Source of the DNA: Haplodiscus bocki | Lineage: Eukaryota | Direction of reading: 5' to 3' | Assembly: GCA_965655095.1 (NCBI GenBank) | Contig: OZ296651.1 | Location: 70,122,001 to 70,186,000, forward strand | DNA: 64,000 nt | In this document: positions 1-64,000 of the stretch, one piece after another | Layout: each line of letters opens with the position of its first letter | How positions within the stretch are numbered: the stretch's first letter is position 1 | Made by a program: the position numbers and the translations under genes | Notes under the pieces: model-generated | The model's database searches: none | What the model saw: only the letters and a program-made list of their open reading frames with translations | What the model was told of the DNA's origin: nothing

Positions 1-95
1 GGCTAATTGGGCTGCAGATGCTCTCTCGTTCGCTTCTATTCTAAGACACTTCTCGAGGAAGCTCACACAATCTCTGGTAATTCCTTTCTGAACAT
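1..95 (-). CDS. Kinase coding exon 2 (subdomain XI), continues beyond the window start
   Basis: Acceptor TTTAG at 100-96, phase 1 (G+AT=Asp). Reads DVQKGITRDCVSFLEKCLRIEANERASAAQLA, the FL..CL..D/E...R..A..L motif missing from exon 1. Intron is 96..1152. Confidence 0.85.
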
Positions 96-230
96 CTAAA
101 CAACTCAACGATTGCGTATTTAATACAGTTTTCATTTTATGTGGAAAATAAGCTAACATCAAAAATTCTAATACGGCACAAGATCACTTCAAACATTTTA
201 CTGGATAAGAAAATTCCACAGTTTTGATTC

Positions 231-1023
231 GGATGCGAGACAAATCCGCCGATTTTAAAGTGGGACATAACCGCCGATTTGTAATAATACAGATCGCTAG
301 TCTTTGCAAAGATAAAAGTTGTTCAAGATAAAAGCGTTTTGGCCTAATGACGGATAATTAGCAATTAAATTGCCAATCTCCTAAGGAAATGCTTCTAATC
401 CAAAAAAACCCGCAATAACCAAGCCCAAATACCCAAAGTCAAAAAATTTTTGACCAAAATTTGGAAATTTGTAAAAAAAAAGCAAGGTCAAAATTTTGGA
501 CGGCCACGACCAGAAAATTATCAAAATTGATAATCCCAACATCTGCAAAACTATTTTTTTTGTCACCTAATCAAATGCCAATGAAACTGAAAAACTACGG
601 AAACCAACTTTTTAATTTTTGCGCCATATAATTTTCTGATTTTTTTTGAAACAATTGCATCAGCCGAAAAGACCATTTCTGAATATTTGGGTAATTGCGG
701 TTTAGTTTCTTCCAGACAAATTTTACTTATTCACAGGAATTCGGTATACAAAAGATAGGGGTGGGTACCACAAATTTAGGTTTAATGGAAGCGAGGGTTT
801 CAATTAAATCTTTAATGTTGGCATTTTCGAAAATTTATTAGCCGCAAAAAATGAATTGCAAAAAAATATCTCAATTTTTCTTAATAATTGGTAATATAAT
901 TGCTAATTATCGATAATTAAGCCAAAACGCTTTTATCAGAAACAATTTTGTTAACATTTTGCCTCTTATACAAAATCGGCGGTTTTGTCTCATTTTCGAA
1001 ATCGGCCGTTTTGTCTCGCCTCC
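231..1023. mobile_element. Non-autonomous MULE-like DNA transposon in the kinase intron
   Basis: About 150-bp imperfect TIRs (GGATGCGAGACAAATCCGCCGATTT... / ...AAATCGGCCGTTTTGTCTCGCCTCC). Flanking 9-bp direct repeat TTTTGATTC at 222-230 and 1025-1033. No coding capacity. Confidence 0.85.
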
Positions 1024-1152
1024 TTTTTGATTCATACAATTTCATACGAGCATTATTTCAGTTTAATCGATCTCAAAAATTTCCTACACAAAGTAAATTC
1101 ATGCTTTGGTAATGAAATTCTTACAGTTTTCTTCGAAAAAAGTGTAACTAAC

Positions 1153-2302
1153 CAATTGCGGGTAAATGCACTCTCTGTGTGTACAAAATATAGAAATTCG
1201 CTCTTGCGCATAACTCATTGACACCGTAATCACCGCCTTGGTCATCACTGCTTGACTCGGAGAAGCCAGCGAGAACCTCAATTGGTCGCCTAACACAGCA
1301 GAACACTTGAATAACTGTGCATCCCAAACTCCAAATATCACAATTTGGTTTCAATGTTGAGCTTGTACTGTCAGTACCTTCCATGAGTTCGATGGCTATA
1401 AACCCTGGGGTACCAAAATATCCTCTGGGCGCTCCATTCGCATCCACAGTTAACCCAAAATCACCCAATTTTGCGAAGTAGAAATCATCTTGGCCAGGCC
1501 TGGGACTACTTTTGATGAAAACATTTTCCGCTTTCACGTCCATGTGCACAATTCCACGGGAATGAATGTATTTCAAAGCGTGCACAATTTGATGAAATAT
1601 GTATCGGAAGTCGATTGGGCAGAAAGTGTTGAACTCGTGAGCATTGAAGGCAAGTGTTTTCAGTGACTGTTCAAACAGTTCCATACAAATATAAATGTAA
1701 CCAGGGCTAAGTGCAAGTCCATAAAAGGTCACCACGTGATCACTTTGTTTTAGCTTCATCAGCTGCTCCACTTCACTGATATCGTCCGCGAGCTCTTGCC
1801 GCGTTTCTTTTGATAGCAACTCAATGTATTCCTGCAGATTTCGACGATCAAGTATAACGCCTTCCTGGAACTTGGAAGTGTTCCATAAGAAATCTTCGGC
1901 TTCGCCAAATCTGACCTTTTTCACCGCAATTGACATTCCGTTATCTTCTCGAATACCTTCAACAACTCGTTCGGAGCTCTTCGGGACAACACGACCAGTT
2001 TTGAAAGAAAACTTGACGTAGTTACCCACAATCCGTGTGACCAAATTCTTCGACTGGTTCGAATCTATAACTCTTCCCACGATATCTCGATTTATTTCGT
2101 CAATGTCTCGTTCACATTGAGAAATTGAGCTCTCGATTTCTTTCCGTCTCTTTTCCGCCATGTCTAGCACCATTTTCTTGTATGGCCCCAGGGGAAAGGT
2201 TTCTTTCGCTGAATCTACACAATGAACCGAAGTTATTACGAAGCAGAAGACTATCATCATTATTAAAGTACGGACTATCACAACTATAATAAAACTTCGC
2301 AT
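1153..2302 (-). CDS. Ser/Thr protein kinase, MAP2K(MKK3/4/6)-like, coding exon 1 (subdomains I-X), with N-terminal hydrophobic signal-like segment
   Basis: ORF 1148..2311, first ATG at 2302. Motifs IAVKK, VTFYG..YICMEL..SL (MAP2K-like), HMDVKAEN, DFG, GTPGFIAIE, DIWSLG. The ORF-track stop lies inside a phase-1 donor G|GTTAGT at 1152. Confidence 0.9.
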
Positions 2303-4449
2303 GAATAGCAAATATTTCTACTTTGGGTTGTTAAATGCTGACGAAAAATCCAAAATCTGAAAACAGTAATTATTTTGGAAACAAGCAGAGAACAGCTCAG
2401 TCGGTGCGTCGCGGCTCATCAAGCGGGCGCGAAAACGTTTCTGAAGAACTTCGGGTATCAAATGAAGGAATATTACGGAATCTTTCGGGAGTTTGTTTCA
2501 AAAAAATATTGTAAGTGCGTAGCTGCATTCTGACATCGCCAATATGAACTGCTAATTTGTCATTCGCTAAATTGCCAATTTTGGAAAAATTGTTTGAATT
2601 AGCTTTTGATGTCATTTTCAGGAGTTTCAGGACGGTTTTCTGACATCTTTATGTTTTAAGGCTGAAAAGCCGGACGTATGCAACGTATTTTGTGAGAGAT
2701 AACACTATTATGAAAAACTTTCCGAAAAGTGTTTTGGAAGTTTTAGGCCACGCGTTGTCTCTGACCAGCCTTGATCTCTATGAGCGAATAGCGGCGTACA
2801 TCATTGCCACATTTGGACAACCCACTAACAAAACGATATCGCTAATACCAAGCCCTAATGAAATTCGTCCACTTCGCTAAACCCCTGGTTAGAGGTTTCA
2901 AAAACTCCGGAGGGAGGATGATGAGAAGAGTTCGTTTTCCGTGGCTCATAAGTCTTTGGGTATATTCGAAGGGGATAGTACTACAAAAGGGGATATTATT
3001 TGCTGTTCAATAGACCATGATTTTGAGCTTTCAAAAGTCGTTTTTTGAGATCATCCTAGTTTCCGCTTTCCTCCCTTTAGGTTTTTCTGCTCAACTTGCA
3101 TTTGTTTTAATTGAAATTCGATTTTTTTTTTCAAAATTCGATTGGTCTGAAAAATAAATCAAAACCACTATAATAGTCGGGCACCCCAAAAATTCCTCAT
3201 AACGAAGTGACAGATTTGAACGTGATATCGCAGTTACACAAGCAGTATATTTTATGCGTCTTAGAATTTCTCAACCCCTAATTTAACAGAGGCGAAGCCG
3301 CCATTCGCAAATATTCGCCAAACCAATCATCACCGAGAAATTTTCAAACTTAGGCGCCAGGGAAGCCAGGCATTAAGCGTTCAGTATTTTGGGAAGGTAA
3401 AAATGGGATTCGGGCGAACTTCGTGAAAGTTCACTTATAATTTCGGAAGAGAGGAATAATTCAAATTAAATAGACAAACTTCTGAGAAAAATTGGACCAA
3501 AAACCACAGGAACTTGAAAACGGAACAAAAAGTGACGTTTGCGGCAGCTTGGAGAAGAAGTAATTCGTGATATTACGCGAAATAAAATGAAAGCAGACAT
3601 CCCGACTTCTTCGCAAACTTGATATACTGCCGGCTTTCAATAAGCACTTGATAACCGCAATCCAACTAATAGTCTTTGAGAAAAACAATGTTTAAAGAAG
3701 ACAATGGACTTTTTTTGAATCTCCAATACAAGTCGAGATAATTTGGGTGAAAAAATTAAAACCGCGTATCTCTAGTACTCTGCAGATTCTTCATGTTCAG
3801 GGACTTCGAAAGAGCACTAAAAGACACCAATGCGACCAGTAATATTTCGAAAAAAAAAGATTGAAAAGACGCAATCAAAAAGATATCGATATTCAAAATA
3901 CAACTCAAGAAGTATCGCTAGAAAAATATTAAATTGCACATGCCTGGTACTCTTTAGTCTCCCAAAAATGCGGGGTGTTTGAATGATCGGTAAATGTCGA
4001 AGAAACGAGGTCAAGATTTTACAGTCAAACATCAGACAATCAGCCGACTCTAGTATGATTATTAGCCAACTAGACGCAATTGACAGTTCACTAATTACTG
4101 GTTAGTTTACTACTGGTTCATTGCTTTATTCGCTAAAATTGCAGAACAATGCAGGCCGAATAATCCCGCCAAACGTTTTAACTAGAGTAGTGAACAGCCG
4201 ATGCCAGCTTTGAACGGATTGGAAAATCCTATACCATACCACTTGTTAGTTGCAAGTGTTACACAGAGGCGAAGCGAAGATCCTCAAAGCTGACAAATCA
4301 AACTCCACTAATTTTTCGGAAACGCGTGACAGTACGACCCATCAACACAGTAGAATGCTTTCTAGAAACTTTCGGAAATTATCGAAACCAATAACTACCT
4401 CATTGAAGAGCAGAAACCAATTTGCCAGTCTGTGTCTAATAATCATTTC

Positions 4450-5600
4450 GGGACTTCTTCCAGATACTGTAAAACCTCTTTTTTTGGAACTGCGAAAAAG
4501 AGAAAATTCATAAGATATGCAAATTCTACAGGAGAAGTTATCAATTCGTCTTCGAACACTACAGCAAACAATGGCCCCCCAGGGCAAGGAACCTCGCTCT
4601 TTGCTCAAAAAGGGTACTGTTGTACAAGAAAGAAACTTGAATGTGTTCAGAGCAGTAAAATGTGCGTTTTCATCCTATCCGATACAACTGTACCCAAAAG
4701 GCTGATTTGAAGAGTAAACGAACGAAGTAGCAAATTTGGGGAATTTTTGAATAACTCAGGAGGACCAAGAGTACCATTTTGAAGGCACTTTTCAAATACT
4801 GAGAATTTTCTGGAGATTAACAGTTTCTATTTAATTCAGATGGATGCGCAGTAGATTTGAAAGTAGAAGAGCAAAAATCTACAACAGCTGTTTGTGCCGA
4901 CTACACAACGCTAAAAGGACATTCTTTCGCAAAACATTTAACAGTTCATGGATATTTGTTCTCCCGTAAAGGTTTTTAATGCGCTTGTAGCTCAAAAGCA
5001 GTACACCAAAAAAGCAGAAAATCCGCAACACCTCGAAAAAGTTTTCGTTGGCTGGGAACAACCGATAACCTCAGTAAAGAACAATTTTCAAACTTCTTGC
5101 TCTACATTTGCTCATTCTGTGTTGTATTGGCTGGACGTACCTGCTAGAAAGTTGATATGTAACGCAGAAGATCGAAAACAGAAAAGATAGAGAAGATTAA
5201 CTAGCTTTTATCGTCAAAAACACCCTTTAAGCAGCTGGAAAACCTCAAAGATAATTTTGTAAAGGAAAATTCAACTAAAGCTTTCTACGTTTGTGCTTTC
5301 CTATTGCATTAGCTTCGACAATTAGCTAAAAAGTTGATGAGGAAATTGCCAGATTTCTGGCATATTTGGAAAATTAGCTACTCAAACACTCAAACGCCAT
5401 TTCTGACAAGAACGAAAAAATTTTACAGTAACGTAAAAAAATATGAAAAAATCAGTTGCGGGAAACAACCGAAGGTGGCCATTTTGTGCACTAGAAACAT
5501 CAAAGCTTCCAGACGGCACATGCTGCTATAAGTTGTAATATTCTGCCCGAAAAAATTGACTTGCTACGAAAAACAGTGAATATCTGAGGCGAAACAGCAT
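4450..5600 (+). pseudogene. Decayed NACHT-domain (NLR-like) NTPase
   Basis: Collinear motifs in shifting frames: Walker-A-like GPPGQGTS (4573-4596), Walker-B-like FLFNSDGC (4824-4847), winged-helix-like HQSFQTAHAA (5498-5527; cf. FxHxSFQEFFAA). Spacings of about 89 and 220 codons fit NACHT. Many stops and frameshifts; boundaries approximate. Confidence 0.55.
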
Positions 5601-7036
5601 TAAAATACCTCAAAACAGTCAAAGTTAATCCAACTTCGCAAATAAAGAGTTTAAAATTTTGGAGCCAACTTGAAAACTCACCCAAAATAGTTGATATATG
5701 AGAAAATTTCAATTGCGAGTCAATTTGCAGGAAACTGTATACTTATGTTGACAGACGTGTAAAACTCACGATTTCACTGAAAATGTGTTGAAAAAATACA
5801 GCCGCTTCAAATCCGAAAAACCCCTATGCAGCAAAAAGCGAAATGACAGTAACATAACTTTTGGTGGAAAAACAAAGAGAAAACTTCTTAGATATTCCAA
5901 ATTCAAATATTTGACGGAAAATGTAAAACAAACTTCCTCTGGTACTTCACAGAAACTCAAAACAATGAGAACTCAAATTACCATTCGGTGAACGCAATGA
6001 AACCACTAATAGTATCGAATTCCTTTCAACGAAGCGCAAGCAAAAATACTGTTTTATGAATGTGTAAGATTTTTCAGGATTAAAGAGCAAAATACACCAA
6101 TCCTCATTGTCAACAGATGCTCCAGCAAACAATGAATGACTAGGCTCAGGAAAAACCATTCCGACCAAGATTCATCGAAAAAAAACAATTTTCGGAGGAA
6201 AATCCGATTTTATCATTACAAGTCCGTTTCCTCGCAAAAAAAATTGAAATAAGCACTCCCAACTACTCGTCGGAAACTGTGCCTCGCAGCAAGTTGAATC
6301 GGACAGGGAGTGACTCAATGCGAACACAAGTTTTTCTAAAAGCACGTACATCTAAAGAACGTACGTCGCCAGGTGTCGAAAGAAAGCAGGATGGACACAG
6401 TCGGCGAGATAGTGCTCAGAAAATCAGTTTCAACAAAGAGCCCAAGTGAAAATACCTTGGAATTTTTAATGACAGGAAATATTTTTGACAATAAAAGTAA
6501 AAATTAGGCAATGTATGCTTCCTGGCACGTACCCTAGGCAGATAATGCTCGATGACATGGATGAATGCAATCGAACCAATATTCTTTAAAACAGCCACTT
6601 CTAACGCAAGACGCAAAAAGCAAACAACTTTGATTTTTTATTTTCCAGCCAATTTTTGTTGTAAACGTTCATGAAATAACAAAAGTTTACTTGACTCAAA
6701 AACTTTTGAGTTTGAGAAAAAAAATCAAACGAAAGCATCAAAACTGTCAGGCATTCAGTGCTAAGAAACTAGCACAGCTAAAAAATCGAATAGCGCCAAT
6801 TTAATGACAACTTGACTTTAATTTTCGAAAAAAAAATCAAAAAATATCATGCGAATAAAAATCAAAGTACGGCGAAAACAGACTTACAAATCACTAAAAT
6901 GATTTTGCACTCTAGTGAAACTGAATTGCGTTATTATCATTGAATCAGGACTTTCGACTGCTAAGTAAAAGACTGACTTTCGACTGCTAAGTAAAGCTAA
7001 TAGAATTAGACAATATTCACGGCCTAAACACACGAC

Positions 7037-7329
7037 AGGTAATTTCCGTTATTTTCCCCAAGCGGATTATCCCCCCGAGTCAAAGCGGTAGCTGCTGCTA
7101 CCAGTGTATTCAGTGAATACGTCTCTTGCGAGTCAGTAGACAGTGCACACAATTCACAAATCTCTACCTTCCAAGAAGCTGACTGCTTGCTGAAGCTAGT
7201 TGAAGTAAACAGGTATTTGCAATAACTTTATTAAACACAAATTTGGACCATACTGCTCAGCTGAGCATCAGCTAGGTGGGGGATAATACTTTTGTCAGTA
7301 GGGCTAGGGGGGAAATAACGGAAAGACCT
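7037..7329. mobile_element. MITE with GG termini and 8-9-bp TSD (Merlin- or MULE-like)
   Basis: TIR AGGTAATTTCCGTTATTTTCCCC / GGGGGAAATAACGGAAAGACCT; TSD CACACGAC at 7029-7036 and 7330-7337. Confidence 0.85.
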
Positions 7330-7506
7330 CACACGACATGTAATAGGAACTTAAATCACCATTGCAGCATGTTTCTTGAAAAATCCCTCCAATCTTTTAT
7401 TCGAAAAACTAAGCCTTCAAAAACACCCTGGTTGAAATGAAATATTCTCCCAAGAAACAGAGATCACCGACGTCAAGCAACAGGCGCTACGAATTTGGCA
7501 TAGTAA

Positions 7507-7894
7507 ACACAGAGGCGATGCTGTGCTTCGCAACACTTGCGCTAACTAACCGAATACTAGTGAACAAGTCAAACAAGTATTTTTGGTTTTTAGAGGGGCA
7601 ACCCTAGTAAGAAAACAACTGATTGAAGAATTGAACAATTTAATTAACTCATGTATTTCTTATAAATTTATAAACAAGTGTATCAAGTAAAAAAGCAACA
7701 GCAGTTAGTTCGCGTGCCACGAACAAATTTTCGCAACTGAGCGAGAGCGGCGCATGAACATCTTTTTGCGAGAAAGCTGAAGCGAATGAACAGAATCTAG
7801 GCAACACTAGAATACTGGCACAAATACAAGCTGTGAACGGATAGGAAAAGAAAAAAGCTTTTGCTTTTGATATAACACTTGCTTGTGCAAGTGT
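7507..7894 (-). mobile_element. Helentron-associated (HINE/DINE-1-like) non-autonomous element, copy 1
   Basis: Homologous along its length to 20565-20974. One end has hairpin GCGA(T)GC-TGT-GCTTCGC next to subTIR ACACTTGC; the other has ACACTTGC..GCAAGTGT. Flanked by A-runs, no TSD. Confidence 0.55.
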
Positions 7895-8254
7895 AAAAAA
7901 TGGGTATCAGTGAATTTAGCAGAATTTGACTGAATAATTTTGAAAAACCAGAAAAAGAGATCAGAATTAAATCAACAACTTGAGAGTATTTTAATCCTTT
8001 ACTAGAAGTACTTGAAAGCGCAGAGTAAATGGTGACGTTTGCTCTAGCTCAGTAGCGAAAAAAGTACATAAAAATCAATGAAACTAACTAAGAAAGAAAC
8101 AATTCCGCTTCATTTTTTATAGCTTAGCCGGCCGATTTGCGATGAGGCGCGAAGGGGAACAAAGACAACTAAGCCTAATGCCTAAAAATGTGGCGTAAGT
8201 TTATGATGGGCCAAAAATTAAAATTGGATCAATTTCACTGCCGAAGCCAGATAA

Positions 8255-8359
8255 GAGTTTGGCGGTTATTTGCTCCCGGCGAATAAGTCTGCACGCTGAA
8301 TAATTGCGGACGATTAAGGTCGGCGGTCAATCGAGTGGCGGTTAATTAAGGGATTACTG
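8255..8359. mobile_element. Right-end fragment of a pogo/Tc1-mariner-like element
   Basis: Repeated GGCGG(T)NAAT motif ending ...GGGATTACTG followed by TA (reverse complement CAGTAATCCC). The partner end was not located. Confidence 0.4.
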
Positions 8360-8843
8360 TACTATATTGTTAACTGATTTTCTATAACTGTATTGTCCCC
8401 GTCATTTGTTTGACGTGTGGAACATCTATTTTCTGAAATTATGTAGCATGTATTTTTGTGTATAAAATTTGGGAAGACTACAGTAAATTTAAATTAATTG
8501 TGGGAGACACGGCAAATCATTACTTTTGACCATTGGACACTGCAATTTGACCACGCTTCTCGAAAACTTTCGGCAGAACATCGTTTCTTCTGTTGGCGCA
8601 TCTTATGTTGGGCTGTGAAAACAACCCTTCTACAAGGGTGGAACTAAGTATTCCCAACGTTTCATTCAGCATTTTTTTACTCAATTCTCAATTTCTGTCC
8701 AAAAAAATGCAAGACAGTTTGTATACGTGTACGTATCGTGTATACATGTCAATACACTGGCATCCATGTAAAACTGCCTACGGAGTAAATTTATGTCTTT
8801 TCCTACTTTTACATTTGTAAAGCTTTAACGCCAAAAAAGTAGC

Positions 8844-9244
8844 CTAACCTTCGTCTGAAGAAGAAATAGAAGCATCTTCTTCATTGACTTGAGCGAAGGA
8901 ATCTACATTATTGGCAACAGGTGTAACTGCAAGGGAAGCTGTTTGCTCTTCTACTGGCTCCTCAATGACTTCAGCGACATTCAAAGAAGGAGCAGATGGC
9001 ACGTTGAAAGATGAATCGGTGACGTCAGGCATTCCGTTGTAAAACTGGACTCCGCTCCTCTCTTGATATTTCTTCCACTTGTTACGCTTGATCTCACGGC
9101 GGCTGCGCTTCGAGGAGGTAGTACCTTTGCTACTGTTGCGTGAATCGGGGTTTCTTCTGTGGGCAGAACTTTGAGCTGTATGTCTGAACATTCGCTCCGC
9201 TTCAAATTTGAATTTGGTTCTTTCCGCAGGTGAGAAGTTACACG
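8844..9244 (-). CDS. Probable terminal coding exon (basic then acidic tail) of the large minus-strand gene
   Basis: TTTCAG acceptor phase 1, in frame with ORF 8844..9191 (SKRSRREIKRNKWKK ... EEDASISSSDEG*). Confidence 0.6.
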
Positions 9245-12200
9245 CTGAAACAGAGTTTCAAAAGATAATTTCATCATAATTTCAATACATGATATTACAG
9301 AAAAAAATAACTTGACCTAATCTGTTTTTCTTTCGTAAGGCACCCCAAGTAACCTGAAACCTAGGCAATGTTCCATGAGTTCTTGAATATGTTTGGCATC
9401 AGGTAGTGAGTTTCCTGAGAAGTACTCATTCAATGTCCTGGGATCCTCAGTTGATTCCACAATACTCAAAGGGCTCTTTTCAAATTTTTGAAGTAAAATT
9501 ATTGAGGCTTCATTTAATTCAACTGACGCAAATTCTCATGGCTACCGACAGTCGTGAGATTTTCAATGACATCGGGCAAAGTCCTTCTTCACAGTGCAAG
9601 ATAATTATGGCATAGCGTACGCATTCAATTAATCACTTAGGAAGTTGAGAGTGGTTAAATATGCTAACATATTGGATCTCCGGCGACAAACTTGAGGAAT
9701 GCAGCAACAGATACACTGGGCTTTGTTTTGATGCCAGCTCTTTCGCGATGAATTGTGAGGAGATAGTCAATGAGCACGAATGCCAACTTTAGACACAGTT
9801 TGCTGAATACTTGCATCAGCCCCGAAGGATGTTTCTGAGGGATGATCTGGAAAATATCTCGAGCATATTGCACTGCGATCACTGTTAGAGTCGTTAAGAA
9901 ATTTTTACACCTCACAAACAGTTTGCTCTCCATTGATTTTCCTTGTGCGTATGGTGACTGGTTTTGCGATTCGAAATTGTCCATATATCTGTTTGCCTGC
10001 AAATATCAAAATGTCAACTCTTTTTTCACACATACTCCGGTGTTCCTAACAAACGAGAGGGTCCTGGGTAGTGTCTACGAGTTGAAATTGGCTACCCCCT
10101 CTAATTAGAGCCCACCTATTATTGTACGAGAATTTTCCCTGTTATTTGAACCCAACCCTCAACCCCCCCCCCCTTATAAATCGGAACACCAGGGTACGCT
10201 TTCTTCAAACTTCTATTAGTCCTGAAAGCCAATTACCGCTTCGTTTTCAGTTAGAAAATCAGAAAAAAAATACGATTCGTAATATACAAATTACTTATAA
10301 GCATTTTTGTAATTGGCAAAGTCATATTTCATTGATTGTATTTTCGGTAAAATTATCGGAACAAGCTTATTAAGAGCCTTGTTTTCTAATCTGCTAGAAT
10401 AATTTCTGCGGCCACTATTTGCGAAAATATTTCGTTAAAGTTGAAAATTGTAATTGTATAGAAGTCACAGAAATAACTAGTCATGATTTGAATTAATGCG
10501 ACAACTTTAATGCATAAGCCAACTTCAAGCACGAATAACTTCGGGAATTATCATTTTGCACAAAAGTACCAAAAATAAAATATTCTTGGAAATTTTCTTA
10601 GATTTTGATGCTGCCTGTTTGAAAAATTTCCAACCAATAGAGCAAAAATTAGAAAATGCGTTTTTTGGCCTAATTTTCGATTTTTTTGAGAATTTAGTAA
10701 CTTTAAAAAATTAATTATGGAATTTTACTTCACCAAGAGATGTCTCTGATTTTTCAGTGACAGCTGATATCATTTGTCGGCGGAAAAACTATTCGAAAAT
10801 TCATCTTGAACCTACTAAATTTGAAAATCAATGTATTAAAATAGGATGTTAAAATTGGTGTCAGGATACAATACGCAAAGTCATAATACCCAATGCCATA
10901 ATACCCAATGTGACATGATACCCAATGCCATAATACCCAAACTAAGAATTTTTCGTTATCCATCAAGTAATTACCAGCTTCTTGTATTATTAAGTAATTA
11001 CCAGCGTCTTGTATTTTCTCACACATTTTAAGACGTTGATTACTAGTCAAATATACTCCAGTATCAAAATCAAAAAAGGGAAAATTCATTGGACTTTTGA
11101 GTGAGTTATGATTGCTTGTGAAAATTTTTGGACGAGAAATGCGAAATTCAGTATGAACATTACTTTCAGGCGGTTTCCTGTTTTCGATAATTTTAAATTA
11201 TTAAATCGATATTAAACACAATGACTGGTATTTGCCTAAGTAGAGAAACTTCTACTTTTGTCTTCTTGAAAAAAAATGGAATCATCGGTTTTTTGTGCAT
11301 TACCTCCTTTCCATATACGGAAACTTTTCGAAAAGGCTGAAACCAAACATCTTAAGCTCGTGGTTTACTCGGTATAAGCAATGTAGTAGAGACTCCCCCA
11401 TGAAAAATTTGAAAATTTTCGGCACTGCGAGACCATTGGAAATTATGATTATATCTATTTCTGTTCAAGAAAATCCAGCATTTTTCCAAAAGATGTTTGT
11501 TGATATCATGTTTGATTTATTGATATCATTCAGACCTACTTTTTGTTTCACATTCTTTGAGAAAATACTAAGACGCTGGTAATTACTTAAGTACTAATTA
11601 ACGAGCAATTATACTTCAATTTTGGCATTATAGCATTGACTATTGTGGTCTTGGGTATTATGTCACATTGGGTTTTATGGCATTGGGTAGTATAGCATTC
11701 GGTATTATGACTTTGGGTAACCATTAAAATTATACTTTCACTTTTTGCAATTTATTCTGAAAATTCATAGTTTTGAAAAAAATGAAAAAATAAAAGCTTT
11801 AAGGAATAACCAAAACTAACAAATTATATAAATTGCTTCTTGCTATCTTGCGTCATTATTAAGATTTCTTACGAAAACTGCCAAAATTAGTCAATAGCAT
11901 ACTTTATTTACTCAATTTTGGGACGCAATTTTCTACTTCTTTGAACTACTGGTTTTGGCAGATAAAATAGCCATGTGGTAGCCCTTTTAATGAGCTTTCT
12001 CAGAGTACCTTTGCTTTCTCTGATCTCCTATTATTTATTTCTCCACTTAGTCGCATGAATTGAAATCATGTATGTATTTTCGCTCGATGCTCCCACAGTA
12101 CTGAAATTCTTATGATACAGTCGAAACAAAAATCTGTCAAGAATTTTATCAAGTCCACAACGGCGTTTGTTCGAAACTTCAACTTGATTTTCTTGGGTAA

Positions 12201-15200
12201 TGCAGTCAGTGGGTGAAGGGCATGTTGCGAGTAAACAAAATGTAATTATTTAAGAGTTTCCGGCAAATCAAATTATGAAAATTTGTGATGCAAAACGAAG
12301 CTCCCATCTGAATACAGGTAGACGCAAAATGTTCAAACTATTGTTATACAATAAGCACCATTGTAAACTAAATACAATTCTAAGAAATTTTTGTTTCAAC
12401 AATAAGATTTTCAGTACTCTGGGAGCATCAAATGAGAATATTGTCTAAAATATTTTTGACATTTAAAAGTACGGACCTTCAATCAGACTATTGTATTTAC
12501 TATTTACCTCTCGTGTGCACTCATCCACATGTTTTATCAACTCTTCAAACAAATTGATAAGTATGGGCCGGTCTAACACGATGTGCGAAAACGAATTTGA
12601 AAGATCGTCCACAGTAGAACTTCCACTGCTTTGACCATCCGCATCTCCAGGAGGCATTTCCACATTACTGTAACTACTGACATCATTCACTTTCGAAGAT
12701 GCCCTATCTGTGTGGTAAAACTTGCAAAACTCATTACGCGTTCCTTTGTGTCTTGGAACCGGACTTGCCTTTACACTGGTGAACTTAAACGCATCGGTGC
12801 TGACAAGGTGATTCGAAATAGAAGGGTGGAAGGATACAAGAGCAAGCTCATTGCTTTCGAGAACCGCGTTTGAAAAATCGGAGTTGTCAAGTATATCGCC
12901 AGTACCTGCGATGTCAAATAGTTTATCGTCAAAAGACGTTTGCAAATCTTCAGTGGGTGTAAGTTCGGGGATGAAGGAATAAAATGGCGGGAGAACAGTG
13001 AACTTTGACTTGGCCGCTCGTTTTCGGTCATTTTCGCAAACCTTGTTCCACAGTTTGATATGTTCTGCGTTCATGATGATCAAGTATGCATCCTCTTCTA
13101 TGTAGGGATTATCAGGAGAGCTAGTTTTACAAGGTAAGGCAGCACCTGAATCAGTTGTGTCATTAAGTTGCCTATTGAAATTCCCTGATTGCACATTGAA
13201 GGAACCAACAGGTGTAGTGTTATTAGATATGCTTGAAGGGGTTTGGCCTCCTTGGGAGAGAAAATCGGAAGAAAATTTTATGGATGAATTGAAGTTTGGT
13301 TGAGAGTCCAAAGCAGAACTCAAGGAAGGCATACTAGTGCCCATAAACACTGGGTTACTCAAATGAAAAGCACTTGGAGCAGCTTTATTAATCCTGGAAG
13401 AGGAATCTGTTTTTTCGAACGAAGAGGGACTGTCATTAGAATTGTCTGGGGACCTTCTACTCCCAGGCTGCTTGCTAACAATAGCCAGAAGCAGGTCTTT
13501 CAGCACGGTGAGATTATTAGTTAAAGTTTCTTTCACTAAATAGCAAGCCGGTTGATTTTTCAGTTGAGAGTTATCATCACCGGGGTTCAGATACTTGTCA
13601 TGAATTTCCACAAGTACATGGCTGTCTTTGATACTTCTGAAAAACTTTTCCACATTTTCAACTTCGAACAACGTACAAATTGACAAGTCTTTCAGCACCT
13701 TCGTGACAAAGCTTGATACGTTGCGCGAACATAATTGAAAGGACTTCAGTTTGAAATGAAGTTTCATCAACTCTTGGGGCGAGTTTTCACGATGGTCTCC
13801 CGCCTTCAATATCAAATTAAATTCATTGACTGTATAATTGATCTGATTTGATAGTTGCTCCAAATAGAATTTAGTGGCTCTTCTGAATGAATCTACAATT
13901 GAGTGACAGCCACCAGCAATGTAAGGTAGAACTTTACAGGTGAATTTCCAATGATATGTAGCAAAAGATCGATCAAACACCAAGATAACCTCGTTGTCGT
14001 CGTCAACACTGCAAAAGGTACTACTCCGTTAATCTGACTTAAATCAAAAACTTCTCAAAATTTCAAACTTTAGCGCGCTCAATTTAATTTTGAAAACAAC
14101 CATATTTCACCCTCTATCACAAAGAATGATTTATGGAATACTTGTTCAAGGTTTATTACAAACTTATTCATGAATAGCAAAAAAAGCACGTCATCTTTTA
14201 TCACATGAACGTTTCAATTGATAATATTCACTTGTTATATATTTTTAAGACTTTTCAATAATGAATTGAAAATATTGAACCATAAATTTTTACAATAAAG
14301 CTCAACAGTATCACGGTTCTGTCAAATCAATTTTCAACCATTCAGTTTCAAATCATTAAACCAAAAAAAAGGTGAAAATCGTTTCAATCCTAATTTTCCA
14401 AAGTTAATTTAAAGGCTACAATAATTTAGTCACTGGAAGTTATGGATTTTTTTATTCGGCAGATTTTTAACCTGTTTTTTCTAGAATTTGGAGGCGATAT
14501 ATCAGGATTAAACGAAGACGGGTTCTTGTAAGTGAAGTTCTCGTAGAAGAAGCGCGAGTAGTCTGCGAAGATCGCTTGCAGCAACTTCTCGTACTGATAG
14601 GTTTCCGTGAACAAATCAGATTTCTGCAACTGAAATAAATTATATCATTCAAGAATTATAATTTTGACCCTTTCTTGATATTTTATTTTTTTTTCACTTC
14701 GGAAGCCTTTCTGGAACAAAAACTGGGGTACACTCTACCAATGTGAATTGATAGAGCAAAATAATTAGTGATAGGAGAAAGTAGAGTGATTTACAAAGAA
14801 ACCAGTTCATAATAACACTCACTTTTCCCCGAAAAAGTAATCCATCCTGCTATCGTTTATTACAAATGTAATTTTAGATGGCCAAGTAATCATTCAAAAG
14901 TTCGGAAAATTTATTGTGTGACTTCAAAATTCGATTTGGAATTCTTGATATTCGCTGATCATATATTAACTTTTCAAAATCCAAGAAGGAATTTTATTGA
15001 ACATGACAAATTTGACAAACCAATCTTCGAACACTTTTGTTGGATTTTACTCAACAGACCTGAACAAAGTTAATTTTTGTCTACTCGTTTAGTGCGAACT
15101 CGGACTGAAAATATACAATTCAACTTTGGAAATATTTCGGTTTAAATTACAACTTGCAAGTTACATTAGTCGACTAAAGTAGCTGTCAGTACAAAATTGG

Positions 15201-18200
15201 GTGTGGGGAAGAAAAACCTTGTGTGGGGAAGAAAAACCGGAATTAGAAAAAATGAAAAGCGAAAAATTGACAACAAAGCGCCGGAAAAAACGATACACCC
15301 AGTGGAAAGAGTGAGAAACAAAAAATGCCGCAATGATCAGATGGAAAAACTAGTGCGGGATACAGAAACGATACGTTCTGACTCAGAAGACTTTTCGACA
15401 AAAAGCACATCAATGTGAGCGAGAGGCGAAAGAAAACTAACATACCAGTACAGCCACAGAAAATTTGCAGGCAAAAATTGTGAGGCTTTGGCTGAAAAAG
15501 AGGAATCAGACGAAAGAGGTAAGTGAAAATGTAGAGTGTTGGCAGGAGGAGCTGATGCTTTTGGAGGTGTCGCTTCTCCATTAAGGATTTTGAGGAGGCG
15601 GTAGTGAGGAAGGGAAAAATATTACTAGAAGAAAAGTTGGAGGCCAAAAAGTTTGGTATATAATGCAGGCAGACAGTAAATAGGAGGATTGGAAGATTGA
15701 GACCAGGATGGTCAGAGGAATTTCTGAAAGTGGAAGGTTTCAGGGCGAGTGATAGAAGTAATGTTTCAGCAGACGATTCGGTGGAAGACGTCAGCGGCAA
15801 GAATCTGGAGCGAATGGGCGCGAGAAAAGTCCAGTTCCATCTGGAACAAGAGCAAAGATAATTCACTTACCGCAGCAGGCCAATTCAAGAGCAAGATGGA
15901 CAGGCGTCAATTTTTGCACAATGAGATCCCTTGCGAAGTAACGGAGACAATTTCAAAAGCGGCAGTTCTGTTACAGTAGACAAAGACCCGAAACCTCCGA
16001 AGTTTCAACGTGAAGATCAAGCAAACTTGTGCAGCAATTGGAAGTTGTTTATGTGGATTTCAACAGAATTGAATTTGGTGAACGTATTCTGGGATTCGAT
16101 GAACACGAGATAATTAATTGGCCTGAGAATGTCCAAAATTAAGGATAAGTGACAAGAAATCAATCACAATCTAACCAGACTGGGCAAAGAGTCGGAATAG
16201 TTGGACCAGCTGGTGACCGGAGAGCTTGAGAGATCGGAAATGTAGGACACAGCAGATCTCAGATGTTGATGTTTGCAGAGTTAGAGTTGCCGGAGACGAC
16301 AGAGTTGGAGATCATGGGGCAGCAGCAAGAGGTATGATCCCATAAGATTTATCTAAAAGAACAGAATAATGAAAAATTCAATAGCAGCAGACGTTGAAAG
16401 CAACAGAGAACCGTGTCACAAAGAATGAGATGCCGGGGTATAGAGGGGAAAGGGACAACCAATAGTCACCAGAGAAATCAACGGACAGTCAAAACTACTG
16501 GAAAGCAAGTTGACATAAGTTTTCCGACGGTGGAACTACCAAAACTTCATGGAAGCATGACAAGCTTATATAAATCTGCAATTTTCTCCGGAAATGCATT
16601 CACTTGAACGAGTCAGCCCTTGACCTACAAGTCTACATACTTGACAGCAGGCTTGATAGGAAAAGCAGCAAAAAGTATCACAAGCGCTAACCACCACAGT
16701 GAAAGGGAGTTATTGAAGAGGAAATTCGGAGACAAGCAGAGGGTAGCATGCAACTTCATGAACAATGTGGTCAAGGTATCAAGTTCAGCTGAGCCGAGAT
16801 GTGTTGAGCTTAAGCTTTTTCTTCGGAAAAGTTGATGTGATCATTCGCGGTCTGAATTCTGTACAGCACACTAGATTCTCTCCTCGTTCCAATACTGTTG
16901 GACAAGCTTTATAATAAAATCAAATTACAGGTAACTAGCTTTAATTTGTCAATGGACTGGGATTTAATGAGCTTCTTCAACTTCTTGGTAAAGATGCAGA
17001 AGCAAAAGAGAAGTGAGTTTTCTCGACAGAGAGACAGGGTCTAAGGGGAAGTCTTAGGAGGTTACACTACTTCTTTGTTCGTTGGAAAGGTGCAAGAGAA
17101 CAGTTGCCTCGTCTGTTAAGGTAATCAAGGCATTAAAAGGTGCCTCGTCGTACAGGCACCAAAGGAGCCGAAAAATAATCTGATTCAGAATGGGTGTTGT
17201 TTCAAGTACTTGTTTGCTGAGTATCTATCGAGGGCTTGCAAGGAGGATAAAGGCTTTTTCAAATGCAGAATGGGCCATCATCATGCTATTTACTTAAAAG
17301 CGTTGCCGAGTACAAGAGCTTTGGGATAAATTTCAAACAGGGGTCGAAATGCGAAAACCAATTCTCGTCCGATCGCGTCCGAAAATCAATTTCGAACAGA
17401 GAACGTTTCGATGGGTTACAATCAGAAGTCTTCGTCACTTTGATCTAGCTTAAGAAGTTTGGTGCTAACCTAAACGGCGGATACAATTGTTTAGAATTGT
17501 AAGAAAATGCATTGAGAGGGAGAGCACTTCTTGATGAGTGATCTCAACCGCATTATGTAACGGAGCTCGCAGAGAGTTGTAGGTCGGAAGAATTTTACAT
17601 TGGATGTCCTCGGTTTCAATGGGGTGCAGCAGGTACAACGGAAAATATATGAGTGTTCTATCAAGAGACTGTCGGGGAAACTAGTTGCTTATCTGGTGGG
17701 GATGAACACAATCAGTTCAGCGTTGCGGAAACTAAGTAACGTTCACCCTGTGAACGGGCAGCATCGTTACTTAAGCAACCTGCTATAAGCGGCGACTTCC
17801 ACGAGGACATCGCTGGGCGTTGGCAGTTGATTTTCTGATTGGTTCAGATCTTTCCTAGTTAATTTATCACATCACATGTTTCTGATGGTTGCTGCGGTTG
17901 CAACGTTAGACGGCTGCAAAATGATGACGTTACAAACAAGTGAGGGCTGGTATCCTGGACGAGGTACCAGAAAAAGATTTGAGACAAACAAATCGTGTCA
18001 CTACGCACCACATTGAGATGATGAGAGAAGACAGAACCACCACGAAGACTAGAGTTGTCTTCGATGGTGCAACGAGGTCGTCACAGTCTGATTTTTCAGT
18101 CAATGGCTCTTCCGATGGCCGAAATTGTTGGTGTCTCTGAAGTTCTCAGGTTTATGTTGTTCCAGGTAGCGGTACTAGCAGATATGAAAAAACATTCTCT

Positions 18201-21200
18201 CACGTGTGCGTAAATCAAGAAGACATTGATACGTTGAGTTTCAGAAACGCGTTCGAAACCAGAAGAAGAGAAGAATCAAACTTCATCTAGGGAAGTGATC
18301 AAACAAGTCAGAGACCGATGAGCAGCAATGGTGTGCAAACAGTTGATTATTTTCCACGTGCACCCTTTGACTGAGTCTTCCGGATGTGAAAGAGGCCAAA
18401 GAGCTGATTCCACTCTTGAAGAACATAATAGGTGCAGCTTGGTTGGACGAGACTCAAGAAAATGGGTGCCAAGTGATTTTTGAAAAAGTAGCGGCAAAAT
18501 CTTCCGAAAGATAGCGCGTTATAGGACTGCTGGAGCTTTCACATCAGGTGCAAGACAAGATTTGGAACGGCTCTCCGAGTTTCCTGGGAAAAGTAGCAGG
18601 AAAAGACAAGCTATTGAAGCGAGATGCAAGCGGCATGGTCTCAGACGTCTATGATCTTTTGGGGGTTGGTTCACCAGAGATGGTACAGCTCAAACTTGCC
18701 TTGAAGGATCTTTGGAAAGATTTCTAGGTTTAGATGCTAATTCGCCAGAGAACAGTAGGGCGTTCAAAGAAGTCGTCAGGGAAAGAGTCGAAAAGTTTTT
18801 CATTCCAAGCCCGTTTATAGAGGTAGAAAGTAGGTATGGTAATGAGCTTCACAGCTTCGGAGACGCTTCACAAAGACTGACACAGTTACTTCCTATCGTC
18901 AATCTCCCATAAAAAGCGAAACCAATCTTTTTTGATTTCAGCCAGAATGAAGTTGTGTAGCTTGAAGTCAAAAAAATTCAAAGTTGGAGTTGAAAGCAGC
19001 ACCGTAAGCAGCCAGGCGTAAAAAAAGCGTCGAGAGCGGTTCAGATGAAGAGGTCGGATTCAACCATCGTTATCTTGGGATTCGTTCGAAACGGCCCAAC
19101 AGCAGAGTTCATTCAGCGAGCTCTGCTTGACAACAAGAAAATGTTGCATAAAGATTCATGGCATATTCACCTTCGGAGTAAAATCCCACCGACATTGTTT
19201 CAAGACTGCGGGTCGATGAGTCGCAGGCTCCGGTGCCAGGGGCTACCATAGTTATTGGGACAAACAGGAAGCAAGTAGACTTCGGGTAGGGCCGACGAAC
19301 ACGTGAAGGTTAAGGCAGTAACAGTTGCGGTTGAATTCATGAAGTTGGCTCGATGAAGAGTAGATTGCAGACATTAGAGCAACTCCTCTAAATCATTAAA
19401 GATAGTGAAACTATTGTTCAGCGTTTTAGAGCGTTGACGAAGATCAAGTTCAGACGGGGGGACTGACATGCGGAGGTGATTGCAAGTGTTACAGCAAAAG
19501 AAACTACGTAGTTCCATTAGAGGCACACACGCTAGTGAAAAGGTTATTATCATTTGGTTTCACTTACATTTGGGTAGATTTTGTGGAGTCAATGTATCTT
19601 TATGTAAGTTTTTCGATCCGCAGGTTGGTAGCAACAAAGCGAATATTTGTCATTTTACTTGTGCTAAAGCGGTTCACATTGTGGTCATGCAGAGTCTCAC
19701 TGTACCAGCAGTTCTCTGGGCAATTAGAAGGTTCGCCGATGGTTGAGAAACAGCACCATAATTCATTAGGACAAAGGGAAGACCTTTCCATGTTAAGGGA
19801 ACTGCTCAACTTAGTCACTAAATTTGAAGCAGTAGCTAACAACTAGCGTAGCGTATCTATACATCGAAGACGCTTCTGAGTGTCTTCATCTATTACCCTC
19901 GCATCTTGTCAACAGACGAGGTTTTCTGGGATCAACGGTTTTATTTTCCGAAAACAACGCACAATGCATTCAACAAGTTTTTGAAAACAATTTCAGACCA
20001 TCTTCGACCTATGCAGTCAAAAGATATGTGACTGGGTTGCATCAACGTGTCAGTTAATCTGCTTACAATTGGTCAGATCTCTTGCGGAGAAAAAACGATA
20101 GAGTCCTACTAAACGAACGGCTCCCTGGTCATTGTTGACGCATTTGGAGTTCGTCAAAACTGATATTGGGACAAGATGGTCAAGCCAGAGCAGCCGTTTG
20201 TCTCTGCTTTCTCTTGTTGTCATCTAGAAGGTATCACAAAAAAATAGGAAGCAATATATAAGGGTTCAAGACCAAGTAACCTTGTAAAGAACTGGTGTTT
20301 TTCTATGCGTTTAACGTTTCGCCCCCAATTTTATGATACAGCCCTTATATAATTTAAGCCTACGCGGGCACCGCCGACTTGACCGTTCCGTTCTTGTTCA
20401 TATGATCAACACAGTAAAAAGTAGTTTAGCGAAATTGGCCGGAACACAACTATGATGTTAATCACATTCAGCACGCAGTCCAAGTTTCAGCATTTTCAGA
20501 TAGTTTTTTATTCGAATGGCCATACAACAAACCAATCAATGCCGGAACAAAAATTTTAAGTTTATACAGAGGCGAAGCTGTGCTTCGCAACACTTGCACC
20601 AACGGAATACTAGTTAACAAATGGAACAGATAAAGCTAATTTTTGAACCGGCCACACTCAAGAAAAACTTCTGAATGAATAGCCAAACAGAAATTTAACT
20701 TAGTTATTTCTCAAAAATATGTACAAACGTAACAAATACGAGCAACTTTAGCAGTTGATTCGCCTTAAGTTTAATTAAAACACGCGTGCGCTGGAAAAAA
20801 ATGCCACGTGAACAAGTTTCTGCAACTGAGCGAGAATGCATGAACAAATTTTTGCAAAAAGCGACAGTGCATAACAAAATCTAGGAACATTAGAATGTAG
20901 GCCCAAATGCGAGTTGTGAACAAATCGAAAAAGTCGGCCGAAACCTGTGATATGACACTTGCCTGCACAAGTTTAAATTTTTCTGCTGCGCAAGTTTAAA
21001 TATTTCTGAAGATTGTTCGTTTTGGAATTAAAATTGATAAATCGATGTTTCAACGAAATGAAATTTTTGTTCTCACCAACAAGCGCCTTTGTGTCATTAA
21101 CCACTTGATCCAAGACTTTTTCAGTTTGTTCCCCTGACTTCCACACCACTGAGAACAAGTTGAACTTAAAATTATAAACTCAAGAAATGTTCAATTACAC

Positions 21201-24200
21201 TCAAGTACTTTCGGGCTCGATAAAAAAACAGATCAAATAAACTCCGCAAAATTTTTTCCGCAGACTTCTACGTTGTAACAGTGCTTCTTTACTTCGCCTC
21301 TATAAAAGCAAAACTTCGCATTTTTCAGTGATCCAATACACAGCCTAGATATTGTCTCGACAACATGAAAAACGTTGAGCCGGTAGCATTACCAGTTACT
21401 GGGCACCACCACTAACTCATAGCTTTCACAAAGGAGAGCAATCCCATATCAATAGACGTTTTCCAATTCTGAAGCATGCTCCTTGATGTTCATTTAGCAA
21501 CAACTTCGTTTTGACTTGTAGTCTCCACTTCAAAATGACACGTCAAATCTTGATAACAGTACGGAATTTCAGCTGTATGCTGGTCAAATGTATGCTGGTA
21601 CATTGTTTTTCGTAGCAGCATACATTGTGTAAACGAATTTGCTTCTGGCCCACTTGACAGTGAATATGAATACCAGGCAATTGTGAATATGAAAATTTAT
21701 CCTGGGGTCAGTTACCGTAGAAAGAAGTACTCATTACATGCCTTCATCACGCTAGCAAGTATACCATGGTTTGAAAACTGTTAACTTCTTCAAGTCGGCG
21801 ATGAAGAGAACCCAATCCCTACCGGTACAAAGTATTCCAAAAACTAAAAAACTCCGTATTCATGTGTCTCAACTGAATTGAAAGCCCAGTGCCTATGTTC
21901 ATATGGACCAATGTTGTTTACTCAATTGCTTGCTCCAGGTGTAATGCGCTATTTGTTGGCCAAACAAGTTGACATTTTACAACGCTATATGAGCACTTTC
22001 GCAGTGGTACACCACTGCATGAATACTTCGTCAGCTGTGGAGATATGCCGCCAGACCGGAATTGTGCATTCTCCAAAGTCTTTAGATTCCTTACTGACTT
22101 TGGAGGCATTACATACCAGGGATATACAGTCGCAGATTAACACCAAAGATGGGTTACGTTCTTAAACTTTGCTGCTGAGCATGGGCCGAAGAAGTGAAAT
22201 TTCCCTTGGTTTTGTGGTAAATTAAATAGTCATCCTTCTGATTCATGTGAAGTGTCGTTTTATCACATTTTTTTAGATGAAGTTTTGTTGCTAAAGATGG
22301 AAGAAAATTCCGAAATGCATTGAACCAACGCTAAGATCTGATCACGTTTTCCCCCAATTTATTATTATCCGCTCATAGTTCATGAAAAAGCTCATAGTTC
22401 ATTTGAACAAGCAAAACTTGTGCATTGAAAGTTTTATTTACTAAACTGCACCACTTCTGTCGCCGAATGCATCCAAATCGTAGGCTTTCTGAAAAAACGT
22501 TTTCTCACCCCAATTTGTAACTTTTGAGAAAAAAATCGGAAAATTGTGGTTTTCGAGTTTCAGCACCAATTTTGTTCAAACTGCAATTTTTAACGTTTTT
22601 TCCCTAGTTTGAAAGGTGGAGAATATCGCAAGTTTATCGGGTCTAGTTTAGCTTTGAACTGCCATTTCTAACTTCCAACATGGCTCCATCTGAACAACCA
22701 AACTCCGATGGTATCTCAATATCTCAATCTTTATGCTAAATTGATCGTTCATTTCTGTAAGATGTCCCAACTGCGAACATAAAATCCAAGATGCATGCAA
22801 TATTCGCAACAAATTTCAATTTAGGAAAGATTACTGCACCTTCAAAACTAACAACGGGATATTTCAACCTAACTGCCACTAATGATCACATGAAGCGGAC
22901 GTCCATTCTCAAAAATTATGAGGTACTTGGGAGGGAAAAAAGTAGACGAAGAATTGGAACAAAAGAAGAAACAATTAGAGGAGAATTTCAGTTCATTTGA
23001 GACTTCTATGCTCCGGTATCATCCCAAGGAGTGATTACCAAACACGTGATGTTGAATGAAAAGTGTTAATGAAGAAAGTGAAAGGATCAAGTTATGAGAG
23101 AGTCACGTTAATTAATGATCGGATAATATAAAGTAATGAAAAATACCCAACTACCTGATAGCTTTCTATCTAAACACAAAACATCACTTACTAATGACGA
23201 AGACAAATGGCGTTGCTGAACAAAAACGTGTTCAAAACAACGTTTGATTGGCTACAACACACGAAAGGGAAACCATTATGGTATTACACACATTAAGCAT
23301 TGCATTACTTCACACTAAGGAAGACTTTGCATTCAACAGAGGGAGCTTTAAGAGAAGAGGAGCATTCGGTGTTCCTTACTGCTTTGCATATTAATTTATC
23401 AAAGAAGCCCAGTAGTCTCTAGAATATTTTTCTTCGTTTCTTCTACATCAACAAATTTTAAACCAAGAAAAAAATTTACTGACGAATTACGGAAAACGTT
23501 TTTGAAATTTTCCGCCATATTTCAATATGGGTGGAAAATCATGCACTCAACGCGTACTTTTTTTACGTTTACTTGCCAACTGCACGAAGCGATAATCGTG
23601 CAGATTCTGTCTTCGAATTTCTTCCACCAGCAAAAAGTAGCAAATTTACAGTAGAATGAGATTTCTAAAACGAACATTTCTAAAAAAAACAAAGTGAAGT
23701 TTTCATGAAAAAACTCAATTTTTTTATAGGAAAAGATAGCGAACTTGCTGTAGAATTCGAATAAAGTAGGAACACTTCCTTAAACCTCTTTTTTTGTCCA
23801 AAACTTGCGTTTTTTAAAAAGCTGAAAAATTCGGGAGGTGTAAAATTTGCTGCAGAAAACATAGAAGTGTTACTTTGCTGAAAAAAAAGTTTGCTAAAAG
23901 CTGAAAGGCGGATAATGTCCCGGTGGTAGTGCGTGTTTTGCTGGTTTTTCCACTCGGAAACCTGCCTGAAAATGACAGAACTTTCGCTCTTTACACTTCT
24001 TGAATGAACAAAATAATGTCTGCTGAGAGCCACCTTGTGAGATTTTTCTACGGGACTTGCAATATAAAAGAAAGGAAGGTAATGTAACACACTTCTACAT
24101 ACTATTTTGAAGTTTTCTCGCAAGTTGACATTTTGCTGACGAGTCCAATTTTGACATTTCTATTCGTTTTATGTAATTTCAAATGCATCCCTTACATGAA

Positions 24201-27200
24201 CGGAAAATAAAGCACTCGATTATTTTTAATGACCACAGGGGGGTTGTGCATATCATTCTGCTGCAGTTTTGTTTCGAGGTTAATGTTGAAAAACTTGCAA
24301 TAACCAAACGCATTCACTTTATTCAACATTCATTAAAATGAATAAGTTTGCACTAACATGGCTCTCGAATTCCAGACTGCCAATGAAAGGCATGATAAGT
24401 TTGGAGACGTAGACTTTTTCACATACTGCAATTAGAATGACACTGACTAGGAGGCGCACTTTGTTTTCCAGCTCACTTTTGTCAGACAACGAAGCAATGT
24501 TATCTTCACTGTACAACTTCTGCTTCAGTTCTTGCATTTGGAATGCACAGATACATCTCTCCAGTCGTACCAAGTATACATACACGTACAAAAGAGATGG
24601 TAAGGCTCGAAAGGGTTTGTAGTACTCCATGGTCTCGCCTCTTTCGGGACCGTTACACAATTCCTGAAGGTACTTGTCAAATATGGCAAGTTTGCTCTCT
24701 GAACTTTTGGAACTGGAGATGAAATCGAAGAAGGAGAAATAATTGTCATCCAAAACAATGACATCATCGATTTGCTCGCGCTGTAAGTTGCTCTTGAGAC
24801 CGCTTCCTAGGTCCATTTCTAGCTTGAGGGCTTCTCTAAGACGCAGCAGCAGCTTGTGAAGTTTTGATTTAACCAACATTAAAGCACCTTTGTTAGACCC
24901 CCAATCTTCGCACAAGAAAACATTCCCTTTTTTGGAAACCAAAGGTTTAACGGAGTTCTTTAAGCTGGATCCCATGCCCACTTTGGCCGCATAGTCTGGA
25001 TATGTCTCAATGAAGGTTCTCATTTGCGAGTCTGTAACAAACTTTTATTTTCCGCCATATTTTAATTTGGGCGGAAAATCATGCACGGAACGCGTGTGTT
25101 TTTTAACGTTTACTTGCCAATTCATGATATATTATCATACTATGAGTTTGAAATTTATAATGACGAAATTATAGCAAATGTGCCGTAGGATGCAAATGAA
25201 ATAGTAGGGTTTGCTAAAAACGTACAAGAATAGTTTTTTTTTAAAAAAACGAAATTTTAAAAATGGGAAAAGCAGAAAAATTCAAGTAGAATGCGGATAA
25301 AATTGTAACAACACTCAGAAATGCCTTTTAACGTCCAAAATTTAGGGTTTACAAAACATCCGGAATATTATATAATTGCGAAAAACAGCCAATCTGATAT
25401 AGAATTGTAGGCATACCGACAACTGATGTCAGGCGACAACTCATATGAAATTTGTATCAAATAAGTCAGCGCGTTTTGTAAAACGCAGTTTAATTAATAT
25501 CAATTGAGCATCCATCATCTCGCTTGCTACGCTGGCCAAAACATGTTGAGATTTTGGCTTGACATCATTTCACCCGATACCATTTTTCCCTGGCCTATTT
25601 CACCCCAGAAATAAATAACACCACTGTCATTTCATCATCCCATTTTGATTTCACCCCACATTTATTACAACCACTTTACTAGAAGTTTCAAAATTGTTTC
25701 TCTAATAAAAGCGTTTTGGCCTAATTATCAAAAATTAGCAAGACAATTACCACTATACTAACAAAATGCTACTGAAATACTACTGAAACGACAACAATGT
25801 CCCCTATAGTTTTCAAAACTTCAATTAACCCGTGTGTTTTTATGTAACCGTTAAGAAAATTTCATTTTCGATTACCTGTAACGTGCTTTTCAGACTTATC
25901 AGATTTCAGAAAGGAATTCTTCGCAGACCAACGTGCTTATACTAAAATCAAAAATCTCATTTTCAATCGGAACCAATTTGTCCGGTTACATGTCATTTCG
26001 TCCTACGCCATTTCAACCGCTGCAATTTCAACCGTTCACACTTTCAACCGCTTGCCTTTCCGACCGCTTGCAAATTCAACCGCCACAAATTCGACCTATT
26101 TAATTAAGTTCAAGGTTATTCAATTGTTTCAAGACGTTCGAAATTAAGTAAAGTAATTATAGAATCAATTAAACGTCATCAATAAGACAGTGTTACGTAA
26201 TTTCCAAAGGTCATATTGGACAAACTACCATATGTATCAAACTTGAAAATGATGTTTCTGAACGTCATTAGGAAGAAATCAGATGCAATTAGCATCTCAC
26301 TAGGACAACAAACTTGAAGGGACTTTGATTTCTTGTCATCGGCTTTGAACATTTTTCTAAAGGGTTAGCCAGCCCGTAGTCCAAATGTACTTCCGATCTC
26401 ACAAGAGACAATGTCTCTTGGATTAAACTGTACAGCCAGTCATGTTAATGTTCTGAGACGCACTCCGGGAGGCTGCAAGGAGGCGTCAAGACAAAAAATC
26501 AAATATCCCTTCACCTAATGATTGTTTTTCTGCAAAAAAAAAAACAAAAACGGAATTTTATTCAGAAGACAAAAATTTTTTTAACACAATTTCGATTACG
26601 ATTAGGTGCGAACTGTGTTAATTTCCTATTATTGGTGTGTTAATTGCTGAATCCGGTAACTACGACGCTTTTATATTCAAACCTTATTTCAAATATTACG
26701 TTTAAAAACGATTAATCCTAATTACACTTAGTTACTGTAATTAACTGATTACTAGATAATTGAAGCGGTTGAATTGGCGGCGGTTGAAATGGCTCGCGGT
26801 TGAAATTGCACGCGGTTGAAATGGCACGCGGTTGAAAGTGTGAACGGTTGAAATTGCAGCGGTTGAAATTGCAACGGTTGAAATGGCATAGGACGAAATG
26901 TCCTGACACCAATTTGTCCTGCTGTTAGAAATTTTCAAAATACTTCGCCAGAGATTTTTGAAATCATTCAGTTGCTGAAATTAATGTCAACATAAAAACA
27001 GCTAAAATTTCAACATTTTAATGCTAGCAAAGCAAATGAAAAAATTGACGCTCAATTAAGCTGCTTTGCACAAAACGTATTTATTTGATAACAATTTGAT
27101 AAGTTGATGCTTGATTTGAGGTGCCGCTTTTTCAGTTTGATATCAGTTGTCACGTGATATGATTCACGTGACATCTTTACTCCAACTCCAACATGCTATC

Positions 27201-28963
27201 TCTATATTACAAGGGAAACGTCGACTCACCTAAATCATTGGCATCAGCAGACTGTGCAAGACTAGCAGGTGTCAAAAAGGGCTCAAATTTGTGCTAGAAC
27301 AAAAAAGTCAATGAATTATAGTGTTTGTTGAACCATATGTTGACGCCCCCTTGAAAATTTAAGTATGATTGTGCTAAAACGGCTGGAACGTAATAAACCA
27401 TAAACTCTGCAAAAATTCAAATTCCAAGGTTGTAAAATTATATTTTACGGGAAAAATGTTCTTTTCAGATTTTCATATACAGGTGACCCGTATTCTTACT
27501 GTTTCAGTTAGAAAGATCCAATTTTTAGCGCGGTTTCATCAATTCTATTGCTAGAAAAAAAATCTCCTTCAAAATTTCTGTCAATGTAACAGATGGAAAA
27601 ACCTCTGACAACCCGATACAATCTTAGGATAATCAAGAACAATACGATACTTTGAGAACTTCTTCCTCGAAGTTGAGATAAGCTACGCTGAAAGCACTGT
27701 GGTCGCAGTTGGAAATAAGTTTGCCCAGAGTGTAAAGCTTTTCAAAAGTGTGGTAGACAAAGTAGCACCATGAGTTGATTCCCTCCAAGTTTCCCAAAAT
27801 TGAAGTAAGTTCCGAATGATCTCTTCCATATTTCTCATTCACAGTCTCATTAATCATTGCAGCTAAATCAAAAAACCCATACGGTAAGACCTGGTATATT
27901 TTTGGACTGCTTCTGATTCATCTTTACCTAATTTTTCAAAAACATACGGAATTTCGAAGCACAATATGGCAACTACACGGATAGAATGAAATCAATTAGC
28001 AAATATAAGTCGAAAATGTTAAATAGTTCTAGCTCAATTTAAAATGTATTGTTGACGAAAAAAGCGACGAAAAAAGGCTTCCTCATTTTCCAATTCGATA
28101 GCTCTGCCAAAAAAACAACGAAGGATATTACGGTGGAAAACTCTATTTCGAAACTGGCTCCGGTCTTCATCTGTCCACTTGAAGTAGGAGCTGTCCATCC
28201 ATGATACACTACTGCTGTATAGAGAACTCCGAAGGTCGTCGAACTCATCTACTCTCGCTTTCATGCGCATGTATTCTCTTTTTATCTGATCTATTTTATC
28301 TCCCTGCAGTTTTGGACACATCACTTCATCAACTTTCCCAGTTTCTTTTGATCTAAATCAACAAGTACTGTTTCATTCCCTGATTTCTTATTTTTTCAAC
28401 GTATATACATTCATCATCAACTAAAATCGTACTAACCCCACAGAAAACAGTTGCACTGATGTTTGATGTGAGAGTGAAGGACTTGATAACAAACTGAGTT
28501 GGCGAGTCACGCTCAAGGCGGGGCTGCTATAAGACGAATCGTCATCAGTAAATTTCAACCAGTTCAAGGAGTTGTTGAAGGCTTCCTTTTCAAGGTCCAA
28601 GTACTTGGCAAAGTCATAAATATTGAAGTTTTTCTGTGGCGGAAACACCAAAATCTTGGCTCTGATGTTCAAGAAAGTATCTCTTTCGATCTCCTGCATC
28701 TTTGCGATGTTGTTTGAGCTGTTGGAATCATACTGTCCGGACAATCCTTTGACTATTGAGTGATAAATCTCTGATAATTCTTCGACCAGTGATGGCGAAG
28801 CTGTAAACGCCCCAGACACTTTAGGAGTGATGCTATCTAATAAATAAAAGCAATTAACAGCATCACTGAAGGACAGAATTACGATTAGAAGTCTAATGAA
28901 CGGTCACTTATGCTTAGAAGCGAAAAATTTGATTTTTAGCATACTTGATGGCAAAAGACCCAT
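8844..28963 (-). CDS. Large multi-exon gene (about 1419 aa), N-myristoylation-like start, mostly helical, tentative Niban/FAM129-like
   Basis: Coding exons: 28945-28963, 28437-28836, 28057-28352, 27928-27972, 27651-27862, 27230-27293, 24358-25031, 14472-14629, 12508-14008, 9669-9996, 9361-9522, 8844-9244. All introns are GT-AG and phase compatible; total 4260 nt. Starts MGLLPSNS. Weakest junctions are the 28057 donor, 9522 acceptor and 9361 donor. Confidence 0.7.
9669..9996 (-). CDS. Probable coding exon 10 of the large minus-strand gene
   Basis: TTTGCAG acceptor phase 0, T|GTTAGC donor phase 1; ORF 9664..10002. Confidence 0.65.
10035..10194. mobile_element. 160-bp Tc1/mariner-type MITE
   Basis: TA-CTCCGGTGTTCC ... 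GGAACACCAGGG-TA: imperfect 12-bp TIR with TA TSD. Confidence 0.7.
10857..11722. mobile_element. MULE-like foldback element with 15-bp subterminal tandem repeats
   Basis: Termini GGTGTCAGGA... and ...GGGTAACC. Arrays of CATAATACCCAATGC on the left and their inverse on the right. Inner inverted block TAAGTAATTACCAGCGTCTT. TSD (g/a)TTAAAATT. Confidence 0.85.
12508..14008 (-). CDS. Coding exon 9 (Ser-rich low-complexity middle) of the large minus-strand gene; alternatively a terminal exon ending at stop 12463
   Basis: ORF 12463..13983 (506 aa); TTTTGCAG acceptor phase 2; strong donor GAG|GTAAAT at 12507. Confidence 0.85.
14472..14629 (-). CDS. Coding exon 8 of the large minus-strand gene
   Basis: TTTCAG acceptor phase 0, AG|GTTAAA donor phase 2; ORF 14426..14629. 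Confidence 0.8.
15200..20230 (+). mobile_element. Degenerate BEL/Pao LTR retrotransposon internal region (gag-PR-RT-RH-IN), intronic and antisense to the host gene
   Basis: Gag DUF1759-like YLTAGLIGKAAKSI..LLKRKFGDK (~16640-16740); Cys/His knuckle remnants (~17100-17290); protease RALLD (~17520); RT TTKTRVVFDGA (~18040); RNase H ELHSFGDAS (~18845); integrase ICHFTCAKAVHI..LT..LWAIRRF (~19645-19735). Many stops and frameshifts, LTRs not recognised, left boundary approximate. Confidence 0.85.
20565..20974 (-). mobile_element. Helentron-associated (HINE/DINE-1-like) element, copy 2
   Basis: Starts ACAGAGGCGAAGCTGTGCTTCGCAACACTTGC (perfect GCGAAGC/GCTTCGC hairpin) and ends GACACTTGCCTGCACAAGT; collinear with 7507-7894. 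Confidence 0.55.
23508..23950 (+). repeat. Interspersed repeat starting with TTTTCCGCC..GG(T/C)GGAAAA hairpin (HINE-like), copy A
   Basis: About 350-bp direct similarity to 25048-25386; possible inverted subTIR GGCGGATAA near 23907. Confidence 0.55.
24358..25031 (-). CDS. Coding exon 7 of the large minus-strand gene
   Basis: ORF 24319..25023; TTACAG acceptor phase 1, CAT|GTTAGT donor phase 0. Confidence 0.85.
25048..25386 (+). repeat. Same interspersed repeat, copy B, truncated
   Basis: TTTTCCGCCATATTTTAATTTGGGCGGAAAATCATGCAC... matches 23508 onward. Confidence 0.55.
25984..26910. mobile_element. MULE-like foldback element with 15-16-bp subterminal tandem repeats
   Basis: Termini GGTTACATGTCATTTCGTCCTA / TAGGACGAAATGTCCTGACACC. 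TTTCAACCG arrays inverted at both ends. Perfect 9-bp TSD AATTTGTCC at 25975-25983 and 26911-26919. Confidence 0.92.
27230..27293 (-). CDS. Coding exon 6 (HKFEPFLTPASLAQSADANDL) of the large minus-strand gene
   Basis: TTCTAG acceptor and canonical G|GTGAGT donor; bridges phase 0 to phase 1 exactly as required. Confidence 0.8.
27651..27862 (-). CDS. Coding exon 5 of the large minus-strand gene
   Basis: TTTAG acceptor phase 1, donor AAA|GTATCG phase 0; in frame with ORF 27633..27857. Confidence 0.75.
28057..28352 (-). CDS. Coding exon 3 of the large minus-strand gene
   Basis: TTTAG acceptor, phase 2, in frame with ORF 28034..28324. Donor position uncertain (GTCAAC). Confidence 0.7.
28437..28836 (-). 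CDS. Coding exon 2 of the large minus-strand gene
   Basis: ATTAG acceptor and GTTAGT donor, phases 1/2; overlaps ORF 28421..28819. Confidence 0.8.
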
Positions 28964-30379
28964 TAATTCAGATAGTTAACCTGAAGCATGGCGTAATTTC
29001 TTGGAAGACGTTACAAGTTGCTGATTGGGAATACTCCAAATTCGTCCAAATTCATCACTGGGAGAAATCAGATTTGATTTTCCGCCCCGTTGTTTACGAT
29101 CTAAAGGATTTTCAAATTAATAACCCGGCTACAAATTAGCCGTCGTGTATCAACAAATCGAAAACAATAAGCTTGCTTGAAGCATTAGAAATTAGCAGTA
29201 AATTAAAATCAGTATAAAATATACATCGTTATAGAAAAATACATAAACGTGTGTGGTATACGTACTTCGATCGAATAATCGAGCTTAGCATCGATATACT
29301 GGTATCATTTTTGCTCTTTGATAACCCATCTCTCCGAGAGTTACCAGGTTTGCCACTGAATATTTCTACCTTTACTATGATACTTGGTGATAAATAGGTG
29401 GAGTCGACCCACCCCTGGAAAAGCAACACGCCATCTGCAGGGGCGGGTCGAATTAACGTAAAGCAGAGTTTGTCCAGTCCATTCTCCTTGAAAATCCCCT
29501 GGTTAAAAGAATGAATTTAATAAAACTCGAAAGAATTTACATCACGTAATTAGGTGAAGGTTAGTCAAAAAAATTGATGACCTTGCCGATAAGCAATCAA
29601 ATACTACAACCCAGTCTTTCAAGAAAAACAGCCTTCCTCAACTACTGAAGCATTCCTGCAGGCATACGACGGAAACATTCCAGCTATCACCGTGAACGAA
29701 GACCCCGTGAAATTCCGGAAAAAAACGTAAAAACTGGAAAACGAAGCTTTCGACAAATTTTCTAAAGGAATTAGCAAAAAAATAGAAAAAAAACTTTCTT
29801 TCAGGCAAAACAATTTGGTAGCCACATCTAGGTAGAATAAAAGTACGTTCAATCAAATGAAGAGAACAACTGGATTGAGAAGTCCTAGAATAACCGAAAG
29901 ATTAACGAATAAAAATAAACTCCGTTTTTTCAGCGGAAACAAGCAATCCTGTATCGAAAAGTTTGTCATCAATTAGCACGAAAGCATCTGAATTTTCAGG
30001 CTTACTGAACACAGAATACTGATAAATAGGCCCCTGGCGCGGCTCGAACATCAGAGCGAATCAACTAAACGATTATTGATTTGTCATACCAATTTTGAAC
30101 TGCCAGCAAAACTCCTCCATATACCACCGTTGTAAAAAAATTCAACAAGTGCTAAGACAGTACATTCCTGAAACAGCTGGATAAACTGAAAAATCTCCAG
30201 TAGCATGAATACCAGAAATTAAGACAAACTTGCTTTTATCAAAAATGTGCAACCAATTACCAAAAATTTTCGTTACACCCCCTTGCCTACGCAAATAATA
30301 TCAGCTACAAGTGGCATTCACGATTATTGTTGGTATGCAAAATACAAATACACAAATTCAAAAATTTTCAATTTTGAAA

Positions 30380-30722
30380 CTTCTGGCGGATAATCGAGTT
30401 GGAGTTAATCGAGAGTACTTTAATTTTCAATTCTGAAATACCCATAATTATGGCGGATAAACCAGAGAGCTGAAATTCTCAACTTTACACCGTTACTGTT
30501 TTGATGATTATGGTAAATAATCGAGCAGTAAATCTAACAAAGTTACAACTTTTCAATAATGACGCCGGCGATAATTGATTGGCGGTTAATAGAGAGTGCT
30601 ATGTTTTGAACTCTACAAATTTGACGTTTATGGGGGATATTTAAGTGGCCGATAATTGAGAGCCCTAAATTTTCCGAGCTCAAACTTTTTGAGATTGACG
30701 ATTATGGTGGATAATCGAGAAT
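30380..30722. repeat. Degenerate minisatellite with GGCGG(A/T)TAATCGAG motif
   Basis: Motif recurs near 30385, 30451, 30580, 30630 and 30706; it is the same motif as in the 8255-8359 fragment. Confidence 0.5.
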
Positions 30723-32919
30723 TAATTTCATATTATTAACAAGGTAAAAAAACACTTGGCAGAATAAAGACAATCGGTTGAATGAGATGCAGTCAGCTAA
30801 CAGATGAGCTATTTTAGAAATTTGCTACACTTTAGACACTCCAAACGTCTGTTATGGTAAGGGTGTACCTGTTGTATCAAAAACATTCGGCTTCGATATC
30901 AAAAACTGAAATATGTCTTCGTTAAAAAAACATGGATTCCAGATCATCATCGCTAATAACTAGCCAATGAACGCATGAGACAAAAATTTCAGATCCCGTT
31001 AAAAGGAACCTTTCCATTGCATTCATGCAAAAATCGGGAAGAGATCACGACTCATCAGAAATTCAAAACAAAGCCACCCAAGGCAGATACGATTTCAGAA
31101 GGTTTCTGACAAAACCATAGGGTCCCACTTGCGCCTTTTTTTAGCTATCCGTCGAATTGGGAAAAATGAAAGCAAAATGTCTCCAGCTTTACACGCATGA
31201 AAAAGTAAATCGAATGGCGCAATGAAAAAAATTTCGAGTTGGGCGTTCTCACCGCTACAATGATGTTCCGTGTGGTCCCTCCTGTACTCCCACGAAGCTT
31301 TGCTGCTTTTGATTCTTTTTTCAGAATTTTTGAAAGTCGCACAAAATTTCTTATTTTCGCTGCAGTCGGAAAACGTTCACCAAAAAAGCGTCAAAAAAAC
31401 AACTGAGTAACACTACAAGTACTTCGTAACATTAAATTTTTCCGAAGTCCTAAAAAGTCCTAAAAATCATTCGCGCAAATTAACATAAAAATCAACCAAA
31501 AATTGTGGGCTTTCAAGGTTTTCGAAGGAAAATTTACTTTGACACGTCGAGCACCAATGGAACAAAGCTTCAAGGTCATCATTTTTTTTACAAATATTGT
31601 GTTACAATCCAGCTCTACAAAATGACACTACAATGATCAATATAGACGGTCTAAACAAAAGTAAGGGCTGTGGCTATTAGATAAAAACACTTTCAGCTCA
31701 AAGATTAACAAGCCCAGAACAGCTCAAACTCGACGCTGCCAATCTGTCGGTTCTACGTAGGAAGTTTTTGCAGCAGGTGTTTTCGAAAAATTTTAGCATG
31801 GGCGTAAGGGATATCATCAGCACTTTCATGATTTTTGAGTACGAAATTAATCTAGAAGCCATTAAAATTGTGGATCGTGCTCCGAGTCAATCGCTTCTGC
31901 TCAGCATTTAAAGCCATGTATAGCTGAAGAAGAGGACCCGCCTGGAATACCAAGGATGGGCATGAACTCAATTATCTACTCTATGGAGGGAACGCGCAGT
32001 ATGGATAAACATATTAAGTGACACTATCAGTCCTGAACATTTCTGTTTTGGTTCTAATTGAAACAATGAAGAATCGTTTATTGTGTTTCTAACATGTGGC
32101 TGACTGATGAAGAATAAAATGTACGATAAGCTTTGCGCATTGTTTACTCTTTGCAACAATTTTTTTTCACTGGCAGTAAAAACTGTGGGTAGAATTCAAT
32201 AGTATTCGCGAAAGTTTCTCGTATCGAAAAATAGGACGGAAAAATAACTCCAGCCATGTACGGATAGGTCGAAAAATCGAGATAACCTAGGAAAAATGTT
32301 TTTGAAGTTTATTACAGATTATGTGAATTTAGGGTTAAATTAACTGCAGATTTTTTGCTCAGAAAATAAATGGTTTGTAGCAGAAAAACTCGACTGCCCT
32401 AGTGGCATTCTGTTTTAGCGACTAAGCTGAAAGATGACAATGGCCGATCTTGATAACGAAAAAACTTTGAATAATATGGGAAAAAAATCTTGGCCACCGT
32501 AATTGGTCCAGCCGCAACGAAGTTTAGCAATAGCATTTTCTAATATTATAACGTTTGAGGCCTTGCATGAACGCTTGGAAGCCTGATTGAAGCATTCCGT
32601 AAGTAGGCTTAAAAAAGCGTTATTTCGTCACTATATTATAGATGAATCGATATTTTTGTCCATCAAAGTGCCATACTGAAGCCAGATTGAGAATCATTCA
32701 AAACCATTCAGGATAGCAGTAAACGATCACAAAAGCTGAAACTTCACCCATAAGGAAATGCGAAGATAGACAAAGCCCTTTCGTCTTTCCATGGACCCAA
32801 GTGGTGACAACAGCGCCGGATGACTGAAAACTTTTGAAGGAGTATTTGTTTTCGAACTAGTTGTTTCATTCGATGTACTTGGTAGTATATCTGCTTGTTT
32901 TGCTGCAAGAGTCGAAAAT

Positions 32920-33096
32920 TCTTAAACCAGGTATCAATTTTAAGTCTCAACTCCTACAGTACCAACTAGCGCAAGAGGAAGAGTTTGAGACGGGATTTCA
33001 GCAGACGTGGACAAAAGAGGACTCGAAATTTCCAAGCATGGCTGAGTTGATATTACATTCGACGAGGCTGCAGGACTTCAAAGTGCTTGGTCGACC
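32920..33096 (+). pseudogene. Older, diverged partial copy of the satellite/YR monomer
   Basis: Translates LKPGINFKSQLLQYQLAQEEEFETGFQQT, versus monomer LKRGINFKAQLQYHQAQKEEFGIGFQRT; similarity continues up to the array junction. Confidence 0.8.
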
Positions 33097-36000
33097 AAGA
33101 GGTATTAACTTAAAAGATGTATTAACTTCAAGGCTCAACTACAGTACCAACAAGCACAAAAGGAAGAGTTTGGGGTAGGTTTTCAGCGGACTTGCCTTAA
33201 AGAAAACTCTAATTCGAAGCTTCAACGTAAGGCTGGAGTTGATATTCCATACGAAGAGGATGCGGAACTTTACAGAACTTGGTTGAACAAGCACCAGATG
33301 AATTCAGCGACAAGCAGCATTGGGTACAACCTGTTTGAACTGAAGAGGTTTGTGGATCAGTTCCTTGAACTGAAGGAACCCTTACACCCCAACTGAACTT
33401 CATTCATTTTAGTGCTTCAATAAACGCAATGAAGCGCAACTACTACGAGTCAGTGCGTGCCAGAGAATTGCACAGCTTGTCATTTCGAGTTCAATAACTT
33501 CAAAGAAGGATGCCGCGAAGCTGCACCGCAGAGCGCGTGACTTCGTGGAAGAAGTTTTTCAGAAGCTGGAAGAAGGTGCATAGGAGGACCGCGATGATCA
33601 GTTGAAGTTCAAAGACCTAAAACAAGTCCAGATTTGTCTTTTTGTTCTCAGGAATGGTTGCCGGAACCCAACTGTCTTTAGCCTTCGAAGAGCCTACATG
33701 AAAAATTGCTTCTACGACGCTGACAAGCACCTCCTGGCTTTTCACATGGGCCCTGGAACTTTAGCTGGAGCTGAACCATATAGTGGTCGACTTTCACTGT
33801 TCATTGGGAGTGTAATGAAGCAGCTCATCGTAAACAGCTCTCGTGTTTGTTGTGTCCCCAAAAGTTTGCCCCAGAGTTTACCACAAGAAAACAGGTAAGA
33901 GAGTTCCATTGCCTGTCTAATAAGCCCTCTCTGAAAGTGAATCATAGTATACATATCAAAGGAGATAAAATTCAATTTGATCGACGAAGAAGCAAATGCT
34001 ACCCGTTATCGCCATGCACAATACTTGTGAACCAGAAGGTCAACCATGAAGAACATCCGCTCCAGTTGGAGTTAGTACGCACTAAAAAAGACTTGCCGGA
34101 GTCAATCACTCACTCTGTACGCAAAGTTGATCAAACAAACACCGCAGGAAATTTACTGAATTCTATCCAATCTCTTAAAAGAGGTATTAAATTCAAGGCT
34201 CAACTACAGTACCACCAAGCACAAAAGGAAGAGTTTGGGATAGGTTTTCAGCGGACTTGCCTTGAAGAAAACTCTAATTCGAAGCTTCAACGTAAGGCTG
34301 GAGTTGACATTCCATACGAAGAGGATGCGCAACTTTACAGAACTTGGTTGAACAAGCACCAGATGAATTCAGCGACAAGCAGCATTGGGTACAACCTGTT
34401 TGAACTGAAGACGTTTGTGGATCAGTTTCTTGAACTGAAGGAACCCTTACACTCCAACTGAACTTCATTCATTTTAGTGCTTCAATAAACGCAATGAAGC
34501 GCAACTACTACGAGTCACTGCGTGCCAGAGAATTGCACAGCTTGTCATTTCGAGTTCAATTACTTCAAAGAGGGATGCCGCGAAGCTGCACTGCAGAGCG
34601 CGTGACTTCGTGGAAGAAGTTTTTCAGAAGCTGGAAGAAGGTGCATAGGAGGACCGCGATGATCAGTCGAAGTTCAAAGACCTAAAACAAGTCCAGATAT
34701 GTCTTTTTGTTCTCAGGAACGGTTGCCGGAACCCAACTGTCTTTAGCCTTCGAAGAGCCTACATGAAGAATTGCTTCTACGACGCTGACAAGCACCTCCT
34801 GGCTTTTCACATGGGCCCTGGATCTAGCTGGAGCTGAACCATATAGTGGTCGACTCTCACTGTTCATCGGGAGTGTAATGAAGCAGCTCATCGTAAACAG
34901 CTCTCGTGTTTGTTGTGTCCCCAAAAGTTTGCCCCAGAGTTTACCACAAGAAAACAGGTAAGAGAGTTCCATTGCCTGTCTCATAAGCCCTCTCTGAAAG
35001 TGAATCATAGTATACATATCAAAGGAGATAAAATTCAATTTGATCGACGAAGAAGCAAATGCTACCCGTTATCGCCATGCACAATACTTGTGAACCAGAA
35101 GGTCAACCATGAAGAACATCCGCTCCAGTTGGAGTTAGTACGCACTAAAAAAGACTTGCCGGAGTCAATCACTCACTCTGTACGCAAAGTTGATCAAACA
35201 AACACCGCAGGAAATTTACTGAATTCTATCCAATCTCTTAAAAGAGGTATTAACTTCAAGGCTCAACTACAGTACCACCAAGCACAAAAGGATGAGTTTG
35301 GGATAGATTTTCAGCGGACTTGCCTTGAAGAAAACTCTAATGCGAAGCTTCAACGTAAGGCTGGAGTTGATATTCCATACGAAGAGGATGCGCAACTTTA
35401 CAGAACTTGGTTGAACAAGCACCAGATGAATTCAGCGACAAGCAGCACTGGGTACAACCTGTTTGAACTGAAGAGGTTTGTGGATCAGTTCCTTGAAATG
35501 AAGGAACCCTTACACCCCAACTGAACTTCATTCACTTTAGTGCTTCAATAAACGCAATGAAGCGCAACTACTACGAGTCACTGCGTGCCAGAGAATTGCA
35601 CAGCTTGTCATTTCGAGTTCAATTACTTCAAAGAGGGATGCCGCGAAGCTGCACTGCAGAGCGCGTGACTTCGTGGAAGAAGTTTTTCAGAAGCTGGAAG
35701 AAGGTGCATAGGAGGACCGCGATGATCAGTCGAAGTTCAAAGACCTAAAACAAGTCCAGATATGTCTTTTTGTTCTCAGGAACGGTTGCCGGAACCCAAC
35801 TGTCTTTAGCCTTCGAAGAGCCTACATGAAGAATTGCTTCTACGACGCTGACAAGCACCTCCTGGCTTTTCACATGGGCCCTGGATCTAGCTGGAGCTGA
35901 ACCATATAGTGGTCGACTCTCACTGTTCATCGGGAGTGTAATGAAGCAGCTCATCGTAAACAGCTCTCGTGTTTGTTGTGTCCCCAAAAGTTTGCCCCAG

Positions 36001-39000
36001 AACTGACTCCAAGAAAACACGTAAGAGAGTTCCATTGCCTGTCTCATAAGCCCTCTCTTAAAGTGAATCACAGAATACATATCAAAGGAGATAAAATTCA
36101 ATTTGATCGACGAAGAAGCAAATGCTACCCGTTTTCGCCATGCACAATACTTGTTAACCAGAAGGTCAACCATGAAGAACATCCGCTCCAGTTGGAGTTA
36201 GTACGCACTATAAAAGACTTGCCGGAGTCAATCACTCACTCTGTACGCAAAGTTGATCAAACAAACACCGCAGGAAATTTACTGAATTCTATCCAATCTC
36301 TTAAAAGAGGTATTAAATTCAAGGCTCAACTACAGTACCACCAAGCACAAAAGGAAGAGTTTGGGATAGGTTTTCAGCGGACTTGCCTTGAAGAAAACTC
36401 TAATTCGAAGCTTCAACGTAAGGCTGGAGTTGATATTCCATACGAAGAGGATGCGCAACTTTACAGAACTTGGTTGAACAAGCACCAGATGAATTCAGCG
36501 ACAAGCAGCATTGGGTACAACCTGTTTGAACTGAAGACGTTTGTGGATCAGTTTCTTGAACTGAAGGAACCCTTACACTCCAACTGAACTTCATTCATTT
36601 TAGTGCTTCAATAAACGCAATGAAGCGCAACTACTACGAGTCACTGCGTGCCAGAGAATTGCACAGCTAGTCATTTCGAGTTCAATTACTTCAAAGAGGG
36701 ATGCCGCGAAGCTGCACTGCAGAGCGCGTGACTTCGTGGAAGAAGTTTTTCAGAAGCTGGAAGAAGGTGCATAGGAGGACCGCGATGATCAGTCGAAGTT
36801 CAAAGACCTAAAACAAGTCCAGATATGTCTTTTTGTTCTCAGGAACGGTTGCCGGAACCCAACTGTCTTTAGCCTTCGAAGAGCCTACATGAAGAATTGC
36901 TTCTACGACGCTGACAAGCACCTCCTGGCTTTTCACATGGGCCCTGGATCTAGCTGGAGCTGAACCATATAGTGGTCGACTCTCACTGTTCATCGGGAGT
37001 GTAATGAAGCAGCTCATCGTAAACAGCTCTCGTGTTTGTTGTGTCCCCAAAAGTTTGCCCCAGAACTTACTCCAAGAAAACACGTAAGAGAGTTCCATTG
37101 CCTGTCTCATAAGCCCTCTCTTAAAGTGAATCACAGAATACATATCAAAGGAGATAAAATTCAATTTGATCGACGAAGAAGCAAATGCTACCCGTTTTCG
37201 CCATGCACAATACTTGTTAACCAGAAGGTCAACCATGAAGAACATCCGCTCCAGTTGGAGTTAGTACGCACTATAAAAGACTTGCCGGAGTCAATCACTC
37301 ACTCTGTACGCAAAGTTGATCAAACAAACACCGCAGGAAATTTACTGAATTCTATCCAATCTCTTAAAAGAGGTATTAAATTCAAGGCTCAACTACAGTA
37401 CCACCAAGCACAAAAGGAAGAGTTTGGGATAGGTTTTCAGCGGACTTGCCTTAAAGAAAACTCTAATTCGAAGCTCCAACGTAAGGCTGGAGTTGATATT
37501 CCATACGAAGAGGACGCGCAACTTTACAGAACTTGGTTGAACAAGCACCAGATGAATTCAGCGACAAGCAGCACTGGGTACAACCTGTTTGAACTGAAGA
37601 GGTTTGTGGATCAGTTCCTTGAACTGAAGGAACCCTTACACCCCAACTGAACTTCATTCACTTTAGTGCTTCAATAAACGCAATGAAGCGCAACTACTAC
37701 GAGTCACTGCGTGCCAGAGAATTGCACAGCTTTTCATTTCGAGTTCAATTACTTCAAAGAGGGATGCCGCGAAGCTGCACTGCAGAGCGCGTGACTTCGT
37801 GGAAGAAGTTTTTCAGAAGCTGGAAGAAGGTGCATAGGAGGACCGCGATGATCAGTCGAAGTTCAAAGACCTAAAACAAGTCCAGATATGTCTTTTTGTT
37901 CTCAGGAACGGTTGCCGGAACCCAACTGTCTTTAGCCTTCGAAGAGCCTACATGAAGAATTGCTTCTACGACGCTGACAAGCACCTCCTGGCTTTTCACA
38001 TGGGCCCTGGATCTAGCTGGAGCTGAACCATATAGTGGTCGACTCTCACTGTTCATCGGGAGTGTAATGAAGCAGCTCATCGTAAACAGCTCTCGTGTTT
38101 GTTGTGTCCCCAAAAGTTTGCCCCAGAACTTACTCCAAGAAAACACGTAAGAGAGTTCCATTGCCTGTCTCATAAGCCCTCTCTTAAAGTGAATCACAGA
38201 ATACATATCAAAGGAGATAAAATTCAATTTGATCGACGAAGAAGCAAATGCTACCCGTTTTCGCCATGCACAATACTTGTTAACCAGAAGGTCAACCATG
38301 AAGAACATCCGCTCCAGTTGGAGTTAGTACGCACTAAAAAAGACTTGCCGGAGTCAATCACTCACTCTGTACGCAAAGTTGATCAAACAAACACCGCAGG
38401 AAATTTACTGAATTCTATCCAATCTCTTAAAAGAGGTATTAAATTCAAGGCTCAACTACAGTACCACCAAGCACAAAAGGAAGAGTTTGGGATAGGTTTT
38501 CAGCGGACTTGCCTTGAAGAAAACTCTAATTCGAAGCTTCAACGTAAGGCTGGAGTTGATATTCCATATGAAGAGGATGCGCAACTTTACAGAACTTGGT
38601 TGAACAAGCACCAGATGAATTCAGCGACAAGCAGCATTGGGTACAACCTGTTTGAACTGAAGACGTTTGTGGATCAGTTTCTTGAACTGAAGGAACCCTT
38701 ACACTCCAACTGAACTTCATTCATTTTAGTGCTTCAATAAACGCAATGAAGCGCAACTACTACGAGTCACTGCGTGAAAGAGAATTGCACAGCTTGTCAT
38801 TTCGAGTTCAATTACTTCAAAGAGGGATGCCGCGAAGCTGCACTGCAGAGCGCGTGACTTCGTGGAAGAAGTTTTTCAGAAGCTGGAAGAAGGTGCATAG
38901 GAGGACCGCGATGATCAGTCGAAGTTCAAAGACCTAAAACAAGTCCAGATATGTCTTTTTGTTCTCAGGAACGGTTGCCGGAACCCAACTGTCTTTAGCC

Positions 39001-42000
39001 TTCGAAGAGCCTACAAGAAGAATTGCTTCTACGACGCTGACAAGCACCTCCTGGCTTTTCACATGGGCCCTGGATCTAGCTGGAGCTGAACCATATAGTG
39101 GTCGACTCTCACTGTTCATCGGGAGTGTAATGAAGCAGCTCATCGTAAACAGCTCTCGTGTTTGTTGTGTCCCCAAAAGTTTGCCCCAGAACTTACTCCA
39201 AGAAAACACGTAAGAGAGTTCCATTGCCTGTCTCATAAGCCCTCTCTTAAAGTGAATCATAGAATACATATCAAAGGAGATAAAATTCAATTTGATCGAC
39301 GAAGAAGCAAATGCTACCCGTTTTCGCCATGCACAATACTTGTTAACCAGAAGGTCAACCATGAAGAACATCCGCTCCAGTTGGAGTTAGTACGCACTAT
39401 AAAAGACTTGCCGGAGTCAATCACTCACTCTGTACGCAAAGTTGATCAAACAAACACCGCAGGAAATTTACTGAATTCTATCCAATCTCTTAAAAGAGGT
39501 ATTAAATTCAAGGCTCAACTACAGTACCACCAAGCACAAAAGGAAGAGTTTGGGATAGGTTTTCAGCGGACTTGCCTTGAAGAAAACTCTAATTCGAAGC
39601 TTCAACGTAAGGCTGGAGTTGATATTCCATATGAAGAGGATGCGCAACTTTACAGAACTTGGTTGAACAAGCACCAGATGAATTCAGCGACAAGCAGCAT
39701 TGGGTACAACCTGTTTGAACTGAAGACGTTTGTGGATCAGTTTCTTGAACTGAAGGAACCCTTACACTCCAACTGAACTTCATTCATTTTAGTGCTTCAA
39801 TAAACGCAATGAAGCGCAACTACTACGAGTCACTGCGTGAAAGAGAATTGCACAGCTTGTCATTTCGAGTTCAATTACTTCAAAGAGGGATGCCGCGAAG
39901 CTGCACTGCAGAGCGCGTGACTTCGTGGAAGAAGTTTTTCAGAAGCTGGAAGAAGGTGCATAGGAGGACCGCGATGATCAGTCGAAGTTCAAAGACCTAA
40001 AACAAGTCCAGATATGTCTTTTTGTTCTCAGGAACGGTTGCCGGAACCCAACTGTCTTTAGCCTTCGAAGAGCCTACATGAAGAATTGCTTCTACGACGC
40101 TGACAAGCACCTCCTGGCTTTTCACATGGGCCCTGGATCTAGCTGGAGCTGAACCATATAGTGGTCGACTCTCACTGTTCATCGGGAGTGTAATGAAGCA
40201 GCTCATCGTAAACAGCTCTCGTGTTTGTTGTGTCCCCAAAAGTTTGCCCCAGAACTTACTCCAAGAAAACACGTAAGAGAGTTCCATTGCCTGTCTCATA
40301 AGCCCTCTCTTAAAGTGAATCACAGAATACATATCAAAGGAGATAAAATTCAATTTGATCGACGAAGAAGCAAATGCTACCCGTTTTCGCCATGCACAAT
40401 ACTTGTTAACCAGAAGGTCAACCATGAAGAACATCCGCTCCAGTTGGAGTTAGTACGCACTATAAAAGACTTGCCGGAGTCAATCACTCACTCTGTACGC
40501 AAAGTTGATCAAACAAACACCGCAGGAAATTTACTGAATTCTATCCAATCTCTTAAAAGAGGTATTAAATTCAAGGCTCAACTACAGTACCACCAAGCAC
40601 AAAAGGAAGAGTTTGGGATAGGTTTTCAGCGGACTTGCCTTGAAGAAAACTCTAATTCGAAGCTTCAACGTAAGGCTGGAGTTGATATTCCATATGAAGA
40701 GGATGCGCAACTTTACAGAACTTGGTTGAACAAGCACCAGATGAATTCAGCGACAAGCAGCATTGGGTACAACCTGTTTGAACTGAAGACGTTTGTGGAT
40801 CAGTTTCTTGAACTGAAGGAACCCTTACACTCCAACTGAACTTCATTCATTTTAGTGCTTCAATAAACGCAATGAAGCGCAACTACTACGAGTCACTGCG
40901 TGAAAGAGAATTGCACAGCTTGTCATTTCGAGTTCAATTACTTCAAAGAGGGATGCCGCGAAGCTGCACTGCAGAGCGCGTGACTTCGTGGAAGAAGTTT
41001 TTCAGAAGCTGGAAGAAGGTGCATAGGAGGACCGCGATGATCAGTCGAAGTTCAAAGACCTAAAACAAGTCCAGATATGTCTTTTTGTTCTCAGGAACGG
41101 TTGCCGGAACCCAACTGTCTTTAGCCTTCGAAGAGCCTACATGAAGAATTGCTTCTACGACGCTGACAAGCACCTCCTGGCTTTTCACATGGGCCCTGGA
41201 TCTAGCTGGAGCTGAACCATATAGTGGTCGACTCTCACTGTTCATCGGGAGTGTAATGAAGCAGCTCATCGTAAACAGCTCTCGTGTTTGTTGTGTCCCC
41301 AAAAGTTTGCCCCAGAACTTACTCCAAGAAAACACGTAAGAGAGTTCCATTGCCTGTCTCATAAGCCCTCTCTTAAAGTGAATCACAGAATACATATCAA
41401 AGGAGATAAAATTCAATTTGATCGACGAAGAAGTAAATGCTACCCGTGTTCGCCATGCACAATACTTGTGAACCAGAAGGTCAACCATGAAGAACATCCG
41501 CTCCAGTTGGAGTTAGTACGCACTATAAAAGACTTGCCGGAGTCAATCACTCACTCTGTACGCAAAGTTGATCAAACAAACACCGCAGGAAATTTACTGA
41601 ATTCTATCCAATCTCTTAAAAGAGGTATTAAATTCAAGGCTCAACTACAGTACCACCAAGCACAAAAGGAAGAGTTTGGGATAGGTTTTCAGCGGACTTG
41701 CCTTGAAGAAAACTCTAATTCGAAGCTTCAACGTAAGGCTGGAGTTGATATTCCATACGAAGAGGATGCGCAACTTTACAGAACTTGGTTGAACAAGCAC
41801 CAGATGAATTCAGCGACAAGCAGCATTGGGTACAACCTGTTTGAACTGAAGAGGTTTGTGGATCAGTTCCTTGAACTGAAGGAACCCTTACACCCCAACT
41901 GAACTTCAATGATTTTAGTGCTTCAATAAACGCAATGAAGCGCAACTACTACGAGTCACTGCGTGCCAGAGAATTGCACAGCTTTTCATTTCGAGTTCAA

Positions 42001-45000
42001 TTACTTCAAAGAGGGATGCCGCGAAGCTGCACTGCAGAGCGCGTGACTTCGTGGAAGAAGTTTTTCAGAAGCTGGAAGAAGGTGCATAGGAGGACCGCGA
42101 TGATCAGTCGAAGTTCAAAGACCTAAAACAAGTCCAGATTTGTCTTTTTGTTCTCAGGAATGGTTGCCGGAACCCAACTGTCTTTAGCCTTCGAAGAGCC
42201 TACATGAAAAATTGCTTCTACGACGCTGACAAGCACCTCCTGGCTTTTCACATGGGCCCTGGAACTTTAGCTGGAGCTGAACCATATAGTGGTCGACTTT
42301 CACTGTTCATTGGGAGTGTAATGAAGCAGCTCATCGTAAACAGCTCTCGTGTTTGTTGTGTCCCCAAAAGTTTGCCCCAGAGTTTACCACAAGAAAACAG
42401 GTAAGAGAGTTCCATTGCCTGTCTAATAAGCCCTCTCTGAAAGTGAATCATAGTATACATATCAAAGGAGATAAAATTCAATTTGATCGACGAAGAAGCA
42501 AATGCTACCCGTTATCGCCATGCACAATACTTGTGAACCAGAAGGTCAACCATGAAGAACATCCGCTCCAGTTGGAGTTAGTACGCACTAAAAAAGACTT
42601 CCCGGAGTCAATCACTCACTCTGTACGCAAAGTTGATCAAACAAACACCGCAGGAAATTTACTGAATTCTATCCAATCTCTTAAAAGAGGTATTAAATTC
42701 AAGGCTCAACTACAGTACCACCAAGCACAAAAGGAAGAGTTTGGGATAGGTTTTCAGCGGACTTGCCTTGAAGAAAACTCTAATTCGAAGCTTCAACGTA
42801 AGGCTGGAGTTGATATTCCATACGAAGAGGATGCGCAACTTTACAGAACTTGGTTGAACAAGCACCAGATGAATTCAGCGACAAGCAGCATTGGGTACAA
42901 CCTGTTTGAACTGAAGACGTTTGTGGATCAGTTTCTTGAACTGAAGGAACCCTTACACTCCAACTGAACTTCATTCATTTTAGTGCTTCAATAAACGCAA
43001 TGAAGCGCAACTACTACGAGTCACTGCGTGCCAGAGAATTGCACAGCTTGTCATTTCGAGTTCAATTACTTCAAAGAGGGATGCCGCGAAGCTGCACTGC
43101 AGAGCGCGTGACTTCGTGGAAGAAGTTTTTCAGAAGCTGGAAGAAGGTGCATAGGAGGACCGCGATGATCAGTCGAAGTTCAAAGACCTAAAACAAGTCC
43201 AGATATGTCTTTTTGTTCTCAGGAACGGTTGCCGGAACCCAACTGTCTTTAGCCTTCGAAGAGCCTACATGAAGAATTGCTTCTACGACGCTGACAAGCA
43301 CCTCCTGGCTTTTCACATGGGCCCTGGATCTAGCTGGAGCTGAACCATATAGTGGTCGACTCTCACTGTTCATCGGGAGTGTAATGAAGCAGCTCATCGT
43401 AAACAGCTCTCGTGTTTGTTGTGTCCCCAAAAGTTTGCCCCAGAGTTTACCACAAGAAAACAGGTAAGAGAGTTCCATTGCCTGTCTCATAAGCCTGTCT
43501 TAAAGTGAATCACAGAATACATATCAAAGGAGAGAAAATTCAATTTGATCGACGAAGAAGCAAATGCTACCCGTTATCGCCATGCACAATACTTGTGAAC
43601 CACAAGGTCAACCATGAAGAACATCCGCTCCAGTTGGAGTTAGTACGCACTATAAAAGACTTGCCGGAGTCAATCACTCACTCTGTACGCAAAGTTGATC
43701 AAACAAACACCGCAGGAAATTTACTGAATTCTATCCAATCTCTTAAAAGAGGTATTAAATTCAAGGCTCAACTACAGTACCACCAAGCACAAAAGGAAGA
43801 GTTTGGGATAGGTTTTCAGCGGACTTGCCTTGAAGAAAACTCTAATTCGAAGCTTCAACGTAAGGCTGGAGTTGATATTCCATATGAAGAGGATGCGCAA
43901 CTTTACAGAACTTGGTTGAACAAGCACCAGATGAATTCAGCGACAAGCAGCATTGGGTACAACCTGTTTGAACTGAAGACGTTTGTGGATCAGTTTCTTG
44001 AACTGAAGGAACCCTTACACTCCAACTGAACTTCATTCATTTTAGTGCTTCAATAAACGCAATGAAGCGCAACTACTACGAGTCACTGCGTGAAAGAGAA
44101 TTGCAAAGCTTGTCATTTCGAGTTCAATTACTTCAAAGAGGGATGCCGCGAAGCTGCACTGCAGAGCGCGTGACTTCGTGGAAGAAGTTTTTCAGAAGCT
44201 GGAAGAAGGTGCATAGGAGGACCGCGATGATCAGTCGAAGTTCAAAGACCTAAAACAAGTCCAGATATGTCTTTTTGTTCTCAGGAACGGTTGCCGGAAC
44301 CCAACTGTCTTTAGCCTTCGAAGAGCCTACATGAAGAATTGCTTCTACGACGCTGACAAGCACCTCCTGGCTTTTCACATGGGCCCTGGATCTAGCTGGA
44401 GCTGAACCATATAGTGGTCGACTCTCACTGTTCATCGGGAGTGTAATGAAGCAGCTCATCGTAAACAGCTCTCGTGTTTGTTGTGTCCCCAAAAGTTTGC
44501 CCCAGAACTTACTCCAAGAAAACACGTAAGAGAGTTCCATTGCCTGTCTCATAAGCCCTCTCTTAAAGTGAATCACAGAATACATATCAAAGGAGATAAA
44601 ATTCAATTTGATCGACGAAGAAGCAAATGCTACCCGTTTTCGCCATGCACAATACTTGTTAACCAGAAGGTCAACCATGAAGAACATCCGCTCCAGTTGG
44701 AGTTAGTACGCACTATAAAAGACTTGCCGGAGTCAATCACTCACTCTGTACGCAAAGTTGATCAAACAAACACCGCAGGAAATTTACTGAATTCTATCCA
44801 ATCTCTTAAAAGAGGTATTAAATTCAAGGCTCAACTACAGTACCACCAAGCACAAAAGGAAGAGTTTGGGATAGGTTTTCAGCGGACTTGCCTTAAAGAA
44901 AACTCTAATTCGAAGCTCCAACGTAAGGCTGGAGTTGATATTCCATACGAAGAGGACGCGCAACTTTACAGAACTTGGTTGAACAAGCACCAGATGAATT

Positions 45001-48000
45001 CAGCGACAAGCAGCACTGGGTACAACCTGTTTGAACTGAAGAGGTTTGTGGATCAGTTCCTTGAACTGAAGGAACCCTTACACCCCAACTGAACTTCATT
45101 CACTTTAGTGCTTCAATAAACGCAATGAAGCGCAACTACTACGAGTCACTGCGTGCCAGAGAATTGCACAGCTTGTCATTTCGAGTTCAATTACTTCAAA
45201 GAGGGATGCCGCGAAGCTGCACTGCAGAGCGCGTGACTTCGTGGAAGAAGTTTTTCAGAAGCTGGAAGAAGGTGCATAGGAGGACCGCGATGATCAGTCG
45301 AAGTTCAAAGACCTAAAACAAGTCCAGATATGTCTTTTTGTTCTCAGGAACGGTTGCCGGAACCCAACTGTCTTTAGCCTTCGAAGAGCCTACATGAAGA
45401 ATTGCTTCTACGACGCTGACAAGCACCTCCTGGCTTTTCACATGGGCCCTGGAACTAGCTGGAGCTGAACCATATAGTGGTCGACTCTCACTGTTCATCA
45501 GGAGTGTAATGAAGCAGCTCATCGTAAACAGCTCTCGTGTTTGTTGTGTCCCCAAAAGTTTGCCCCAGAACTTACTCCAAGAAAACACGTAAGAGAGTTC
45601 CATTGCCTGTCTCATAAGCCCTCTCTTAAAGTGAATCACAGAATACATATCAAAGGAGATAAAATTCAATTTGATCGACGAAGAAGCAAATGCTACCCGT
45701 TATCGCCATGCACAATACTTGTGAACCAGAAGGTCAACCATGAAGAACATCCGCTCCAGTTGGAGTTAGTACGCACTAAAAAAGACTTGCCGGAGTCAAT
45801 CACTCACTCTGTACGCAAAGTTGATCAAACAAACACCGCAGGAAATTTACTGAATTCTATCCAATCTCTTAAAAGAGGTATTAAATTCAAGGCTCAACTA
45901 CAGTACCACCAAGCACAAAAGGAAGAGTTTGGGATAGGTTTTCAGCGGACTTGCCTTGAAGAAAACTCTAATTCGAAGCTTCAACGTAAGGCTGGAGTTG
46001 ATATTCCATACGAAGAGGATGCGCAACTTTACAGAACTTGGTTGAACAAGCACCAGATGAATTCAGCGACAAGCAGCATTGGGTACAACCTGTTTGAACT
46101 GAAGACGTTTGTGGATCAGTTTCTTGAACTGAAGGAACCCTTACACTCCAACTGAACTTCATTCATTTTAGTGCTTCAATAAACGCAATGAAGCGCAACT
46201 ACTACGAGTCACTGCGTGCCAGAGAATTGCACAGCTTGTCATTTCGAGTTCAATTACTTCAAAGAGGGATGCCGCGAAGCTGCACTGCAGAGCGCGTGAC
46301 TTCGTGGAAGAAGTTTTTCAGAAGCTGGAAGAAGGTGCATAGGAGGACCGCGATGATCAGTCGAAGTTCAAAGACCTAAAACAAGTCCAGATTTGTCTTT
46401 TTGTTCTCAGGAATGGTTGCCGGAACCCAACTGTCTTTAGCCTTCGAAGAGCCTACATGAAAAATTGCTTCTACGACGCTGACAAGCACCTCCTGGCTTT
46501 TCACATGGGCCCTGGATCTAGCTGGAGCTGAACCATATAGTGGTCGACTCTCACTGTTCATCGGGAGTGTAATGAAGCAGCTCATCGTAAACAGCTCTCG
46601 TGTTTGTTGTGTCCCCAAAAGTTTGCCCCAGAACTTACTCCAAGAAAACACGTAAGAGAGTTCCATTGCCTGTCTCATAAGCCCTCTCTTAAAGTGAATC
46701 ACAGAATACATATCAAAGGAGATAAAATTCAATTTGAACGACGAAGAAGCAAATGCTACCCGTTTTCGCCATGCACAATACTTGTTAACCAGAAGGTCAA
46801 CCATGAAGAACATCCGCTCCAGTTGGAGTTAGTACGCACTATAAAAGACTTGCCGGAGTCAATCACTCACTCTGTACGCAAAGTTGATCAAACAAACACC
46901 ACAGGAAATTTACTGAATTCTATCCAATCTCTTAAAAGAGGTATTAACTTCAAGGCTCAACTACAGTACCACCAAGCACAAAAGGAAGAGTTTGGGGTAG
47001 GTTTTCAGCGGACTTGCCTTAAAGAAAACTCTAATTCGAAGCTCCAACGTAAGGCTGGAGTTGATATTCCATACGAAGAGGACGCGCAACTTTACAGAAC
47101 TTGGTTGAACAAGCACCAGATGAATTCAGCGACAAGCAGCACTGGGTACAACCTGTTTGAACTGAAGAGGTTTGTGGATCAGTTCCTTGAACTGAAGGAA
47201 CCCTTACACCCCAACTGAACTTCATTCACTTTAGTGCTTCAATAAACGCAATGAAGCGCAACTACTACGAGTCACTGCGTGCCAGAGAATTGCACAGCTT
47301 GTCATTTCGAGTTCAATTACTTCAAAGAGGGATGCCGCAAAGCTGCACTGCAGAGCGCGTGACTTCGTGGGAGAAGTTTTTCAGAAGCTGGAAGAAGGTG
47401 CATAGGAGGACCGCGATGATCAGTCGAAGTTCAAAGACCTAAAACAAGTCCAGATATGTCTTTTTGTTCTCAGGAACGGTTGCCGGAACCCAACTGTCTT
47501 TAGCCTTCGAAGAGCCTACATGAAGAATTGCTTCTACGACGCTGACAAGCACCTCCTGGCTTTTCACATGGGCCCTGGAACTAGCTGGAGCTGAACCATA
47601 TAGTGGTCGACTCTCACTGTTCATCAGGAGTGTAATGAAGCAGCTCATCGTAAACAGCTCTCGTTTTTGTTGTGTCCCCAAAAGTTTGCCCCAGAGTTTA
47701 CTCCAAGAAAACACGAGAGTTCCATTGCCTGTCTCATAAGCCCTCTCTTAAAGTGAATCACAGAATACATATCAAAGGAGATAAAATTCAATTTGATCGA
47801 CGAAGAAGCAAATGCTACCCGTTTTCGCCATGCACAATACTTGTTAACCAGAAGGTCAACCATGAAGAACATCCGCTCCAGTTGGAGTTAGTACGCACTA
47901 TAAAAGACTTGCCGGAGTCAATCACTCACTCTGTACGCAAAGTTGATCAAACACCGCAGGAAATTTACTGAATTCTATCCAATCTCTTAAAAGAGGTATT

Positions 48001-51000
48001 AACTTCAAGGCTCAACTACAGTACCACCAAGCACAAAAGGAAGAGTTTGGGGTAGGTTTTCAGCGGACTTGCCTTGAAGAAAACTCTAATGCGAAGCTTC
48101 AACGTAAGGCTGGAGTTGATATTCCATACGAAGAGGATGCGCAACTTTACAGAACTTGGTTGAACAAGCACCAGATGAATTCAGCGACAAGCAGCACTGG
48201 GTACAACCTGTTTGAACTGAAGAGGTTTGTGGATCAGTTCCTTGAAATGAAGGAACCCTTACACCCCAACTGAACTTCATTCACTTTAGTGCTTCAATAA
48301 ACGCAATGAAGCGCAACTACTACGAGTCACTGCGTGCCAGAGAATTGCACAGCTTGTCATTTCGAGTTCAATTACTTCAAAGAGGGATGCCGCGAAGCTG
48401 CACTGCAGAGCGCGTGACTTCGTGGAAGAAGTTTTTCAGAAGCTGGAAGAAGGTGCATAGGAGGACCGCGATGATCAGTCGAAGTTCAAAGACCTAAAAC
48501 AAGTCCAGATATGTCTTTTTGTTCTCAGGAACGGTTGCCGGAACCCAACTGTCTTTAGCCTTCGAAGAGCCTACATGAAGAATTGCTTCTACGACGCTGA
48601 CAAGCACCTCCTGGCTTTTCACATGGGCCCTGGAACTAGCTGGAGCTGAACCATATAGTGGTCGACTCTCACTGTTCATCAGGAGTGTAATGAAGCAGCT
48701 CATCGTAAACAGCTCTCGTTTTTGTTGTGTCCCCAAAAGTTTGCCCCAGAGTTTACTCCAAGAAAACACGAGAGTTCCATTGCCTGTCTCATAAGCCCTC
48801 TCTTAAAGTGAATCACAGAATACATATCAAAGGAGATAAAATTCAATTTGATCGACGAAGAAGCAAATGCTACCCGTTTTCGCCATGCACAATACTTGTT
48901 AACCAGAAGGTCAACCATGAAGAACATCCGCTCCAGTTGGAGTTAGTACGCACTATAAAAGACTTGCCGGAGTCAATCACTCACTCTGTACGCAAAGTTG
49001 ATCAAACAAACACCGCAGGAAATTTACTGAATTCTATCCAATCTCTTAAAAGAGGTATTAACTTCAAGGCTCAACTACAGTACCACCAAGCACAAAAGGA
49101 AGAGTTTGGGGTAGGTTTTCAGCGGACTTGCCTTAAAGAAAACTCTAATTCGAAGCTTCAACGTAAGGCTGGAGTTGATATTCCATACGAAGAGGACGCG
49201 CAACTTTACAGAACTTGGTTGAACAAGCACCAGATGAATTCAGCGACAAGCAGCACTGGGTACAACCTGTTTGAACAGAAGAGGTTTGTGGATCAGTTCC
49301 TTGAACTGAAGGAACCCTTACACCCCAACTGAACTTCATTCACTTTAGTGCTTCAATAAACGCAATGAAGCGCAACTACTACGAGTCACTGCGTGCCAGA
49401 GAATTGCACAGCTTGTCATTTCGAGTTCAATTACTTCAAAGAGGGATGCCGCGAAGCTGCACTGCAGAGCGCGTGACTTCGTGGAAGAAGTTTTTCAGAA
49501 GCTGGAAGAAGGTGCATAGGAGGACCGCGATGATCAGTCGAAGTTCAAAGACCTAAAACAAGTCCAGATGTCTTTTTGTTCTCAGGAACGGTTGCCGGAA
49601 CACAACTGTCTTTAGCCTTCGAAGAGCCTACATGAAGAATTGCTTCTACGACGCTGACAAGCACCTCCTGGCTTTTCACATGGGCCCTGGAACTAGCTGG
49701 AGCTGAACCATATAGTGGTCGACTCTCACTGTTCATCAGGAGTGTAATGAAGCAGCTCATCGTAAACAGCTCTGGTGTTTGTTGTGTCCCCAAAAGTTTG
49801 CCCCAGAGTTTACCCCACAAAAACACGTAAGAGAGTTCCATTGCCTGTCTCATAAGCCCTCTCTGAAAGTGAATCACAGTATACATATCAAAGGAGATAA
49901 AATTCAATTTGATCGACGAAGAAGTAAATGCTACCCGTGTTCGCCATGCACAATACTTGTGAACCAGAAGGTCAACCATGAAGAACATCCGCTCCAGTTG
50001 GAGTTAGAAAGCACTATAAAAGACTTGCCGGAGTCAATCACTCATTCTGTACGCAAAGTTGATCAAACAAACACCGCAGGAAATTTACTGAATTCTATGC
50101 AATCGCTTAAAAGAGGTTTTAACTTCAAGGCTCAACTACAGTACCAACAAGCACAAGAGGAAGAGTTTGGGGTAGGTTTTCGGCGGACTTGCCTTAAAGA
50201 AAACTCTAATTCGAAGCTTCAACGTAAGGCTGGAGTTGATATTCCATACGAAGAGGATGCGGAACTTTACAGAACTTGGTTGAACAAGCACCAGATGAAT
50301 TCAGCGACAAGCAGCACTGGGTACAACCTGTTTGAACTGAAAAGGTTTGTGCATCAGTTCCTTGAACTGAAGGAACCCTTACACCCCAACTGAACTTCAT
50401 TCATTTTAGCGCTTCAATAAACGCAATGAAGCGCAACTACTACGAGTCACTGCGTGCCAGAGAATTGCACAGCTTGTCATTTCGAGTTCAATAACTTCAA
50501 AGAAGGATGCCGCGAAGCTGCACCGCAGAGCGCGTGACTTCGTGGAAGAAGTTTTTCAGAAGCTGGAATAAGGTGCATAGGAGGACCGCGATGATCAGTC
50601 GAAGTTCAAAGACCTAAAACAAGTCCAGATTTGTCTTCTTGTTCTCAGGAATGGTTGCCGGAACCCAACTGTCTTTAGCCTTCGAAGAGCCTACATGAAG
50701 AATTGCTTCTACGACGCTGACAAGCACCTCCTGGCTATTCACATGGGCCCTGGAACTTTAGCTGGAGCTGAACCATATAGTCGTCGACTCTCACTGTTCA
50801 TCGGGAGTGTAATGAAGCAGCTCATCGTAAACAGCTCTCGTGTTTGTTGTGTCCCTAAAAGTTTGCCCCAGAGTTTACCCCAAGAAAAAACGTGAGAGAG
50901 TTCCATTGCCTGTCTCATAAGCCCTCTCTGAAAGTGAATCAGAGTATACATATCAAAGGAGATAAAATTCAATTTGATCGACGAAGAAGTAAATGCTACC

Positions 51001-54000
51001 CATGTTCGCCATGCACAATACTTGTGAACCAGAAGGTCAACCATGAAGAACATCCGCTCCAGTTGGAGTTAGTACGCACTATAAAAGACTTGCCGGAGTC
51101 AATCACTCACTCTGTACGCAGAGTTAATCAAACAAACACCGCAGGAAATTTACTGAATTCTATCCAATCTCTTAAAAGAGGTATTAAATTCAAGGCTCAA
51201 CTACAGTACCACCAAGCACAAAAGGAAGAGTTTGGGATAGGTTTTCAGCGGACTTGCCTTGAAGAAAACTCTAATTCGAAGCTTCAACGTAAGGCTGGAG
51301 TTGATATTCCATACGAAGAGGATGCGCAACTTTACAGAACTTGGTTGAACAAGCACTAGATGAATTCAGCGACAAGCAGCATTGGGTACAACTTGTATGA
51401 ACTGAAGAGGTTTTTGGATCAGTTCCTTGAACTGAAGGAACCCTTACACCCCAACTGAACTTCATTCACTTTAGTGCTTCAATAAACGCAATGAAGCGCA
51501 ACTGCTACGAGTCACTGCGTGCCAGAGAATTGCACAGCTTGTCATTTCGAGTTCAATTACTTCAAAGAAGGATGCAAAAAGCTGCACTGCAGAGCGCGTG
51601 ACTTCGTGGAAGAAGTTTTTCAGAAGCTGGAAGAAGGTGCATAGGAGGACCGCGATGATCAGTCGAAGTTCAAAGACCTAAAACAAGTCCAGATTTGTCT
51701 TCTTGTTCTCAGGAATGGTTGCCGGAACCCAACTGTCTTTAGCCTTCGAAGAGCCTACATGAAGAATTGCTTCTACGACGCTGACAAGCACCTCCTGGCT
51801 ATTCACATGGGCCCTGGAACTTTAGCTGGAGCTGAACCATATAGTCGTCGACTCTCACTTCATCGGGAGTGTAATGAAGCAGCTCATCGTAAACAGCTCT
51901 CGTGTTTGTTGTGTCCCTAAAAGTTTGCCCCAGAGTTTACCCCAAGAAAAAACGTGAGAGAGTTCCATTGCCTGTCTCATAAGCCCTCTCTGAAAGTGAA
52001 TCAGAGTATACATATCAAAGGAGATAAAATTCAATTTGATCGACGAAGAAGTAAATGCTACCCATGTTCGCCATGCACAATACTTGTGAACCAGAAGGTC
52101 AACCATGAAGAACATCCGCTCCAGTTGGAGTTAGTACGCACTATAAAAGACTTGCCGGAGTCAATCACTCACTCTGTACGCAGAGTTAATCAAACAAACA
52201 CCGCAGGAAATTTACTGAATTCTATCCAATCTCTTAAAAGAGGTATTAAATTCAAGGCTCAACTACAGTACCACCAAGCACAAAAGGAAGAGTTTGGGAT
52301 AGGTTTTCAGCGGACTTGCCTTGAAGAAAACTCTAATTCGAAGCTTCAACGTAAGGCTGGAGTTGATATTCCATACGAAGAGGATGCGCAACTTTACAGA
52401 ACTTGGTTGAACAAGCACCAGATGAATTCAGCGACAAGCAGCATTGGGTACAACTTGTATGAACTGAAGAGGTTTTTGGATCAGTTCCTTGAACTGAAGG
52501 AACCCTTACACCCCAACTGAACTTCATTCACTTTAGTGCTTCAATAAACGCAATGAAGCGCAACTGCTACGAGTCACTGCGTGCCAGAGAATTGCACAGC
52601 TTGTCATTTCGAGTTCAATTACTTCAAAGAAGGATGCAAAAAGCTGCACTGCAGAGCGCGTGACTTCGTGGAAGAAGTTTTTCAGAAGCTGGAAGAAGGT
52701 GCATAGGAGGACCGCGATGATCAGTCGAAGTTCAAAGACCTAAAACAAGTCCAGATATGTCTTTTTGTTCTCAGGAACGGTTGCCGGAACCCAACTGTCT
52801 TTAGCCTTCGAAGAGCCTACATGAAGAATTGCTTCTACGACGCTGACAAGCACCTCCTGGCTTTTCACATGGGCCCTGGAACTAGCTGGAGCTGAACCAT
52901 ATAGTGGTCGACTCTCACTGTTCATCAGGAGTGTAATGAAGCAGCTCATCGTAAACAGCTCTCGTGTTTGTTGTGTCCCCAAAAGTTTGCCCCAGAGTTT
53001 ACCCCAAGAAAACACGTAAGAGAGTTCCATTGCCTGTCTCATAAGCCCTCTCTGAAAGTGAATCACAGTATACATATCAAAGGAGATAAAATTCAATTTG
53101 ATCGACGAAGAAGTAAATGCTACCCGTGTTCGCCATGCACAATACTTGTGAACCAGAAGGTCAACCATGAAGAACATCCGCTCCAGTTGGAGTTAGAACG
53201 CACTATAAAAGACTTGCCGGAGTCAATCACTCATTCTGTACGCAAAGTTGATCAAACAAACACCGCAGGAAATTTACTGAATTCTGTGCAATCGCTTAAA
53301 AGAGGTTTTAACTTCAAGGCTCAACTACAGTACCAACAAGCACAAGAGGAAGAGTTTGGGGTAGGTTTTCGGCGGACTTGCCTTAAAGAAAACTCTAATT
53401 CGAAGCTTCAACGTAAGGCTGGAGTTGATATTCCATACGAAGAGGATGCGGAACTTTACAGAACTTGGTTGAACAAGCACCAGATGAATTCAGCGACAAG
53501 CAGCATTGGGTACAACCTGTTTGAACTGAAAAGGTTTGTGGATCAGTTCCTTGAACTGAAGGAACCCTTACACCCCAACTGAACTTCATTCATTTTAGCG
53601 CTTCAATAAACGCAATGAAGCGCAACTACTACGAGTCACTGCGTGCCAGAGAATTGCACAGCTTGTCATTTCGAGTTCAATAACTTCAAAGAAGGATGCC
53701 GCGAAGCTGCACCGCAGAGCGCGTGACTTCGTGGAAGAAGTTTTTCAGAAGCTGGAATAAGGTGCATAGGAGGACCGCGATGATCAGTCGAAGTTCAAAG
53801 ACCTAAAACAAGTCCAGATTTATCTTCTTGTTCTCAGGAATGGTTGCCGGAACCCAACTGTCTTTAGCCTTCGAAGAGCCTACATGAAGAATTGCTTCTA
53901 CGACGCTGACAAGCACCTCCTGGCTATTCACATGGGCCCTGGAACTTTAGCTGGAGCTGAACCATATAGTCGTCGACTCTCACTGTTCATCGGGAGTGTA

Positions 54001-57000
54001 ATGAAGCAGCTCATCGTAAACAGCTCTCGTGTTTGTTGTGTCCCTAAAAGTTTGCCCCAGAGTTTACCCCAAGAAAAAACGTGAGAGAGTTCCATTGCCT
54101 GTCTCATAAGCCCTCTCTGAAAGTGAATCAGAGTATACATATCAAAGGAGATAAAATTCAATTTGATCGACGAAGAAGTAAATGCTACCCATGTTCGCCA
54201 TGCACAATACTTGTGAACCAGAAGGTCAACCATGAAGAACATCCGCTCCAGTTGGAGTTAGTACGCACTATAAAAGACTTGCCGGAGTCAATCACTCACT
54301 CTGTACGCAGAGTTAATCAAACAAACACCGCAGGAAATTTACTGAATTCTATCCAATCTCTTAAAAGAGGTATTAAATTCAAGGCTCAACTACAGTACCA
54401 CCAAGCACAAAAGGAAGAGTTTGGGATAGGTTTTCAGCGGACTTGCCTTGAAGAAAACTCTAATTCGAAGCTTCAACGTAAGGCTGGAGTTGATATTCCA
54501 TACGAAGAGGATGCGCAACTTTACAGAACTTGGTTGAACAAGCACTAGATGAATTCAGCGACAAGCAGCATTGGGTACAACTTGTATGAACTGAAGAGGT
54601 TTTTGGATCAGTTCCTTGAACTGAAGGAACCCTTACACCCCAACTGAACTTCATTCACTTTAGTGCTTCAATAAACGCAATGAAGCGCAACTGCTACGAG
54701 TCACTGCGTGCCAGAGAATTGCACAGCTTGTCATTTCGAGTTCAATTACTTCAAAGAAGGATGCAAAAAGCTGCACTGCAGAGCGCGTGACTTCGTGGAA
54801 GAAGTTTTTCAGAAGCTGGAAGAAGGTGCATAGGAGGACCGCGATGATCAGTCGAAGTTCAAAGACCTAAAACAAGTCCAGATATGTCTTTTTGTTCTCA
54901 GGAACGGTTGCCGGAACCCAACTGTCTTTAGCATTCGAAAAGCCTACATGAAGAATTGCTTCTACGACGCTGACAAGCACCTCCTGGCTTTTCACATGGG
55001 CCCTGGAACTTTAGCTGGAGCTGAACCATATAGTGGTCGACTTTCACTGTTCATTGGGAGTGTAATGAAGCAGCTCATCGTAAACAGCCCTCGTGTTTGT
55101 TGTGTCCCCAAAAGTTTGCCCAAGAGTTTACCACAAGAAAACAGGTAAGAGAGTTCCATTGCCTGTCTCATAAGCCCTCTCTGAAAGTGAATCATAGTAT
55201 ACATATCAAAGGAGATAAAATTCAATTTGATCGACGAAGAAGTAAATGCTACCCATGTTCGCCATGCACAATACTTGTGAACCAGAAGGTCAACCATGAA
55301 GAACATCCGCTCCAGTTGGAGTTAGTACGCACTATAAAAGACTTGCCGGAGTCAATCACTCATTCTGTACGCAAAGTTGATCAAACAAACACCGCAGGAA
55401 ATTTACTGAATTCTGTGCAATCGCTTAAAAGAGGTTTTAACTTCAAGGCTCAACTACAGTACCAACAAGCACAAGAGGAAGAGTTTGGGGTAGGTTTTCG
55501 GCGGACTTGCCTTAAAGAAAACTCTAATTCGAAGCTTCAACGTAAGGCTGGAGTTGATATTCCATACGAAGAGGATGCGCAACTTTACAGAACTTGGTTG
55601 AACAAGCACTAGATGAATTCAGCGACAAGCAGCATTGGGTACAACTTGTATGAACTGAAGAGGTTTTTGGATCAGTTCCTTGAACTGAAGGAACCCTTAC
55701 ACCCCAACTGAACTTCATTCACTTTAGTGCTTCAATAAACGCAATGAAGCGCAACTGCTACGAGTCACTGCGTGCCAGAGAATTGCACAGCTTGTCATTT
55801 CGAGTTCAATTACTTCAAAGAAGGATGCAAAAAGCTGCACTGCAGAGCGCGTGACTTCGTGGAAGAAGTTTTTCAGAAGCTGGAAGAAGGTGCATAGGAG
55901 GACCGCGATGATCAGTCGAAGTTCAAAGACCTAAAACAAGTCCAGATATGTCTTTTTGTTCTCAGGAACGGTTGCCGGAACCCAACTGTCTTTAGCATTC
56001 GAAAAGCCTACATGAAGAATTGCTTCTACGACGCTGACAAGCACCTCCTGGCTTTTCACATGGGCCCTGGAACTTTAGCTGGAGCTGAACCATATAGTGG
56101 TCGACTTTCACTGTTCATTGGGAGTGTAATGAAGCAGCTCATCGTAAACAGCCCTCGTGTTTGTTGTGTCCCCAAAAGTTTGCCCAAGAGTTTACCACAA
56201 GAAAACAGGTAAGAGAGTTCCATTGCCTGTCTCATAAGCCCTCTCTGAAAGTGAATCATAGTATACATATCAAAGGAGATAAAATTCAATTTGATCGACG
56301 AAGAAGCAAATGCTACCCGTTATCGCCATGCACAATACTTGTGAACCACAAGGTCAACCATGAAGAACATCCGCTCCAGTTGGAGTTAGTACGCACTAAA
56401 AAAGACTTGCCGGAGTCAATCACTCACTCTGTACGCAAGGTTGATCAAACAAACACCGCAGGAAATTTACTGAATTCTATCCAATCTCTTAAAAGAGGTA
56501 TTAACTTCAAGGCTCAACTACAGTACCACCAAGCACAAAAGGAAGAGTTTGGGGTAGGTTTTCAGCGGACTTGCCCTGAAGAAAACTCTAATTCGAAGCT
56601 TCAACGTAAGGCTGGAGTTGATATTCCATACGACGAGGATGCGCAACTTTACAGAACTTGGTTGAACAAGCACCAGATGAATTCAGCGACAAGCAGCATT
56701 GGGTACAACCTGTTTGAACTGAAGACGTTTGTGGATCAGTTTCTTGAACTGAAGGAACCCTTACACCCCAACTGAACTTCATTCACTTTAGTGTTTCAAT
56801 AAACGCAATGAAGCGCAACTACTACGAGTCACTGCGTGCCAGAGAATTGCACAGCTTTTCATTTCGAGTTCAATTACTTCAAAGAAGGATGCCGCGAAGC
56901 TGCACTGCAGAGCGCGTGACTTCGTGGAACAAGTTTTTCAGAAGCTGGAAGAAGGTGCATAGGAGGACCGCGATGATCAGTCGAAGTTCAAAGACCTAAA

Positions 57001-60000
57001 ACAAGTCCAGATATGTCTTTTTGTTCTCAGGAACGGTTGCCGGAACCCAACTGTCTTTAGCATTCGAAAAGCCTACATGAAGAATTGCTTCTACGACGCT
57101 GACAAGCACCTCCTGGCTTTTCACATGGGCCCTGGAACTAGCTGGAGCTGAACCATATAGTGGTCGACTCTCACTGTTCATCGGGAGTGTAATGAAGCAG
57201 CTCATCGTAAACAGCTCTCGTGTTTGTTGTGTCCCCAAAAGTTTGCCCCAGAACTTACTCCAAGAAAACACGTAAGAGAGTTCCATTGCCTGTCTCATAA
57301 GCCCTCTCTTAAAGTGAATCACAGAATACATATCAAAGGAGATAAAATTCAATTTGATCGACGAAGAAGCAAATGCTACCCGTTTTCGCCATGCACAATA
57401 CTTGTTAACCAGAAGGTCAACCATGAAGAACATCCGCTCCAGTTGGAGTTAGTACGCACTATAAAAGACTTGCCGGAGTCAATCACTCACTCTGTACGCA
57501 AAGTTGATCAAACAAACACCGCAGGAAATTTACTGAATTCTATCCAATCTCTTAAAAGAGGTATTAACTTCAAGGCTCAACTACAGTACCACCAAGCACA
57601 AAAGGAAGAGTTTGGGGTAGGTTTTCAGCGGAGTTGCCTTAAAGAAAACTCTAATTCGAAGCTTCAACGTAAGGCTGGAGTTGATATTCCATACGAAGAG
57701 GACGCGCAACTTTACAGAACTTGGTTGAACAAGCACCAGATGAATTCAGCGACAAGCAGCACTGGGTACAACCTGTTTGAACAGAAGAGGTTTGTGGATC
57801 AGTTCCTTGAACTGAAGGAACCCTTACACCCCAACTGAACTTCATTCACTTTAGTGCTTCAATAAACGCAATGAAGCGCAACTGCTACGAGTCACTGCGT
57901 GCCAGAGAATTGCACAGCTTGTCATTTCGAGTTCAATTACTTCAAAGAAGGATGCAAAAAGCTGCACTGCAGAGCGCGTGACTTCGTGGAAGAAGTTTTT
58001 CAGAAGCTGGAAGAAGGTGCATAGGAGGACCGCGATGATCAGTCGAAGTTCAAAGACCTAAATTAAGTCCAGATATGTCTTTTTGTTCTCAGGAACGGTT
58101 GCCGGAACCCAACTGTCTTTAGCATTCGAAAAGCCTACATGAAGAATTGCTTCTACGACGCTGACAAGCACCTCCTGGCTTTTCACATGGGCCCTGGAAC
58201 TTTAGCTGGAGCTGAACCATATAGTGGTCGACTTTCACTGTTCATTGGGAGTGTAATGAAGCAGCTCATCGTAAACAGCCCTCGTGTTTGTTGTGTCCCC
58301 AAAAGTTTGCCCAAGAGTTTACCACAAGAAAACAGGTAAGAGAGTTCCATTGCCTGTCTCATAAGCCCTCTCTGAAAGTGAATCATAGTATACATATCAA
58401 AGGAGATAAAATTCAATTTGATCGACGAAGAAGCAAATGCTACCCGTTATCGCCATGCACAATACTTGTGAACCACAAGGTCAACCATGAAGAACATCCG
58501 CTCCAGTTGGAGTTAGTACGCACTAAAAAAGACTTGCCGGAGTCAATCACTCACTCTGTACGCAAGGTTGATCAAACAAACACCGCAGGAAATTTACTGA
58601 ATTCTATCCAATCTCTTAAAAGAGGTATTAACTTCAAGGCTCAACTACAGTACCACCAAGCACAAAAGGAAGAGTTTGGGGTAGGTTTTCAGCGGACTTG
58701 CCCTGAAGAAAACTCTAATTCGAAGCTTCAACGTAAGGCTGGAGTTGATATTCCATACGACGAGGATGCGCAACTTTACAGAACTTGGTTGAACAAGCAC
58801 CAGATGAATTCAGCGACAAGCAGCATTGGGTACAACCTGTTTGAACTGAAGACGTTTGTGGATCAGTTTCTTGAACTGAAGGAACCCTTACACCCCAACT
58901 GAACTTCATTCACTTTAGTGTTTCAATAAACGCAATGAAGCGCAACTACTACGAGTCACTGCGTGCCAGAGAATGGCACAGCTTTTCATTTCGAGTTCAA
59001 TTACTTCAAAGAAGGATGCCGCGAAGCTGCACTGCAGAGCGCGTGACTTCGTGGAACAAGTTTTTCAGAAGCTGGAAGAAGGTGCATAGGAGGACCGCGA
59101 TGATCAGTCGAAGTTCAAAGACCTAAAACAAGTCCAGATATGTCTTTTTGTTCTCAGGAACGGTTGCCGGAACCCAACTGTCTTTAGCATTCGAAAAGCC
59201 TACATGAAGAATTGCTTCTACGACGCTGACAAGCACCTCCTGGCTTTTCACATGGGCCCTGGAACTAGCTGGAGCTGAACCATATAGTGGTCGACTCTCA
59301 CTGTTCATCGGGAGTGTAATGAAGCAGCTCATCGTAAACAGCTCTCGTGTTTGTTGTGTCCCCAAAAGTTTGCCCCAGAGTTTACTCCAAGAAAACACGT
59401 AAGAGAGTTCCATTGCCTGTCTCATAAGCCTGTCTTAAAGTGAATCACAGAATACATATCAAAGGAGAGAAAATTCAATTTGATCGACGAAGAAGCAAAT
59501 GCTACCCGTTTTCGCCATGCACAATACTTGTTAACCAGAAGGTCAACCATGAAGAACATCCGCTCCAGTTGGAGTTAGTACGCACTATAAAAGACTTGCC
59601 GGAGTCAATCACTCACTCTGTACGCAAAGTTGATCAAACAAACACCGCAGGAAATTTACTGAATTCTATCCAATCTCTTAAAAGAGGTATTAACTTCAAG
59701 GCTCAACTACAGTACCACCAAGCACAAAAGGAAGAGTTTGGGGTAGGTTTTCAGCGGACTTGCCTTAAAGAAAACTCTAATTCGAAGCTTCAACGTAAGG
59801 CTGGAGTTGATATTCCATACGACGAGGATGCGCAACTTTACAGAACTTGGTTGAACAAGCACCAGATGAATTCAGCGACAAGCAGCATTGGGTACAACCT
59901 GTTTGAACTGAAGACGTTTGTGGATCAGTTTCTTGAACTGAAGGAACCCTTACACCCCAACTGAACTTCATTCACTTTAGTGTTTCAATAAACGCAATGA

Positions 60001-63000
60001 AGCGCAACTACTACGAGTCACTGCGTGCCAGAGAATGGCACAGCTTTTCATTTCGAGTTCAATTACTTCAAAGAAGGATGCCGCGAAGCTGCACTGCAGA
60101 GCGCGTGACTTCGTGGAACAAGTTTTTCAGAAGCTGGAAGAAGGTGCATAGGAGGACCGCGATGATCAGTCGAAGTTCAAAGACCTAAAACAAGTCCAGA
60201 TATGTCTTTTTGTTCTCAGGAACGGTTGCCGGAACCCAACTGTCTTTAGCATTCGAAAAGCCTACATGAAGAATTGCTTCTACGACGCTGACAAGCACCT
60301 CCTGGCTTTTCACATGGGCCCTGGAACTAGCTGGAGCTGAACCATATAGTGGTCGACTCTCACTGTTCATCGGGAGTGTAATGAAGCAGCTCATCGTAAA
60401 CAGCTCTCGTGTTTGTTGTGTCCCCAAAAGTTTGCCCCAGAGTTTACTCCAAGAAAACACGTAAGAGAGTTCCATTGCCTGTCTCATAAGCCTGTCTTAA
60501 AGTGAATCACAGAATACATATCAAAGGAGAGAAAATTCAATTTGATCGACGAAGAAGCAAATGCTACCCGTTTTCGCCATGCACAATACTTGTTAACCAG
60601 AAGGTCAACCATGAAGAACATCCGCTCCAGTTGGAGTTAGTACGCACTATAAAAGACTTGCCGGAGTCAATCACTCACTCTGTACGCAAAGTTGATCAAA
60701 CAAACACCGCAGGAAATTTACTGAATTCTATCCAATCTCTTAAAAGAGGTATTAACTTCAAGGCTCAACTACAGTATCACCAAGCACAAAAGGAAGAGTT
60801 TGGGGTAGGTTTTCAGCGGACTTGCCTTAAAGAAAACTCTAATTCGAAGCTTCAACGTAAGGCTGGAGTTGATATTCCATACGAAGAGGACGCGCAACTT
60901 TACAGAACTTGGTTGAACAAGCACCAGATGAATTCAGCGACAAGCAGCACTGGGTACAACCTGTTTGAACTGAAGAGGTTTGTGGATCAGTTCCTTGAAA
61001 TGAAGGAACCCTTACACCCCAACTGAACTTCATTCACTTTAGTGCTTCAATAAACGCAATGAAGCGCAACTACTACGAGTCACTGCGTGCCAGAGAATTG
61101 CACAGCTTGTCATTTCGAGTTCAATTACTTCAAAGAAGGATGCCGCGAAGCTGCACTGCAGAGCGTGTGACTTCGTGGAAGAAGTTTTTCAGAAGCTGGA
61201 AGAAGGTGCATAGGAGGACCGCGATGATCAGTCGAAGTTCAAAGACCTAAAACAAGTCCAGATATGTCTTTTTGTTCTCAGGAACGGTTGCCGGAACCCA
61301 ACTGTCTTTAGCCTTCGAAGAGCCTACATGAAGAATTGCTTCAACGACGCTGACAAGCACCTCCTGGCTTTTCACATGGGCCCTGGAACTAGCTGGAGCT
61401 GAACCATATAGTGGTCGACTCTCACTGTTCATCAGGAGTGTAATGAAGCAGCTCATCGTAAACAGCTCTCGTGTTTGTTGTGTCCCCAAAAGTTTGCCCC
61501 AGAGTTTACTCCAAGAAAACACGTAAGAGAGTTCCATTGCCTGTCTCATAAGCCTGTCTTAAAGTGAATCACAGAATACATATCAAAGGAGATAAAATTC
61601 AATTTGATCGACGAAGAAGCAAATGCTACCCGTTTTCGCCATGCACAATACTTGTTAACCAGAAGGTCAACCATGAAGAACATCCGCTCCAGTTGGAGTT
61701 AGTACGCACTATAAAAGACTTGCCGGAGTCAATCACTCACTCTGTACGCAAAGTTGATCAAACAAACACCGCAGGAAATTTACTGAATTCTATCCAATCT
61801 CTTAAAAGAGGTATTAACTTCAAGGCTCAACTACAGTACCACCAAGCACAAAAGGAAGAGTTTGGGGTAGGTTTTCAGCGGACTTGCCTTAAAGAAAACT
61901 CTAATTCGAAGCTCCAACGTAAGGCTGGAGTTGATATTCCATACGAAGAGGACGCGCAACTTTACAGAACTTGGTTGAACAAGCACCAGATGAATTCAGC
62001 GACAAGCAGCACTGGGTACAACCTGTTTGAACTGAAGAGGTTTGTGGATCAGTTCCTTGAACTGAAGGAACCCTTACACCCCAACTGAACTTCATTCACT
62101 TTAGTGCTTCAATAAACGCAATGAAGCGCAACTACTACGAGTCACTGCGTGCCAGAGAATTGCACAGCTTGTCATTTCGAGTTCAATTACTTCAAAGAGG
62201 GATGCCGCGAAGCTGCACTGCAGAGCGCGTGACTTCGTGGAAGAAGTTTTTCAGAAGCTGGAAGAAGGTGCATAGGAGGACCGCGATGATCAGTCGAAGT
62301 TCAAAGACCTAAAACAAGTCCAGATATGTCTTTTTGTTCTCAGGAACGGTTGCCGGAACCCAACTGTCTTTAGCATTCGAAAAGCCTACATGAAGAATTG
62401 CTTCTACGACGCTGACAAGCACCTCCTGGCTTTTCACATGGGCCCTGGAACTAGCTGGAGCTGAACCATATAGTGGTCGACTCTCACTGTTCATCGGGAG
62501 TGTAATGAAGCAGCTCATCGTAAACAGCTCTCGTGTTTGTTGTGTCCCCAAAAGTTTGCCCCAGAGTTTACTCCAAGAAAACACGTAAGAGAGTTCCATT
62601 GCCTGTCTCATAAGCCTGTCTTAAAGTGAATCACAGAATACATATCAAAGGAGAGAAAATTCAATTTGATCGACGAAGAAGCAAATGCTACCCGTTTTCG
62701 CCATGCACAATACTTGTTAACCAGAAGGTCAACCATGAAGAACATCCGCTCCAGTTGGAGTTAGTACGCACTATAAAAGACTTGCCGGAGTCAATCACTC
62801 ACTCTGTACGCAAAGTTGATCAAACAAACACCGCAGGAAATTTACTGAATTCTATCCAATCTCTTAAAAGAGGTATTAACTTCAAGGCTCAACTACAGTA
62901 CCACCAAGCACAAAAGGAAGAGTTTGGGGTAGGTTTTCAGCGGACTTGCCTTAAAGAAAACTCTAATTCGAAGCTTCAACGTAAGGCTGGAGTTGATATT

Positions 63001-64000
63001 CCATACGAAGAGGACGCGCAACTTTACAGAACTTGGTTGAACAAGCACCAGATGAATTCAGCGACAAGCAGCACTGGGTACAACCTGTTTGAACTGAAGA
63101 GGTTTGTGGATCAGTTCCTTGAAATGAAGGAACCCTTACACCCCAACTGAACTTCATTCACTTTAGTGCTTCAATAAACGCAATGAAGCGCAACTACTAC
63201 GAGTCACTGCGTGCCAGAGAATTGCACAGCTTGTCATTTCGAGTTCAATTACTTCAAAGAAGGATGCCGCGAAGCTGCACTGCAGAGCGTGTGACTTCGT
63301 GGAAGAAGTTTTTCAGAAGCTGGAAGAAGGTGCATAGGAGGACCGCGATGATCAGTCGAAGTTCAAAGACCTAAAACAAGTCCAGATATGTCTTTTTGTT
63401 CTCAGGAACGGTTGCCGGAACCCAACTGTCTTTAGCCTTCGAAGAGCCTACATGAAGAATTGCTTCAACGACGCTGACAAGCACCTCCTGGCTTTTCACA
63501 TGGGCCCTGGAACTAGCTGGAGCTGAACCATATAGTGGTCGACTCTCACTGTTCATCAGGAGTGTAATGAAGCAGCTCATCGTAAACAGCTCTCGTGTTT
63601 GTTGTGTCCCCAAAAGTTTGCCCCAGAGTTTACTCCAAGAAAACACGTAAGAGAGTTCCATTGCCTGTCTCATAAGCCTGTCTTAAAGTGAATCACAGAA
63701 TACATATCAAAGGAGATAAAATTCAATTTGATCGACGAAGAAGCAAATGCTACCCGTTTTCGCCATGCACAATACTTGTTAACCAGAAGGTCAACCATGA
63801 AGAACATCCGCTCCAGTTGGAGTTAGTACGCACTATAAAAGACTTGCCGGAGTCAATCACTCACTCTGTACGCAAAGTTGATCAAACAAACACCGCAGGA
63901 AATTTACTGAATTCTATCCAATCTCTTAAAAGAGGTATTAACTTCAAGGCTCAACTACAGTACCACCAAGCACAAAAGGAAGAGTTTGGGGTAGGTTTTC
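33097..64000 (+). repeat. Head-to-tail tandem array (satellite) of ~1063-bp monomers, about 29 copies, running off the window end
   Basis: The same ORF set recurs every 1055-1065 bp (e.g. 204-aa ORF ends at 34461, 35524, 36587, 37650 ... 63150); monomers differ only by scattered SNPs and small indels. Confidence 0.99.
33260..34180 (+). pseudogene. Tyrosine recombinase (Crypton-like YR) pseudogene forming the satellite monomer (first copy shown; present in every monomer)
   Basis: Core-binding-like helices LYRTWLNKH..SSIGYNLFELKRFVDQFL; box I LFVLRNGCR (R at 33662); ANATRYRH (R at 34010); ITHSVRKVDQTN (H at 34111, with Asn at +9, position 34138, where the catalytic Tyr is expected). Frameshifts and stops are shared by the copies. 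Confidence 0.7.

What the first reader, a model, noticed from the sequence alone, without database searches (positions are those of the whole stretch)
33097..64000. A 31-kb+ satellite whose ~1063-bp monomer is one fossil tyrosine-recombinase gene
Seen in sequence: stitching three frames of the monomer gives, in order, W..K..S.SSIGYNLFELKRFVDQFL, LFVLRNGCRNPTVFSL, GPGTLAG..RLSLFIGSVMKQL, ANATRYRH and LPESITHSVRKVDQTN. R1-R2 spacing is about 116 codons, and His to the expected-Tyr position is exactly 9 codons. Established knowledge: tyrosine recombinases have R...HxxR...H/W-x8-Y (lambda Int H333/Y342, Cre W315/Y324), and Crypton-type YR elements are thought to move via circular intermediates. 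Inference: a YR mobile-element gene was amplified, possibly via a circle or rolling-circle route, into a long gene-derived satellite. None of the ORF-track peptides reveals this identity alone.
Basis: partly seen in the sequence, partly recalled or inferred. Interest (0 to 1): 0.92.

Follow-up and report, generated by a model that had tools for sequence, protein, structure and literature searches.

The report
Satellite built from a recombinase-gene fragment
A tandem array about 56 kb long repeats a 1,063-bp decayed internal piece of a zinc-finger/tyrosine-recombinase-like transposon gene, so it is a transposon-derived satellite, a known kind of repeat, and not a whole fossil recombinase gene in each unit.

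Summary
From 33109 to the window end lie 28 full and 2 partial head-to-tail monomers of 1055-1065 bp, with mean identity 97.3%. All the quoted peptides are present.

- **Gene origin:** the monomer is gene-derived. It is co-linear, through at least 3 frameshifts and in-frame stops, with residues ~149-511 of 812-820-aa proteins P0012 and P0014. Those proteins come from SET + zinc-finger + recombinase-like elements in another assembly. An exhaustive phmmer search gave E 7e-10, and a frameshift-aware alignment scored 407 against 45 +/- 5 for shuffles.
- **What the monomer holds:** two zinc-finger motifs, a linker, the N-terminal domain, and the first third of the catalytic domain with the first arginine box.
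- **What it lacks:** the xxR, His and Tyr part of the catalytic domain.
'ANATRYRH' is an out-of-frame reading of the second zinc finger. 'ITHSVRKVDQTN' is linker.
- **The real tail:** the LGH-x8-Y motif occurs once, just past the array's far end, about 25 kb beyond the window. The array therefore grew inside a decayed parent copy.
- **Selection:** substitutions are almost even over codon positions, so the array is not a coding sequence under selection.

The tyrosine-recombinase identity of the parent family rests on language-model neighbours and invariant motifs. HMM and AlphaFold tests were blank or failed.

The scan noted the same array from the adjacent window (s1-381251).

The parts
32917..33099 (+). 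Old diverged relic of monomer positions 548-735, directly left of the array. It keeps an older reading frame ('AELILHSTRLQDFKVL', like P0012 'GEMIVESKGLSDFVALK').
   Evidence: Local alignment gives 77% identity over 180 columns, score 79 against a maximum of 19 in 100 shuffles. tblastn places P0012 262-316 on 32930-33088 with E 3e-4.
33109..64000 (+). Tandem array of the 1063-bp monomer: a partial unit, 28 full units and a partial unit. It continues beyond the window.
   Evidence: The continuation and the right end at L005:12146 are.
40000..41062 (+). Reference monomer used for all coordinates below.
40162..40836 (+). 225-codon stop-to-stop open frame, open in about half of the units. It covers the zinc fingers, the linker and the N-terminal domain, matching P0012 137-354. 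It is partly an accident: codons around 40672-40726 are out of the ancestral frame, because a 1-nt insertion compensates an older shift.
   Evidence: phmmer E 7.4e-10 to P0012, 6.5e-7 to P0014 and 8.4e-7 to P0015, each over almost the full length. Searches show the older frame 'RMAELILHVKRLRNFTKLG' in L001 and in the relic.
40222..40287 (+). C2H2 zinc finger, C-x2-C-x12-H-x4-H ('CLLCPQKFAPELTPRKHVREFH'), with the same spacing as P0012 149-170.
   Evidence: ZFAT finger, E 0.69; zf-C2H2/zf-BED hits on P0012 145-171 and P0014 208-229.
40375..40434 (+). Second Cys/His motif ('CYPFSPCTILVNQKVNHEEH'), matching P0014 'CLECLMIVNQQHKHRADH'.
40471..40518 (+). 'LPESITHSVRKVDQTN'. This is linker, matching P0012 235-251 'MPQEFMARVYDASKENT', and not the His...Tyr motif.
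40723..40818 (+). N-terminal (core-binding-like) domain motif 'WLNKHQMNSATSSIGYNLFELKTFVDQFLELK', matching P0012 317-350 and P0014 'WLLSHEKLKTGKTYQSNLNELQQFVERFLECK'.
40892..41197 (+). Second frame, matching P0012 377-481 at 36% identity with two in-frame stops. It ends in the first arginine box 'ICLFVLRNGCRNPTVFSLRRAYMKNCFYDADKHLLAFHMGP', which is 56% identical to P0012 441-481. It crosses the arbitrary monomer boundary at 41062/41063.
   Evidence: tblastn, combined E 8e-29.
40145..40222 (+). Third frame: 'GAEPYSGRLSLFIGSVMKQLIVNSSR', matching P0012 486-511. This is the last gene-derived codons of the unit.
40218..40226 (+). Head-to-tail junction of the unit: parent codon ~511 is joined to codon ~149, the first Cys of the finger. 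The position is good to a few bases.
   Evidence: The two homologies meet here in different frames.
40000..40449 (-). 150-codon antisense open frame. It has no relatives outside the satellite and is taken as a chance open frame opposite decayed coding DNA.
   Evidence: no Pfam family.

Best explanation
The array is a non-coding, transposon-derived macrosatellite. A resident copy of a mobile element carried a long gene with zinc fingers and a tyrosine-recombinase-like domain. Relatives of that element also carry a SET domain. A 1,063-bp internal segment of the gene, codons ~149 to ~511, was duplicated in tandem. The segment holds two zinc-finger motifs, a linker, the N-terminal DNA-binding-type domain and the first third of the catalytic domain with its first arginine. 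The duplicate then expanded to about 53 units at this locus by unequal exchange and block duplication, with homogenisation in the middle and decay at the edges. A second, more diverged array lies on another contig. The units cannot make a recombinase. They lack the xxR, His and Tyr part, they carry fixed frameshifts and stops, and they drift almost neutrally.

Shown: the tandem structure, the gene origin, which part of the gene is present, the decay, and the parent gene's real 3' end next to the array.

Inferred: that the parent family is a true tyrosine recombinase, and that growth was by local unequal exchange and not through a circle.
For: Structure.

Gene origin: an exhaustive phmmer search of 1.84 billion proteins with the 225-aa frame finds, apart from copies of the satellite, only P0012 (E 7.4e-10, query 8-223 on residues 136-354), P0014 and P0015. 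tblastn places P0012 137-363 and 377-481 co-linearly on one unit with combined E 8e-29. A frameshift-aware alignment scores 407 for P0012 (shuffles 44.9 +/- 5.2) and 263 for P0014 (shuffles 43.5 +/- 8.0), and ends at P0012 residues ~511-521.

Parent family: L002 and L003 carry two SET exons (Pfam E 6e-6, 9e-5 and 4e-5) upstream of the 812/820-aa ORF. No reverse-transcriptase family was seen in the nine ORFs scanned (of those of 90 aa or more), and 535-554-bp tandem repeats flank the unit.

Recombinase nature: R, TxxR, GH and Y (with His to Tyr = 9) are invariant in three sequences that are 35% identical. In two separate Atlas searches, every neighbour cluster with a common Pfam family carried PF00589, ResT-TelK_cat, NDC10_II or Phage_integr_3; the remaining clusters had none. 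The predicted model of the nearest neighbour matches PF00589 clusters at TM 0.51-0.58.

In-place origin: the last unit is joined in frame to 'DSQLGHGRRTATDHY'. A C-terminal tail 'FYEVVRNQLRNLK' follows it. Alignment scores are 65 and 77 against shuffles of 33 +/- 5. A 77% relic lies at the left edge, and the edge units are only 93.6% and 90% identical.

No selection: differences fall 62/57/87 on codon positions 1/2/3. The frame is broken in the diverged array.
Against: No profile or structure test places the parent family among tyrosine recombinases. Pfam, NCBIfam and PHROGs gave no recombinase hit at E up to 10, and a PDB profile search and hhalign against Cre and lambda Int gave nothing. Both AlphaFold models were unusable (pLDDT 36 and 45). 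The fold search gave only noise, with XerH and XerA at ranks 18-38 and E above 6.

The first His of the canonical HxxR is Thr in all three family members. A catalytic Lys could not be placed with confidence.

No intact parent of the monomer's own lineage was found; the nearest proteins are 25-56% identical.

Nothing here separates unequal exchange from rolling-circle copying in place. The slight third-position excess (87 of 206) could be a trace of past selection.
Confidence: 0.7

Rival explanations
1. One reading: a 1,063-bp circle excised from the element (a Crypton-type circular intermediate or an eccDNA) was copied by rolling-circle replication. The multimer was then integrated, giving the array in one step.
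For: The unit is a circular permutation with one sharp junction. A second array of the same unit exists on another contig, so the repeat has moved or been duplicated at least once. Relatives of the parent assemble as a 'circular' 18.9-kb contig at 238x.
Against: The array is bordered by the same gene's 3' end in frame and by an old relic of the unit. That is what local amplification inside a resident copy predicts. Any tandem duplication gives a single junction. Block duplications and diverged edges are the signature of unequal exchange. No circle was observed.
Confidence: 0.15
2. Recombinase-made arrays: codon ~511-513 of the gene is a preferred cleavage or crossover site of the element's own recombinase. 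Aberrant joining of this site to secondary sites creates deleted head-to-tail multimers.
For: A second array built from a different lineage of the family (L004, 2.55-2.9-kb units) breaks the gene after Ala513. The window's unit breaks at ~511, within 2-3 codons. The two lineages are too diverged to share an ancestral array: 62% DNA identity in the best stretch only.
Against: There are only two cases. The partner breakpoints differ, and no shared sequence motif at the joints was seen by eye. Chance is about 1-4%, not negligible. Activity of the recombinase was not shown.
Confidence: 0.1
3. The 204-225-codon frame is a working gene array that encodes a small zinc-finger protein.
For: The frame is open in about half of the units, and a gene caller predicts it.
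Against: The units are 95-100% identical, so shared openness is expected. The frame contains an out-of-frame stretch relative to the ancestral protein. It is broken in the 81-90% identical array. Substitutions are nearly even across codon positions. No RNA evidence was obtained.
Confidence: 0.03
4. The motifs are chance similarities in an ordinary non-genic satellite.
For: Pfam finds nothing in any frame of the unit.
Against: There is full-length, co-linear and highly significant similarity to three proteins.
Confidence: 0.01

Closest known systems
Transposon-derived satellite DNAs, including those related to tyrosine-recombinase elements: Crassostrea gigas CgiSat40 (673 bp, listed as DNA/Crypton) and CgiSat44 (748 bp, LTR/DIRS) in PMC8268682, and Tribolium TCAST2 (159 bp, 70% similar to Crypton-2_TCa) in PMC4316633
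   Same: A tandem repeat whose unit is a piece of a mobile element, with kb-scale or sub-kb units and no coding function.
   Different: Here the unit can be mapped codon by codon to an internal 45% of the element's gene. The array still sits beside the parent gene's 3' end. The parent is not a typical Crypton: it has no DUF3504 or PF00589 match.
Crypton DNA transposons (Kojima and Jurka 2011, PMC3212892)
   Same: A eukaryotic element with a tyrosine-recombinase-type gene and no reverse-transcriptase family in the ORFs scanned. The language-model neighbours include NDC10_II, which that paper derives from Crypton recombinases.
   Different: Animal Cryptons match DUF3504 with E <= 8e-12 according to that paper. 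P0012 and P0014 match neither DUF3504 nor PF00589 at E up to 10. The relatives carry SET exons and zinc fingers and are flanked by ~550-bp tandem repeats. Termini and target sites were not examined here.
SET + zinc-finger + tyrosine-recombinase element family noted elsewhere in this genome by the scan (s1-364275 and others)
   Same: The same domain order (zinc fingers, then a recombinase-like domain, with SET upstream) as in the relatives L002, L003 and L008 that match the monomer.
   Different: The satellite unit keeps no SET part and no catalytic tail. Its own parent lineage was not recovered intact.
Gene-bearing macrosatellites such as human D4Z4 (from general knowledge, not tested here)
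   Same: A kb-scale tandem unit derived from a gene, with an open frame in many units.
   Different: D4Z4 units hold a complete, expressible ORF. These units hold a truncated, frameshifted fragment.

Membership tests
Satellite / macrosatellite DNA | Long head-to-tail array of near-identical units | tested here: met
   28 full units in the window with mean identity 97.3%, and 11.4 more units in L005.
Transposon-derived satellite | The unit is homologous to part of a mobile element | tested here: met
   Co-linear with residues ~149-511 of the gene of SET + zinc-finger + recombinase-like elements. The mobility of those elements was not tested here; it rests on a scan note (s1-364275).
Tyrosine recombinase (the monomer as a complete gene) | First catalytic arginine box | tested here: met
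   'LFVLRNGCRNPTV' aligns to the invariant 'F(R/Q)N(G/A)CRNG'.
Tyrosine recombinase (the monomer as a complete gene) | HxxR box, then His/Trp, then the nucleophilic Tyr 9 residues later | tested here: not met
Homology of the unit stops at parent residue ~511. The family's TxxR, GH and Y lie at residues about 584-622 of P0012.
Tyrosine recombinase (the parent family P0012/P0014/L008) | Conserved R ... (H)xxR ... H-x8-Y | tested here: met
   R, TxxR, GH and Y are invariant in 3 sequences at 35% identity, with R to H = 26 and H to Y = 9. The first His is Thr. The window locus's own tail reads 'LGHGRRTATDHY'.
Tyrosine recombinase (the parent family P0012/P0014/L008) | Profile match to PF00589 or related families | tested here: not met
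   No hit at E up to 10 in Pfam, NCBIfam, PHROGs or a PDB profile search.
Tyrosine recombinase (the parent family P0012/P0014/L008) | Catalytic-domain fold | tested here: inconclusive
   The AlphaFold models had pLDDT 36 and 45 and Foldseek gave noise. Indirect support: all Atlas neighbour clusters with a common Pfam family are in the recombinase clan, and the nearest neighbour's model matches PF00589 clusters at TM 0.51-0.58.
Crypton | Tyrosine recombinase without reverse transcriptase, and similarity to DUF3504/Crypton recombinases | tested here: inconclusive
   No reverse-transcriptase family in the nine ORFs of L002 and L003 that were scanned, of those of 90 aa or more. There is no DUF3504 match either. 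Termini and target duplications were not examined.
Rolling-circle / eccDNA-born array | Existence of the unit as a circle, or one-step multimer insertion at an unrelated site | not testable with these tools
   The runs found are served only as contigs of unknown library type. The flanks hold parent-gene remnants.

The most novel reading that the evidence does not exclude
Two arrays derived from different lineages of this gene family, in two assemblies, break the gene within 2-3 codons of each other (residue ~511 here, 513 in L004). This could mark the element's own recombination or cleavage site inside its recombinase gene. Such satellites would then be by-products of aberrant site-specific recombination: a recombinase that seeds tandem arrays of its own gene fragment.
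Probability: 0.1. Interest if true: 0.75.

Novelty: new member of a known kind. Interest (0 to 1): 0.4.

Why it matters
It is a clean, codon-resolved example of how a satellite is born from the inside of a transposon gene. The parent gene's own 3' end is still attached to the array, and a relic sits at the other edge. A diverged sister array allows the dating of frameshifts. That makes the order of events (duplication, expansion, edge decay, dispersal) reconstructible.

It also corrects a tempting misreading. A circularly permuted unit lets motif hunting assemble a full catalytic signature that is not there.

The parent family (SET + zinc fingers + a recombinase-like domain with no Pfam match) is the more unusual object, but it belongs to other findings of this scan. 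The near-coincident breakpoint in an independent array is the one point that could lift this above an ordinary transposon-derived satellite.

Tried and rejected
- **Pfam on monomer frames:** scanning ten stop-to-stop frames of the monomer at E up to 10 gave nothing.
- **Word-indexed protein searches:** with the 225-aa frame, with P0012 330-660 and with the P0012/P0014 alignment, these found only satellite copies, P0012 itself, and two fragments of the L004-type repeat.
- **P0013 and P0016:** these hits in the exhaustive search are low-complexity, multi-stretch matches and were set aside.
- **Confirming the recombinase fold failed:** two AlphaFold jobs with 2 and 3 sequences gave pLDDT 36 and 45. 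Foldseek against the PDB had no hit below E 2.5. hhalign against Cre and lambda Int gave probability below 1%. tblastn against 50,697 phage genomes found no integrase. A metagenome locus scan found no relatives.
- **Flank searches:** a search for the 5' part of the gene or SET remnants in the left flank, and for SET in the right flank, was blank.
- **(TAG)n microsatellites:** these are reported by a scan note as the family's target, but none were found at this locus or in L002, L003 or L008.
- **Copy number:** the runs are served as contigs only. Summed word depth in the array is roughly 15-45 times that of the single-copy flank, which the tool warns is not a copy number. No RNA evidence could be obtained.
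- **Deliberately not done:** I built no consensus and no repaired frame. All comparisons used natural pieces or frameshift-aware alignment.
Full report
**1. The observation**

The k-mer distance spectrum of the window has one dominant family of peaks at 1062-1065 bp, with multiples. A single monomer (40000-41062) tiles 33109-64000 without interruption on the plus strand. There is a 511-bp partial unit, 28 full units of 1055-1065 bp, and a 627-bp partial unit cut by the window end. All are 95.4-100% identical to the query.

Mean pairwise identity is 97.3%. There is no regular higher-order period. Pairs of near-identical units 2, 3, 7 and 8 units apart show recent block duplications. G+C rises from about 0.37 to 0.44 at the array.

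Directly to the left lies a 183-bp relic of monomer positions 548-735 at 77% identity (32917-33099; score 79 against at most 19 for shuffles).

**2. Is the unit gene-derived?**

Pfam finds nothing in any stop-to-stop frame of the unit. A word-indexed search finds only copies of the satellite itself on two contigs of one ENA assembly.

The exhaustive phmmer search of 1.84 billion cluster representatives with the 225-codon frame (40162-40836) adds three real proteins:
- P0012 (812 aa), E 7.4e-10, query 8-223 on residues 136-354.
- P0014 (820 aa), E 6.5e-7.
- P0015 (316 aa), E 8.4e-7.

In the next frame, tblastn shows 40892-41197 matching P0012 377-481 at 36% identity; the stretch 441-481 is 56% identical. 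The combined E is 8e-29.

My frameshift-aware alignment threads one unit through P0012 137 to about 511 in four frame segments, with in-frame stops. It scores 407 against 44.9 +/- 5.2 for shuffled DNA. P0014 scores 263 against 43.5 +/- 8.0. The unit is beyond doubt a decayed piece of a gene of this family.

**3. Which piece?**

In gene order the unit holds:
- A C2H2 finger with the family's exact spacing (40222-40287).
- A second Cys/His motif (40375-40434, 'CYPFSPCTILVNQKVNHEEH', against P0014 'CLECLMIVNQQHKHRADH').
- A linker that includes 'LPESITHSVRKVDQTN' (P0012 235-251).
- The N-terminal domain motif 'WLNKHQMNSATSSIGYNLFELKTFVDQFLELK' (P0012 317-350).
- A poorly conserved stretch with stops.
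- The first arginine box 'LFVLRNGCRNPTVFSL' (P0012 441-456).
- 'GAEPYSGRLSLFIGSVMKQLIVNSSR' (P0012 486-511).

At about 40220 the homology jumps back to the first cysteine of the finger (P0012 Cys149). This is the head-to-tail junction.

The unit therefore covers about 45% of the gene and ends before the family's TxxR, GH and Y positions. Its 'H...9...N' lies in the linker. Because the unit is circularly permuted, the finger and linker part could be placed after the arginine box and mistaken for the catalytic tail.

Scan note s1-381328 reads the long frame as a catalytic tail running into the next copy's N-terminal domain. That is wrong for the same reason.

**4. The long frame is an accident**

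The diverged array (L001) and the left relic keep an older frame, 'R(M)AELILH.KRLRNFTKLG'. This matches P0014 'RLAEMLKESVYLTDFNKLE' far better than the window's 'RKAGVDIPYEEDAQLYRTW'. The window lineage gained one base that happens to bridge an older frameshift and opens 225 codons.

Differences between the window and the two L001 subfamilies, and among the window's units, fall 62/57/87 on codon positions 1/2/3. This is close to even. In the 81-90% identical array the frame is broken in most units. There is no sign of coding constraint.

**5. The parent family**

P0012, P0014 and P0015 (with its downstream ORF) lie on contigs of another ENA assembly (L002, L003, L008). In L002 and L003 the long ORF is preceded, on the same strand, by two exons of a SET domain (Pfam E 5.7e-6, 8.7e-5 and 3.5e-5). 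No reverse-transcriptase family was found in the nine ORFs of these loci that I scanned, out of those of 90 aa or more. The unit is flanked by 535-554-bp tandem repeats. L003 comes from an 18.9-kb contig labelled circular at 238x.

This matches the SET + zinc-finger + tyrosine-recombinase elements that the scan noted elsewhere in this genome. One note has a follow-up that calls them a 7-kb mobile element (s1-364275). I did not see the (TAG)n target it reports at any locus I fetched.

**6. Is the family a tyrosine recombinase?**

For:
- In three sequences that are 35% identical, an Arg in 'CRNG', an Arg in 'T..RK..TSY', 'GH', and a Tyr nine residues after that His are all invariant. The Arg-to-His distance is 26.
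- Two separate language-model searches, with P0012 340-680 and P0014 470-692, were run. Every neighbour cluster with a common Pfam family carried PF00589, ResT-TelK_cat, NDC10_II or Phage_integr_3; the remaining clusters had none.
- The confident Atlas model of the nearest neighbour (score 0.95, 186 shared features) matches PF00589 clusters at TM 0.51-0.58, and chordate SET-domain proteins at 0.77.
- NDC10 is itself Crypton-derived according to PMC3212892.

Against or blank:
- No match at E up to 10 to PF00589, DUF3504, NCBIfam or PHROG integrase models. No match of a two-sequence profile to any PDB chain.
- hhalign against Cre and lambda Int gave nothing.
- The AlphaFold models with 2 and 3 sequences were unusable, and the fold search was noise.

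I put the recombinase reading at about 0.8.

**7. Context of the array**

The array continues on the same contig and ends at L005:12146, at monomer position 428. The last two units are only 93.6% and 90% identical.

A scan note on the neighbouring window (s1-381251) claimed catalytic His/Tyr at the array end. My first tblastn at E 0.01 missed it. A more permissive search and translation show that the last unit runs in frame from '...QKVNH' into 'DSQLGHGRRTATDHY'. After two shifts come 'DDDLYFLDKQLAK...' and 'FYEVVRNQLRNLK', which match the family's LGH-x8-Y motif and its C-terminal tail. Alignment scores are 65 and 77 against 33 +/- 5 for shuffles.

So the array lies inside a decayed copy of its own parent gene. 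The segment between codon ~512 and five codons before LGH, which would hold TxxR, is deleted. The left flank and right flank hold no SET remnant, and the left flank holds no 5' gene part.

This favours local duplication and unequal exchange over insertion of a rolling-circle product at a foreign site, without excluding rolling-circle copying in place.

**8. Other copies**

A second array on a 608-kb contig of the same assembly has two subfamilies, 81-83% and 89-90% identical to the window's unit. It is split by a 3.45-kb insertion.

In the four DNA data sets that hold the stretch, the summed contig word depth over the array is roughly 15-45 times that of the single-copy flank. That suggests tens to perhaps a hundred units genome-wide and not a dominant satellite, though the tool warns that this is not a copy number. 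No RNA evidence was obtainable.

**9. An unexplained coincidence**

In the other assembly, L004 holds a 2.55-2.9-kb tandem unit built from a P0012-like lineage. The unit contains gene residues 220/234-513, then 164 bp of unmatched DNA, then pieces of the region upstream of and within the SET exons.

Its gene homology stops after 'NKNFA' (Ala513). The window's stops at about residue 511. The two lineages share only 62% DNA identity in their best 145 bp, so a common ancestral array is unlikely. Two breaks within three codons have a chance of the order of 1-4%. This could mark a hot spot, for instance the element's own crossover site. I could not test that.

**10. Comparison with what is known, and verdict**

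Satellites derived from mobile elements are well known. Satellite families annotated as Crypton- or DIRS-related have been listed in the oyster satellitome, and a Crypton-like stretch is reported in Tribolium TCAST2 (PMC8268682, PMC4316633).

This is a new, unusually well-resolved member of that kind, from an unusual parent family. It is not a whole fossil recombinase gene per unit, and nothing indicates a function.

Interest is moderate (0.4). The breakpoint coincidence is the only lead to something new.

Noticed in passing
window 31091-31484: A stretch of about 400 bp has summed contig word depth of 860-5200, against 10-60 in the neighbouring single-copy DNA. Many contigs break into A-rich loose ends at 31306-31310 and 31456. 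This looks like a very high-copy short dispersed repeat (SINE- or MITE-like).
   Followed up: no
window 10870-10940 with 11627-11719, and 26010-26083 with 26764-26888: Two pairs of 15-16-bp tandem-repeat blocks are reverse complements of each other, about 690 bp and 680 bp apart. These are foldback-like units with inverted subterminal repeats.
   Followed up: no
L001:16630-20079 (ENA ERZ26859043 ctg88678): A 3.45-kb insertion splits a unit of the second array between monomer positions 216 and 614. It carries two minus-strand ORFs (176 and 339 aa) with no Pfam family.
   Followed up: partly
L003 (ENA ERZ25074608 ctg173537_238x_c): An 18.9-kb contig labelled circular at 238x coverage holds SET exons, the 820-aa zinc-finger/recombinase-like ORF and a 553-bp tandem repeat. 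It is either a collapsed head-to-tail array of whole elements or an episome.
   Followed up: partly
L004:500-16000 (ENA ERZ25074608 ctg185445): A 2.55-2.9-kb tandem repeat is built from gene residues 220/234-513 of a P0012-like copy plus deleted upstream element DNA. It breaks the gene within 2-3 codons of the window satellite's junction.
   Followed up: partly
L002:1-2500 and 12500-18500; L003:3500-6500: Tandem repeats of 535-554 bp flank the SET + recombinase-like unit in the relatives. They show no similarity to the gene.
   Followed up: partly
window 1148-2311 (minus strand): A 387-codon single-exon protein-kinase-like ORF with a hydrophobic N-terminus (translation seen). The scan already noted it as s1-381364.
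   Followed up: no
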